64,000 nt of DNA from positions 17,918,001-17,982,000 of the forward strand of contig NC_092400.1 in the NCBI RefSeq assembly GCF_030028105.1. Reading direction: 5' to 3'. Made by a program: the position numbers and the translations under genes. This stretch comes from Mobula birostris. Taxonomy: Eukaryota. Below are positions 1 to 64,000 of the stretch, in pieces. The first letter of the stretch is position 1. Each line of letters begins with the position of its first letter. The notes below the pieces were generated by a model. That model had not been told where the DNA came from, searched no databases, and saw nothing but the letters and a program-made list of their open reading frames with translations.

Positions 1-455
1 GCACGGGAACATGGAGCCTTGGACTTGAGAGAGACAGAAACATGGAACATAGAGCCGAGAACCCCCCCCCCCCCCCCCACCCTTGGGAACAGGATGTAGG
101 GCCGGGACTCATACACAGAATGTTGAACATGATGAGACAGCTCCCAACACAAGGTACTGGCAAACAGTCAGACCTACCTAGCGAAGGCGTGGACACAGAG
201 ACAGTTTCCAACACTAGGTAGCGGCAAAGGGACGGACCTATCTAGTGAAGGCGTGGACACAGAGACAGTTCCAGTTCAAGGACAGACAGTTCAGTATCTT
301 GACACGGCAAGGCTCCGGTCTCACTCCAGTGGTGGAACTTGATAAGGTTGCAGACAAGGCTCCAGAAGGAAGGGGAAGGGAAGGGAACGGTCCATCCTCA
401 GGGCAATGGCAAAGATGGCCTAGCTTACCCAGCAGAGGCAAGGACAGGAAGGGAC
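1..455 (-). mobile_element. Internal part of a long LTR-like element (family starting TGTCATGGTCCGGTCC)
   Basis: Reverse complement of ~390-450 matches 61680-61745, and ~180-270 matches 47815-47900. Contains internal direct repeats (gaaggcgtggacacagagacagtt x2). Confidence 0.6.
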
Positions 456-911
456 AGATCTTCTCCTCCTTCTATTACAGCCCTCCACAGGATGTATAAT
501 TATAGAACTTCAAGGAACTCAAATTCTCAAATACAACCTAGTCTCACTTATAAACTGAATAATAGACTCTTCAATCAAATGTTGATTCTCTTGACGGCCA
601 AACAAAGATTTAATAGAAAACCAAAATAAATTTAAGCCAGATAGCCTCTTGAACAACATGCTTCTTTCAATCTTGTATCAATTACAGCTCAGCAAAACAT
701 GCTGGACTGTCTCTGGACTACCACAGTCACATGATCCAGTAGGATGTTTTCCTATTATCTTTAAATAATAGTTTAACCCACAATGCCCCAACCTAAGTCT
801 TGTTAATTTCACCATATCTCTACGACTTAAAAGGTAACAGTCTGAGACCTTTTTAAGTAGTGGGTGACTAGAAAAATAATGCCTGCCCCTTAATTCATTT
901 TTCCAATCCTC

Positions 912-3900
912 CTACCACTTCTTCTCTATACCTTTTTTAATCCTACTTCTCAATTCTGCTCTGCCTAGGGGAACTCTAATTTCTACTTGCCTGCTCTGTA
1001 AGGAAGACTTTGCAATGCCATCCACAATTTCATTTCCCTCCATCCCAGCATGCCCAGGTATCCATGAAAATCTAACTGCACAACCCATCTTCCCTACTCT
1101 AAACAACACTAAGAGAATCTCAATAACTATGTCAGGACGAGATTTGATTTATTCCCTTTTACAGCCTCTAAGGCAGCAGCAGAATCCGAACAGACGGTAA
1201 CCCTATGTGGTCGAGAGTCTTCTATCCACCATAAGGCCCAGAAGATTGCTAATAATTCTGTTGCAAAGACAGAAACACCATCTCAAACCCGGTGACCAAT
1301 CTTAACTCCAAGTTGAGACACATACATCCCAAATCCTGCCCTGCTGCTCTCTGGGTCCACTGAGCCATCAGTAAAAATCTTCAGATAAGATCCCCATTTA
1401 TTATTTAAATATTCATTTGTGATCAACGCTGATGAAATTGCACTGCTTCCTTGAAGCTGCAAAAGGAGGAATAGGTCTACTTCTGGTTCTGGAAAGAGCC
1501 AAAAAGGGACGGGTGGCAAGCAAATTTGGTCAACTATGTCTTCCTCAGTCAGTTTCAATTTCACTGCTCAGCTATTAACGAAATCTAAAAATGAGTATCT
1601 CTCAATTTTACTTTGGCGCTCCGACTTCCCCTGCAAAAGACACTTTGGTGGACAGCTGTGATTGAATCCATTTAGTTTTGCCCAATACTGCAGGCTCAAC
1701 TGAATTCGCCTTAAATGCAGAGGCACTTCTCCCATCTCCACACTTAATGCCGGGACTGATGCTGTTCTAAAAGCTCCACAACAAAGTGTAAGTGCTTTGG
1801 ACTGCACAGTGTCTAGTTTTCTAAGCACTGCAATAGCAGCGGAACCATAAGCAATACAGCCATAATCTATAACTGACCTAATCATAGCTAGATATATTAA
1901 GTACATAGTTTCCCGCCCTGCTCCCCAGTTGCATCCAGCAATACTTCTCATAACATTTAAAACTCTCACACTTTCCAATTGTTTTATCTATATGAACCCT
2001 CCAAGTAAGTCTTTCATCAAACCACACACCTAAAAACTTGAATACCCTGACTTTTTCTAGTGAAGAATCATATAGACACAATTCACAATCAGGAATCTTT
2101 CTTCTAAAGCCAAAAATCATATATTTGGACTTAGAAGCAGAAATCCCGAAACCCCATTTATTACCCCAGTTTTCAACTGATCTTAAAGCCTTTTGTACCT
2201 TCCTTAATATATACTTGATATTTCTTCTTCTTTTCCAGATTGTACCATCGTCTGCAAACAATGATTTGCCAAATTCTGTCCCTACCTGATCAAAGACATC
2301 GTTTATCATGACATTAAAAAGAACTGGACTAATGACACTTCCTTGAGGGGTACCATTACCTATTTTAACTGTCTTGGAGCTTGTTCTGCCTATTCTTACT
2401 TGAATTGTCCTTTCCTTCAGGAAATCTTTGATCCAATTAAACATTCTACCTCTAATTCCCGCATCATAGAGTTTAATTAATAAGTCATCCTTCCATAGTG
2501 AGTCATATGCTCTTTCAATATCTAGAAGTACACTTAACATTACTTCTCTATTTTGAAATGCTTTTTTAATATCATGATCTAAAAGGGCAACAGATTCCAT
2601 TGTTGATCTTCCAGTTCTAAAACCATTTTGATAGGCTGCAAAATGTCCCTTATTTTCCAAAAAATAAACAAGCCTGTTGGTCACCATTCGTTCCTTAATT
2701 TTACAAAGCACTGACATTAAAGCTATAGGCCAATATGAACCAGGACTAGACGCGTCCTTACCTGGCTTTAAAACTGGAACTACCACCGCATATTTCCATT
2801 CTACTGGTAATTTTCCTTCTTTCCACACTGAATTAAACAACGCTAGAATTTCTATTAATACAGAGTCATCTAAATGCTTAAGCAATTCATAACACAGTCC
2901 ATCCCTACTAGAAGTGTTTGAACCTGATTGGACAGCTTCCTGCAATTCCTGAAGGGAGAAAAACAAATTATCATCCAAACTCCTATCCAATTTCCAACTT
3001 TCCTTTAACATAATTTCCTTTCTCAAGTCACTTAACTCTCCAGAACTGTAACACTTGGAACACCACTACAAACATATCAGCCTTTTCCTTATTGGTTACA
3101 GCTTCAATATCTCCTTCCAGCAAAGCTGAGATAGATGGTTTCCTATATATCCCTGACATTCTGTGAATGATCGTCCATAGCTGCTTTATAGGTGTCTCGG
3201 GACTCAGGGTTCCACAAAATCTTCTCCAACTATCCCTCTTTGCATTTTTAATTACTCTCCTTGCTACTGCTCTTTCCTTTTTATACTCCATAACATTATC
3301 TAACACTGGGTACTTTCTAAATTTCCTGTAAGCTCTATTTCTGTTTCTTACTGCTATATCACAATTTTTATTCCACCACGGAACTAGTGCTCGAGCCTTA
3401 GGAACATTCCATAGCGGAATAGTCAACTGAGCAACTTTATGAATTATAGAACAGAGGGATTCATTCCAATCGTCTATGGAGCCCTCGCTATTAATCTCTT
3501 CTACTATATCCACAGCTTTCTCCTGGTACTCATCCCAATGAGCCAAAGAAAAATTATACCTAGCAGACCTCTCCTCAAACTTCTACTATCAAATTTCTAC
3601 CAAATCTACATAATATAGGATAGTGATCGCTTCCTAGTGTGTATCTGTCCATAACATCCCATTCCCCAACCCTAACTAAGTTTGAGGAAGTGATAGATAA
3701 GTCTAAATGACTACAAATATTCTTTACAATATTAAATCTTGTAGGTCTTCCGTCATTTAGCAATACCATGTTGTATTTATCTAGAAACTCCTCTACTACC
3801 GCTCCATTACTATCTTTACTTTCACTACCCCATATAGGATTATGGGCATTGAAATCTCCAACCCAGATTACTGGGGATTTTACCTTATTCATAATTTCAT

Positions 3901-4239
3901 CCAAATCTGATAACATATTACCTGGATTATAAAAGTTAATCAAATTTATTTGACCACGAGAGCGCCAAACTTCCACAGCCACAATTTCAAGGTTAGGTTT
4001 AAAATCAAGTCTTCTAAACTGGAGTCCTGTTTTTATGAAAGTTGCACACCCTCCACCAGATTTACCTGTTCTGTCAGCTCTCAAACTATCATATCCAGGG
4101 ATCACAAAATCTAAATGAGGTTTTAGCCATCTCCTGTATACAGATCAAATCAGGCTCATCTTTAAAAGTTCCAACAAATTTTTAATTCTTGACCATTTGC
4201 AGATAAACTTCTTGCATTCCATTGTAATATTAAACACAT
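912..4239 (-). pseudogene. LINE ORF2 (endonuclease, reverse transcriptase, RNase H), disrupted
   Basis: ATG at 4239 gives MCLILQWNARSL. Fragments 3575-4105, 3028-3546, 1878-3026, 1568-1978, 1283-1564 and 912-1109 are collinear domains in shifted frames. Confidence 0.88.
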
Positions 4240-5400
4240 CTAAATACTAATTATTGGCCTTTTTGTCCACATAAAGATCTCCGTACTCTCTGATCCCAAC
4301 AACTGGGAAGCATTCAGTGATTGTTTGTCTGTCATATACTCATGTAATTTTGCCAGCAAAATCTGTTTTATATCAAAGAATCTCTCTGCAGCTCCAACAA
4401 CTACTTTCATCATATCCGATCTCTTGGCTGTAGTTTTAGCCCCGACCAGTACATCAACAACAAACATCAAAAAAGACTCTCTAGTCATCAACAACATGCC
4501 TGAAGGAACCAAAGTTGGAGAACTCAGAATGAACTGACTCCCCATCATTCCAATCTTTTCCTTACTTACCCTTTGCTCTCTATCAACTTGCTTTACTGCC
4601 TCAGCATATGATATTTTTTGTTGGATACTAACATCCTGAATCTCCTTTGCCTTACTAAAATACTCATATTTTCTGAATGCCACTATATGGTCCCCTCCAC
4701 AGTTACTGCAGTTAGGCGCCACTGCCTTACATGCTTTAATATCATGATCCTCTCCACATTTCATACATCTTCTTTTACCTCGACATGAACCAGCAACGTG
4801 TCCAAATCTCTGGCAATTATAACAGCGCAAGGGAGGTCTAATGTATTCTCTAACTTGATAAGACATGCACCCAAGATAGACTCTAGTTGGAAGAACATCA
4901 CCTGCAAAACCCAGAAGAACAGCAGAATCCCAATTACCACCTTCTCTCAGTTTTAATTGTTTGGCTTCAATCACTCAACCACCTTTAATATTGTCCAAAA
5001 TTTCCTTTTCAGTCATACCAGACCAAATACCATACATTACCCCTTAACTCCATTCCTTTCAGAGTAATACACTCCACTTTCACAACCAATTTTCCCACCG
5101 TTTTAGCACTGTTATATTGGTCAATATCTTAGCAACAAATTTTCAGCAATCCATTAGACAAAAACCTTGGCCTGGAATCCTTTACCTATTTGGTTCTCTA
5201 ATGCAGCTGCCACTTTCAAAGGACTAAGGGCTCTAAATCCTCCTTCCCCTTCCTTCTGACCTTTAATTTTATACAGAACTATAAATTCCTCCAGTTCACC
5301 CATTTTCCTCAATTTGTTGTCCCCCATTACTTCAGGTCTTTCACTTGATACACCCCTTTTTTGGCTACCCTTACTTCTGGAGTATTCCACAGTCTCCCAC
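4240..5400 (-). pseudogene. LINE ORF1 gag-like zinc-knuckle protein, disrupted
   Basis: ORFs 4240-4974 and 5154-5390. YIRPPLRCYNCQRFGH followed by two further knuckles, plus an SYAEAVK motif. Confidence 0.82.
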
Positions 5401-5574
5401 CCTCCTCCTTCAATCTCAACTCCCCCCGCTTCCCTTTTGCAGCCACAGGCTACAAATTAACCCTTTCCAAACTACTAGGCTCCTCCACATCAAAGTCCCT
5501 CAATCAATCAATCACCCCGACAGTCAGTCTCCTCCTCTCCCCACCAGCAGCTCTTCTAGTTCTCAGCTGGCCCC

Positions 5575-5744
5575 CAGCAACCATACTCAACCCCAGGGCC
5601 ACTTACATTCCCAGCCCCAAGACGAGCATCAGGTGCCTGTGATTAAGCCCAACTGAAACAAGGGACAGCCAGAAGACCCGGATTTCGGAGTCCCCGGACC
5701 GGACTGTGAACCGGAACGCGGACGTCACGGACCGGACCATGACA
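5575..5744 (-). mobile_element. 5' end of the LTR-like element (TGTCATGGTCCGGTCCGTGA)
   Basis: Reverse complement matches the element starts at 47421 and 61294. Confidence 0.65.
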
Positions 5745-6700
5745 GAAAGCCGGGTGGTGAGAAACATGGGGGCCGGGATGGTGAGGAGGTGAAGGTGGTA
5801 AGCTGGACAGCCTTAACATCAGAACCATATTCTGGTCATCAGTTACTTTAAAGTAAGATTTAAAAATAAAAGAACGATTAGTTTTACTTGTCACATAGAG
5901 TGAAGTGCATCATTTGCCTCAAATCAAATCAGCGAAGCTCATTCTGGGCAGTCCACAAGTGTCATCATGCCTCCATTGCTAACAGCACGCCTACAAATCA
6001 CTACCCCTTAGTCGTATGTCTCTGGAATGTGGGCAGAACCCAGAGCCCATGAATGAAACCCCTTACAGGCAGCAGTGGGATTCAAACCCCTACTCTACCA
6101 TACTACCCCCTAGGTTAGTAAGTTAGTCCACTGCACTTCCAAGTCCCATTTCTATATCATGAGGGTCAAAGGTTTCTGATTTGAGATTGTTACAAACAGG
6201 AGCAGGCCCAGAGAAAGATAATTGATCTTCTGCTTTTAGTCCATTTCCTGTGTCTGTGAAGTCCGTTTTCTGCCTTGTTCCTGCATGGTAATGGTTGTCT
6301 GGACCTGAGGAGCAATCTGGTATCAGGATAGCTTTACTACTAGAACCCAGAAGTAAACCCGCAGTATAACAAAATGTCTCAGAAAATCAGCAGTTACCAA
6401 AGGACAAAGGACAAAAAAGGGGATCGGGGTAATTTAACATTCTGGCTGGGTTTGCCCAACTCTTTGGTTATGCACATCTTGTTTCACATCCTTTATATTC
6501 AGAACTCATTTTAACTAGAAAGGAAGTGACTTCAGTGCAATAAATTTTTGTAACCCTCTCTCCCGGACGCCCCTGTATTGATTACATCTGACCTGTCTTA
6601 ACTGGTAGGATTGTCTAGCTGACAGGAGCATCCAGGAATCTGCTCCTTACCCCTATTTACAATCTGAAGTCCCTTATCAATTTCTTAAAGCTTTACTCTG

Positions 6701-7260
6701 CACACAGTGGCTACTTTATAAGGTATCTCCTGTATCTAATAAATGGTCACTGAGTGTGTGCTCGTGATCTGCTGCAGTAGCCCATCTGCTTCAAGGTTCA
6801 ATGTTCAGAGATGCTCTTCTCAACACCACTGCTGTAAAACATAGTTATCTGAGTTACCATCACCTTCGTCTCAGCTTGCTGCAATCTGCTCATTCCCCCC
6901 TGACCTTTCTCATTAGCAAGGCATTTTCCCCCACAGAACTGCCGCTCACTGGATGTCTTGTTTTTGTTTCTCACACCATTCTCTGTAAACTCTGGAGACT
7001 GTTGCTTGTGAAAATCCCAGGAGATCAGCAGTTTCCGAGACACTCTAAGCACCCCCTGTGGCACCAGCAATCGTTTCACGGTCAAAGTCACTTAGATCAC
7101 ATTTCTTCCCCATTCTGATGTTTGGTCTGAACAACAACTGAACCTCTTGACCACATCTACATGCTTTTATGGATTCAGTTGCTGGCGCATGATTGGCTGA
7201 TTAGATATTTGCATTAACGAACAGGTATACAGGTGTACCTAGTAAAGTGGCCACTGAGTG
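6701..7260 (-). mobile_element. Internally deleted Tc1-like DNA transposon
   Basis: Degenerate TIRs cacacagtggctactttat / agtaaagtggccactgagtg. Transposase N-terminal remnant (KTSSERQFCG...VTQIT...SISE). Confidence 0.8.
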
Positions 7261-7544
7261 TTCGTCCCAGTGATGTTCAAGTAGACTTAGAACATGACTA
7301 ATGAAATCAGGCAATTCAAATGATTCATTGGTTCATGTCCTAGAGAACTGATGAGACAGTCATTGTTGGACACACCTCCGATAGGACATCATTTCCATTT
7401 GCATAGCGTCCAGAATGATTGGTCTTTGCTGGTAGCAATTTTAAGCGGTTTAGCTCTTCCTAAATCATCTGCTTGCTCATTAATTTCTCGATTAATTTCT
7501 ATAAGTAACACGTGCAGAAAAGCAAATTACATTACCTCATTGAA

Positions 7545-8500
7545 TATAGTCATAGTCATAGTCATAGTCATACTCATACTTTATTGATCCCGGGGGAAAC
7601 TGGTTTTCGTTACAGTTGCACCATAAATAATAAATAGTAATAGAACCATAAATAGTTAAATAGTAGTATGTAAATTATGCCAGTAAATTATGAAATAAGT
7701 CCAGGACCAGCCTATTGGCTCAGGGTGTCTGACCCTCCAAGGGAGGAGTTGTAAAGTTTGATAGCCACAGGCAGGAATGACTTCCTATGACACTCTGTGC
7801 TGCATCTTGGTGGAATGAGTCTCTGGCTGAATGTACTCCTGTGCCCACCCAGTAAATTATGTAGTGGATAGGAGACATTGACCAAGATGGCATGCAACTT
7901 GGACAGCATCCTCCTTTTAGACACCACTGTGAGAGAGTCCAGTTCCATCCCCACAACATCACCGGCCTTACGAATGAGTTTGTTGATTCTGTTGGTGTCT
8001 GCTACCTTCAGCCTGCTGCCCCAGCACACAACAGCAAACATGATAGCACTGGCCACCACAGACTCGTAGAACATCCTCAGCATCGTCCGGCAGATGTTAA
8101 AGGACCTCAGTCTCTTCAGGAAATAGAGACGGCTCTGACCCTTCTTGTAGACAGCCTTAGTATTCTTTGACCAGTCCAGTTTATTGTCAATTTGTATCCC
8201 CAGGTATTTGTAATCCTCCACCATGTCCACACTGACCCCCTGGATGGAAACAGGGGTCACCAGTACCTTAGCTCTCCTCAGGTCTACAACCAGCTCCTTA
8301 GTCTTTTTCACATTAAGCTGCAGATAATTCTACTCAAACCATGTGACAAAGTTTCCTACCATGGCCCTGTACTCAGCCTCATCTCCCTTGCTGAGCATCC
8401 AACTATGGCAGAGTCATCAGAAAACTTCTGAAGATGACAAGACTCTGTGCAGTAGTTGAAGTCCGAGGTGTAAATGGTGAAGAGAAAGGGAGACAAGACA
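7545..8500 (-). mobile_element. Rex1/Babar-type LINE, 3' fragment
   Basis: ORF 7712-8311 has KTKELVVD, YKYLG, QSRLYFL and RKSFLPVAIKLYN. (ACTATG)n microsatellite tail at 7545-7580. Confidence 0.85.
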
Positions 8501-8719
8501 ATATATGAACATAAAAGATTTTTCAGTGTTGCTTTTTACACATATCAATCCCCTAGGCCCTCCTAGGCCTTTAGCTATCTGTCAAATCTTTGTGCTCTGT
8601 TGCTTCTGGTTTCGAAAGGCTATGTGTTTCAACTTCCATCTTTATTGTTTCAAAATCAGTTCCTCTATGGAGTAATCTATGAACATTTAACTCTCACCCT
8701 TCCGCTTTCTCTCCCAGTA

Positions 8720-9492
8720 TACTTACACAATAAGGTAGATGAACTTGTAGCACAGTTGCAGATTGGCAGGTACAATGTTGTAGGCATCACTGAATCATGG
8801 CTGAAAGAAGATTATAGTTGGGAACTTAATGTCCAAGGATACACATTGTATCAAAAGGACAGGCAGGAAGGCAGATGGGGCTGTGTCGCTCTGTTGGTAA
8901 AAAATGAAATCAAATCATTAGAAAGAGGTAACATAGGATCAGAAGGTGTTGAATCATTGTGCATATAGCTAAGGAACTGCAAGGGTAAAAAGATCCTGAT
9001 GGAAGTTATAAACAGACCCCCAAACAGGAGTGAGGATGTGGTCTACTAATTACAATGGGAGATAGAAAACGCATGCCAAAAAGGCATTGTTACAATAGTC
9101 ATGGGGGATTTCAATATACAGGTCGATTGGGAAAATCAGGTTGGTGCTGGATTCCAAGAGGGGGAATTTCTAGAGTCCCTACAAGGTGGCTTTTTAGAGC
9201 AGCTCATGGTTGAGCCTACCGGGGAATCAGCTATCCTGGATTGGGTGTTGTGCAATGATCAAAGAGTGGTGGGTGGCTGGAATACGCTTCCTGGTATGGC
9301 GGTAGAGGCAAACACATTACAGGCTTTTAAGAGACATCTGGATAGGCACACGGATGTAAGGAAGATGGAGGGATATGGACGGTGTAGGTGGAAAGGATTA
9401 GCTCTTGGGTGTTTTTGATTTGCTTTTTAGCTGGTTTGGCACAATATTGTGGGCCAAGTGGCTTGTTTCTGTGCTGTACTGTTCTACGTTCT
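8720..9492 (+). mobile_element. CR1 LINE fragments (endonuclease region joined to a 3' end)
   Basis: NKVDEL..VVGITESWL, MGDFN..DW and ILDWVL motifs, then a CR1 C-terminus FKRHLD and 3' UTR. Confidence 0.8.
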
Positions 9493-10996
9493 ACTGACAA
9501 ACTTTGCCGAGAAATTTAATTTATCTCCCAGAAAAGTATCTACTTAACATTGAGCAAATTGAACAAAAGAGCTATCGGTGGAAAGGGTTAACTCTCTGGA
9601 TGCTTATTTCCACTAGCGAGGCCTCACTGGCAGCATTTCAACAAAGGGAGAATGAATGTGACTACAATCATTGTAAAGAAGATTTGAACACAAGCAAATT
9701 TATATCACTGTTGACTAGGGAAAGAAAACAGCTTCATTGTAATTTAGGTTGTGTGAAATAAAAAAAAATTCTTAAATATGGTCAATTTAAAACACATTTG
9801 TAAAGAGTTGCATTAATTGAAAACCAGGCACTGAAACTTTGAATTTCAGCTTTAAGAATTTGTTCCTCTTAAGCTATCATCCCTACTTGGTCATAGACCA
9901 TCGAAAGCAGCTCTGCCAGAGTCCTCTGAGCTGCTGAAGGATGACCAGTCCTGTGTTTTCCACTTACACCGCATGCTTTCATACATCGTCAAGGCAAAGG
10001 TCCCTCCTCTCCCAGGGGTGAGGTCTTTGGAGCTTCCTGTTGGCATTTCTGTAACTCTGGGTGTTTTATGGGGTTGCTCTTTTCGCAGCCGGGGCTTGGC
10101 GGAGTTTAGATTTAAAGACACATCTCTCTAATTCCCTTCAGTAGACAAGGGTATGTTTGGTTCAAAGAAAATTTGCAAATCTATGCAATCAACACTTTAA
10201 GCATTGGCTTTTGGTTCAAAATTGCTGACAAGACTAATCCGAAAGAAATGCATAAATTGAGGAAAATAACAGCTCCTCATACAATTTCAAAATATTGATT
10301 CACATAATTAGTTTACAAGCTTAGAAGTTTTCCAAATGTTCAGAAACATTTGAGTTCACAAGCCCACAAAACATTAATGCCTTTAGAAAAATGACATTAG
10401 GATAGTTTAAAAAGTTCAGATGTACACATATAGAAATGAACACTTCCAGCAGTAAAGTCAAAGCTACAAATGGTTATCAGCTTTTACGCGGAATAGATAC
10501 CGAACACAAGCAGCACGCCGTTTTAAAGACGTACAAAGGCGATCATTCCAACTCCAAAATTGAGATTGATTACGTCAATAGTTTCAGTGCCAGCTGCCAT
10601 TTTAAATATCATTCATGTTCATCAAAGTACAAGGTGTGATTATGTAGCTGCTCCGGGGCCACAGATGAAATGTCCGCATCCTCACTATATCCCCTTTATT
10701 GCCGCTACCAGTCACGTTGCTTTGTGTGCTCCAACTGTTCTGACTTTGAGGACTTGCCTTTCCTCCACCCCGCACTGCCCTTTGTACACTGGCAGTCTCA
10801 GTCACATGCTGTGCTTTGTTAAAGCAAACGCCACCTTACTCCACCCATTGTACCAAAAAACAGAGGCTGCTTTCCGATGGATTCACTTTCCTGACCCACT
10901 GCAGCAATCCCGATGTTTTTGATGAGACCCTGCTTTAACATTTTCAATTTCATCTGGATTGGATAGCCCTGGAAAATGCTCACATGCCCCGTACTC

Positions 10997-11505
10997 TTGA
11001 ATTGAATTGACTTTATTTCTTACATCCTTCACATACATGAGGAGTAAAAATCTTTGTTACTTCTCCGTTATGTGCAATCGTAGTAATTTATAATAAATAG
11101 AACAGTCAATGTAATATAGAATACACTCAAATTAGTATGAGTTCATCAGTCTGATAGCCTGGTGGAAGAAGCTGTCCCAGAGCATGTTGGTCCTGGCTTT
11201 TATGCTGCGGTACCGTTTCCTGGATGGAAGCAGCTGGAATAGTTTGTGGTTGGGGTGACTCGGGTCCCCAATGATCCTAACTGCCCTTTTTACACACCTG
11301 CCTTTGTAAATGTCCTGAATCATGGGAAGTTCACAACTACAGATGCGCTGGGCTGTCTGCACCACTCTCTGCAGATTAAGGGAGGTTCAGTGCCCATACC
11401 AGACAGTGATGCAGCCAGTCAGGATGCTCTCAATTGTGTCCCTGTAGAAAGTTCTTAGGATCTGGGGGCCCACACCAAACTTCCTCAACTAACTGAGGTG
11501 AAAGA
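10997..11505 (-). mobile_element. Rex1/Babar LINE 3' fragment
   Basis: DPSHPNHKLFQLLPSRKRYRSI..SFFHQAIRL; (AATTC)n tail. Confidence 0.8.
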
Positions 11506-12074
11506 AACAGTTCTGCAAACTCATTTACAGCTTCTTGCTGGTTATCATTTCCTCAGTCTCCTCCTAACTGAGCCAAAATGCCCGTCTTAAGGATTTGGTA
11601 TTTTTTATGTACAGCAGCTTATTCCTTTCATGGTTTTGAGTGAGTCACATAGAGACGGGAGCTGTAGGTGTGAAAGATCTTTGTTTACCATGACAAGCTA
11701 GCATTCTGGAAGAATCTTCCTTGGAAGAATCTCAGAAGAATCTCAGGAAAATTTCTCAAAACTCAGCACACCAAGATGTTACACTCTTTAACCATAAAGA
11801 TAACAGCACATGGTAAAATAAAATCTTCAGTGTCAACGCTTTGAGTCCAGGCCATCCCCAACTATGAACACTCCCTACACACAAATCCGTTCCTCCAACC
11901 AAGGTCTGACGTACATTCCTGTGCTGCTTCCTAAGATCAGCAGGGCTCGCTTCCTTCACTTCTAATATTTGTTTCTCTTTATCAGATTATCATCCAAATT
12001 GGCCAACTACTTATCCTGGGATTAGGATTCCAAGATTTAGATGCAGGTCAGTAGAAGGCAGTTTACAGCACCTA

Positions 12075-12305
12075 CCTTGTCAATCCTTCAAGGGATTTTA
12101 AATACTTCAATGAGATTTTCTCTCATTACACTAATCTATATCGACATTTCATCCAAATTCAGTGTTTCTGGTGACATTAACTCAAGAGTTCTCCCGCACC
12201 ACTCCAATCAAGCCTACAGTAAATTTGAGAAACACCACCTCATCTTTTGTCATAGGCACACTGCAACCTTGATAACTCAATATCAACTTCAATTATTTCA
12301 TATGA
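12075..12305 (+). mobile_element. Old Penelope GIY-YIG 3' remnant
   Basis: FEKHHLIF and the following sequence resemble the Penelope C-terminus at 37350-37430. Confidence 0.45.
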
Positions 12306-12666
12306 CTTGATTTTCTGTTCGTATTGGAGCTGGTTTATTCTCATGTAAGGCTGCCCAGCCTCGATGTTAACTCAGCATTTTTCTCTCTCTCCACAGACAC
12401 TAACTGATGTCCTGGGCATTTTTAAATATTCCTTTGGCTTTCTTTCTCTGTAACAAGTCTGACTTGCACTTTGCTAGGTTTATTCATTGCTATCATTATC
12501 CATAACTGTCCTCATTAACCTACCAATCAGGTGGCTTTGTAAAGAAGTTTATTGTTATTTAACTATATACATGTATACCGTCAAATGAGACAACTTTTCT
12601 CCAAACCAGGGTATAAAGTACTGTAGTACACATAGCACACAAAAACTTATGAAAGTAGGGATAATA

Positions 12667-14295
12667 CAGTGGTATGCAGAAGTTTGGGCACCCCTGGTCA
12701 GAATTTCTGTTACTGTGAATAGCTAAGCGTGTAAAAGATGACCTGATTTCCAAAAGGCATAAAGTTAAAGATGACACAATTCTTTAATATTTTAAGCAAG
12801 AATACTTCTTTATTTCCATCTATTACAGTTTCAAAATAACAAAAAAGGAAAAGGGCCCGAAGCAAAAGTTTGGGCACCCTGCATGGTCAGTACTTAGTAA
12901 CACCCCCTTTGGCAAGTATCACAGCTTATAAACGCTTTCTGTAGCCAGCTAAGGGTCTTTTAATTCTTGTTTGGGGGATTTTTGTCCATTCTTCCTTGCA
13001 AAAGGCTTCTAGTTCTGTGAGATTCTTGGGTGGTCTTGCATGCACTGCTCTTTTGAGGTCTATCCACAGATTCTCGATGATGTTTAGGTCAGGGGACTGT
13101 GAAGGCCATGGCAAAACCTTCAGCTTGCGCCTCTTGAGGTAGTCCATTGTGGATTTTGAGGTGTGTTTAGGATCATTATCCTGTTGTAGAAGCCATCCTC
13201 TTTTCATCTTCAGCTTTTTTACAGATCATGTGATGTATGCTTCCAGAATTTGCTGGTATTTAATTGAATTCATTCTTCCCTCTACCAGTAAAATGTTTCC
13301 CGTGCCACTGGCTGCAACACAAGCCCAAAGCATGATCGATCCACCCCCGTGCTTAACAGATAGAGAGGGGTTCTTTTCATGAAATTCTGCACCCTTTTTT
13401 CTCCAAACATACCTATGCTCATTGTGGCCAAAAAGTTCTATTTTAACTTCATCAGTCCACAGGACTTGTTTCCAAAATGCATCAGGCTTGTTTAGATGTT
13501 CATTTGCAAATTTTTGACATTAATTTTGTGGTTAGGACGCAGGAAAGGTTTTTCTTCTGATGACCCTTCCATGAAGGTCATATTTGTGCAGGTGTCACTG
13601 AACAGTAGAACAATGCACCACCACCACTCCAGGGTCTGCTAAATCCTCCTGAAGGTCTTTTGCAGTCAAATGGGGGTTTTGATTTGCCTTTCTAGCAATC
13701 CTATGAGCAGTCCTCTCGGAAACATTTCTTGGTCTTCCAGATCTCAACTTGACCTCCACCGTTCCTGTTAACTGCCATTTCTTAATTTATATTATTAACT
13801 GAGGAAACAGCTACCTGAAAACGCTTTGCTATCTTCTTATAGCCTTCTTCTGCTTTGTGGGCATCATTTCTTTTAATTTTCAGAGTGCTAGGCAGCTGCT
13901 TAGAGGAGCCCATGGCTGCTGATTGTTGGGACAAGGTTTCAGGAGTCAGGGTATTTATAAAGCTTTGAAATTTGCATCACCTGACCTTTCCTAATGATGA
14001 CTGTGAACAAGCCATAGCCCTAACAAGCTAATTAAGTTCTAAGACCTTGGTAAAAGTTATCTGAGAGCTCAAATCTCTTGGAGCACCATCCAAAATTTAG
14101 AATGGTGCTCCCTTCGTTTTTCTCACTCTAAAATTGTACAAAACAAAAATAATACAATAATCGTGCTTAAGATGTTGAAAACAATGTTTCGTCTTTAACT
14201 TTATGACTTTTGGAGATCAGTTCATCTTCTACTCACTTAACTATTCACAGTAACAGAAATTTTGATCGGGATGCCCAAACTTCTGAATGCCACTG
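12667..14295 (-). mobile_element. Full-length Tc1 (DD34E) transposon with long IR/DR terminal repeats, 1629 bp
   Basis: TA|CAGTGG...CCACTG|TA ends. Imperfect TIRs of ~200 bp, with an inner direct repeat aagtttgggcaccc near 12866-12879. Inserted in an older LINE 3' fragment. Confidence 0.93.
12887..13913 (-). pseudogene. Tc1 transposase pseudogene
   Basis: Starts MGSSKQL..GYKKIAKRF. QQDNDPKH..WPSQSPDLNIIENLW gives D34E spacing. Ends AKGGVTKY*. Contains internal stops and frameshifts. Confidence 0.9.
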
Positions 14296-15653
14296 TATCT
14301 ACATATGAGTCACACATAAATAACAAACTAAAGTGCATAAATTAAATACTATAAGGTACAGGACAGATTAGCCAGTGACACTTTGAATGGGATGCGGCAA
14401 GAAGTTCAGAAGTCTGATGGCCTGAGGAAAGAAGCTGTTTCCCATCCTGACCTTTCTTGTTTTTATGCATCAGCTTCTCCAGCCTGATGGTACAAAGTGA
14501 AAGAGTAAGCTGGATGGATGGGGTCCTTAATAATACAATTTACCAACACGACAACCCTGTCTACATTCTCCCAGAGTTATTCCCTTTCTCCTATCCATCC
14601 CTCTACCATCTTCCCTGTGACTTAAAACAAACCAATTTTCTCACTTATCCAGTTCTGATGAAGATCTTCAACCTAAAATATCTAAATCTGTTTCTCTTTC
14701 CGCAGATGCTGCGTGACCTGCTGTTTCCAGCACTTCAACACTCTGGTTTTCTTTTTAGATTTGCAGCATCTGCAGACTTCTTTTCAGTAGCCCTGATTGC
14801 TCAATTGCAGTTTGTTCTTGAATGTTTTGAATGATATTTAATATCAGAAAAGAAAGTCCTGCATTTCACATTGAAGTAACAATGAATACGACAATTTGGA
14901 AAATGTATTGCTCAAATATCAGGCCAAAAGGAAAAGCAGTTTTAAAAGCTGTTTTTTTTTGGTTTTATCTTGTTCCTGATCATTAAATTACTATATTAAA
15001 CTGCAGTAATAACTTCAAAACAGAACACGGTAGATATGAATGTTGAGTCTTAGATAAATAGTTACTTTTTTCTCCTTTCTCTAGAATCTTTACAAGAATC
15101 AAGAAGTTAATCATTCACACAGGAATTTTTGTCATTGAGATTTACTGACCAATGTTACACAACAAGATATTGCACACTTTCTGGTAAAACTGTTTTTATC
15201 CGTGGATGCTTTCATTACTGCGGTGCTTGCATCACTTTCTCATTGCCTTTTGACAATAAAAGCTAGCAGAGAAGCATTCACCGCCCCTGTTGGCCTATGT
15301 CTAATCCATAGTACAGAGTTGGACGGACCATTTGTCCCACAATGTTGTGTCAATCTTGATACCACTTTTACTAAACTCCCTCTTGCTGTGAAACATCCAT
15401 TCCTTTCATATGCACTTGCCTGTCCAATTTCTTCTTAAACTCTACCAAACTTCTAATCTCCAGGAAGTGCCACGTACCACTCTCTGCTTATAAGCTTGTC
15501 CCTCATTCTCTTTAAGTTCTCTCCTCCAATCTTAAAAGTATTCCCTCTGGAATTTCTACCCAAGGTATAAGATTCCAGCTGCTTACCCTAGCTATGCCTC
15601 ACATAATTTAAAAAGAAAGCACTGTTAGGTCTCCCCTCAAACTCTGGTGCTCA

Positions 15654-15732
15654 CAGGGGTTCCCAACCTCGGGTTCTCTGACCACTTGATTAATGGTAGG
15701 GGTCAATGGCATAAAAATTTTGGGAACCCCTG
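15654..15732. mobile_element. hAT-like MITE
   Basis: TIRs CAGGGGTTCCCAA / TTGGGAACCCCTG. Related copies at ~50629-50695 and, split by insertions, at 44443 and 61050. Confidence 0.65.
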
Positions 15733-15844
15733 CTCTATGGAGAACAAGCTGGGTTTAGCTAATCTTTCCTTATAGTTGATACCCTCTAATCCAGGCAGCA
15801 TCCTGGTAAACTCTTCTGCACACTTTCTGCAGTCTCCACATTTT

Positions 15845-17206
15845 AGACCGTAAGACCATAAAAACAGGAGCACGAGTAGGCCATTTGGTCCATCCAGAAT
15901 GCTTCACCATTTCATCACGGCTGATCCATTTTCCCTCTCAACCCCATTCACTTGCCTTCTCCCCGTAACCCTTCACACCCTGTCTAATCAACAGCCTATC
16001 AGCCTCCGCTTTAAATATACAGAAAGGCATGGCCTCCACCGCCACATGTGCAAAGAATTGGACAGATTCATCACCTTCTGGCTAAAGAAATTCCTCCTCA
16101 TTACTGTTCCGAATGGTATCCCTCTATTCTGAGATTGTGCCCTCTGGTCCTAGACTCCCCCACTACTGGAAACATCCTTTTCACATTCACTATATCTGGG
16201 CCTTTCAACATTCCATAGGTGTCAATGAGATCCCTCCTCATTCTTCTAAATTCCAGTGAGTACAGGTCCAGAGCCATCAAACACTCCTCATATGACAAGC
16301 CTTTCAATCCCAGAATCATTCTCGAGAATCTCCTCTGAACGTTCTCCAAAGGCGTTCTCCAAAGTTCATTATGAGATAAAGGGCTCAACACTGCTCAAAA
16401 TATTCCAAGTGAAGCCTCACTAGTGCCATATAAAGCCACAGCATTACATCCTTGATTTTATATTCTAGTCCCTTCAAAATGAATGGTAACATTGCATTTG
16501 CCTTCCTCACCACAGACTCAACCTGCAAGTTAACCTTTAGGGAATTCTGCATGAGGACCTCCAAGTCTCTTTGTACCTCAGATTTTTGAACTTTCTGCCC
16601 TTTTTAGAAAATAGTTTATGCTTTTGATCCTTCTACCAAAGTGCATGACCATACGCTTCCCGACACTGTATTCCATCTGCCACTTCTTTGCCCACTCTCC
16701 CAATCTGTCTAAGTCCTCCTACAGCCTTCTTGCTTCCTCAGCACTACCTGCCTTTCCACGTATCTTCATATCATCTGTAAGTCTGGCCACAAAGCTATCA
16801 ATTCCGTTAACCAAACCACTCACATATGACACAAACATGAATGGTCCCAACACTGACCTTTATGTTACACCACTAGTCACCAGCAGCCAACCAGAAAAGG
16901 TCCCCTTTATTCCGACTCTTTCCCTCCTGCGAATCAGCCAATACGCTATCCATGGACTCTTTCCTGTAATACCATGGGCTCTTATCTTGTTAAGCAGCCT
17001 TGTGTGCAGTGTCTTGTCAAAGACCTTCTGAAGATCCAAGTACACAATGTGTACTCTCCAATATCTATCCAACTTGCTTTTTCCTCAAAGAATTCCAACA
17101 GATTTGTCAGGTAAGAAATTCATTAAGGAAACCATTCTGACTTTAACTTTATCTTATCATGTCCCTCTAAATGCCCTGACTTCCACCCTCACTGATTTAA
17201 TAGATG
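15845..17206 (-). mobile_element. CR1 LINE, 3' part (split by the Gypsy insertion)
   Basis: YLDLQKVFDK, LENVQRRFSRM and SRTRGHNLRI motifs. Continues at 21758. Confidence 0.85.
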
Positions 17207-17210
17207 ATTC

Positions 17211-17461
17211 TGTGGTGGCCCGCACACGCGGGACTCGAACCGCCATCGGGAGCCGCAGGCAGACACGCGGTAGCGCGGTTGGAACTACCCGCTCGGGGCG
17301 GACCTTCCAGGGACCGTCTGACGTTACATCCGCCCCGCAGGTCGCAGGGGCCCTTGGAGGGGGAGATTTAAGCACGCAATTTTGAATCAGTAAAGGCATT
17401 CTGAGTTCAGTCCTCTCTGCCTCCGTGTGTTTCTTTAGTAGCGCATTTGCGCGCGACTACA
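17211..17461 (+). repeat. 5' LTR
   Basis: TGTGGTGG...GACTACA; direct repeat of ~21505-21753. Confidence 0.93.
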
Positions 17462-17462
17462 T

Positions 17463-17475
17463 TGGTGATCCCGAC
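17463..17475 (+). promoter_or_regulatory. Primer binding site, tRNA-Trp-like
   Basis: TGGTGATCCCGAC starts 1 nt after the LTR. It is a 12/13 match to TGGTGACCCCGAC, the recalled complement of the tRNA-Trp 3' end. Confidence 0.75.
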
Positions 17476-17479
17476 ATTC

Positions 17480-20400
17480 CAGACGGCATCTGGAGCCGGC
17501 GACTCATCGACCAACTCGCACAGCGCGGTCTCTCTGAAGCTCCTGACTTTCTGGGCCACTCAGCCCCACGTTTGGTTTGAGCAGGCTGAGGCCCAGTTCA
17601 ATATCAGAGACGCCACGCGGTATTACTACATGGTCAGCACACTCGACCAGGAGATGGCAGGCCAGATCATCGACTTCCTACGCCAGCCACCAATGGAGGA
17701 CAGGTATACTCAGCTTAAGGCGCTCCCGATCTGTACCTTTGGACTCTCCCGCCGCGAACGAGTCGCGTGGCTCCTACACGTGGACGGCCTGGGCGACCAC
17801 ACACCATGCAAACTCATGAATGATATGCTGGCGCTCATGGACGGCCATAAGCCATGCCTTTTACTTGAACAGCTGTTCCTCGAGCAAATGCCAGAAGACA
17901 TTCGCCTCCTTCTCGCGAGTGAGGATTTCAGCGACCCATGTAGGGTCGCGGCTAAAGCAGATGTCCTTTGGCAGAGCAAGCAACGTTGATCAGCCTCCTT
18001 TGGCCTAGCCACAATCGCGTGCCCCAAAGCCCAGGCCCCACAACCGAAGCTGTTGAGACCCACAAGGGAAAAAGACAAAAGTTCGGAACGATGGTGTTTT
18101 TATCACCAAAGATGCGGCTTAGGCGCATACTGCCTACACCATGTGCTTTTCCAGGAAACGCCGGGGCCAGCCGTCGCTAATGGCTATGACGGCTGGCCAC
18201 TGAGACAGTCTCCTATATCTCTGGGACCGACACTCCAGGTGGCGCTTCCTGGTAGACACCGGGGCCGAAGTCAGCGTACTCCCCCCGCCCCCCGAACATG
18301 GACACTCGTAACGCGGTCCCAGGCCCCGAACTCACCGCTGCAAATAGCACCAGTATTCGGACATATGGCCCGCGAACTATCTCACTGCATTTCGGGTCCA
18401 GCCGTTTCACTTGGACTTTCACGTTGGCAGTGGTGTCACAGCCACTACTAGGGACAGATTTCCTACGAGCCAACTGCCTCCTGGTCGACCTAAAAGGCCG
18501 GCGTTTGGTCCACGCCAAGACATTCCAGACTTTCCAGCTCGGAGAAGCCAAGCTACCAGCCCTCCACCTGGATTCCGTGACCCTCTCGGTTAACGAATTC
18601 GCCAGGGTGTTGGCGGAATTCCCCTCCATAGTCCTCCTGCAGTTGTCCACGGCCGACCACAAGCACTGCGTGCAGCACCACATCCCCACGCAAGGACCGC
18701 CACTGCACGCCCAGACTCGCAGGCTCCCAACCGACAAGCTCCACCTCGCCAAGGAGGAGTTCCGTAAGATGGAAGAGATGGGAATAGTACGCTGCTCAGA
18801 CAGCCCATGGGCATCCCCGCTGCACACGGTGCCCAAGTCCGCACGCTCAGACAGCCCGTGGGCATCCCCGCTGCACACGGTGCCCAAGTCCACACGCTCA
18901 GACAGCCCGTGGGCATCCGCACTGCACACAGTGCCCAAGTCCGCACGCTCAGACAGCCCGTGGGCATCCCCACTGCACACGGTGCCCAAGTCCGCACGCT
19001 CAGACAGCCCGTGGGCATCCCCGCTGCACATGGTGCCCAAGTCTGCACGCTCAGACAGCCCATGGGCATCCCTGCTGCACATGGTGCCCAAGTCCACAGG
19101 AGGATGGAGGCCCTGCAGAGACTACAGAAGGCTCAACGACGCCACAACCGCCGACAGATACCCAGTACCCCACATCCAGGACTTCACGCCGAACCTGCAC
19201 AGAGCGACCATCTTCTCAAAAATCGACCTGGTCTGGGGATCCCATCAGATCCCAGTGCACCCCAACGGCGTGCCCGAGACAGCCCTCATCACCCCGTTCC
19301 GCTTGTTCAAATTCCTGAGGATGCCTTTCGGTCTCAAGAATGCAACCCAAACTTTCCAAAGGCTCATGGACACAGTGGGACACAGCCTGGATTTCATTTT
19401 CATTTACTTGGACAATATCCTGGTGGCCAGCAGTTCACACCAAGAGCACATGGCACATTTGCGCCAGCTCTGCCAATGCTTGAGCAACCACGGACTGGCA
19501 ATCAATCTGGCGATGTGCCAGTTCGGGCTGACAGAGATCAACTTCTTGGGCCAGAGAATCAGCCGACATGGTGCAGTTCCCCTACCGGACAAGGTCCAGG
19601 CCATCCACCGGTTCCCCAAGCCCAGCATGGTCAAGGGCCTGCAGGAGCTCGTAGGGATGGTCAACTCTTATCATCGGTTCGTGCCGGCGGCGGCACGCAT
19701 CATGAGACCCTTGTTCAGCCTGATAGGCAGCAAGGCCAAAAAAGTGGCAGTGGGACGCGGAGTCCACAGAGGTTTTTGAGCAGGCTAAGGAGGTGCTGGC
19801 AAAGGTGACCCTCCTAGTGCACCCGAGAGTCGATGTACCCACAGCACTCATAGTCGACGCTTCTGACACGGCAGTCGGCGGAGTCCTGGAGCAGCTCGTC
19901 GAGGACCAGCGGTGACCTCTCGCTTTCTTCAGCCGGCACCTACGGCCACCAGAGGTGAAGTACAGCGCTTTCGACACAGAGTTGCTGGTGCTCTACCTGG
20001 CTGTCTGGCATTTCCGGTACTTCCTCGAGGGAAGGGAGCTCACCGTGTAAACGGACCACAAGCCCCTCACCTTCGCACTGGCCGAGGTATTGGACCCATG
20101 GTCGGCTCAGCAGCAGAGGCACCTGTCCTTCATTTCAGAATTCACCACAGACATCCGCCACATCGCAGGGAAGAACAACGTCATTGCTGACGCACTGTCT
20201 CACCCCTGCCTCCACTCAGTAGGCATATCGTGCTCAGGAATAGACTCCGCAGCACTGGCAGAAGCACAACGGTCAGACACCAAGATCCCGGCTTACCACA
20301 CCGCCATTTCGGGGCTTCAGTTGGAGGACGACTACATCAGCGCGGCAGCAGATCGACTCCTGTGCGACATGTCTACCGGCAAACCCCGACCCGTGGTACC

Positions 20401-21480
20401 AGCAGCATGGAGGCGCCAGGTGTTCGACACGCTGTGTGACCTGGCCCACCCGCCCATCCGGGCGACCATCAAGCTGGTAGCGGACAGATTCGTTTGGCAC
20501 GGTTTGCGCAAACAGGTCAGGCACTGGGCCAGGACCTGCGTACACTGCCAGACTGCCAAAGTCCCGCGGCACGTGAAGGCTCCCCTCCAGCAGTTCCAGC
20601 CAACGCACAGGAGGTTCCAACACATCCACGTGCACATCGTTGGACCCCTGCCAGTCTCCCGGGATGCGAGGTATATCTTTACCATGGTGGACAAGTTTAC
20701 CAGATGGCCAGAAGCCGTACCGCTCGCAGACACGTCCACTGAGTCCTGTGCCAGGATACTCATTGCAAACTGGATCGCCAGGTTCGGCCTCCCAACGGAC
20801 ATCACCTCCGACAGAGGGGCGCCGTTTACGTCTGGTTTGTGGACAGCACTGGCGCAGCTCCTGGACACCCAGCTGCATCACACCACAGCGTACCATCCCC
20901 AGTCCAACGGTTTGGTAGAGCGATTCCACCGGCATCTCAAGTCGGCCCTGATGGCGGGCCTCAGGGGCCCCAACTGGACAGAGGAGCTTCCCTGTGTCCT
21001 ACTGGGCATCCGCACAGCCCCCAAGGAGGAATTGGATACCTCCTTGGTGGAACTGGTCTACGGCGCCCCCCTGACAGTCCCAGGCGAGTTCATACCAGAG
21101 GCCCGAGGTTCGGAAGAAAGTCCAGCAGCAGTGCTAACGAGGCCGCGGGACAAGGTAGGGACCCTGGCACCGGTCCTGACCCCAGGCATGGTCCCACGCC
21201 GTCCTTCACCCCTAAGGACCTCCAAGGCTGTGAGTATGTTTTTATTCACAGGAGCGTGCACAGGTCACCTGTACAGCAGCTGTACGAGGGACCGTTCGAG
21301 GTGATCCGGCACAATGGGACCACGTGTGTCATGGAGGTGGGTGGCCAGGAAGAGACTTTTAGAGTGGACCGCCTTAAACCGGCGCACTTGGACATTGAGC
21401 AACCAGTGAGGGTACCCGCACCGCACCGGCGAGGCCGGCCACCCAGGCAAGCCACACAGACTGGGGGCTCCACTCCCCCG
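17480..21480 (+). pseudogene. gag-pol (gag, protease, RT, RNase H, integrase), disrupted
   Basis: Gag WFEQAEAQF and WCFYH; RT MPFGLKNA with YLDD changed to YLDN; integrase ITSDRG..HPQSNGLVERFH with the first catalytic D changed to H; frameshifts present. Confidence 0.9.
18794..19097 (+). repeat. 51-bp tandem repeat, 6 copies, in frame in RT
   Basis: Unit gctcagacagcccgtgggcatccccgctgcacacggtgcccaagtccgcac encodes RSDSPWASPLHTVPKSA. Confidence 0.95.
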
Positions 21481-21504
21481 ATGGACGTTTCTGGTGGGGG
21501 GGGG

Positions 21505-21753
21505 GGGTGGCCCGCACACGCGGGACTCGAACCGCCATTGGGAGCCACGGACAGACACTCGATAGCGTGCTTGGCACTACCCGCTCGGGGCAGACCTTCT
21601 GGGGCCTGTCTGACGTTACATCCGCCCCGCGTGTCGCAGGGGCCCATGGGAAGGGAGATTTAAGCGCGCGATTTTGAATCAGTAAAGGCATTCTGAGTTC
21701 AGTTCTCTCTGCCTCCGTGTGTTTATTTAGTAGCACATTTATGCGTGACTACA
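21505..21753 (+). repeat. 3' LTR
   Basis: Follows the poly-G PPT, and its first bases are merged with the G run. Ends GACTACA, followed by ATTC. Confidence 0.9.
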
Positions 21754-21757
21754 ATTC

Positions 21758-22710
21758 CTCCCTTTCAGTAGCTGTGATATTATCACTGATCGACTCCAAC
21801 ATCTTTCTAACCACTAATGTCAGGCTAAATTGCCTATAGATTCTTTCCTTCTGCCTCCTTCCCTTCCTGAAGAGGGGAATGACATTTGAAAACTTCCAGT
21901 CCTCCTGAACCATGCCGGAATCTACTGATTCTTGAAAAATCATTACCGAAACGTCCACAATCTCCCCAGTCACCTCTTTCAGAACACTGGGGTGTAGACC
22001 ATCTGGTCCAGGTGACATCCACCTTCAGATCTTTCAGCTTCCCAAGCACCTTCTCTTTAGTAACAGCATTTGCGATCATTTTTGCCCCCTGACTTTCTCA
22101 AACTTCCAGCATGCTTCTAGTGTTTTGTATAGTGAAAACATGCAAAATACTAATTTAGGTCATCTGCTATTTCTTTGTCTCACATTCCTCCCTTCATTTT
22201 CCAGCAGTCTGATCTCTACAGTCACTTCTCTTTTACTCTTCAAATATCTGATAAAATGTTTGGTATCCTTTTTGTTACTATTGGCTAGCTTACCTTCGTA
22301 TTTCATCTTTTCCCTCCTTAGGGTTTTTTTCGTCGCCTTCTGTTGGTTTTTTAAAGTTTCCCAATTCTCTAAATTCCCACTAATTTTTTTTTGCTCTAGT
22401 ATATGCCCTCTCTTTTGCTTTTGTGTCATTTTTGACTTCCCTTGTCAGCCACACTTGCATCATCCTGCCTTTAGAATTCTTCTCCTTCTTTGAGATGTAG
22501 TTATCCTGTGCCTTCCAAATTTCGCTCAGAAACTCCCGTCATTGCTGTTCTGCTGTCATCCCTGCTAGTGTCCCCTTGCAATCACCTTTAGCCAGCTCCT
22601 GTCTCATGCCTCTATAATTCCCTGTCATACTGATATATCTGACTTTGGCTTCTCCCTCTCAAACTGCAGGGTGAAGTCTATTATATTATGAGCATTGCTT
22701 CCTAATGGTT
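21758..22710 (-). mobile_element. CR1 LINE, upstream part
   Basis: SPGPDGLHPSVLKE..EDWKFSNVIPLFRKG motifs. Confidence 0.85.
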
Positions 22711-23290
22711 AGAAACATAGAAACAGAAAACCTAAAGCACAGTACAGGCCCATCATCTTATGCAGCTCTATCAGGTCACCTCTCATCCTCCGTCACTCCA
22801 AGGAGGAAAGACCGAGTTCACTCAACTTATTCTCATGAGGCATGCTCGCCAATCCAGGCAACATTCTTGTAAATCTCCTCTGCATCCTCTCTATAGTTTC
22901 CACATCCTTCCTGTAGTGAGGTGACCAGAACTGAGCACAGTACTCCAAGTGGGGTCTGACCAGGGTCCTATACAACTGTAACATTACCTCTCAGCTCTTG
23001 AACTCAAACCCACAGTTGATGAAGGCCAATGCACCATATGCCTTCTTAACTACACAGTCAACCTGCACAGCAGCTTTGAGTGTCCTATGGACACGGACCC
23101 CAAGATCCCTCTGATCCTCCACACTGTGCCTTACCATTAATCCTATATTCTGCCAACATATTTGACCTACCAAAATGAACCACCTCTCACTTATCTGGGT
23201 TGAACTCCATCTGCCACTTCTCAGCCCAGTTTTGCATCCTATCAATGTCCCGCTGTAACCTCTGACAGCCCTCCACGCCATCCACAACAT
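22711..23290 (-). mobile_element. CR1 3' fragment
   Basis: LYRTLVRPHLEYCAQFWSPHY; (TTTCTATG)-like tail. Confidence 0.85.
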
Positions 23291-25050
23291 AGGGGTGGTC
23301 CTTAATGAGAACTTTGCTTCAGTATTCACCAGTGAGAGGGACTTTGAAGTACATGAGAACAGCGTAAAACAGGCTGATATGTTAGAACATGTCAATGTTG
23401 AGAAAGAGGATACACTGGAACTTTTGAAAAACATTGGGATAGATAGGGTTCCCGGAGCCAGATGGGATATACCTCAGGTTACTGCAGGAATTAAGGGGAG
23501 CGCTCACTGCAACTTTGATGATAATTTTGTTTCACCTTGGCCACGGGAGTAGTACCAGATGATTGGAGGATGGCAAATATTATTTCTTTGTGTATGAAAG
23601 GGAGTGGGGATAACGCTATAGACTAGTGAGTCTTACTTCAGCAGTGGGCAAATTACCGGAGGTGATTCTTGGGGACAGGATATATATGAGCATTTGGAGA
23701 AGAATGGCTTTGTGAGAGGGAGGTCATGCTCCACACACCTGATTGAATTCTGTGAGGATGTGACAAGGCACATTGATGAAGGTACAGCATTGGACATGGT
23801 GTATATGGATTTTAGTAAGGCATTTGATAAGGTTCCCCATGGCAGCCTCATTCGGAAAGTTAGAAGGCATGGGATACAGGAAAAGTTAACTATGTGAACT
23901 AAGAACTGGCTTGCCCACAGAAGGTAGCAGATGGAGCATATTCTTCCTGGAGACTGGTGACCAGTGGTTCTCCACAGGGATCTGTTCTGGGACCACTGCT
24001 CTTTGTGATTTTTATAACTGACTTGAAGTGGAAGGGTGACTTCATAAATTTGCAAATGGCATGAAGGTTGCTGGTGTTGTGGGTAGTGTAGAAGGTTGTT
24101 GGAGGTTACAATGGGACCTTGATGAAGGTAGAGCATCAAGGTCCAATAGGATGCAGAGCTGAGCTGAAAAGTGGCAAGGAGTTCAATCCGGAATAGTAGG
24201 AAGTGATTCACTCTCAAAGGATGAGTTTGAAGGCAGAGTACAGGGTTAATGGCAGGATTCTTAGCAGTGTTGGGGAACAGAGGGATCCTGGGGTCCTCGT
24301 CCATAGTTCCTTCAAAGTTGCAATGTAAGTTGGATAGGGATGTTAAGAAGGCATGTAGTGTGTTGGCCTTCATTAGTTATGGGATTGAGTTCAAGAGCCA
24401 CGACATAATGTTGCAGCTCTATATAACTCTGGTTAGACCACACTTGGAATACTGTGCTCAGTTCTGGTTGCTTCATTATAGGAGGGATGTGGCAGCTTTT
24501 GCAAGGTTGCAGAGGAGGTTTACCAGGTTGAGAGCATGTCATAGGAGGATAAGTTGAGCAAGCCCATGCTTTTCTCTTTGGAGCAAAGCAGGATGAGAGG
24601 TGACCTGATAGAGGTGTACAAGATGATAAGAGGCATAAGTTGAGTGGACAGCCAAAGACCATAGGACATAAGGCATAGGAGTAGAATTAGGCCATTCAAT
24701 CCCTTGATTCTGCTCTGACTCTGAGACATTTTTCCAGGGTGGAGATGGCTAATTTGAGATGGCATCATTTTAAGTGATTGGAGGAAAGTATAGGGGGGAT
24801 GTTAGAGGTAGTTTTTTTTTTACACAGGGCATGGTGGGTACATGGAATATGCTGCCAGTGGTGATGGTAGAGGTAGATACATTAGGGATATTTAAAAAAC
24901 TAATTTAGATAGGCAAATGGATGATAGAAAAATGGAGGACTATGTAGGAGGGAAGGATTAGATACATCTTAGAGTAGGTTAAAAATTCAACACAACTTTG
25001 TGGGCAGAAACGCCTGTACTCTTCTGTAATGTTCTATGTCTTATGTTCTA
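23291..25050 (+). mobile_element. CR1 LINE RT and 3' end, degraded
   Basis: LNENFASVF, GFVRGRSC, YMDFSKAFDKVPH and VRPHLEYCAQFW motifs; ATGTTCT-type tail. Confidence 0.87.
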
Positions 25051-25464
25051 TCTGATTGGAATAGATAAGTTGTTTTTAACAACGTACATTTCAGTCATGT
25101 TCCTTTACACACAGGATGTGCGTTGTCAGCTTTTCTTCCTCATCCTGGTTTGCACAAGAAGGGTTTGCACATGAGCTACTTTGCAAAGCTACTGTTCATA
25201 GAGCCAGAGTGATTTCAGGAGCTTGTCCCATACAAGTATCCAGGTTAGGAACAAGAAGGGGCAATGCAGCCCCTCAAGCCTGCTCTATCATCTAATTAGA
25301 CCCTTTTCCTTTCACCCCCTTTTCACTGTTTTACTGGAACAGTAAAGACACAGTTAAAGCAATGTCACTATGCCCTGTGTTCTGTGACTTGGAGATGACA
25401 CATTTCGTGGATCCCTGCTTTCAAAGTTCTTCAGAAAAGTAAAGATCTTAGACTTGAACAGTGA

Positions 25465-25640
25465 GGCAACTGTCAGAGCTGCTGTGTCACAGCTCGAGGG
25501 ACCCAGGTTCATACCTAGTCTTCAGTACTATCTGCATGGAGTTTGTACGTTCTCCTTGTGATCATGTGGATGCTTTGGTTCCCCCACCCCCCAGACTTCC
25601 TAAAGATATGTTGGTAGGTTAAATATCTGCTGTGAATTAA
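25465..25640 (+). mobile_element. Degenerate V-SINE
   Basis: Box B-like ggttcatacc and V-domain ggagtttgtacgttctccttgtg. Confidence 0.55.
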
Positions 25641-27071
25641 CCATTAGTGTACTGAAGGGAAAAAATAGGTAAAAAGATTAAATGAAGGGCATATCAGGGT
25701 GAATAAACTATATGGAGAAGGGAAATGTGACCATTGCGCTGAGCCGACAGGGACCCTTTATGCTAAATGGATTCATCTTCCATGGTAACAATTATTAATC
25801 GGTATTTGGTTAATTACTGTCAGATGGGCTGAGGTACAGTGTTAAGGTTTGTTTTGCATGCCTTTCATACAATTCATTCCAAACGTAAGTACATCGAGGT
25901 AGTTAAAAATATATAAAGCAATGACAGAATTCTCCAGGAGGGCCACAACCTTGTCATTGGGTTTGGACACTTGTGTGTCTCAATGATCAGGAGGGCTACG
26001 TTGGCTACAGTCAGGGCATTATGCTTTGGTTCCTGGTAGGGTCAACCACGCCAAACAGGACAAAGTGTCAAGGCCAGACTAAGACCGGTCCTCCAGGTTC
26101 AGGGGTTCAGCTCAGGGCTAACAACCCAGACTGGTCAAAAAGATTGTTATGGAAACAGCAATGAGGAATCCTTTTATATCTGTGTGCAACAATATGGACA
26201 GACAGAGATGGAAGATCTTCATTGCTGCCCTAAATGCCAATGATGCAAGTCAGTAATGACTGAATCAAGAATGTAGTGTTTAATTTACAGAGAAAGTACA
26301 GTGCAGGTAGACCAATGCAATACAACGGCCTAGATGAGATAGACCGGCAAATCAGGAGGTCTTTATCACAGCAGAGGTCCATTCAAGACATGGATGTTGT
26401 CTTTGGGCCTACTGGTACATGTTCTCAAGTTTTTGTACCTTCTGCCTAATGAAAGGAAGAAGAAGAAAGAAAGACCAGATGAGAGGAGCCTTTGATTATG
26501 TTGGTAGTGGAAAATGTCGACAGGGTCAGGGGATTGGAGGCTGAAATACCAACAAGTTCACATACATTGTCAAAAACTTTGTAGCAGGATTCTGCGGTAG
26601 AAGTTACAGGCGTAACAAAAAGACTATTAACCAGAACATTGACCTCTGGATCTCCCCCTTGAACATAGGAGCAGAATTTCAGACTGTTACTGCTCTTGAT
26701 GCCAAGGGATATTTGGCTTGGAATGGAACAAGGAATGTTTTTCAGCTCTTAATGATTTAATTTTGTGCTATATAAAACAGGAAATGGTGGAAATACTCAG
26801 CAGGTCAGGCAGTAGCTGAGGAAAGAGAAATAGCATGGTACTCTTCTCTCAGCTGGTACATGCTAGCATGGCAGCAATGGTCTATCAGTCATGTATGGAA
26901 TTCTGTTAATCCCAAGAAAAGAATCATATTGCCCCAAGGAACAACAACCATTGGTCACTGCTGAAACAATAGATTTCTTAGTGCTTTCTTGCCTATGCAC
27001 CTGATCTGGGCAAAGGGATCGTTTGGGTCAGATCCCAGGCAAATACCAGGAAACTGACCCAGGAAGATCAC

Positions 27072-27740
27072 TCACAAGAGAAACTCTGCAGATGCTGAAA
27101 ATCAAAGTAACACACACAAAATGCTGGAGGAACTCAGCAGGCCAGGCAGCATCTATAGAAAAGAGTAAACAGTCGACGTTTTGGGGCCGAGACCCTTCAT
27201 CAGGGCTGGGCAAAAGAGATTAGGAGCCAGAGTAAGAAGGTGGGGGGTGGAGAGGAATAAGTACAAGGTAGTAGGTGATAGGTGAAACCAGGAGAGGGGG
27301 AGGAGTTAAGTAAAGAGCTGGTAAGTCAATTGGTAAAAGAGATAAAGTGCTGGAGAAGAAGGAATCTGATAGGAGAGGACATAAGGCCATGGAAGAAAGG
27401 GAAGAGAGAGGAGCACCAGAGGGAGGTGATGGGCAGGTAAGGAGATAAGAGGGAAATGGGAATGGGGAATAGTGAAGGATAAGGGTGGGGGACCAATTAC
27501 CAGAAGTTCGAGAAATTGACGTTCATGCCATCAGGTTGGAGGCTACCCATACAGGAGGTGTTGCTCCTCCAAGCCTCATCACAGCAGTAGAGGAAGACTG
27601 ACATGTTAGAATGGGAATGGGAAATGGGTGGCCACTGGGAGATCCAACTTTTACTAGCAGACAGAGGTTAGCTGTTCAATGTAGCAGTCTCACAATCTAT
27701 GTCAGGTCTCACCGATACACAGGAGGCCACACTGGGAGCA
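27072..27740 (-). mobile_element. Penelope 3' fragment with inactivated hammerhead
   Basis: Homologous to 34907-35480. CTGATGA is retained but GAAA is changed to AAAA at ~27171-27207. Confidence 0.8.
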
Positions 27741-28156
27741 CATAAAGATCACTTTAATTTTTGTAATGTAACCTTGGATCACTACCACCACCCTACTACC
27801 AGTATGTCAGAACCTGCCCCATTAACAGCATCCCAAACCCACCCCATGGGCCTAGCAAATGAACCTAGGTCTGTTCCTACATATCTTCACCCAGAGCAAT
27901 CCTACTCAGCCAAGACCCCATTCTTAGCCAAAATCAAGCCATTTGAGACTGTGACTGCCCACTGGATCTATATGATTGCATTAATCAGAACTATTCTTGG
28001 GGATTGAGCAAAAAAGGAAGCTGCAATGCCTTGCGTATATTCCGAGATGTGCAATATTATCATGAACACTGTAATGCAGTGTGTTGAGAACGGAAGGAAA
28101 TGAACAAAGAGGCCTGCAAATAGTGGGGAACCTAAGATTTAGAACAGGAAACACAA

Positions 28157-28370
28157 ATAAAAGTTGCTGGTGAACGCAGCAGGCCAGGCAGCATCTCTAG
28201 GAAGAGGTGCAATCGACGTTTCAGGCCGAGACCCTTCGTCAGGATTAGGGTCTCGGCCTGAAACGTCGACTGCTCCTCTTCCTAGAGATGCTGCCTGGCC
28301 TGCTGCGTTCACCAGCAACTTTTATGTGTGTTGCTTGAATTTCCAGCATCTGCAGAATTCCTGTTGTTTG
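28157..28370. mobile_element. Palindromic mini-Penelope end (79-bp inverted arms)
   Basis: Arms 28157-28235 and 28247-28325 differ at 2 positions. Sequence is the Penelope 3' terminus. Confidence 0.88.
28210..28247 (-). ncRNA. Minimal type I hammerhead ribozyme
   Basis: Minus strand reads UAAUC-CUGACGA-A-GGGUCUCGGCCU-GAAA-C-GUC^-GAUUG, with an intact core and paired stem I. Confidence 0.7.
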
Positions 28371-28689
28371 CATTTAGAACAGGATGGGAGTTCCAGTGTA
28401 CCAAATTGATCAGTATCTGTGACAAGTTTGAGGTGGCATCCAGGACCAGATTCAACTGCTTGAAGAGTGGGACCAAGCTCTCCGGTAACTGGCCCAACCG
28501 ATCCAGTGTCCCCTTCCCCGTTAGGCCCGACTACTTGAAGGTTGATGGGGATCTGGTTTGGAGGGGCCAACTCACATAACAAGAGTTGCTGGAGTAGATT
28601 GAGAAGGTAAAACATAAACTGGATTTGTGGTAGTGCCATGCTCTGTCAATAACTGGGATGAACTTGGTCATCATGTGCAATACGCCCTC

Positions 28690-29885
28690 AGGGCTGCTGT
28701 ATTTGGCACAGGGTGTGGCCTCTCCTTCACCCCTCTGTCTCAGTAATCACTTAGGACATCTCTCAATTTTTCTGGGAGTCCAAGATGGAGTGGGTGTGCT
28801 AGGTCACAATGCTCAAGTTCCCTGGGAATAGAGGCAAAAGTGCACCTCGTGTTGCCCTCATGCTGATGACCATTTTCATCTGTGTGTGGACCCAAAGTAC
28901 AGGGGCACAGAAGATCCCTTGTGCTGAGGATCTACTTGTACCCGGTGTCGCGGACAATATGTTTATCTCCTCTGCTGTACAACTCCCCAGTCAGCCCAAC
29001 CTTGTCGCCACACTGCCTGACCTTTATGGGAAAAGTACTTCCAAGTAAATGCCTTTGACCACAAGTCCATCTGGCAGTGGTCAGCACGGGACATCCTGCA
29101 GGCGCTGTGGGTCAGGGATGCTCTGCAGTCTGTGGGCTTGTTCTGTAAGCAAATGGGCCAACCCATGCACCTGACCAACAAGCACCAATTCCACACCTGG
29201 CTGGTGGTGAGAGGAGGCCTTCCAGTCAGGAGGTTCCTCTGCAGACGACCTATCACCTCCAACACACACTGTCCTTGGGGTGGATGTGGCGGGGAAGAGA
29301 CAGTCACCCATCTCCTTGCAGACTGTGGATTTGTTAAGAGGGTATGGAGAAAGATGCAAGAATCTGTGTCCTGGTCCATCCAGCTCCCAGCAGCCTGCAT
29401 GTAAGAAGTCTCCCCGATTTACAAACCGCTCTCTGGGACACACACCAAAACAAGCATCAACTGCCCTGCAAGGTCATTACCTCAGTGGAGATAAAGATCC
29501 TACAGTCTTTCCCGAAACTTGTCGGTCGCCCAGCACAGTGAGACGGCTGTAAGGGAACGCCGCCGACTGGCTCAGCCCTGGCTGCAGCAGTATGTGCTGA
29601 GATCAAGGCAGCCAAGGCTAAGGCACTATGGGGAAGGGCCCTTCTGCCACCACATACGGAGAGGCAGAAATGAGTGGAGAAGACCCTCGGACAGAAAAAG
29701 GGTATCACCCCAGGAAGCCACGTGAGGGGTAATGGTGTGATTTTTTTTTGGTGTCTTTTTCTTCATAGTTTACGCTGCTGAATGTACAAATCACAAATGT
29801 AAAAGGTCTTTTTTCACTGTTTATTCCTTTGTACTGTATGTAATTTATATCATGATTAAAGTTCCATTTTTTTGAAATACAATAA
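28690..29885 (+). mobile_element. Tx1-type LINE ORF2 3' fragment
   Basis: WLVVRGGLPVRRFL..CPWGGCGGEETVTHLLADC..RVW C-terminal zinc motif; A/T-rich tail. Confidence 0.75.
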
Positions 29886-30715
29886 AACATTACAAGTTAT
29901 AAAGAGCACAAAGATCGTCAAGCACAGAATGGAATGGGGGAGGATTGGGGGTGGGTGTCACATCTCATGTGCCTGGTGATGAAAGCATCTGAAGAACAGA
30001 TTTGAGTTAATTCATTGCAATGTCTAAGCCTAGTCAAAATGCTAGGTCTACTTCAACAAAATATAATTCTGTACGCAATAGGAAAAAGGACAGCAGTATT
30101 TCCTCATTTACAGTTCCCCAGCTGTACTGCTAAAACTTGACTATCACTAGTTCACGCTTTAACATTTTGAGACACTTATTACGGAGGCAGTCCCTTGGGA
30201 TTGAGAAGACTGGCTCTGAGAAGAGGTAGCTAATGAGGCTAAGATGCCAACAGCAGACTCTTCCACAATCAGGGCAGACGAGTGGGTAGCAGTGCACTCC
30301 TTCCCCAACTTACACAGGGCCTCCATGTGCTCCTGATCTGCCCTGGGTCCTGGGCCAGAGATGGGGTCAGTGGGGAAGCAAGTGCAGGAGCCGGCCAGAT
30401 TCGAACCTGGGACCACTGGCCTTGAAGGCCAGTGCTGATGCCACTACACTGTCGGACGGCAATGGCACTATACAGTCATGCTGTTAATAAGTACTGCTTG
30501 ACATCCCCAACACTCTGCTGCTGATTGCCAAGTGCATATTCGGCTGGACCAGCATTGCTCTGCTTTGCACTTAATTGAGTAACGTTACATTGAACTAATT
30601 AAATATCAATAAGAACAGTGCAATTTGGTGAAAGAATAGGCGAGAACTGTATGAAAAATATATTGGAATTAAATGAAAGCAGCATGGTTGAGAAGGAGCA
30701 ACCTTAATCATGTAC

Positions 30716-30960
30716 AGTCATAGAAAAATACAGCTGAGAAGCAGGCCTTTCTGTGCTGAATCATTTAAAATGCATACTCCCATTGACCTGCAACTGGACC
30801 CATAGCCATCCATACCCCTACCATCCATGTACCTACCAAACTTCTCTTGAACATTGAAATCAAGCTCACATGCATCACTTGTGCTGGAAGCTTGTTCCGC
30901 ACTCTCACACCCTCTGAGTGAAGAAGTTCTCCCACCCCCCTCCCATACTCCCCGTAAACT
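30716..30960 (-). mobile_element. CR1 3' end fragment
   Basis: Typical CR1 terminus (..GRYMDGRGMDGY); similar to 42320-42548. Confidence 0.65.
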
Positions 30961-31009
30961 CAGTGACATTTCTAGCTCCTGCTGAAATGGTCCCTTTATC
31001 AGTCACTCT

Positions 31010-31558
31010 CCACCACCGAGCACATCTACAAGATGCACTGCCACACTAAAGCAGCATCCATCATCTAGGACCCCAACCAGAGAGGGCATCCTCACTTCTC
31101 GCAGCTACCATTGGGAAGAATGTGCAGGAGCCTTAGGTCCCATACCGCCAGGTTCAGGAACAGTTAGTACACTTCAAGCACTGGGCTCCTGGACCAGCGT
31201 GGATAACTTCACCCACCTCAGCTCTGAACTGTTTCCACAACCTATAGACTCACTTTCAAGCACTCTACAACTCCTGTTCTCATTTACATACCTACTTCTT
31301 AATTTGTCTATTTAGTTATTTATCTATTTATTTATCCATCTATCCATTTGTTTAACCAATTAAATGGTTGTTTAATTACAATGCCGACTTTCTTTGCAGT
31401 CGCACATTGATTGTTGGTCAATCTTTGTGTGAAGCTTGTCATTGATTCTATTTAATCTCTTTGTTCTACCGTGAGCACCTGCAAGAAAATGAATCTCAGC
31501 AGCATACGGTGACATACAGGTATTTTGCTAATAAATTTACTTTGAACGTTGAACTTTA
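31010..31558 (+). mobile_element. Rex1-type LINE 3' fragment
   Basis: Degenerate KAASII.DP.HP..QLP.GR motif; aataaatttactttgaac(ttgaac) tail. Confidence 0.7.
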
Positions 31559-31748
31559 AAAGGATTTAAACAGATACGCGCAACATCGAGACTTAATCAC
31601 AGTTCGTTTCAGAACAGGTTAGGACCGAGCCACTTCTTGACAAAACGTGCATGATTGCGTGGTTTTGCACTAAATCACAGGTTATCATTGAGCTACATAA
31701 TCTGGGAAGAAGAATCGATATTACACAGCAGAATCGAACTGCAGGCGA

Positions 31749-32768
31749 TCAGAGGAAAACTGCCGAGCTCAGGTGTCGATCCGTAGACGGCTCTGCCTTC
31801 GATTCTCGGGGCTCCATTTCCTGATCGGTTGTTGATTTGGAAAAGCTGACATTAAGGGGGCCCAAAGCTTTCCTCAAGGCACCTTTAAACGCAGAACTTG
31901 AAAAGTAGTAGATAACTGGATCGACCACACTGTTCAGATATGTCATGAATAATGTATTATAAAATATATTAACTGCCCTGATATATGACTGGCAATCTTC
32001 ATCACTTCTAAGCCTTGTGATTAAAACGGCGACCACAGCAACATTAGTGGGCAGGAAACAAAATATGAAAACTGCCGTCACGGCGATCACAAGCTTAATC
32101 GCTCGCTTATATTTACCCCTTAAGTCACTGTCCATCTGTCTTAACTTCCAGATGATGCAGGAGGTAGAGAACAGAATCACCGTAACCGGTAACACAAACT
32201 TAAATATTATAAAAACCACATCAGTCCAAATTGCTGTGGGATTCATGGGGTAGTTTATGTTGAAAGGCTCACAGAACGTGACATTCCTTTGGATGAAGTC
32301 GTGACTTTCTATCAACAAGTGCAAACAAATCGTCACTGCCACAATCCAAAGGACGATTGCTATCTTCACCGCACACCTTGGAGTTGCCTTGTTTGCTTTG
32401 TGGAGCGGATGGACCACCTTAAAATAGCGATCAATCGCTATGATCATAAGGAAAATGATGCTGCCGACGCGGTTTAAGGAAATCATGAATATGTTCAGGC
32501 GACAGAAGACATCACCAAAAATCCAATCCTTGTCATATATGTAGTAGGTGGCTCGGAACGGAAGACAGCTGATTAGCAGAGTGTCCGCAATTGCCAAGTT
32601 CAGAGAATACACCGTGTTTGGCTTCCAGCTCTTCACATGGAAGCAGTAGATCCACAAAGCAATCGCATTTCCAATGAATCCCAGGATGCATGTTATAATA
32701 ATTACTGGCGAATTGTACGTCGAACTGGAATCGTCAACGGGAGTACAGCGGGGGGCCATGTTCTCCAT
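31749..32768 (-). CDS. Hydroxycarboxylic acid receptor-like GPCR (HCAR family), paralog A, 339 aa, intronless CDS
   Basis: Seven TM segments: GNxxA, LAIAD, LPFR, WIFGD, NRVGS (Arg3.36), DRYFKVVHP, CFLP, TYLNSVVDPVIYYFSS. First ATG is at 32768 in ACAATGG context; the track start at 32804 is TTG. Confidence 0.93.
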   Translation of the reverse strand: MENMAPRCTPVDDSSSTYNSPVIIITCILGFIGNAIALWIYCFHVKSWKPNTVYSLNLAIADTLLISCLPFRATYYIYDKDWIFGDVFCRLNIFMISLNRVGSIIFLMIIAIDRYFKVVHPLHKANKATPRCAVKIAIVLWIVAVTICLHLLIESHDFIQRNVTFCEPFNINYPMNPTAIWTDVVFIIFKFVLPVTVILFSTSCIIWKLRQMDSDLRGKYKRAIKLVIAVTAVFIFCFLPTNVAVVAVLITRLRSDEDCQSYIRAVNIFYNTLFMTYLNSVVDPVIYYFSSSAFKGALRKALGPLNVSFSKSTTDQEMEPRESKAEPSTDRHLSSAVFL

Positions 32769-32834
32769 TGTAAAAGTACTCCAGTAACTTCCGTTACATT
32801 GCAATAAAACGTTTTACTTAACTGAAAGATAGGC

Positions 32835-32900
32835 AAATTTATACACTTTCTCTAGATTACGTCATGTCACATGACGGGGTTAACAAAATTGGGGAAGTAC
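32835..32900 (-). promoter_or_regulatory. Candidate proximal promoter of paralog A
   Basis: TATAAA (32843-32838), TTACGTCA (32857-32864), GTCACATGAC E-box (32866-32875) and GGGGAAGT ETS motif (32891-32898), all within 130 bp of the ATG. Confidence 0.55.
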
Positions 32901-32917
32901 GGGATTTGTAAACTTAC

Positions 32918-33881
32918 TGTCACGAACCCCGTGACGGGAATAAAGAACCAGCAGAGATGGAAAACACTTTGGAATCCAGTATTGCTATAAACTAATAATA
33001 TTTATTAGTAACTACGCAATACAGTAATATAAATGTAGATAAATCAAATAGGTTAGCAATGATTATATATATAAGTAAGTATATCAGTAAGTGTGGAAAT
33101 GTATGTATGAAAAACCCAGCTTCTTCCAGTCTAGAGGTAAAAAGATGATGAGTAAAGTTCAGTTCAGTTCAGTTCGTGGTATTGAGTTGAGTAGTGATGG
33201 AGAGAGCGAGAGAGGGAGCGAGAGAGAGAGCGAGATCAGAGTCTTCAGGTGAGCTGACGCCGTCGATCTTCTCGTTGTCCTTCGAAATCCTTTAAAAGTC
33301 ACCGACTGTGACTTTAACAAAGGGGACCGGTTTTCTGTGGTGGAGCTATCCCCCAGGCGAGGGTGGACACATGGACAACTCCCCACCAGTCAACTCCTTT
33401 TCCTTCTTTCCACTGCAAGAGCGATGGATCGATCCGCCTGATCAATCCTCCAAAACCCACCTTTTCTGCGGGCACAACAGTGCTCATTCAGTGTCCAGAT
33501 CATGTGCCCAAGGTCTGTATCATCTGACCTCCCATTTTATCTTCCCGTACTGAGCATCAACTGTCACTCAAACAACTCCTCCTTCCTGTCTCTGTGAAAG
33601 AAAAGCAATCAGTCCAAAAATCCTTGAAGAAAGTGTCAACAACCTGCCGAAAATCATAACATCGAGTGTCCATTAAATTGCGCGGCCTTCGGTCACCATG
33701 GCAACTTACGAGCTGCTCGGTGCTGTCTCCACTTCAGCAGAAATCCAACAGTTAACCAGTTCTTAAAGTGACAGTCTAACAGTTAGTCTTCGTCTCTCTC
33801 TCTCTTTTACAAACAAAATAACTCTCTCTCTCTCTCTTTTCAAAAGTACAGTTAATATGGGTACTTCAGGATCCTCTCACA
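32918..33881 (-). mobile_element. Solo LTR (~960 bp)
   Basis: TGTCAC...CACA ends; TTAC on both flanks; homologous to 58895-59827; minus-strand AATAAA near its left end. Confidence 0.85.
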
Positions 33882-33920
33882 TTACTGAGAAAAAAAATTC
33901 AAAGATACCATATGATTGAA

Positions 33921-33971
33921 TATGCATGAGGTAGAGAACAGAGTAACAGTAACCGGTAAGCCAAATTTAAA
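33921..33971 (-). pseudogene. HCAR-like TM5 relic
   Basis: Translates FKFGLPVTVTLFSTSCI, versus FKFVLPVTVILFSTSCI in paralog A (15/17 identical). Confidence 0.75.
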
Positions 33972-34106
33972 CTGTTCTCCACACGCAAATTGATCTCTTT
34001 GGGATCAAATTTAATGAATAAAAATAATCGTAATGAGAGCATTCACATTCTTATTACACCCATATCAAAACATTAAACCTTATTAGATATTCGGAACTCA
34101 ATAATT

Positions 34107-34310
34107 TGGGGCGGCACTGGAGTGTAGTGGTCAGCACAACGCTTCACAGTACGGGCGACCCAAGTTCAATTCCTGCTGCCGCCTGTAAGGAGTTTGTACG
34201 TTTTGTTTTCCCCGTGACCGCGTGGGCTTCCTCAGGGTGCTCCGGTTTCCTCCCACAGTCCAAAGACCTACCGGTTAGTAGGTTAATTGGTCATTGTAAG
34301 TGGTCCTGTG
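34107..34310 (+). mobile_element. tRNA-derived V-SINE (HE1-like)
   Basis: Box A tggagtgtagtgg, box B agttcaattcc and V-domain gggtgctccggtttcctcccacagtccaaagac. Confidence 0.8.
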
Positions 34311-34959
34311 ATCAGAATCAGAATCAAGTTTATTATCATCAGCACGTGTTGTGAAACTTGTTAACTTAGCAGCAGCAGCACAATTCAGTACATGATACTA
34401 TAGAAAGAAAGAAATAAGTAAATAAATTACAGTGAGTGTGTATATATGTATACTGAATTGATGTAAAATAGTGGAAAACAGAAATATTATATTTTTTTAG
34501 AAGTGTTCATGGGTTCAATGTCCATTTAGGAATCGTATGGCAGAGGGGAAGAAGCAGTTCCTGAATCGCTGAGTGTGTGCCTTCAGGCTTCTGTATCTCC
34601 TATCTGATGGTAACAGTGAGAAAAGGGCATGTCCCGGGTGATTAGTGTCCTTAATAATGAACGTCACCTTTCTGAGGCACCGGTCCTTGAAGATGTTTTG
34701 GGTACTCAGGAGGCAAGTACCCAAGATGGAGCTGATTAATTTTACAACTTTCTGTAGCTTCTTTCGGTCCAGTGTAGAAGCTCCCCCCCTCCCTTTCCAG
34801 ATAGTGATGCAGCCTGTCAACATTCTCTCTATTGGACATCTATGGAGGTTTCTGAGTGTTTTAGCTGACAAACCAAATATCATCAAACTCCTAATGAAAT
34901 ATAGCTTTCAGTACGCTGGATGAACTCAGCAGGTCGGGCAGCATCAGTTAGAAACGATG

Positions 34960-34995
34960 AGTCGACGTTTCGGGCCGGAACCCTTCATCAGGACT
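34960..34995 (-). ncRNA. Minimal type I hammerhead ribozyme (Penelope-associated)
   Basis: AGUC-CUGAUGA-A-GGGUUCCGGCCC-GAAA-C-GUC^-GACU on the minus strand. Confidence 0.8.
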
Positions 34996-36289
34996 GAAGA
35001 ATGAAAGATGGGGAAGGATTTGAAGAATGCTTGTAGCGTCAGTTGAAAGACCAGTAATTTGAAAGGCAAAGGGGTGGGGGAGGGGAAGTATTGACATCAT
35101 AGCCCTGAAAACAATGGGTAGTAGAAGAAGGAGACGGAACCATGAGGGAGCTGGGGGAAGGGGTAGAGTGAAATAGGGATAGAGGAAGGGAGGGGGAGGG
35201 AATTACCAGAAGTTGGAGAATTCTATGTTCATACCAAGGGGCTGGAGACTACCTAGATGGTACATGAGGTGTAGCTCCTCCAACCTGAGTAAGCCTCATT
35301 ATGGCAGTAGAGGAGGCCATGTATAGACATATCTGAATGGGAATGGGAAGCAGAGATGAAGTGGGTAGCTACTGGGAGATCCTCTCTGTTGTGGCAGACG
35401 GAGCGGAGGTGCTCGACGAAGCAGTCCCCCAATCTGCGTCGGGTTTTACCGATGTAGAGGAGGCCGCACCAGGAGCACTGAATGCATTAGGTGACCCCAA
35501 CAGACCCACAAGTGAAGTGTTGTCTCACCTGGAAGGACTGTTTGAGGCCCTGAATTGTTGCAAGAGATGAGGTGTAGCATTTATGCTTACAGTGATAAGT
35601 GCTGGGTTGGAGCTCAGTGGGGTTGGATGTGCAGATAAGGGAGCCACGGAGGGACCGATCCCTGCGGAAAGCGGAGAGGGGTGGAGAGGGAAAGATGTGC
35701 TTAGTGGTGGGGTCCTGTTGAAGGTGGTGGAAGTTGTGGAGGATAATGTGCTGGATCCGGAGGCTGGTGGGGTGGTAGGTAAGGACAAGGGGAACTCTGT
35801 CCCTGTTGTGGTTGCAGGAGGATGGGGTGAGGGCCGAAGTGCAGGAAATGGAGGAGATGCAGGTGATGGCATCATTGATGATGGTAGAAGGGAAACCACG
35901 TTCCTTAAAGAAAGAGGACATTTGAGATGTCCTGGAACGGAAAGCCTCATCCTCGGAGCAGATGCGGTGGAGACAGAGGAACTGGGAATAGGGAATGGCA
36001 CTTTTGCATGTGGCAGGGTGGGAAGAGGTATAGTCGAGGTAGTTATGAGAGTCAGTGGGCTTGTAGAAGATGACAGTGGACAGTCTGTCTCCAAAGATGG
36101 AGACCGAGACATCAAGAAAGGGGAGAGAAGTGTCCGAGATAGAGGAAGTGAATTTGAGGGCTGCGTGGAAGTTTGAAGTCAATGAAATTGACGAGCTCAG
36201 CATGGGTGCAGGAAGCAGCACCAATTTAGTCCTCAATGTACCGAAGGAAAAGTTGGGGAGCAGTACCAGAATAGGTTTGCAGCACAGAC

Positions 36290-37431
36290 CCAGCTACGCC
36301 TGCCTCTTCGTTGGTTATGTGGAACAGTCTGTGCTCCAAACCTATTCTGGTACTGCTCCTCAACTTTTCCTTCGTTACATTGACGACTACATTGATGCTG
36401 CTTCCTGCACCCATGCTGAGCTCGTCAATTTCATCGACTTTACTTCAAACTTCCACGCAGCCCTCAAATTCACTTGGTCTATCTCTGACACTTCTCTCCC
36501 CTTTCTTGATTTCTCAGTCTCCATCTCTGGAGACAGACTGTCCACTGTCATCTTCTACAAGCCCACTGACTCTCATAACTACCTCGACTATACCTCTTCC
36601 CACCCTGCCACATGCAAAAATGCCATTCCCTATTCCCAGTTCCTCCGTCTCCGCCGCATCTGCTCCGAGGATGAGGCTTTCCGTTCCAGGACATCTCAAA
36701 TGTCCTCTTTCTTTAAGGATCGTGGTTTCCCTTGTACCGTCATCAATGATGCCCTCACCCGCATCTCCCCCATTTCCTGCACTTCGGCCCTCACCCCATC
36801 CTCCCACAACCACAACAGGGAGAGAGTTCCCCTTATCTTTACCTACCACCCCACCAGCCTCCGGATCCAGCACATTATCCTCTGCAACTTCCGCCACCTT
36901 CAACAGGATCCCACCAATAAGCACATCTTTCCCTCTCCACCCCTCTCCGCTTTCCGCAAGGATCGGTCCCTCCGTGACTCCCTTATCCGCACGTCCATCC
37001 CCACTGATCTCCAACCCGGCACTTATCCCTGTAAGCGTAAGTGCTACACCTGTCCCTACACCTCATCTCTTGCAACCATTCAGGGCCCCAAACAGTCCTT
37101 CCAGGTGAGACAACACTTCACTTGTGGGTCTGTTGGGGTCATCTATTGCATCCGGTGCTCCCGGTGCGGCTTCCTCTACGTCGGTAAAACCCGACGCAGA
37201 TTGGGGGACCGCTTCGTCGAGCACCTCCACTCCGTCTGCCACAACAGACAGGATCTCCCAGTAGCCACCCACTTCAACTCTGCTTCCCATTCCCATTCAG
37301 GTATGTCCATACATGGCCCCCTCGACTGCCATAATGAGGCTAAACTCAGGTTGGAGGAGCTACACCTCATATACTGTCTAGGTAGTCTCCAGCCCCTTGG
37401 TATGAACATAGAATTCTCCAACTTCTGGTAA
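36290..37431 (+). pseudogene. 5'-truncated Penelope RT plus GIY-YIG endonuclease reading frame (uninterrupted)
   Basis: PSYACLF, LRYIDD, LPFLD, YKPTD..YL, IPYSQFLR and VIYCIRC..LYVGKT motifs. The first ~73 aa of the track ORF come from the inverted arm. Confidence 0.88.
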
Positions 37432-37638
37432 TTCCCTCCCCCTCCCTTCCTCTATCCTTATTTCACTCTACCCCCTCCCCCAGCTCCCTCATGGTTCCGC
37501 CTCCTTCTTCTACTACCCATTGTTTTCAGGACTATGACGTCAATACTTCCCCTCCCCCACCCCTTTGCCTTTCAAATTACTGGTCTTTCAACTGAAGCTA
37601 CAAACATTCTTCAAATCCTTCCCCATCTTTCATTCTTC

Positions 37639-37674
37639 AGTCCTGATGAAGGGTTCCGGCCCGAAACGTCGACT
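37639..37674 (+). ncRNA. Minimal type I hammerhead ribozyme (Penelope-associated)
   Basis: AGTC CTGATGA A GGGTTCCGGCCC GAAAC GTC GACT; predicted cleavage after C37670. Confidence 0.82.
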
Positions 37675-38374
37675 CATTGTTTCGAACTGATGCTGCCTGA
37701 CCTGCTGAGTTCATCCAGCGTACTGAAAGTGTTGCTTTGATCACAGCGTCTGCAGATTATTTTGTGTTAATGAAATATAGCTGCTGTCTTCCCTTATTTA
37801 TAGCTGCATCAATATATCCGGACCAGGTTAGATTCTCAAAGACATTGACATCCAGGAACTTAAAATTGTCTCACTCTCTCCATTTCTGATCCCTCTATGA
37901 GGATTGGTTCATTTCCCTTCATCTTACCCTTCCTGAAGTCCACAATCAGCTCTTTCATCTTACTGAAATTGAGTGCAATGTTGTTGCTGCACCATTCAAC
38001 CAGCTGGTACCATCTCGCTCCTGTGCACCCTCTCATCTCCTTCTCAGATTCTACAAACAACAGTTCTATCATCAGCAAATTTATAGATGGTACTTGTGTT
38101 ATAACTAGCCACACAGTTGCAAGTATAGAGGGAGTAGAGCAACGAGCTGAGCACACACCCCTGAGGTACGCCAGTGTTGATCATCAGCGAGGAGGAGATA
38201 TTATGACCAATCCACACGGATTGTGGTCTTCCGGTGAAGAAGTTGAGGATCCAATTGCAGAGAGAGGCACAGAGGCCCAGGTTCTGTACCTTATCGATCA
38301 GGACTGTGCAAAAGATGGTGTTAAGTGCTGAGCTATAGTCAACAACCAACATCCTGACATACGTGTTTTATTGT

Positions 38375-40117
38375 CCAGGTGGTCTATTTAAATCCTTAGA
38401 AAGAGGTAACATAGGATTGGAAGTTGTAGAATCCTTGTGGGTAGCATTAAGAAACTGCAAGGGTAAAAAGCGTCTGATGGGTCTACAGACCTCCAAACAA
38501 TGGCCAGGGTGTAGGATGCACATTACAATGGGAGATATAAAAATGCACATAAAAGGGGCAATGTTGCGATAGTCATGGGGTATTTCAACATACAGGCAGG
38601 TTAGAAAAATCATGCTGGTGCTGGATCCCATGACAGAGAATTTGTAGAATGCCTACAAGGTTGTTTTTAAGAGCAACTTGTGGTTCGGGTTCTGATTAGG
38701 AAGCCGAAGGTAAAGAAACCCTTTGGAGACAATGATTATAATAAGATAGAATTCACCCTGCAGTTTGAGAAGGAGAAGCTAACTTCAAATATATCAGTAT
38801 TACAGTGGAGTCCAGGGAATGACGGGATGTGAAACAGCAGCTGCCAAAGTTGATTGGAAGGGGACTCTAGCAGGGATGGTGGCAGAACAGCAATGGATGG
38901 AGTCTTTGGGAGCAATTTGCAAGACGCAGGGAAGGTATTTCCCAGAGATGAAGAATATTCTAAAAGGAGGATGAAGCAGCCATGGAAGTCATGGAAAACA
39001 AGAGAAGTCAAAGACAGCAAAAAGGCAAATGAGAAGGCATATAAAACAACACACACAAAAAAATAGGAAGTTAGAGGATTGGGAAGCTTTTAAAAAACAC
39101 TAGAAGGAAACTAAGAAAGCCATAAGGAGAGAAAAGATGATATATGAAGGTAAGCTAACCAATAATATAAAGGAGAATACCAAAAGTTTTCTCAGCTATA
39201 TAAAGAGTAAAAGAGAGGAAGAGTGGAAAATGACACTGCAGAGTTAGTAATGGGGGACCAAGAAATGCCAGATGAGCTTATTAAGTATCTTGCATCAGTC
39301 TTCACTGTGGAAGGCAACAGCAGAATGCCAGAAATGCAAAAATGTCAGGACAGAAGTGAGTGTTGTTGCTTTTACTAAGGAGAAAGTGCTTGGTAAGCTG
39401 AAAAGTCTGAATTTGATAAATCACCTGGACAAGATGGACCACACTCTGGGGTTCTGAAAGAAGTAACTGATGAGATTGTGGAGGCATAAGTAATGGTCTT
39501 TTAAGAAACACCAGTTTATGGAATGGTTCCAGAGGACCAGAAATTTGAAAATCTCACTCCAATCTTTCAAAAAGGAAGGAGGCAAAATAAAGGAAATTAG
39601 CCTGACATCCGTAGTTGGAAGAAAATTAAGAGTCTATTATTAAAGACGAAGTTTGGGATGCTTAGAGGCATATGATTAAATAGGCCAAATTCAGCATGGT
39701 TTTCTTAAGGGGGAATCTTGCCAGACAAATCTGTTGGAATTCTTTGAGGAAGTAACAGGCAGGATAGAAAAGGAGAGTCAGAGAATTCTTCATTTCGATT
39801 TTCAAAAGGCCTTTGATAAGGTGCCACACATGAGGCTGCTTAGCTAGGTAAGAGCCCATGGTATTACAGGAAAGATACTAGCACGGATAGAAGATTGGCT
39901 GACTGGCAGGAAGCAGAATAGGGGCCTTTTCTGTTTGGCTGCCAGTGATTAGTGGTGTTCTGCAGGGGTTGATATCTGGACTGCTCCTTTACACGTTATA
40001 TGTCAATGATTTGGATGAAGGAATTAATGTCTCAGTGGCCAAATTTGCAGATGATACAGAGATAGATGGAGGGGCAGGTAGTGTCGAGGAAGCAAGGAGG
40101 CTGCAGAAGGACGTAGA
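38375..40117 (+). mobile_element. Degraded CR1 LINE ORF2
   Basis: VESLWV, QHGFLKG.SC, DFQKAFDKVPH and VAKFADDTEI motifs across frames. Confidence 0.82.
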
Positions 40118-40789
40118 CAACCCTCTGGCCAAAGAAATTCCTCCTCACCTCTGTTCTAAAAGGTCATCTGTCGTTTCTGAGGCTGTGCTCCCTGGTCCTA
40201 GAATTCCCCACTACAAGAAGCATTCTCCACATCCACTCTATCTAGGCTTTTCAGTATTTGAAAGGTTTTATTGATCGTTCCAAACTCCAGCAAGTACAGG
40301 CTCAGAGTGTTGTGTATTTAATGTTTCAAAGTCAAAGTATATTTAATATCAATGTATACCATGCACAGCCTTGAGGTTCGTCTCCTTACAGGCAGCCACA
40401 AAACAAAGGAGCCCAACAAAACCCATTTAAAAAGCTGCCAAACACCCAATGTGCAGGGGAAAAAAAACTAACTGTGCAAACAACTGAAGTTAATGGAATT
40501 GAGACCATGAAGCCAGCCATCACTGCAGCCGGTCTTGCAACCCATTGGTTGCAGCCATAGCTTCAGTACAGCGCAGAGAATACTTCAGTAATGTTTGAGT
40601 AAACTTCTAAACAAATTGTTGGTTCAGCATTCTTTGTTTCAATAATTCATTATGAGCTAGCTGTCAATTGCATATGTTGTGACACTATCACATGATATGG
40701 GCGCGCCTCACTTAAAGTAAAAGCACAAGCTTAAAACTCTCATCTCCTGGCTCTTGCTTTCTTTTGAATTAGCTTGGGAATGGAGGGAT

Positions 40790-41461
40790 AGATGGAGGAG
40801 AAGATGGCGACGTGACGGCAGCGTGTGCGGCTGCTCCGGTGATGAATATCTGTTATCTGTCAAGTAGGGGACCGTGCACAATTCTGATTTGATGAAGACG
40901 GACGTGAGAGTACCGAGGAATATCTGGAAAACTTCTGAAATGCCCGCTTCGCTGCCGCTGCTACTGTGTGGTAACCGGAATCTCCGGAGCAGAAGGCCCC
41001 GAAATCCTTGGCTTTGCTTGTTTCAGCGGCTGAGGCGAGGTCGAAGGCGCTCGGGAGGCTGTATCGGAGGGGCTGGTCGGAGGCTCCAAGTTTTTGGATG
41101 GATGGACTCAGTGTCGGCTGTGGTTGGCTGCTTCCAAGGCATCGGCAAGTTGACGGTGCCTGGAGGTTTATGGCAGGGAGTTTCTCCCTTTTGCCGCCTG
41201 CTATCGGGGACTCGGGAGTCCATCAACTCGGGGACTTTTGAGACTTTTTTTACTGTGCCCATGGTTTGTTCTTCATCAAATTATGGTATTGCTTTGCACT
41301 GCTGTAACTATATGTTATAATTATGTGGTTCTGTCAGTGTTAGTCTTTGGTTTGTCCTGTTTTCTGTGATATCACTCCGGAGAAACATTGTATCATTTCT
41401 TAATGCATGTATGCATTTCCAAATGACGGTAAAACAGGATTGAGTGTTCTCATAATCTAAT
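40790..41461 (+). mobile_element. Non-autonomous retroposon with AAGATGGCG 5' end and LINE-like 3' tail
   Basis: GC-rich 5' end with a YY1-like AAGATGGCG motif; short (aatct) tail. Sits inside a small repeat that is uninterrupted at ~57836-58068. Confidence 0.55.
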
Positions 41462-44400
41462 ATTTGGGAGTTACAAAGCATAACCCAGAGTCAACAGATG
41501 CTTTTCTTTTCTCATGTCGATGCAAGCAATGAAGCAGAAAGTGACCAAAACTGTTTTACAAACCTATGTGGAATATAAAATGCTGTCGATCCAAATTGCT
41601 GCAGTATTGAAAGCATATAACTCATGTTGCTGGGCACACATTGTGTCGCTTGTAGACGTGTGGCTCTTTATTTTGATCTATTTCGAGATTTAGCACAGGA
41701 AAAGGCCCTTCCGGCTCACTGAGCTCCTGCACCAATTAGCCTCCTAATCCAAACGTGCAGGAAAGCCGAGCACCGGGAGGAAACCCACACGGTCACGGAG
41801 AGAACATGCACACTGCTTACAGAGAGCAACAGGAATTGAACCCAGGCCACTGGTGTTGGTGCTGTAATAGCACTACGCTAACTGTGCTGACCCAAACAAG
41901 TTCCACAAGCAAGTGGAAACAAACGCCAGTTCCACAATTCTCAGAGCCCCGTACATCCTGCTTACATTACAGAGTTCTTGGACCATCTTAAAACTGAGAT
42001 CAAGGGGTAAATTCATCAAGAGGATGACACGGTCAATCAAGTTTAGCAAAGTCATAAACATCTTAAGGGGATATAGAAAATCACCAGAACTCCAGTACTT
42101 CTCAGTTACAAAGTCATCACCCTGCAACGGGACATCACAGCACATGAACAGTGCCCACAAGTACCAGATTCAGCGAACACACAGTTCTGCATTTGAATTC
42201 CACAATTTCGAACTCCAGCTGTATAGGTAGGGTCGATGCAAGCACGCTTTTTCCACTGAGGTTGGGTGGGACGGCAACTAGACGTCACGAGTTAAGGGCG
42301 AATGCTGAAAAGTTTAAGGGGAACGTGAGTGGGAACTTCTTCACTCAGAGGGTCGTGAGAGTGTGGAAGGAGCGGCCATCACAAATATTGCATGCAAGCT
42401 CGATTTTAATGTTTAAGAGAAGTTTCGATGGTAGGTACATGGAAGGCTATGGTCCTGTGCAGGTTAATGGGAGTAGACAGTTTAAATGGTTCAGCACAGA
42501 CTAGATAGGCCAAACGGCCCGTTTCTCTGCTGTACTTTTCTATGACTGTATAATTTTACCTGAAAATAAAACATATACAAAGCAGTTGTATTTCTGACTA
42601 GTCCAAGTCGATTCTTCTAAAAATTACTGGTGGGTTGTGAGCAGAATCGACAATCTCATTGGAGACGTGTTGCGGGGCTGAATTGTCAATTGTTAAAATG
42701 CCACGGTAAACACACTCACAATATTTCAGAGACAAGTAAACAAAATGATCACAAATGAAGTTCTGCATACTCAGAGCATTAATGTTGCATTCCATATTTA
42801 TTAACATTTCTCTCAGAAATCACAAGATTTAATGCAATGAAATATATCTGGCATTACTATCAGAATTTTATAGGTTATAGCATACAACTGTATGATACTT
42901 CAACTTGATATTAAGTACATGAACCATTTGTATGGTCCTATCAAAACAGTAAAACTTTGTTTGGGATTCAGAATTCACTCCTAATCCTGTTGAAATGCAA
43001 TTTCTCTATCTGAATAAAAACTACTCAACTGGAATCCTACACTACCCCAGCTCTCGTCGTAGACTGGGAAGTTGGTCCAGCAGGTGCCCTCAATGAGATG
43101 AACAGAATATTATTCAAATCAATCTCATTGATTATACAGAATTGCTGTTCCATGCACTATACTTGCAGAGTACAGAGAGACAACAGTATTCCCAGAGTAG
43201 ATTTTCTGTTACCACAAGGATCTGCTGAATGAAGGTTAAAAGTGATTTCTGCTCTCCTTCATGCAGCCTGGACATGGTTTATCATGGCTGTAGGAGGGAA
43301 GGCAGCAATAGTTCCACGCAACACTCTCTATCATAGTGTTTAAGTTCATGTGGGTAAGTGTGAAATAATCGGAGAAAGACACCAGAAATATTTTGATTAG
43401 ATCCTGGGGAATAAAAGAACTTACTAACTCAGTATCCCACATGCCCTTGATTCTTCATAAGGAATACTCAGTGTTCATTCCTTTCCACACTGCCCCCTTG
43501 TGTTGGAGTTCTTTGCTGCAAACAATGATCCACAAAAGTCACTTCCAAGGAACTCAAACAACAGAAAGTCTGCTAGAAATCCAACCAACATACATAAAAT
43601 GCTGGAGGAACTCAGCAGGCCAGGCAGCATCTATAGAAAAAAGTATAGTCAATGTTTCTGGCCGAGACCCTTCAGCAGGACTTTCAAGATCAAATAAATT
43701 TCTGTTTTTTGACATTCCTAGATGGGTCACAACAGGTAAGCAAAATTATTTTAATATTAGTAAATCAGAGCGGATTTTATAATAACCTGGTAACTTCATT
43801 GACACCCATAACACATAGGAGCAGAATTTGTCCATTCAGCCCATCGACTCTGTTCCACCATTCCATCATAGTAGCTTTACTATCGCTCTGAACCCATTCT
43901 CATGCCTTCTGGCCAGGAGTCAGCAATCAAGAACCTATCAACCTCTGCTTTAAATATACCTAATGACTTGTCCTCCACAACCACCTCTGGCAGAGAATTC
44001 CACAGACTGACCATCCTCTTGTAAAAGAAATTCCTCCATATCTCCGTTCTAAATACTGACCATCTTTCTTTAATGATGACCACCCTCCTTCAGTACTGAT
44101 AAAATCTATCTTCATTCCAGATTTCAATTTTATTTACAGAAAATAAATTCCCCAGTTTTGAACCGGCGCTTCACTTCCTCTCTCCAGTTCACCAGAAAAG
44201 GCTTTTCTTTGGCACCATTCCAGCAACCGCTTACAACACTTCGCTACTGACTGAAAGTCTGCAAGTAGGATTGAACTTGGTTGAATAATATTACTGCAGA
44301 TTCCTCTGGACAGTCAGTCAACCTGAGAATAATGGGTAGAAGCTATCTACAAACGAGACACATAGGCTGAAGTCATCTGAGGAAGTAATTGCTTACATGG

Positions 44401-44479
44401 AAAGGAAAATCTTAAAATATCCATAAACCCTTTCCTTCAAGGCAGGGGTTCCCAAATGGGATTCATGGAACCCCTGCTG

Positions 44480-45405
44480 TTTTCTTAACAAAACTATAAA
44501 AGTTTATTTACATCACATATACACAAGGTACAGACAGTCAATATTTACAAGACAGTAAGTATACTCAAATTAAAATGTGGTTACTACCGTCTATAAGATA
44601 ATCAATACCTCGTGGGGGGGGGGGGGCGACCGCTCACGGAAGTCCCCACAATGTGCCCGTCGCAACCGTGTGCTCCCTGTCCAGGTACAGTCGGGCACGA
44701 AAGTATCCTCAGAAAAGGGGCAGGCAGTCGGCCCGGGCAGCGCCCGCTCTCCACTTTCCTCCGCCATGCCTGTGACAAGACCCAGGCCCGAGCCCGCCAA
44801 CAGATCCTCCTCACGCCCCGACCCCCGGCGTACGCGTGGTACACTGACCGCTCCCGCACACAGAGTGGACAGGTGGACGGGGTGTCAGTTAACCTGCTCA
44901 AGAACCCGTTGTACGGGACTACCGCTGCAACACCTTCCACCCCAGATCCGCAATGTACAGGGGAAGCACCCCTGCGTAAAGGGACTTCCACTGGGGACCT
45001 CCTCCGCTGCCAGGTGGTAACACAAGGCAGGTCCGGTCGGCAGACGAAGGCAAGGAAGTTAAAGGTGTGCAGGAGCAGCCCGTACAAGAAACGCTTCGGA
45101 ACGTCACGGAACTGCACGGTGGGCATCCCTGCGAGACGCCTCACGTTGAGCGGGACCCTTTCCCGCGTGGTCTCCTGAGGCCAGGGTCCGACCACCACAG
45201 CGGGTAGTGGTGCAGCCGGATCCCCTCCACTTCCCCGCGCCCTCCCTACACCCGCCTTAATAGGATCGGGACCAGAGCCCCCAGCAGCCAGGAGCACCCA
45301 GCCTGGATGAGGCCAGACCCCGTCCCCTCCACAGTTCCCGGTAAAAGCGGCGCAGTTCCCTCAGAGCAGCACGTCATCCGGGATCCGCGTGCCCTCCTGC
45401 CAAAA
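44480..45405 (-). mobile_element. Tx1-type LINE 3' fragment inserted into a hAT MITE
   Basis: VPYNGFLSRLTDTPSTCPLC..SVYHAY zinc motif. MITE halves at 44443 and ~45412. Duplicated at 61087-62446. Confidence 0.75.
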
Positions 45406-45637
45406 TAAAATAGGGAACCCACGATTTAAAGACACCGTTTCTTAAAAAACAACCTCCGAAATAAACTTACTTTATGTAGATAAGATGCAGTATCTTCTCT
45501 ACACATAAAGGGAAGTGTATTTCAGAACTTGTTACTTAAACTCGACTTATCTCGCACCAACATTTTAAGAATTGATCAATTTCTGCGTCAGGTCGCATTT
45601 ATCAGCTTTACTTTGATCACATAACAATACAGAGCAT

Positions 45638-46669
45638 CTAGTTCACGCGGACCGGGATCGATTGGATGGCTGTCGATGAGCTCGTTTGCTGATCAACAGT
45701 CTGCCCCTCCCTGGATGTTCCTTGTTCAGTGGATGATCTGCGACATCTTAAATTAAGACGAGGTAGAGCTTTCTCCAAAGCATGTTGAAACTGCGAAGTT
45801 GAAAAATAGTAAATAATTGGATCGACCACACTGTTCAGATACGTTATAAACAACGTATTGTAAAAGATATTCGCTGCTGTGCGATACGACTTGCAGTCGA
45901 ATGGATTTCTTAGTTTAGTCACCAAAACCGCAACCACAGCAACGCTGGTGGGCAAGAAGCAAATGGCAAAAACCGCAGCCACGGCTATCACAAGTTTCAC
46001 AGTTCGCTTATATTTAGCCCGCATTCCAGCTTCCATCTGCCGTAACCTCCAGGTGATGGAGGACGTAGAGAACAGGATAACTGAAACTGGCAAAAGAAAC
46101 TTAAAGAATATAAAAATAAAGTCAGTCCAAATTGCTGGGGGACTTAGAGCCTTGTTTATGCTGAAAGGCTCACAGTTTGTCACGTTGTGTTGTTCGAAGA
46201 GATGTTTGTCTATCAGCAAGTGCAAGCAAATAGCCACCGCTACAATCCACAGACCGCCTGTTATCATCACCGCACACCCTGTAGAGATCTTGTTTACCTT
46301 GTGGAGTGAATGGACCACCTTAAAGTAACGATCGATCGCTATAACCATGAGGAAAAAGACGCTGCCAATCCGGTTCAGGAAAATCGTGAAAACGTTCAGT
46401 CGACACAGTCCATCACCAAAAATCCAGTCCTTCCCTCGGAGAAAATAAACAGCTCGAAAAGGTAGACAGCATAGTAACAGAGTGTCCGCAACCATGAGAT
46501 TCAGTGAATACACAATACTTGGTTTCCGCGACTTCACATGAACACAAAAGATCCACAAAGCAATTGTATTTCCAGCAAGGCCGAAGATTAATGTGATGAT
46601 GATTATGGGCGGATTGTAGGACCAGTTAACATCTTCAGCAGGAGCACATTGCGGGGTCGAGTTCGCCAT
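45638..46669 (-). CDS. Hydroxycarboxylic acid receptor-like GPCR, paralog B, 343 aa
   Basis: Intact 7TM ORF: GNTIALWIFC, LPFRA, NRIGS, DRYFKVVH, CEPF, CFLP, TYLNSVVDPIIYYFS. ACAATGG Kozak context. Confidence 0.94.
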   Translation of the reverse strand: MANSTPQCAPAEDVNWSYNPPIIIITLIFGLAGNTIALWIFCVHVKSRKPSIVYSLNLMVADTLLLCCLPFRAVYFLRGKDWIFGDGLCRLNVFTIFLNRIGSVFFLMVIAIDRYFKVVHSLHKVNKISTGCAVMITGGLWIVAVAICLHLLIDKHLFEQHNVTNCEPFSINKALSPPAIWTDFIFIFFKFLLPVSVILFSTSSITWRLRQMEAGMRAKYKRTVKLVIAVAAVFAICFLPTSVAVVAVLVTKLRNPFDCKSYRTAANIFYNTLFITYLNSVVDPIIYYFSTSQFQHALEKALPRLNLRCRRSSTEQGTSREGQTVDQQTSSSTAIQSIPVRVN

Positions 46670-47420
46670 TGTGCGAAAAAGTCAAGTTGTGTCCGGGGAG
46701 AGCAAACTCAATCAGAGTCGAACAACCTGAAAAGTTGATCTTCGAATGAGTTTGTTCCCCTGTGGGTGGAGTATATGGGCGGAGTGAAATAGTCAGAGCA
46801 CCAATAAATTGTGCGATCGAATCATCAATCCAGGAAAACTAGAAGCATCAGCATTTAAATTAAGCAGCAAACAATGAAATATATTTAGCTTTCATTGCCA
46901 GGCATAAAATTGTACAATACTTAGTTTTGCTGTTGAGTGCATGAATAATTTTATATTAAAAATTAATGAGGGGGCATAATTTTAAGCTGATAGGAGGGAA
47001 GTGTAGGGGGGACGTCAGAGGCAGGGTTCTTTACGCAGTAAGGTTGGGTTCGAGAAGCACACTGCCAAGTTTGGTGGTAGAAGAAGATACATTAGGGGCA
47101 TTTCAGAACCGTTAGGTGGGCCCATGGATGATAGGAAAATGGAGGACTATGTAGGGTTTGACTAATATCAAAGTAGATTAAAATTCGACACACATCGTAC
47201 TGTGATATAATATGTTCTTTTAAAAAGGACATATTATGTAATAGTAATCAACCCCAAAAATTATTTCACTGTTACTAAAGTCATTCTTCTAAAATCTCCT
47301 GCCGACAACTGACATCAAAATGCATTGGGATATGAATTAAAAGCAGAAAACGCAGAAAACTCCCAGCATGTCAACTATGGAAAGAAAATCAGAGTTTATG
47401 CTTCAGTATATGGGTGTTTC

Positions 47421-47955
47421 TGTCATGGTCCGGTCCATGAAGTCCGTATTCTGGTTCATGGTCCGGTCCATAGTACCTTATTCCAGCGTTTCTGGTTTTC
47501 CCCAGTCTCTGTTGTAGGCAAATGATTCTCGTTTTTGGGCTGAGTAACGCACCCCTTGGACTAGAAGAGACGGGAGCACGGAACACGGAGCCGGGACCCC
47601 TCCTTGGAAAACAGGGATTCCTGGCTGGACTGTCTGTTCCCTTCTTTGTCTTTCCCCCCTCCGCCTGACTCTCTGCCTGGATACCTCGCCTGACTCTCTG
47701 CCTGCTTACCTAGCCTGGATACCCCACCTGTATCGCTGAAGTTTTACCGCCGGAGCAAGACCGGAGCCTTGTTCGGTCAAGATAAGAAACTGTCATTCGT
47801 TGTGTGTAATTGTCTCTCTGTGTCCACACCTTTGCTAGGTAGGTCCGGCCGTTTGCCGCCAACTAGTGTTCGGAACTGCCTCTGTGTCCTCGCCTTCGCG
47901 AGATGGGTCCATCCGTTTGCCGCCATCTTGTGTTGGGATCCGTCTCTTCATGTTC
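47421..47955 (+). mobile_element. LTR-like element, internally deleted
   Basis: Starts TGTCATGGTCCGGTCC; internal short tandem repeats (cgcctgactctctgcctg). Confidence 0.6.
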
Positions 47956-50869
47956 AACGTTCTGTATATGAGTATTACACCCATCTCACCAATTACCCTA
48001 CTAATCCAGAATGCGGCAGGAAAGCCGAGCACCAGGAGGAACCCATGCAGTCATAGATAGAATGTACATACCCCTTACTGAGAGCAGGTAGAAACAAATC
48101 AGCAACTACAAACAAATGGCGGTTCCACAATTCAGAGAGCCCCACCGGTCATCATTCCGTACATCCTGATTACATTACAGACTGCTTGCGCCATCAAAAA
48201 CTAAGTTAAATTCGTTAGAACGATTACACTGTCAATCAAGTTTTTTATAAGTCATAAATATCTTGAGGGGTCAATGAACATCACAAAAAAATCCAGTGCT
48301 TCTCAGTTACAAAGTTATCACCCTGCAATGGGACATGACAGTACATGAACAATATCCACAAATACCAGATTCACAATGTCTACAATTCATGTATAAACAA
48401 TACTGTATCTGAATTCCATGATTTGATCCCTAGCTGTATAGAGAGGGTAAATGCAAACAGGCTTTTTACTGGGGCTCGGTGGGATGGCAACTAGAGGTCA
48501 TGGGTTAAGACTTACAGGTGAAAGGTTTAAGGGGATCATGAAGGGAATCTTGATTACCCAGAGGATAGTGAGGGTGGGAATGAGCTTCCAGCACAGTAGT
48601 GCATGTGAGTTCAATATCAATGTGTTAAGAGAAGTTTGGATCGGTACATGGATGGTAGGCATTTGGAAGGCTATGGTCCTGGTGGAGGTCATTGAGAGCA
48701 GGCAGTTTAAATGGTTTGGTATGGACTAGAGAGGCCCAAGAGCCTGTTTCTGTGCTGTGCTCTATGATTTTACGTGAATATAAAGTATCTACAAAGCAGT
48801 TATATTTCTGACTAGTCCTAGGATGATTGTTATAATAACTACTGGTGGGCTGTCAGCAGCGTTGTCGACCTCACTAGAGACACATTGATGGGCCGATTTA
48901 TCCATTGTCCGAAGAAAACTTATTCAAAGATTATCATGTTTGTATACAGCAAAATTCAGAGTATCATAATTCGGAGTTCAAAATTTACTAACATTGCTGC
49001 TAGAAAGCATAAGATTTAATGCAATGAAATATAAATGGCATTATTATCAGAATTTGGTAAGTCATAACATACTTCGATTTGATACTAGGTACTTAAACCA
49101 TTTCTATGGTCCTATCAAAATTATAAAACTTTCTTTAGGATTCAGAGTTCACTCCATATTCTGCTGAAATGCAAATTCTCTAACTATAAAAATTATCCAA
49201 TTGGAAACTCATCCTATCCCAACTCACATCATAAACTAGTAAATTGTTCCAGCAGGTGCCCCGAATGAGATTAGCAAAATATCATTCAAATCCACCTCAT
49301 TGATTACACAGAATTGCTGTGCCATACACTTCACTCACAGCGTACAGAGACACAACAAGACTCCCATGTAGGTCTTCTGTTTCCGCAAGGATCTGCTGAA
49401 TGAAGGTTAAAAGTGATTTCTCTCTCCTTCATGCAGCCCGGACATGACTTATCATGGTTGTTGGAGGGGAGGCAGCAATAGTTCCTCGGGCCACACTCCA
49501 TCATGGTGTTTGTAACGTGGTGAGGCAGTTCAGTCTATTTTAAAGTCATTCACTGCTGCACTGCTGCCCTACTCATAGCGATAAATTCCTAGCATACATA
49601 TGCATGCATGCACTTCAGTCACAAACGTGTATGTGAGCACGCACATGCACAGAAAACCATGCATCACAAAGTTCTTCAACATTCTAGTTACCACAGTGCA
49701 ACTGTCTGCATGCGTGTCATTGTGCATGTGTGTGCAGATACGTGTTTAGGTTCATACAGGTCAGCGTGAAATACTAGGACAAAAGACACCAGAAATATGT
49801 TGATTAGATGCCAGGGGAAAAAGAACTTACTATCTCCGTATCATATTGTCCTTGGTTGTAAAGACATTCTTCAAAAGGTATGTTCAGTGTTTATTTCATT
49901 TGACACTGCCCTCTAATGTCAGAGTTCTTCACTGGAAACAATGACTTACACAAATCTTCTATTTCCAAGGAATTAAAGATCAAATAAATTGCTATATAAC
50001 CCATTGGAGTAGAATTCGGCCATTCGGCCCATCGAGTCTATTCCATCATTCCATCATGGTTGCTTTATATCGCTCTGAACGCCATTCTCCTGCCTACTCC
50101 CCGTAACCTTACTAATCAACAACCTATCAAACTCCGCTTTAATTATACTTGGCTCAATAACCATCTGTGGCAAAGAATTCCACAGATTCACCAGCCTGTG
50201 GTTAAAGAAATTCCTCCACATCTCTGTTCTAAATGCTGACCATCCTTCTTCATTACAGATTTCAATTTTATTTCCTGAAAATAAATTCCCCGATTTTGAA
50301 CCGGAGCTAACCTCCTGTCTCCAGTTCCAGTTCACTAGGAGAGGCTTTTTTTTTCCAATTCAGTACCTAGTTCCAGTACTGTCACAATATGGGTACATGC
50401 AGCTTGGCACCAGCACTGCGGCCCCTTGCATCACTTTCCTCCTGACTGAAAGTCCACTGGTAGGGTTGTTCTTGATTGACTTGATTACCGCTGATTCTAG
50501 TGGGCAGTCAGTCAACCTGAGAATGGCCCACTATCACGTGTAGAAGCTAGCTACAAACGAGACACATAGGCTGAAGTCCTCTGAGGGAAAAAAGAAGTTT
50601 TAACTATCCATAAACCCTTTCCTTTAAACCGGGGGTTCCCAACCTGGGGTCCACTCATTGGGAAGCCTCCATTGGCATATAAAAGATTGGGAAACTACTA
50701 CTTAAAGACAGGAAGGTTTTCTTAATGAACACGCTCTGAATAAGCTTACTTAAGCAGTTAAAATACAATTTCATCTCCACGTAAAGGGAAGCGTATTTGA
50801 GAACTGGCTTGTTAAGATCTGAGTTTTGTTGCACCAACATTTTCAGAATTTATCAATTTCTGTGTTGAG

Positions 50870-53800
50870 AATATTTTTGTGATTGCTACTTTAACCTGTC
50901 TTAATAAGTAGTTTTAAAATGGATCGAAGTATTAATTTATTTAGTTTTAACGTGGAAGGGCTAAATCACCCCATGAAAAGAAATAAGATTTTTGCCTATA
51001 TTAAAAAACTTAAGGTTCCAATTGTTCATCTTCAAGAAACCCATATGTGTAAGTGTGACAATTCACGCCTTTTTAATTGATGCAGACAGCCTCATTTCCA
51101 TTCCTCATTTCAGGCCAAAGCTAGAGGTGTTTCTATTCTTATAGATAATAAAGTTCCTTTTTTTCAACATAAAGTCATTTCTGATACTAATGGGCATTTC
51201 GTTATAGTATCAGGAAAACTAAATAACAAATTAATGGTATTTCCCAATGTATATGCTCCGAATATAGATGACCCAGTTTTCTTTGCGTGGTTTTTTTCCA
51301 TTTTTGCCAGATCTGAGTCGGTACTCATTGGTGATGGGTGGAGACGTTTATTGTTGCTTAGATCCAGTTTTAGATCGTTCATCTTCTAAACTAATGATAC
51401 CAAATAAATCAGCTGTGTTTATTAAAACTTTTTTAATGAAATGTGGTATTAATGATGCTTGGCGTATTTTTTTCATCCCGTAGACAAAGAATATTCATTT
51501 TTCTTTCATGTCCATCATACATATTCCAGGATTGATTTTTTTTTATTGATAGCCAAATGATTCCATTAGTACGATCCTGTGTATACAAAGAAATTGCTGT
51601 TTCAGATCACGCTCCTGTGTTTCTATCTTTAAATCTCCCTTGTCTTCTTCAAACAAATAGATTTTGGCAATTTAATCTAACATTGTTATCTCATAAAAAT
51701 TTTTTAAAGTTTATGGAGAGACAAATTACATTTTTTTGAAGAGAATACATTAGAGGAGACTTCTAGTCTTATCAGATGGAATGCCTTTAAGGTGTATATT
51801 ATAGGACAAATTATTTCTTATACTGCAAGTATTAAGAAAAAACCTAATACAGAGAGAAATGATTTAGCTAATCAGCTGAAACAGTCAGTCCAAGAGTATG
51901 CCTTGGCTACAGAACCTGCCTAATATAAGAGATGTGTTGAAATTAAAACTAAATATGATCTCCTTTTAACTTATCCAATTGAAACCCAACTCCTAAATGA
52001 AAAAAGTCAATTTTATATTCATGGAGATAAAACAGGTAAATTATTGGCTGATCAAATCAAAACCTTTATAGCTAAACAACAGATTAAAGAAATATGCAAA
52101 GCTAATGGTGATAGGACGACTGATTATTTAGAAATAAATGATACTTTTAGAGAAATTTACTCTAAAGATAGTTCTGAATCTTCTAAAGATAACACTGTAA
52201 TGAACAATTTTTATATCAACTAAACATTCCTACAACTTCTGCTGACAACAGAAAGTTGTTAGAACAACCAATTTTTTTTGAGGAAATTGCCGAGGCTGTA
52301 CACTCATTACGTTTGAGGAAAGCTCCAGGTCCAAATGCATTTTCTGGAGAATTTTACAGGACCTTTTCCTCGTCGCTTATACCTCATTTATGTTCAGTTT
52401 TTTTGAATTTGTTTAAGTCGGGCAGACTCTCTCAGTCTTTTTATGAGGCTTCCATTTCTCTTATTCTTAAGAAGAAATAGGATCCAACTGAATGCTCTTC
52501 TTATAGACCAATCTCTTTACTTAATGTTTATACTAAGATCCTATCCAAAGTTTTGGCCTATAGAATTGAAAATATTTTACCATCTGTCATTTCTGATAAC
52601 CAAACTGGATTTATCAAAAATCGATATTCTCACTTTAATATTAGTTGGTTATTAAATGTTATTTATTCTCCTTCTAATATAATATCAGAATGTAGGGTAT
52701 CACTAGATGCTGAGAAAGCTTTCGGCAGGGTTGAATGGAATTATTTATTTAAAACATTAGCAAAATGCAACTTTAGACCCATTTTCATTCAATGGATTAA
52801 AATACTTTATTTAGCTCCTTCCGCTAGGGTTATCACTAATTCTCATAATTCCAAACCATCTAAGCTTCAACGTGGCACAAGACAAGGCTGTCCATTGAGC
52901 CCTTTGCTTTTTGATCTGGCCTTAGAACCCTTATCCTTTGCCTTTCGAGAATCTAATGATTTCACTGGTATTTTAAGCAGAGACACTATTCATAAAGTCT
53001 CGCTGTATGCTGAAGATCTGCTGCTATTTATTTCTAATGTTGAGACTTCATTACCCCATCTGCTTTCTGTACTTCCCTTTTTTAGCCAGTTCTCAGGTTA
53101 TAAATTAAACCAATATTAAAGTGAACATTTTCCTTTGAACAATTTGATACCAACAAATTCTAACCTTCCTTTTAAAACTGTAAGAAACCAATTTACCTAC
53201 TTAGGTGTAACAATCACTAAAAACTGAAAGTGTCTCTTTAAAGAAAATTTTCTTACCCTATTGAATCACGTAAAACGGATACTATCAAATTGGTCGCCTC
53301 TTTTGCTATCGCTGATTGGTCGAATTAACTCTATCAAAATGAATATATTACCTAAATTTATATATCTTTTTCAGGCTTTGCCAGTTTTTATTCCTAAATC
53401 CTTTTTTGATTCCCTTGACTTTATTATATCTTCTTCTATCAAGAAGAATAAGCATTCTAGTTCAGTTTCAGTTTCAGGGTTCTGGGAATACACATCTCAG
53501 AAGACCTTACATGGCCCACTAACACCACAACAGTAGTTAAGAAAGCACAGCAATGCTTGTTTTTCCTCAGGACGCTGAAGAAAGCTGGTCTACCTGAACA
53601 GATGCTGGTGATCATTTACCGCTGCACCATAGAGAGCATCTTAACATACTGCATCTCTGTGTGGTATCTCAGTTGTACAGCAACCGATAGGAGATCACTT
53701 CAGCGGGTCGTCTCTAGCGCACAGAAGGTCATCAAGGCACAACTACCGGCCCTGGTGGACACCTACAGCTCATGCTGCTTAAAGAAAGCTACAAGCATCT

Positions 53801-55668
53801 GTAAGGACAATACACAGCCATGCAATTATCTGATTGATCTTCTTCCATCTGGCAGACATTATAAGATTTTCTATGCCCGCACTTCCAGACTGAAAAATAG
53901 CTTTTTCCCCGGAGCTATAATTGCTCTGAACCAATCGATCAAGCATCATCCATAAATTTTTCTATTGCTACTTTTAATACTGGTTTAATGGTTGTCAGGT
54001 ATCTGAATTGTGCTTTTGGACTGCTGGGCATTGCTTCTACTGGCTGGTTACTTGACTTTAATTATTGTTTATTTATTTTATTTGTTGTTTTTAGCATTGA
54101 GTACGAAACTTGCAAACTTATTTTCGCTGTATTGGTGCATGACAAATTGTACTATGCAATGACAATAAAGAAATTTCATTTCATTTCATTTCTAGATTAA
54201 ACAAAATTCATCTTCACAAAGATAAAAAGAATGGAGGATTAGCCTTACCAAACTTTAGATTTTATTATTGGGCAGTTAATATAAGAAATCTTACATTCTG
54301 GTTATATTACATAAATCATGAGGATTGCCCGATGTGGGTTTTGTTAGAAGCTAACTCTGTTAATAAATTCTCTATTATTTCTCTTCTTGGATCCTCACTC
54401 CCTTTGTCTCTGAGTAAGTTAACTGATAATTTGGTAGTTAAACACACTATGTGAATTTGGATACAATTTTGAAAATACTTTGGCTTATTGAGATTTTGTT
54501 TTTCAAGTCCCATTTTTTCTAATTATTTTTTTTTAACTCTCTATGATTGATGTGGCCTTTGAAGAATGGGATAGATTAGGTATTAAATGCTATCAGGACT
54601 TTTTTGTAGAGGGAAGCCTTTTCTCGTCTGAACAACTGTTAACTAAATATCGTTTACCAAAAACTCATTTTTCCGATACCTACAAATAAGAGCTTTTTTT
54701 ACAGTCTCAAGTAACTACATTTCTTAAAAGTCCTGATAAGCATCTACTAGATGTAATCTTTAATTTGAAACCTTTTATAATGGATCTATATCTAATATTT
54801 ATAACAGGCTGCTGGGAATGAGAAGATATCCTTTAGATAAAATTAAAAATCTTTGGGAACAAGATTTACACATTAAAATTTCTGAGAAAATTTGGAATCA
54901 AATTTTTTAATTGGTTAACATTTCATCGTTATGCGCCAGCCACCCTCTCCTACAATTTAAAGTGGTCCATAGGGCCCATGTGACCAAAGATAAGTTGTCT
55001 GGTTTTGATTTAGATATATTTCCGTATTGTGATAAATGTAATAATGGAGAAGATTCACTCATTCATCTGTTTTGGACATGTCCAAGTCTTGGAAAATTTT
55101 GGAAAGAAGTATTTCAAACTTACTTGATACTTTTAAAGTAAACTTTAAGCCTCATCCTTTGACTGCTTTTTTTGGTACTGTTGGAGGAAAGGATATTATT
55201 TTGGAGTCATCTGACTTGCACATTTTGGCTTTTAGGTCCCTATGGCCAGAAGGATGCTTTTGCTTAAATGGAAAGATGCAACCCCTCCTATTCACGCCCA
55301 ATGGTTATGTGATGTGATGTCATGTTTAAATTTAGAGAAGATTTGATGTTCAATCTCTGAATCTAGTCAAGACTTTTAAACATTCTAGGGATCTTTTCTG
55401 AATTATTTTCAAAACCTTTGATTTGCTGTTATGTCAGATGATGACTAATAATTTTTTTCCTTTTTTTTACTAATCAACTTCAATCTTGGTAGTGGGTTAG
55501 ATATGTTTAATATCATAAAATTACTATATTTCAATGTTACAAATTAATTAACTTGTATGAATATAGGGTAAGGAGTCTTTATATGTGATTTAGTAGAATG
55601 TATTGATATATTTTTTTTCCTGCACTCTATTCTTACATGTAAATTAATTAATAAAAATATTGGAAAAA
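50870..55668 (+). mobile_element. L1-clade LINE with nearly complete ORF2, degraded
   Basis: ATG at 50919 gives MDRSINLFSFNVEGLN; motifs LQETH, YSRID, SDHAPV, KAPGP, QTGFIKNR, SLDAEKAF, GTRQGCPLSPLLF, LYAED and CDKC..HLFWTC; AATAAA plus A-rich tail. Confidence 0.9.
53461..54192 (+). mobile_element. Rex1 3' fragment nested in L1
   Basis: FFLRTLKK..IESILTYCI..LLPSGR..SFFP motifs; (TTTCA)n tail; TTCTAG on both sides. Confidence 0.82.
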
Positions 55669-55881
55669 GAAAAGGTAGACAGCACATTAACAGAGTGTCT
55701 GCAATCATGAGATTCAGTGAATACACAATATTTGGTTTCCGTGACTTCACATGAACAAAACAGATCCACAAAACAATCTTATTTCCAGCAACCCGAGGAT
55801 GAATGTGACAATAATTACAGGCGGATTGTAGGATGAGTTAATACCTTCACCAAGAGAACATTGCGGGGTCGAGTTCGCCAT
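55669..55881 (-). pseudogene. HCAR-like pseudogene (N-terminus to TM2 only)
   Basis: ATG at 55881 gives MANSTPQCSLGEGINSSYNPPVIIVTFILG, then a frameshift, then WICFVHVKSRKPNIVYSLNLMIADTLLMCCLPF abutting the L1 tail. Confidence 0.9.
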
Positions 55882-58800
55882 TGTGCGAAAAGGCGGTCAC
55901 ACAGTCAAGATGTTTCAGAGGGAAGCAAATTCATTCGGAGAGAAACAACCTTACAAGCTGATCTTCTTTGAATGAGTTTGTTCTCCTGTGGGTGTTGTAT
56001 ATGGGCGGAGTAAATTAGTCAGAGATGTCTGATGGAATCACCAAGTTCCAGGAAATCTAGACGCACAAGCATTCAGATTAAGGAGCAGACAATGAAAGAT
56101 ATCTGATTGTCACATTTCTTCCCCAATCTGATGTTTGGTTTAAACAACAACTGAACTCCTTGACTATGACTGCATGTTTTCATGTATTGAGTCTCTGACA
56201 CATGAACCATGAGGTTCAAGAACAGTTACTACCCTCCAACCATCAAGCTCTTGAACAAAAGAGGACAACTACACCCATTCTGTTTCCACAATCAAATGAT
56301 CTCATTTCATCCTGACCAGGGGTCTTGACCCAAAACGTTGACTGTACTTCTTCCTATAGATGCTGCCTGGCCTGCTGCTTTCCACCAGCATTTTGTGTGT
56401 GTTGCATCTCACTTTAACCACACTTTACCTTGTTTTTTCATCTCCGTCTTATTTGCTGCTCGTTATTTAGATTTGCATTTGCACCGTTTGTTGTTCGTTG
56501 ATCCTGCTTACAGTTACTGATCTATAGATTTACTGCATGCCCGCAAGGAAAAGAGTCTCAGGGTTGTACATGGTGGCGTGTCTGTACTCTAACAATCAAT
56601 TTTACTTTGAAATTTGAACTTTTGAACTTTGAACATAATTGCCTAATTGGATAATTATTGAGCTGGTGGGCAGGTGTGATTCATAAAATGGCCACTATTG
56701 GGATTCAGTTAAAGTCCATAGTAGCCACTGGCCACTGTGAATGGAAGGCTAATGCAGGTACAGTACCTGCTGACCAGAATTCCTGGGATTTCTGTTGATA
56801 TCAACTTAGATAAAGACTGAAGATGATGGATTCCAAAGGGTCTCCCAGGGTATCAGAGCAGACCTGCTGTCAGATAATTTAACCACTGGAGGCACTAGCC
56901 TGGTAAAGATCAGAGGCACCAAGCTTTATCATTTGGACTTCTAACAGGTTCCCTCCTATAGCATGTGAGTTATTCTGCTCAGACTCCCAGTGCTCATGCA
57001 GAGAAATACAAAATGAATTCATGCCTTTATGTCCCAATGCTCAGACAATCCTTCATTGCCATCTCAATTTCTCTTCACTTCAATCGTTCAGCCTTCCTCC
57101 AATCTTGCTGCCGTCACTGTGGACACGCCTGCCTCACTCAACAAATATGAATTCCCCCGCCGACTTTGGGAAACCCTGGCCAACGGCTACTCAAAGTACA
57201 GAAGAAACATTCGGGATGGAACTGAGAAGCCCATGCCCATACTTCAGAAGCGCTACATAGAGCTGCGTAATTAGTAGGAGGAGCAGACCACCTCACCTAC
57301 ACCCACTCCACACCCTGTCAGGAAGAATCTGCTCATCTGTGGAAAACCATAAAACCATCAAAAGCTATTGGATCAGAATTAGGCTAATTGGACCAGCGGG
57401 TCTGCTCCACTACTTAATCATGGCTGAGTTTCTGTTTCCAACTCCAGTCTCCCAACTTTATCCTATAACCCTTAAAACCTCCTTAACAACCAAGAACATA
57501 TAAATGTTGTCTTAAATACACTCAAAGATTTGGCCCCAAATGCCCTTTATGACAATGAATTCCACAGACTCCCCACACTCAGGCTGCGGAAATTTCTCAT
57601 CTCAGTTCTAAAGAGATGATGCTTTATTCTGGGGCTGTGCCCTCGAATCCTAAACCTCTGGATCCTTGGATCCTCTCCCACTAATGGAAACATCCTCTGC
57701 ACATCTACATTATCAGGGTTTGTGGTTCCTCATATTGAGATGACTGATTACCTCAGAATGGAAAATAGAAGCATCTATAGGAACAGACAGGAGTGGATAA
57801 TGTTCCTTATCTGAACAGCTGGACATGTTGCACCCTGTGTGCATTTAATATTTTGTAATAGTTAAGTACTCTTGTATATAGATTGCTTAATTAAGGATTC
57901 TTGTTATAATTAGTTTAAATTTCTATGTAAATTACGTTATTTGGACACGTCATCACATGATACGGACACGTATTGCTTGAAGTAAAAGAATAAAGTTAAA
58001 ACTCACATCTCTTGTCTCCTGTTTTCTTTTGAGTCAGTTTAAAGTTTTGGAGCTACAAAACATAACCCAGGGCCCTCGGGCCACACTCGATCATAGTGCT
58101 TGTAATGTGGTGAGGCAGTTCAGTCTATCTTAAAGTCATTCACTGCTGCACTGATGACCAACTCAGAATAATAAATACCTGTGAGCTCAGTTTCAAAGTT
58201 CAGGTGAATTTTGGGCTGGAATATGCATGGTGGCAAATGCAGGGCTATGGACCTGGTGAAGGTCAATGAGAGTAGGCAGCTTAAATGGTTTGGTACAGAC
58301 TAGATCGGCCAAAGGGCCTGTTTCTGTGCTGTACTTTTCCTTGACGCTAACATTTTACATGAAAATAAAATATCTACAAAGCAGTTGTATTTCTGACTAG
58401 TCCTAGGATGATTGTTATCATAACTACCGGTGGGCTGTGAGCAGTATTGACGACCTCACTAGAGACACATCGCTGGGATTATTTCTCCATTGTCAAAAAA
58501 ACTTTATTCAAAGATAATCATATCTGCATACAGCAAAGTTCAGAGCATCAAAATTCAGAATTCAAAATTTTTAATATTGCCACCAGAATGCATAACATTT
58601 AATGTAAAGAAATACATCCGGTTTTGTTATCGGAACTTTGTAGGTCATAACATAGAAATGTATAATACTTCATTTCGATATTAAGTACATGAACCATTTG
58701 TATGGTCCTATCAAAACCATTAAATTTTATTTGCTATTCAGAGTTCACTCCTAATTCTGTTGAAATGCAAATTCTCTACCTGAATGAAAATTGTCCAGTT

Positions 58801-58894
58801 GGAAACTCACCCTACTCCAGCTCCAGTCACAAACTGGTAAATTGGTCCAGCAGGTGTCCTCAATGAGATGAGCATAATAGTATTCAAATCCATC

Positions 58895-59827
58895 TGTCAC
58901 GTACCACATGACGGGAATAAAGAACCAGCAGAGATGGAAATCACTTTGGAGTCCAGTATTGCTATTAACTAATAATATTTATTAGTAACTACTTAATACA
59001 GTAATTTAAATGTAGATAAATCAAACAGGTTAGCAACGACTATATGTAAGTGTAGAAATATATGTGAACAACCAAGCTTCTTGAAGTCTAGGGGTAAATA
59101 GATAGTCTTACGATGATGAGTAAATTTCAGTTCATGGTATTGAGTTGAGTAGTGATGGAGAGAGAGAGAGATTTGAGTCATCAGGTGAGCTGACCCCGTC
59201 AATCTTCTCATTGTCCTCCGAAATCCTTTAAAAGACACCAACTGTGACCACAACAAAGGAGACCGGTTTTCTGTGGTGGAGCTATGAACTCAGGCAAGGG
59301 TGGACACATGGGCAACTCCCCACTGGTCAATCCCTTTTATCACTGCAAGAGCTACTGATTGATCTGCCTGATCGATCCTCCAAAAACCCACTTTTCCTGC
59401 GGGCACAACAAAGTTCATTCAGTGTCCAAAACATGTGTCCGAGTCTATATCATCTGACCTCCTATTTATCTCACCGTACTGAGTACCAACTGTCAGTCAA
59501 ATAACTCCTCCTTCCTTTGTCTGTGTAAGAAATGCACTAGCAGGCAAATGTCCTTGGGAAGTATAAACACGCTGCCGAAAAATCATAACATCAATTGTCC
59601 ATCAAATAATGCCGCCCTCGGTCGCCATAGCAACCTACGAGCTGCTCGGTGCTGTCTCTCTCCAACTCAGAAGAAATCCAAAAGTTACTCCCAGTACCTT
59701 AAAGTGGCAGTCCAAAAGTTATTCTTTGTCTCTCTCTCTCTTTCCAAAAGCACATGTTGGTGTTAAATAACTTTGTTTCTCTTGCTCAAAAGCATAGTTC
59801 ATATGGGTAATCCAGGACCCTGCCACA
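58895..59827 (-). mobile_element. Solo LTR, same family as 32918-33881
   Basis: TG..CA ends; 5-bp TSD CCATC; empty sites visible at ~43120 and ~49291. Confidence 0.9.
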
Positions 59828-61293
59828 CCATCTCACTGATTATACAGCATTGCCTTTCCAGGCACTTTATGCGACAGAGGACAGAGAGACAACAGTATTC
59901 CCAGAGAAGATTTTCTGTTACCACAAAGATCTGCTGAATGAAGGTTAAAAGTGATTTCCGCTCTCCTTCATGCAGCCTGGACATGGTTTACCATGGTTGT
60001 AGGAGGGGAGGCAGCAATAGTTCCTCGCGACACACTCTATCATGGTGTTTAAGTTCATGTGGGTAAGTGTGAAATAATCGGACAGAGACACCAGACATAT
60101 ATTGATTAAATCCCGGGGAATAAAAGAACTTCCTAATTCAGAATCCCACATGCCCTTGGTTGCCCTTGATTCTTCATAAGGAATATTCAGTGTTCATTTC
60201 TTTCCACACTGCCACCTTGTGTTGGAGTTCTTTGCTGCAAACAATGATCCACAAAAGTCACTTCCAAGGAACTCAAACAAGTGAAAGTCTGCTGGAAATC
60301 CAAGCAACATACACAAAATGCTGGAGGAACTCAGCAGGCCAGGCAGCATCTATGGAAAAAAGTACAGTCAATGTTTCTGGCTGAGACCCTTCGGCAGGAC
60401 TTCACTGACACCCATAACACATAGGAGAAGAATTAGTCCATTCAGCCCATCGACTCTGCTCGACCATTCCATCATGGTAGCTTTACTATCGCTCTGAACC
60501 CATTCTCATGCCTTCTGGCCGGGAGTCAGCAATCAAGAACCTATCAACCTCTGCTTTAAATATACCCAATGACTTGTCCTCCACAACCACCTCTGGCAGA
60601 GAATTCCACAGACTGACCATCCTCTTGTAAAAGAAATTCCTCCATATCTCCGTTCTAAATACTGACCATCTTTCTTTAATGATGACCACCCTCCTTCAGT
60701 ACTGATAAAATCTATCTTCATTCCAGATTTCAATTTTATTTACGGAAAATAAATTCCCCAGTTTTGAACCGGCGCTTCACTTCCTCTCTCCAGTTCACCA
60801 GAAAAGGCTTTTCTTTGGCACCATTCCAGCAACCGCTTACAACACTTCCCTACTGACTGAAAGTCTGCAGGTAGGATTGAACTTGGTTGAATAATATTAC
60901 TGCAGATTCCTCTGGACAGTCAGTCAACCTGAGAATAATGGGTAGAAGCTATCTACAAACGAGACACATAGGCTGAAGTCATCTGAGGAAGTAATTGCTT
61001 ATATGGAAAGAGAAAATCTTAAAATATCCATAAACCCTTTCCTTCAAAGCAGGGGTTCCCAACCTGAGAGTCATGGAACCCTGACTGTTTTCTAAACAAA
61101 ACTGTAAAAGTTTATTTACATCACATATACACAAGGTACAACAGTCAATATTTACAAGACAGTAAGTATACTCAAATTCAAATGTGGTTACTACTGTCTA
61201 TAAGACAATCAATACCTCAGGGGGCGGGGGGGGGCAACCGCTCACAGAAGTCCCCACAATGTGTCCATTGCAACCGCGTGCTCCCTCTCCAGG

Positions 61294-61892
61294 TGTCATG
61301 GTCCGGTCCGTGAAGTCCACAATCCCGTTCACGGTCCGGTCCATTAACCCTTGCTCCAGGTATTCCTGTCTACCTTGTTTCTGTTCCTGTTGAGCACTAA
61401 TTGAGGCAGCTGCTTCTCTTTGGGGCTGGCTGCATAAATACCTCCAGAGACCAGGGCGTGGCTGCTGGATTGTTCTTGTCTCCCTTCCTCTTGTATCCCT
61501 TCTCCTGCCTTTTGTTTCCTTGCCTGAAGCCTTGCCTTCCATTGCCAGTAACTCTCGCGCCTCGCCTGAAGTTCTTGTCTTGCCTTGCATTGCCTTAAGT
61601 CTTGCCTTGTCTTGCTGGTAACTCTCGCCTCATCTCGCCTGAAGTCTTGTCTTGAGCCACCTTCTACCTAGCTCCCTTCCTGTCCCTTACCTCCGCCGGG
61701 GAAGTCAGGCCATCTTGCCATTACCCTGAAGTTGGTTCTGTCCCTTCCTGTCCCTTGCCTCCGTCGGGTGGAGTACCGCGCCCCGCCCAGAAGTACCGCG
61801 CCCCAAGCCAAGCTTCAAGACCCCTCTGGTCTCAAGTCTCTGGCCTCAAGTCTCTGGCCTCAAGTCTCTGGCCTCAAGTCTCGCCTCAAGTC
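61294..61892 (+). mobile_element. LTR-like element 5' fragment with 14-bp tandem repeats
   Basis: Starts TGTCATGGTCCGGTCCGTGA; (cctcaagtctctgg) x~4 at 61825-61892; absent from unit 1. Confidence 0.7.
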
Positions 61893-62678
61893 TCCCGCAC
61901 ACAGAGTGGACAGGTGGACGGGGTGTCAGTTAACCTGCTCAAGAACCCGTTGTACGGGACTACCGCTGCAACACCTTCCACCCCAGATCCGCAATGCACA
62001 GGGGAAGCACCCCTGCGTAAAGGGACTTCCACTGGGGACCTCCTCCGCTGCCAGGTGGTAACACAAGGCAGGTCCGGTCGGCAGACGAAGGCAAGGAAGT
62101 TAAAGGTGTGCAGGAGCAGCCCGTACAAGAAACGCTTCGGAACGTCACGGAACTGCACGGTGGGCATCCCTGCGAGACGCCTCACGTTGAGCGGGACCCT
62201 TTCCCGCGTGGTCTCCTGAGGCCAGGGTCCGACCACCACAGCGGGTGGTGGTGCAGCCGGATCCCCTCCACTTCCCCGCGCCCTCCCTACACCCACCCTA
62301 ATAGGATCGGGACCAGAGCCCCCAGCAGCCAGGAGCACCCAGCCTGGATGAGGCCAGACCCCGTCCCCTCCACAGTTCCCGGTAAAAGCGGCGTAGTTCC
62401 CTCAGAGCAGCACGTCATCCGGGATCCGCGTGCCCTCCTGCCAAAATAAAATAGGGAACCCACGATTTAAAGACACCGTTTCTTAAAAAACAACCTCCGA
62501 AATAAACTTACTTTATGTAGATAAGATGCAGTATCTTCTGTACACATAAAGGGAAGTGTATTTCAGAACTTGTTACTTAAGCTCGACTTATCTCGCACCA
62601 ACATTTTAAGAATTGATCAATTTCTGCGTCAGGTCGCATTTATCAGCTTTACTTTGATCACATAACAATACAGAGCAT

Positions 62679-63710
62679 CTAGTTCACGCGGACCGGGAGC
62701 GATCGGATGGCTGTCGATGAGCTCGTTTGCTGATCCACAGTCTGCCCCTCCCTGGATGTTCCTTGTTCAGTGGATGATCTGCGAGAGTTTAAATTAAGAC
62801 CAAGTAGAGCTTTCTCCAAAGCATGTTGAAACTGCGAAGTTGAAAAATAGTAAATAATGGGATCGACCACACTGTTCAAATACGTAATAAACAACGTATT
62901 GTAAAAGATATTCGCTGCTGTGCGATACGACTTGCAGTCGGATGGTTTTCTTAGTTTAGTCACCAAAACCGCAACCACAGCAACGCTGGTGGGCAAGAAG
63001 CAAATGACAAAAACCACAGCCAGGGCTATCACAAGTTTCACAGTTCGCTTATATTTAGCCTGCATTTCAGCTTCCATCTGCCGTAACCTCCAGATGATGG
63101 AGGACGTAGAGAACAGGATAACTGAAACTGGCAAAAGAAACTGAAAAAATATCAAAATAAAGTCAGTCCAAACTGCTGAGGGACTTAGAGCCTTGTTTAT
63201 GCTGAAAGGCTCACAGTTTGTCACGTTGTGTTGTTCGAAGAGATGTTTGTCTATCAGCAAGTGCAAGCAAATAGCCACCGCTACAATCCACAGACCGCCT
63301 GCTATCATCACCGCACACCTTGTAGAGATCTTGTTTACCTTGTGGAGTGGATGGACCACCTTAAAGTAACGATCGATCGCTATAACCATGAGGAAAAAGA
63401 CGCTGCCAATCCGGTTCAGGGAAATCGTGAAAACGTTCACTCGACACATTCCATCACCAAAACTCCAGACCTTCCCTCGGATAAAATAAACAGCCCGAAA
63501 AGGTAGACAGCACATTAACAGAGTGTCCGCAATCATGAGATTCAGTGAATACACAATACTTGGTTTCCGCGACTTCACATGAACACAAAAGATCCACAAA
63601 GCAATCGTATTTCCAGCAAGCCCGAGGATGAATGTGACGATGATTATGGGCGAGTTGTAGGATGAGTTAACATCTTCAGCAGGAGCACATTGCGGGGTCG
63701 AGTTCGTCAT
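62679..63710 (-). CDS. Hydroxycarboxylic acid receptor-like GPCR, paralog C, 343 aa
   Basis: Intact 7TM ORF, about 90% amino-acid identity to paralog B (35 differences by manual count), with the same HCAR motifs. Confidence 0.94.
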   Translation of the reverse strand: MTNSTPQCAPAEDVNSSYNSPIIIVTFILGLAGNTIALWIFCVHVKSRKPSIVYSLNLMIADTLLMCCLPFRAVYFIRGKVWSFGDGMCRVNVFTISLNRIGSVFFLMVIAIDRYFKVVHPLHKVNKISTRCAVMIAGGLWIVAVAICLHLLIDKHLFEQHNVTNCEPFSINKALSPSAVWTDFILIFFQFLLPVSVILFSTSSIIWRLRQMEAEMQAKYKRTVKLVIALAVVFVICFLPTSVAVVAVLVTKLRKPSDCKSYRTAANIFYNTLFITYLNSVVDPIIYYFSTSQFQHALEKALLGLNLNSRRSSTEQGTSREGQTVDQQTSSSTAIRSLPVRVN

Positions 63711-63794
63711 TGTGCGAAAAGGTTAAGTTGTGCCCGGGCAGAGCAAACTCAACCAGAGACAAACAATCTGTAAAGCTGATCTTCGAATGAGTTT

Positions 63795-63880
63795 GTTCCC
63801 CTGTGGGTGGAGTATATGGGCGGAGTGAAATAGTCAGAGCACCAATAAATTGTGCGATCGAATAATCAATTCCCGGAAAA
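63795..63880 (-). promoter_or_regulatory. Candidate promoter of paralog C (GC box, CCAAT, GAS)
   Basis: GGGCGGAG at ~63818, CCAAT at 63842 and TTCCCGGAA at 63870-63878; homologous region upstream of B and of the pseudogene. Confidence 0.5.
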
Positions 63881-64000
63881 CTAGACGCATCAGCATTTAA
63901 ATTAAGCAGCAAACAATGAAATATATTTAGCTTTCATTGCCAGGCATAAAATTGTACAATTTTGCTGTTGAGTGCATGAATAATTTTATATTAAAAATTA

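Follow-up and report, generated by a model that had tools for sequence, protein, structure and literature searches.

An elasmobranch-wide clade of HCAR-related receptors with a putatively rebuilt pocket wall

The 64,000-nt stretch of Mobula birostris DNA analysed here (the window) holds a set of intact and decayed genes resembling HCARs, which raises the question of which receptor lineage they belong to and what kind of ligand they would recognize. We refer to this lineage as clade X and to its apparent nearest neighbour, a shark HCAR1-like gene, as clade Y.

Intact and dead gene copies in the window

The initial annotation had claimed three intact genes, and all three ORFs were verified on the minus strand, each matching 7tm_1 over its whole length (E 1e-46 to 1e-49). 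Class A (rhodopsin-like) GPCR features are present, namely 7tm_1, seven helices, and the DRY and D/NPxxY motifs, and the AlphaFold model of the 62679 gene is 7TM with a mean pLDDT of 84. Dead copies were sought in the window with nhmmer and tblastn. Where one pseudogene and one relic had been counted before, the pseudogene stands, but there are three relics plus a 50-nt scrap; the claimed co-orientation extends to every copy, intact or dead. The features are as follows:

31749..32768, minus strand: intact single-exon clade-X receptor, 339 aa (ORF and 7tm_1 match)
33922..33971, minus strand: 50-nt clade-X scrap, TM5 codons 189-205 (86% to the 31749 gene, E 1e-10; nhmmer E 2e-6)
41518..42690, minus strand: Relic A, decayed, without a start codon and with stops and indels (nhmmer; three pieces, 42684-42555, 42209-41907, and 41662-41518)
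43122..46965, no strand assigned: segmental duplication unit, copy 1 (91-96% to 59830-64000, self-blastn blocks)
45638..46669, minus strand: intact clade-X receptor, 343 aa (ORF and 7tm_1 match)
48098..48905, minus strand: Relic B, decayed, two pieces, in-frame stops (nhmmer E 1e-14 and 1e-13)
55669..55881, minus strand: young pseudogene, first 214 nt only, cut off in TM2 (87-91% match with the 343-aa genes; the alignment shows one nucleotide lost near nt 90)
58320..58490, minus strand: Relic C, decayed 5' part, in-frame stops (tblastn E 3e-10, nhmmer E 2e-16)
59830..64000, no strand assigned: segmental duplication unit, second young copy, running past the window end (self-blastn blocks)
62679..63710, minus strand: intact clade-X receptor, 343 aa (ORF and 7tm_1 match)

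The three old relics start at 42690, 48905, and 58490, and their individual pieces reach nhmmer E values of 1e-6 to 1e-28; the relics are 72-81% alike and about 63-68% identical to the intact genes. Because a relic lies 3-7 kb downstream of every young copy, the repeated unit is a young gene plus a relic, present three times. This arrangement of intact, dead, and co-oriented copies is not due to chance. Copies arise through segmental duplication and die often, a birth-and-death turnover.

The intact genes differ in apparent age. The 31749 gene groups with Leucoraja P0020 and Narcine P0023 and P0022 (SH 99) and belongs to an older batoid sub-lineage that is conserved and has orthologs in skates and electric rays; its dN/dS against the other two intact genes is 0.25-0.26. 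The 45638 and 62679 genes are members of a recent stingray/devil-ray burst, a lineage of 17 near-full-length clusters from four ray species in which devil rays and stingrays burst separately. This young pair shares 95.4% nt and 89.8% aa identity, with 47 substitutions in the CDS and 35 residue differences. Its dN/dS of 1.13 shows no significant positive selection and no difference from 1 (Fisher p 0.73). Neither copy carries a stop or frameshift, whereas the flanks predict about 6.8 (rough P 0.001). This expectation is itself rough, as 5 of the 6 indels in the flanks involve a single nucleotide and may be sequencing errors. An assembly artefact is an unlikely source of the pair given the 47 CDS differences and differing flanking insertions.

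An HCAR proper would be expected between DENR and KNTC1. In positions 1-31,700, a Pfam scan of 150 of the 167 stop-to-stop ORFs of at least 55 aa, which skipped two transposon stretches and could let short exons escape, returned only transposon domains above threshold, among them an ALKBH8_N match at 7715-8329 that is presumably a LINE C-terminus. The remaining matches are weak and sub-threshold. Separately, contigs from four runs (type guessed, origin uncertain) were matched to 44700-56500; one of 251 nt is an exact match to 45598-45848, and further ones align along the CDS with roughly 90-95% identity. They provide no evidence on expression.

Clade X among HCAR, OXER1, and GPR31

Clade X comprises 77 clusters from 22 named species of sharks, skates, and rays and is elasmobranch-wide and multi-copy. 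It is monophyletic (77/77; support 100/100 for 14 sampled rows). Its members lie within an HCAR/OXER1/GPR31 ingroup that separates from P2Y-like outgroups with support 100/99, and 76 of the 77 carry Arg3.36, a residue treated in PMC10516952. NCBI labels the clade "HCAR1/2/3-like", with most proteins named "HCAR2-like" or "HCAR3-like"; this HCAR2/3-like label does not mirror orthology. In Peters 2019, XM_007902210.1 (elephant shark) and XM_020512881.1 (whale shark) are given as HCA1. Clade X falls outside the 14-row HCAR clade (100/99), and the best trees place it closest to the single-copy clade Y, X+Y being recovered at 97/87 in the careful C20 tree and again in the best ingroup tree. Placing X with bony-vertebrate HCARs alone fails the ingroup test (p-AU 0.021) and survives when outgroups are included (0.118), and the wider X+Y+B+HCAR grouping has bootstrap 61 and p-AU 0.52. 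The backbone connecting GPR31, OXER1, HCAR, and (B,Y,X) has weak support (bootstrap 55-61), and under LG+F+G4 the outgroup joins on the X branch.

The proposal of an orphan, independently expanded clade with an altered pocket is supported; X, which is elasmobranch-specific, lies outside mammalian HCAR1-3, OXER1, and GPR31 in the best trees. The author of that proposal had named clustering with GPR31 or OXER1 as the refuting outcome. GPR31, although of the same subfamily, is rejected as an ortholog (p-AU 0.015, from only two GPR31-like rows, P0290 and P0312, which we take to be GPR31 from their motifs). The OXER1 grouping is never the best tree but retains p-AU values of 0.118, 0.292, and 0.36 in three tests (delta lnL 11.7, 13.0, and 6.3).

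Median BLAST identity of the least diverged X members falls from 50-51% with Y to 41-43% with HCARs and 38-39% with OXER1-type sequences. At 17 columns diagnostic of HCAR versus OXER1, X matches HCAR at 8, OXER1 at 2, and neither at 7; it has 6 columns in common with OXER1 alone and 7 with Y alone. Contigs bearing Y and X are equal in length within species for 8 of 8 named Y clusters, which would suggest X-Y linkage; in Huso, OXER1-type and HCAR-type genes likewise sit on contigs of equal size.

A retained core and an altered wall

Residue claims were checked against PDB and database sequences. All three window genes carry the features first read from them: Arg2.60 (LPFR), Arg3.36, Tyr7.43, Val6.55, CEPF in ECL2, and one N-terminal Cys. 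Across clade X the core is nearly invariant (R2.60 in 74/77, R3.36 in 76/77, E45.51 in 77/77, Y7.43 in 76/77, L7.39 in 77/77), and R2.60, R3.36, E45.51, and Y7.43 are named as crucial for HCAR1 ligands in PMC12040280. One side of the pocket departs from this pattern. Pro45.52 occurs in 71 of 77 X sequences versus none of 212 comparison sequences, and position 5.46 is Lys in 55/77 versus Glu in 185/212. The spacing from W5.38 to P5.50 is 13 in every X sequence versus 12 in all 212 others, a one-residue TM5 insertion on whose placement the assignment of 5.39 (Thr in 75/77 versus His in 207/212) hinges. The true signature of clade X is a rebuilt ECL2-TM5-TM6 wall comprising Pro45.52, Thr5.39, the loss of Glu5.46, and the TM5 insertion.

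The HCAR latch (CxSF in ECL2, His5.39, Arg6.55) is absent from all three window genes, which have P45.52, T5.39, and V6.55. In HCAR1/2, Ser45.52-His5.39 and Arg6.55-ECL2 contacts are described as holding ECL2 in place, and ligands are proposed to enter through the TM4-TM5 gap (PMC10516952, PMC11873900); Arg6.55 of HCAR2 makes no direct ligand contact (PMC10516952). Two of the three remodelling marks offered initially, Val6.55 and the single N-terminal Cys, do not serve as such: Arg is lacking at 6.55 in 25/31 fish HCARs and the CC pair in 24/31, and both are lacking in 46/46 OXER1-type sequences. Because they are found in OXER1 or fish HCARs, these two features, like Arg2.60, Arg3.36, and Tyr7.43, are not diagnostic; the TM5 insertion, Thr5.39, and Lys5.46 are stronger marks, overlooked at first. 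Glu5.46 and Arg6.55 are also missing from teleost HCARs, and zebrafish hcar1 reportedly mediates butyrate sensing (PMC7575005); therefore these two losses alone need not shift the ligand class.

Among characterized receptors, HCAR1 (GPR81, the lactate receptor) is the best PDB match by sequence, at about 41% identity, and by fold. The top 31 Foldseek matches are HCAR structures, in lists where neither PDB nor fold search contains an OXER1 or GPR31 entry. X resembles HCAR1 in R2.60, R3.36, E45.51, F45.53, L7.39, Y7.43, and a single coding exon, and HCAR genes also occur as tandem clusters; it differs in Pro45.52, Thr5.39, Lys/Gln5.46, Val6.55, Tyr7.36, Asn7.37, the TM5 insertion, a longer ECL2, its separate clade, and two rather than three predicted disulfides. 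HCAR2/HCAR3 (niacin/ketone and 3-hydroxyoctanoate receptors), described as mammalian duplicates in PMC6532841, share R3.36, Y7.43, and the fold, but have Leu/Val2.60 and Ser/Ile45.51. Clade Y (P0078-83, P0121-123), nearest to X in trees and identity (44-51%), keeps Ser45.52, His5.39, Glu5.46, Arg6.55, and a TM5 of ordinary length, has neither the N-terminal nor the ECL3 cysteines, and forms one cluster per species. OXER1 (the 5-oxo-ETE receptor; zebrafish hcar1-3/-4) shares R2.60, R3.36, Y7.43, Asn3.28, a single N-terminal Cys, non-Arg 6.55, and ECL2 length with X, but OXER1-type sequences have Arg45.51 (42/46), Ser45.52, His5.39 (45/46), Glu5.46 (46/46), and Gly6.55, form a separate clade in the best trees, and show 35-39% median identity to X.

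Paralogs were also compared for pocket diversification. Pocket sites changed at 0.80 versus 0.96 changes/site elsewhere in the TM region, with no excess and, if anything, fewer changes at pocket positions (Mann-Whitney p 0.09 and 0.08). Because dN/dS of the young pair is about 1 and pocket sites are no more variable, the ligand repertoire shows no sign of diversification.

Candidate ligands and competing readings

We lean slightly toward reading clade X as a tandem, elasmobranch-wide group, likely born at the HCAR locus, with its core kept and its wall rebuilt, whose members are predicted to be Gi-coupled sensors of an acid more lipophilic than lactate. An old duplication would have split X from clade Y, which retained the canonical pocket, as the trees and equal-sized contigs suggest. 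By analogy with HCAR structures, Arg3.36/Tyr7.43 would hold the carboxylate, while the TM2 sub-pocket would be shut, as it is in HCAR1, by the pair Arg2.60-Glu45.51. The loss of Ser45.52, His5.39, Glu5.46, and Arg6.55, together with the TM5 insertion and a hydrophobic 3.37, may undo the TM4-TM5 gate latch, and the opened gate would leave space for the acyl tail of a fatty acid, medium-chain or oxidised, of host or microbial origin. Because the acid-gripping residues are kept and one pocket wall is rebuilt, the ligand is probably a lipophilic carboxylic acid, bulkier and oilier than lactate. If zebrafish hcar1 and OXER1 orthologs are a guide, the receptors might act in leukocytes or barrier tissues. 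A more specific version, which we regard as doubtful, is that sharks and rays lack the usual OXER1 and rebuilt an HCAR duplicate into expanded receptors for oxylipins or microbial hydroxy fatty acids; the TM5 insertion and latch loss would open a lateral gate, lipid sensing would be convergent from a lactate-type pocket, and devil rays and stingrays would still be diversifying.

A link to ketone-body use, suggested at the outset, gained no support here: HCAR2, the ketone receptor, is a mammalian duplicate (PMC6532841) and has Leu2.60, sharks keep a separate canonical HCAR-like gene (Y), and no result favoured ketone-body adaptation. Clade X might instead be a fast-evolving elasmobranch OXER1 ortholog, expanded as an oxoeicosanoid (5-oxo-ETE-type) leukocyte chemoattractant receptor, with Y as the sole shark HCAR. 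The best 120 of 338 coelacanth OXER1 matches include no named shark OXER1-type sequence, the sharks there being X and Y, in a word-indexed search that may have overlooked one. The p-AU values above do not reject this grouping; Asn3.28 is present in the window genes and 44/46 OXER1-type sequences, alongside the non-Arg 6.55 and single N-terminal Cys; some fish have multi-copy OXER1-type genes (at least three clusters each in Anguilla and Colossoma); and the Huso contigs would fit. We nevertheless consider it unlikely, since the grouping is never the best tree, each of the four X queries has its lowest median score against OXER1-type sequences, X has Glu45.51, Gly3.38, Asn/Ser6.52, and Tyr7.36 as in HCAR/Y, and the nearly universal OXER1-type His5.39 and Glu5.46 are absent.

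That these are ordinary lactate or short hydroxy-acid receptors, with mutually compensating wall changes and an expansion reflecting dosage or expression partitioning, seems quite improbable. Retention of the four HCAR1-crucial residues, conservation of pocket positions across paralogs, and the HCAR1 matches (from lists without OXER1 and GPR31 entries) would suit it. Set against these, PMC11873900 describes the contact between the Ser45.52 backbone and the agonist hydroxyl as a conserved HCAR feature and Pro changes the backbone, R251A lowers HCAR2 activity about 100-fold (PMC10516952), and clade Y already supplies a canonical pocket. Least credible to us is that the older 31749-type gene is the only one that counts, with the young copies as redundant products of a repeat-rich, unstable region that drift neutrally to loss. 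The young-pair dN/dS of about 1, three live copies versus four dead ones plus the scrap, and a flank full of transposon debris speak for it; the open frames of both young copies despite the roughly 6.8 expected lesions, and the 17 near-full-length clusters from separate bursts, speak against it.

Clade X is a variant of a known receptor family, and lineage-specific tandem expansion is common in class A GPCRs, which makes the finding only moderately surprising until its ligand is identified. These findings nonetheless distinguish a jawed-vertebrate metabolite-receptor lineage masked by automatic "HCAR2-like" annotation and set clade Y, the likely genuine lactate receptor of sharks, apart from an expanded orphan clade. 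With its acid-binding core kept and the latch of the proposed TM4-TM5 entrance gone, clade X offers an experiment of nature on how the HCAR ligand gate works, and it bears on how HCAR/OXER1-type receptors may shift between small acids and lipids.

Layout of the receptor array

The window carries three intact receptor genes, to which profile searches of the window add several degraded copies.

31749-32768, minus strand: intact intronless ORF, full-length class A GPCR, 339 aa (older gene)
45638-46669, minus strand: intact intronless ORF, full-length class A GPCR, 343 aa (young gene)
62679-63710, minus strand: intact intronless ORF, full-length class A GPCR, 343 aa (young gene)
55669-55881: young truncated pseudogene (profile searches)
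starts at 42690, 48905 and 58490: three old relics (profile searches)
33922-33971: 50-nt scrap (profile searches)

The initial annotation was right about three intact genes, and its total of five copies was too low, given the relics and scrap recovered by the profile searches. The predicted model of the 62679-63710 protein has seven helices at a mean pLDDT of 84. In DNA, the young genes are 95.4% identical to each other and 73% identical to the older gene. A unit of young gene plus downstream relic occurs three times, adjoining the older gene, and 43122-46965 and 59830-64000 share matching blocks at 91-96%. The 787 nt immediately 3′ of the young genes (44851-45637 and 61892-62678) differ at 7 sites (0.9%), versus 3.7-4.6% in the CDS and remaining flanks of the pair, explained either by gene conversion in the recent past or by constraint on a 3′ UTR.

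The window also holds transposon-like sequences. A 2.8 kb element at 34905-37729, which we take to be Penelope-like, matches its own reverse complement at 92.7% and has RT-like ORFs in both orientations. The LTR-retrotransposon-like element at 17214-21753, presumably Gypsy-like, has 248-nt direct terminal repeats (88.7%), a GC content of 58-59%, and 5.9 copies of a 51-nt unit within its RT-like ORF. On the minus strand lie a decayed Tc1/Sleeping Beauty-like transposase (12929-13976) and a LINE carrying fragments of an endonuclease, a zinc knuckle, and an RNase H (about 900-4970).

Clade X, its expansion, and its relatives

The best 77 of the 120 matches listed form a single clade (clade X), made up of the three window proteins, two from Logan, and 72 that come from 22 named species of shark, skate, and ray, labeled HCAR1/2/3-like throughout; no chimaera member occurs among those 120. 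Nine X clusters among the matches listed apparently lie on the manta contig, so the array reaches past the window. In a tree of 72 X rows, the older gene falls with single genes of skate and electric ray, and the young genes sit in a 17-cluster burst consisting of a devil-ray group of 8 and a stingray group of 9. The expansion thus combines an old layer shared by elasmobranchs with recent ray layers, and it is not peculiar to Mobula birostris.

The young pair differs by 36.5 nonsynonymous and 10.5 synonymous changes, a dN/dS of 1.13 that does not depart significantly from 1 (p 0.73); in comparison with the older gene the ratio is 0.25. Four of the 35 residue differences fall among the 40 pocket positions (3.33, 5.35, 5.43, and 5.46). 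The young copies contain no stop or frameshift, against ∼6.8 expected from flank rates (rough P 0.001), and no excess pocket variation was found across the burst, pocket sites being no more variable than other TM sites; this argues that the young copies are maintained as open reading frames but does not show that they take different ligands.

Clade Y, a shark HCAR1-like gene (nine clusters, P0078-P0083 and P0121-P0123), has at most one cluster per named species and a canonical HCAR pocket. All eight named Y clusters apparently share a contig with conspecific X genes, which is indirect evidence of X-Y linkage in those species. Both the N-terminal and ECL3 cysteines are gone from Y. Its records for manta and sawfish bear a LOW QUALITY PROTEIN flag, position 3.36 is Gln in the sawfish record, and the matches obtained included no named Y record for Hypanus, Hemitrygon, M. 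hypostoma, or skates; Y may be decaying in rays while X expands. Clade B (P0124, P0125, P0126, P0147, P0166, P0198, and P0295, from lungfish, bichir, bowfin, newts, and a frog) is a second HCAR-like paralog in its species, apparently on the same contig as HCAR in Amia and Lissotriton, and is absent among the teleost and mammal matches obtained.

An LG+C20 tree of 63 rows places X sister to Y (97/87) and B next (90/90), with HCAR (100/99) and OXER1 (100/99, one divergent row included) as separate clades, on a backbone of weak support (bootstrap 55-61). We consider it unlikely that clade X represents OXER1 orthologs. Grouping X with OXER1 is nevertheless not rejected by the AU test (p 0.118; 0.292 with 55 rows, that is, the 63 minus 8 long or odd ones; 0.36 with 49 ingroup rows), and orthology would fit both the lack of a shark OXER1-type protein in the best 120 of 338 matches to coelacanth OXER1 and the OXER1-type and HCAR-type genes apparently sharing one contig in Huso, though not in Polyodon. 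Of the 46 OXER1-type rows, 6 are so named and the others are assigned by tree position. Grouping X with HCAR alone gives p 0.118 (55 rows) and 0.021 (49 ingroup rows), and with B, p 0.043. Under LG+F+G4 (55 rows) the outgroup attaches on the X branch, which we read as probable long-branch attraction. The Huso huso proteins concerned, P0209 (OXER1-type) and P0084 (HCAR-type), apparently lie on the same 45,716,562-nt contig, a hint of either ancestral OXER1-HCAR linkage or a table artifact. Separately, a grouping with GPR31 (P0290/P0312, a label we assume from their motifs) is rejected (p 0.015, 55 rows).

A conserved acid-binding core beside a rebuilt wall

We compared the pockets of 77 X and 212 other sequences. 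Clade X retains R2.60 (74/77, three gaps), R3.36 (76/77, one gap), E45.51 (77/77), and Y7.43 (76/77), the residues singled out by HCAR1 cryo-EM and mutagenesis in the part of that report available (PMC12040280). R2.60, R3.36, and Y7.43 are shared with OXER1-type proteins and are therefore no proof of HCAR membership. Every pocket residue listed by the initial annotation is found in the window genes, and its reading points partly in the right direction, but of the three marks it offered, two lack diagnostic value: 6.55, Val here, lacks Arg in 25/31 fish HCARs, 5/6 clade B, and 46/46 OXER1-type sequences, and the N-terminal CC pair, a single Cys here, is general in tetrapod HCARs only (7/31 fish HCARs).

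The differences lie elsewhere, in the ECL2-TM5-TM6 wall. Position 45.52 is Pro in 71/77 X sequences and in none of the 212 others, 206 of which have Ser, 5.39 is Thr in 75/77 (His in 207/212 others), 5.46 is Lys, Asn, or Gln in 68/77 (Glu in 185/212 others), and 7.37 is Asn in 70/77; the W5.38-P5.50 interval is one residue longer in all 77 and in none of the 212. This set of adjoining changes is the clade X signature. According to the accessible portions of three structural reports, HCAR1/2 have Ser45.52 bonded to His5.39, ECL2 pinned by Arg6.55 without ligand contact, and His5.39 as the gate of a proposed entrance bounded by TM4, TM5, and ECL2, a gap into which the bulky agonist MK-6892 reaches (PMC10516952, PMC11873900, PMC10043007). 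Whereas HCAR1/2 have this Ser45.52-His5.39-Arg6.55 set, clade X has lost the whole ECL2-TM5 latch. P0064 and P0073, a divergent X branch confined to skates, keep the TM5 insertion with Ser at 45.52 and offer a natural control for the Pro45.52 change.

Proposed ligand and significance

In our proposal, the carboxylate head of the ligand would engage Arg3.36/Tyr7.43 and Arg2.60 would block the TM2 subpocket in HCAR1 fashion; with that route blocked, the tail would be directed to the unlatched TM4-TM5 side, expected to be more hydrophobic in X (Ile/Val/Thr at 3.37). We predict that the ligand is a lipophilic carboxylic acid; the suggested ketone-body link is unsupported. Clade X is probably Gi-coupled, by likeness to OXER1, which couples to Gi, and to HCAR1-3, whose Gi coupling is taken from PDB entry titles. 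A leukocyte or barrier role is suggested by likeness to zebrafish hcar1 and hcar1-3/-4, described as neutrophil-enriched in the available text (PMC7575005, PMC9973399).

Cartilaginous fish are credited with at least one HCA1 ortholog (Peters 2019, PMC6532841), and in the part of that source available, the HCA1 list gives a single accession for elephant shark and another for whale shark, each of which may belong to X or to Y. As far as its accessible text goes, an Ensembl cartography describes additional HCAR- and OXER1-like sets in fish and no clade from sharks (PMC6504862), and the visible scope of PMC13237431 is primates alone. No description of clade X was found among the top-listed literature matches, in which subscription coverage was thin; supplements of genome papers that treat gene-family expansion could mention it. 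The cluster is real, and represents a poorly described elasmobranch form of the HCAR/OXER1 subfamily whose structural signature is clear-cut.
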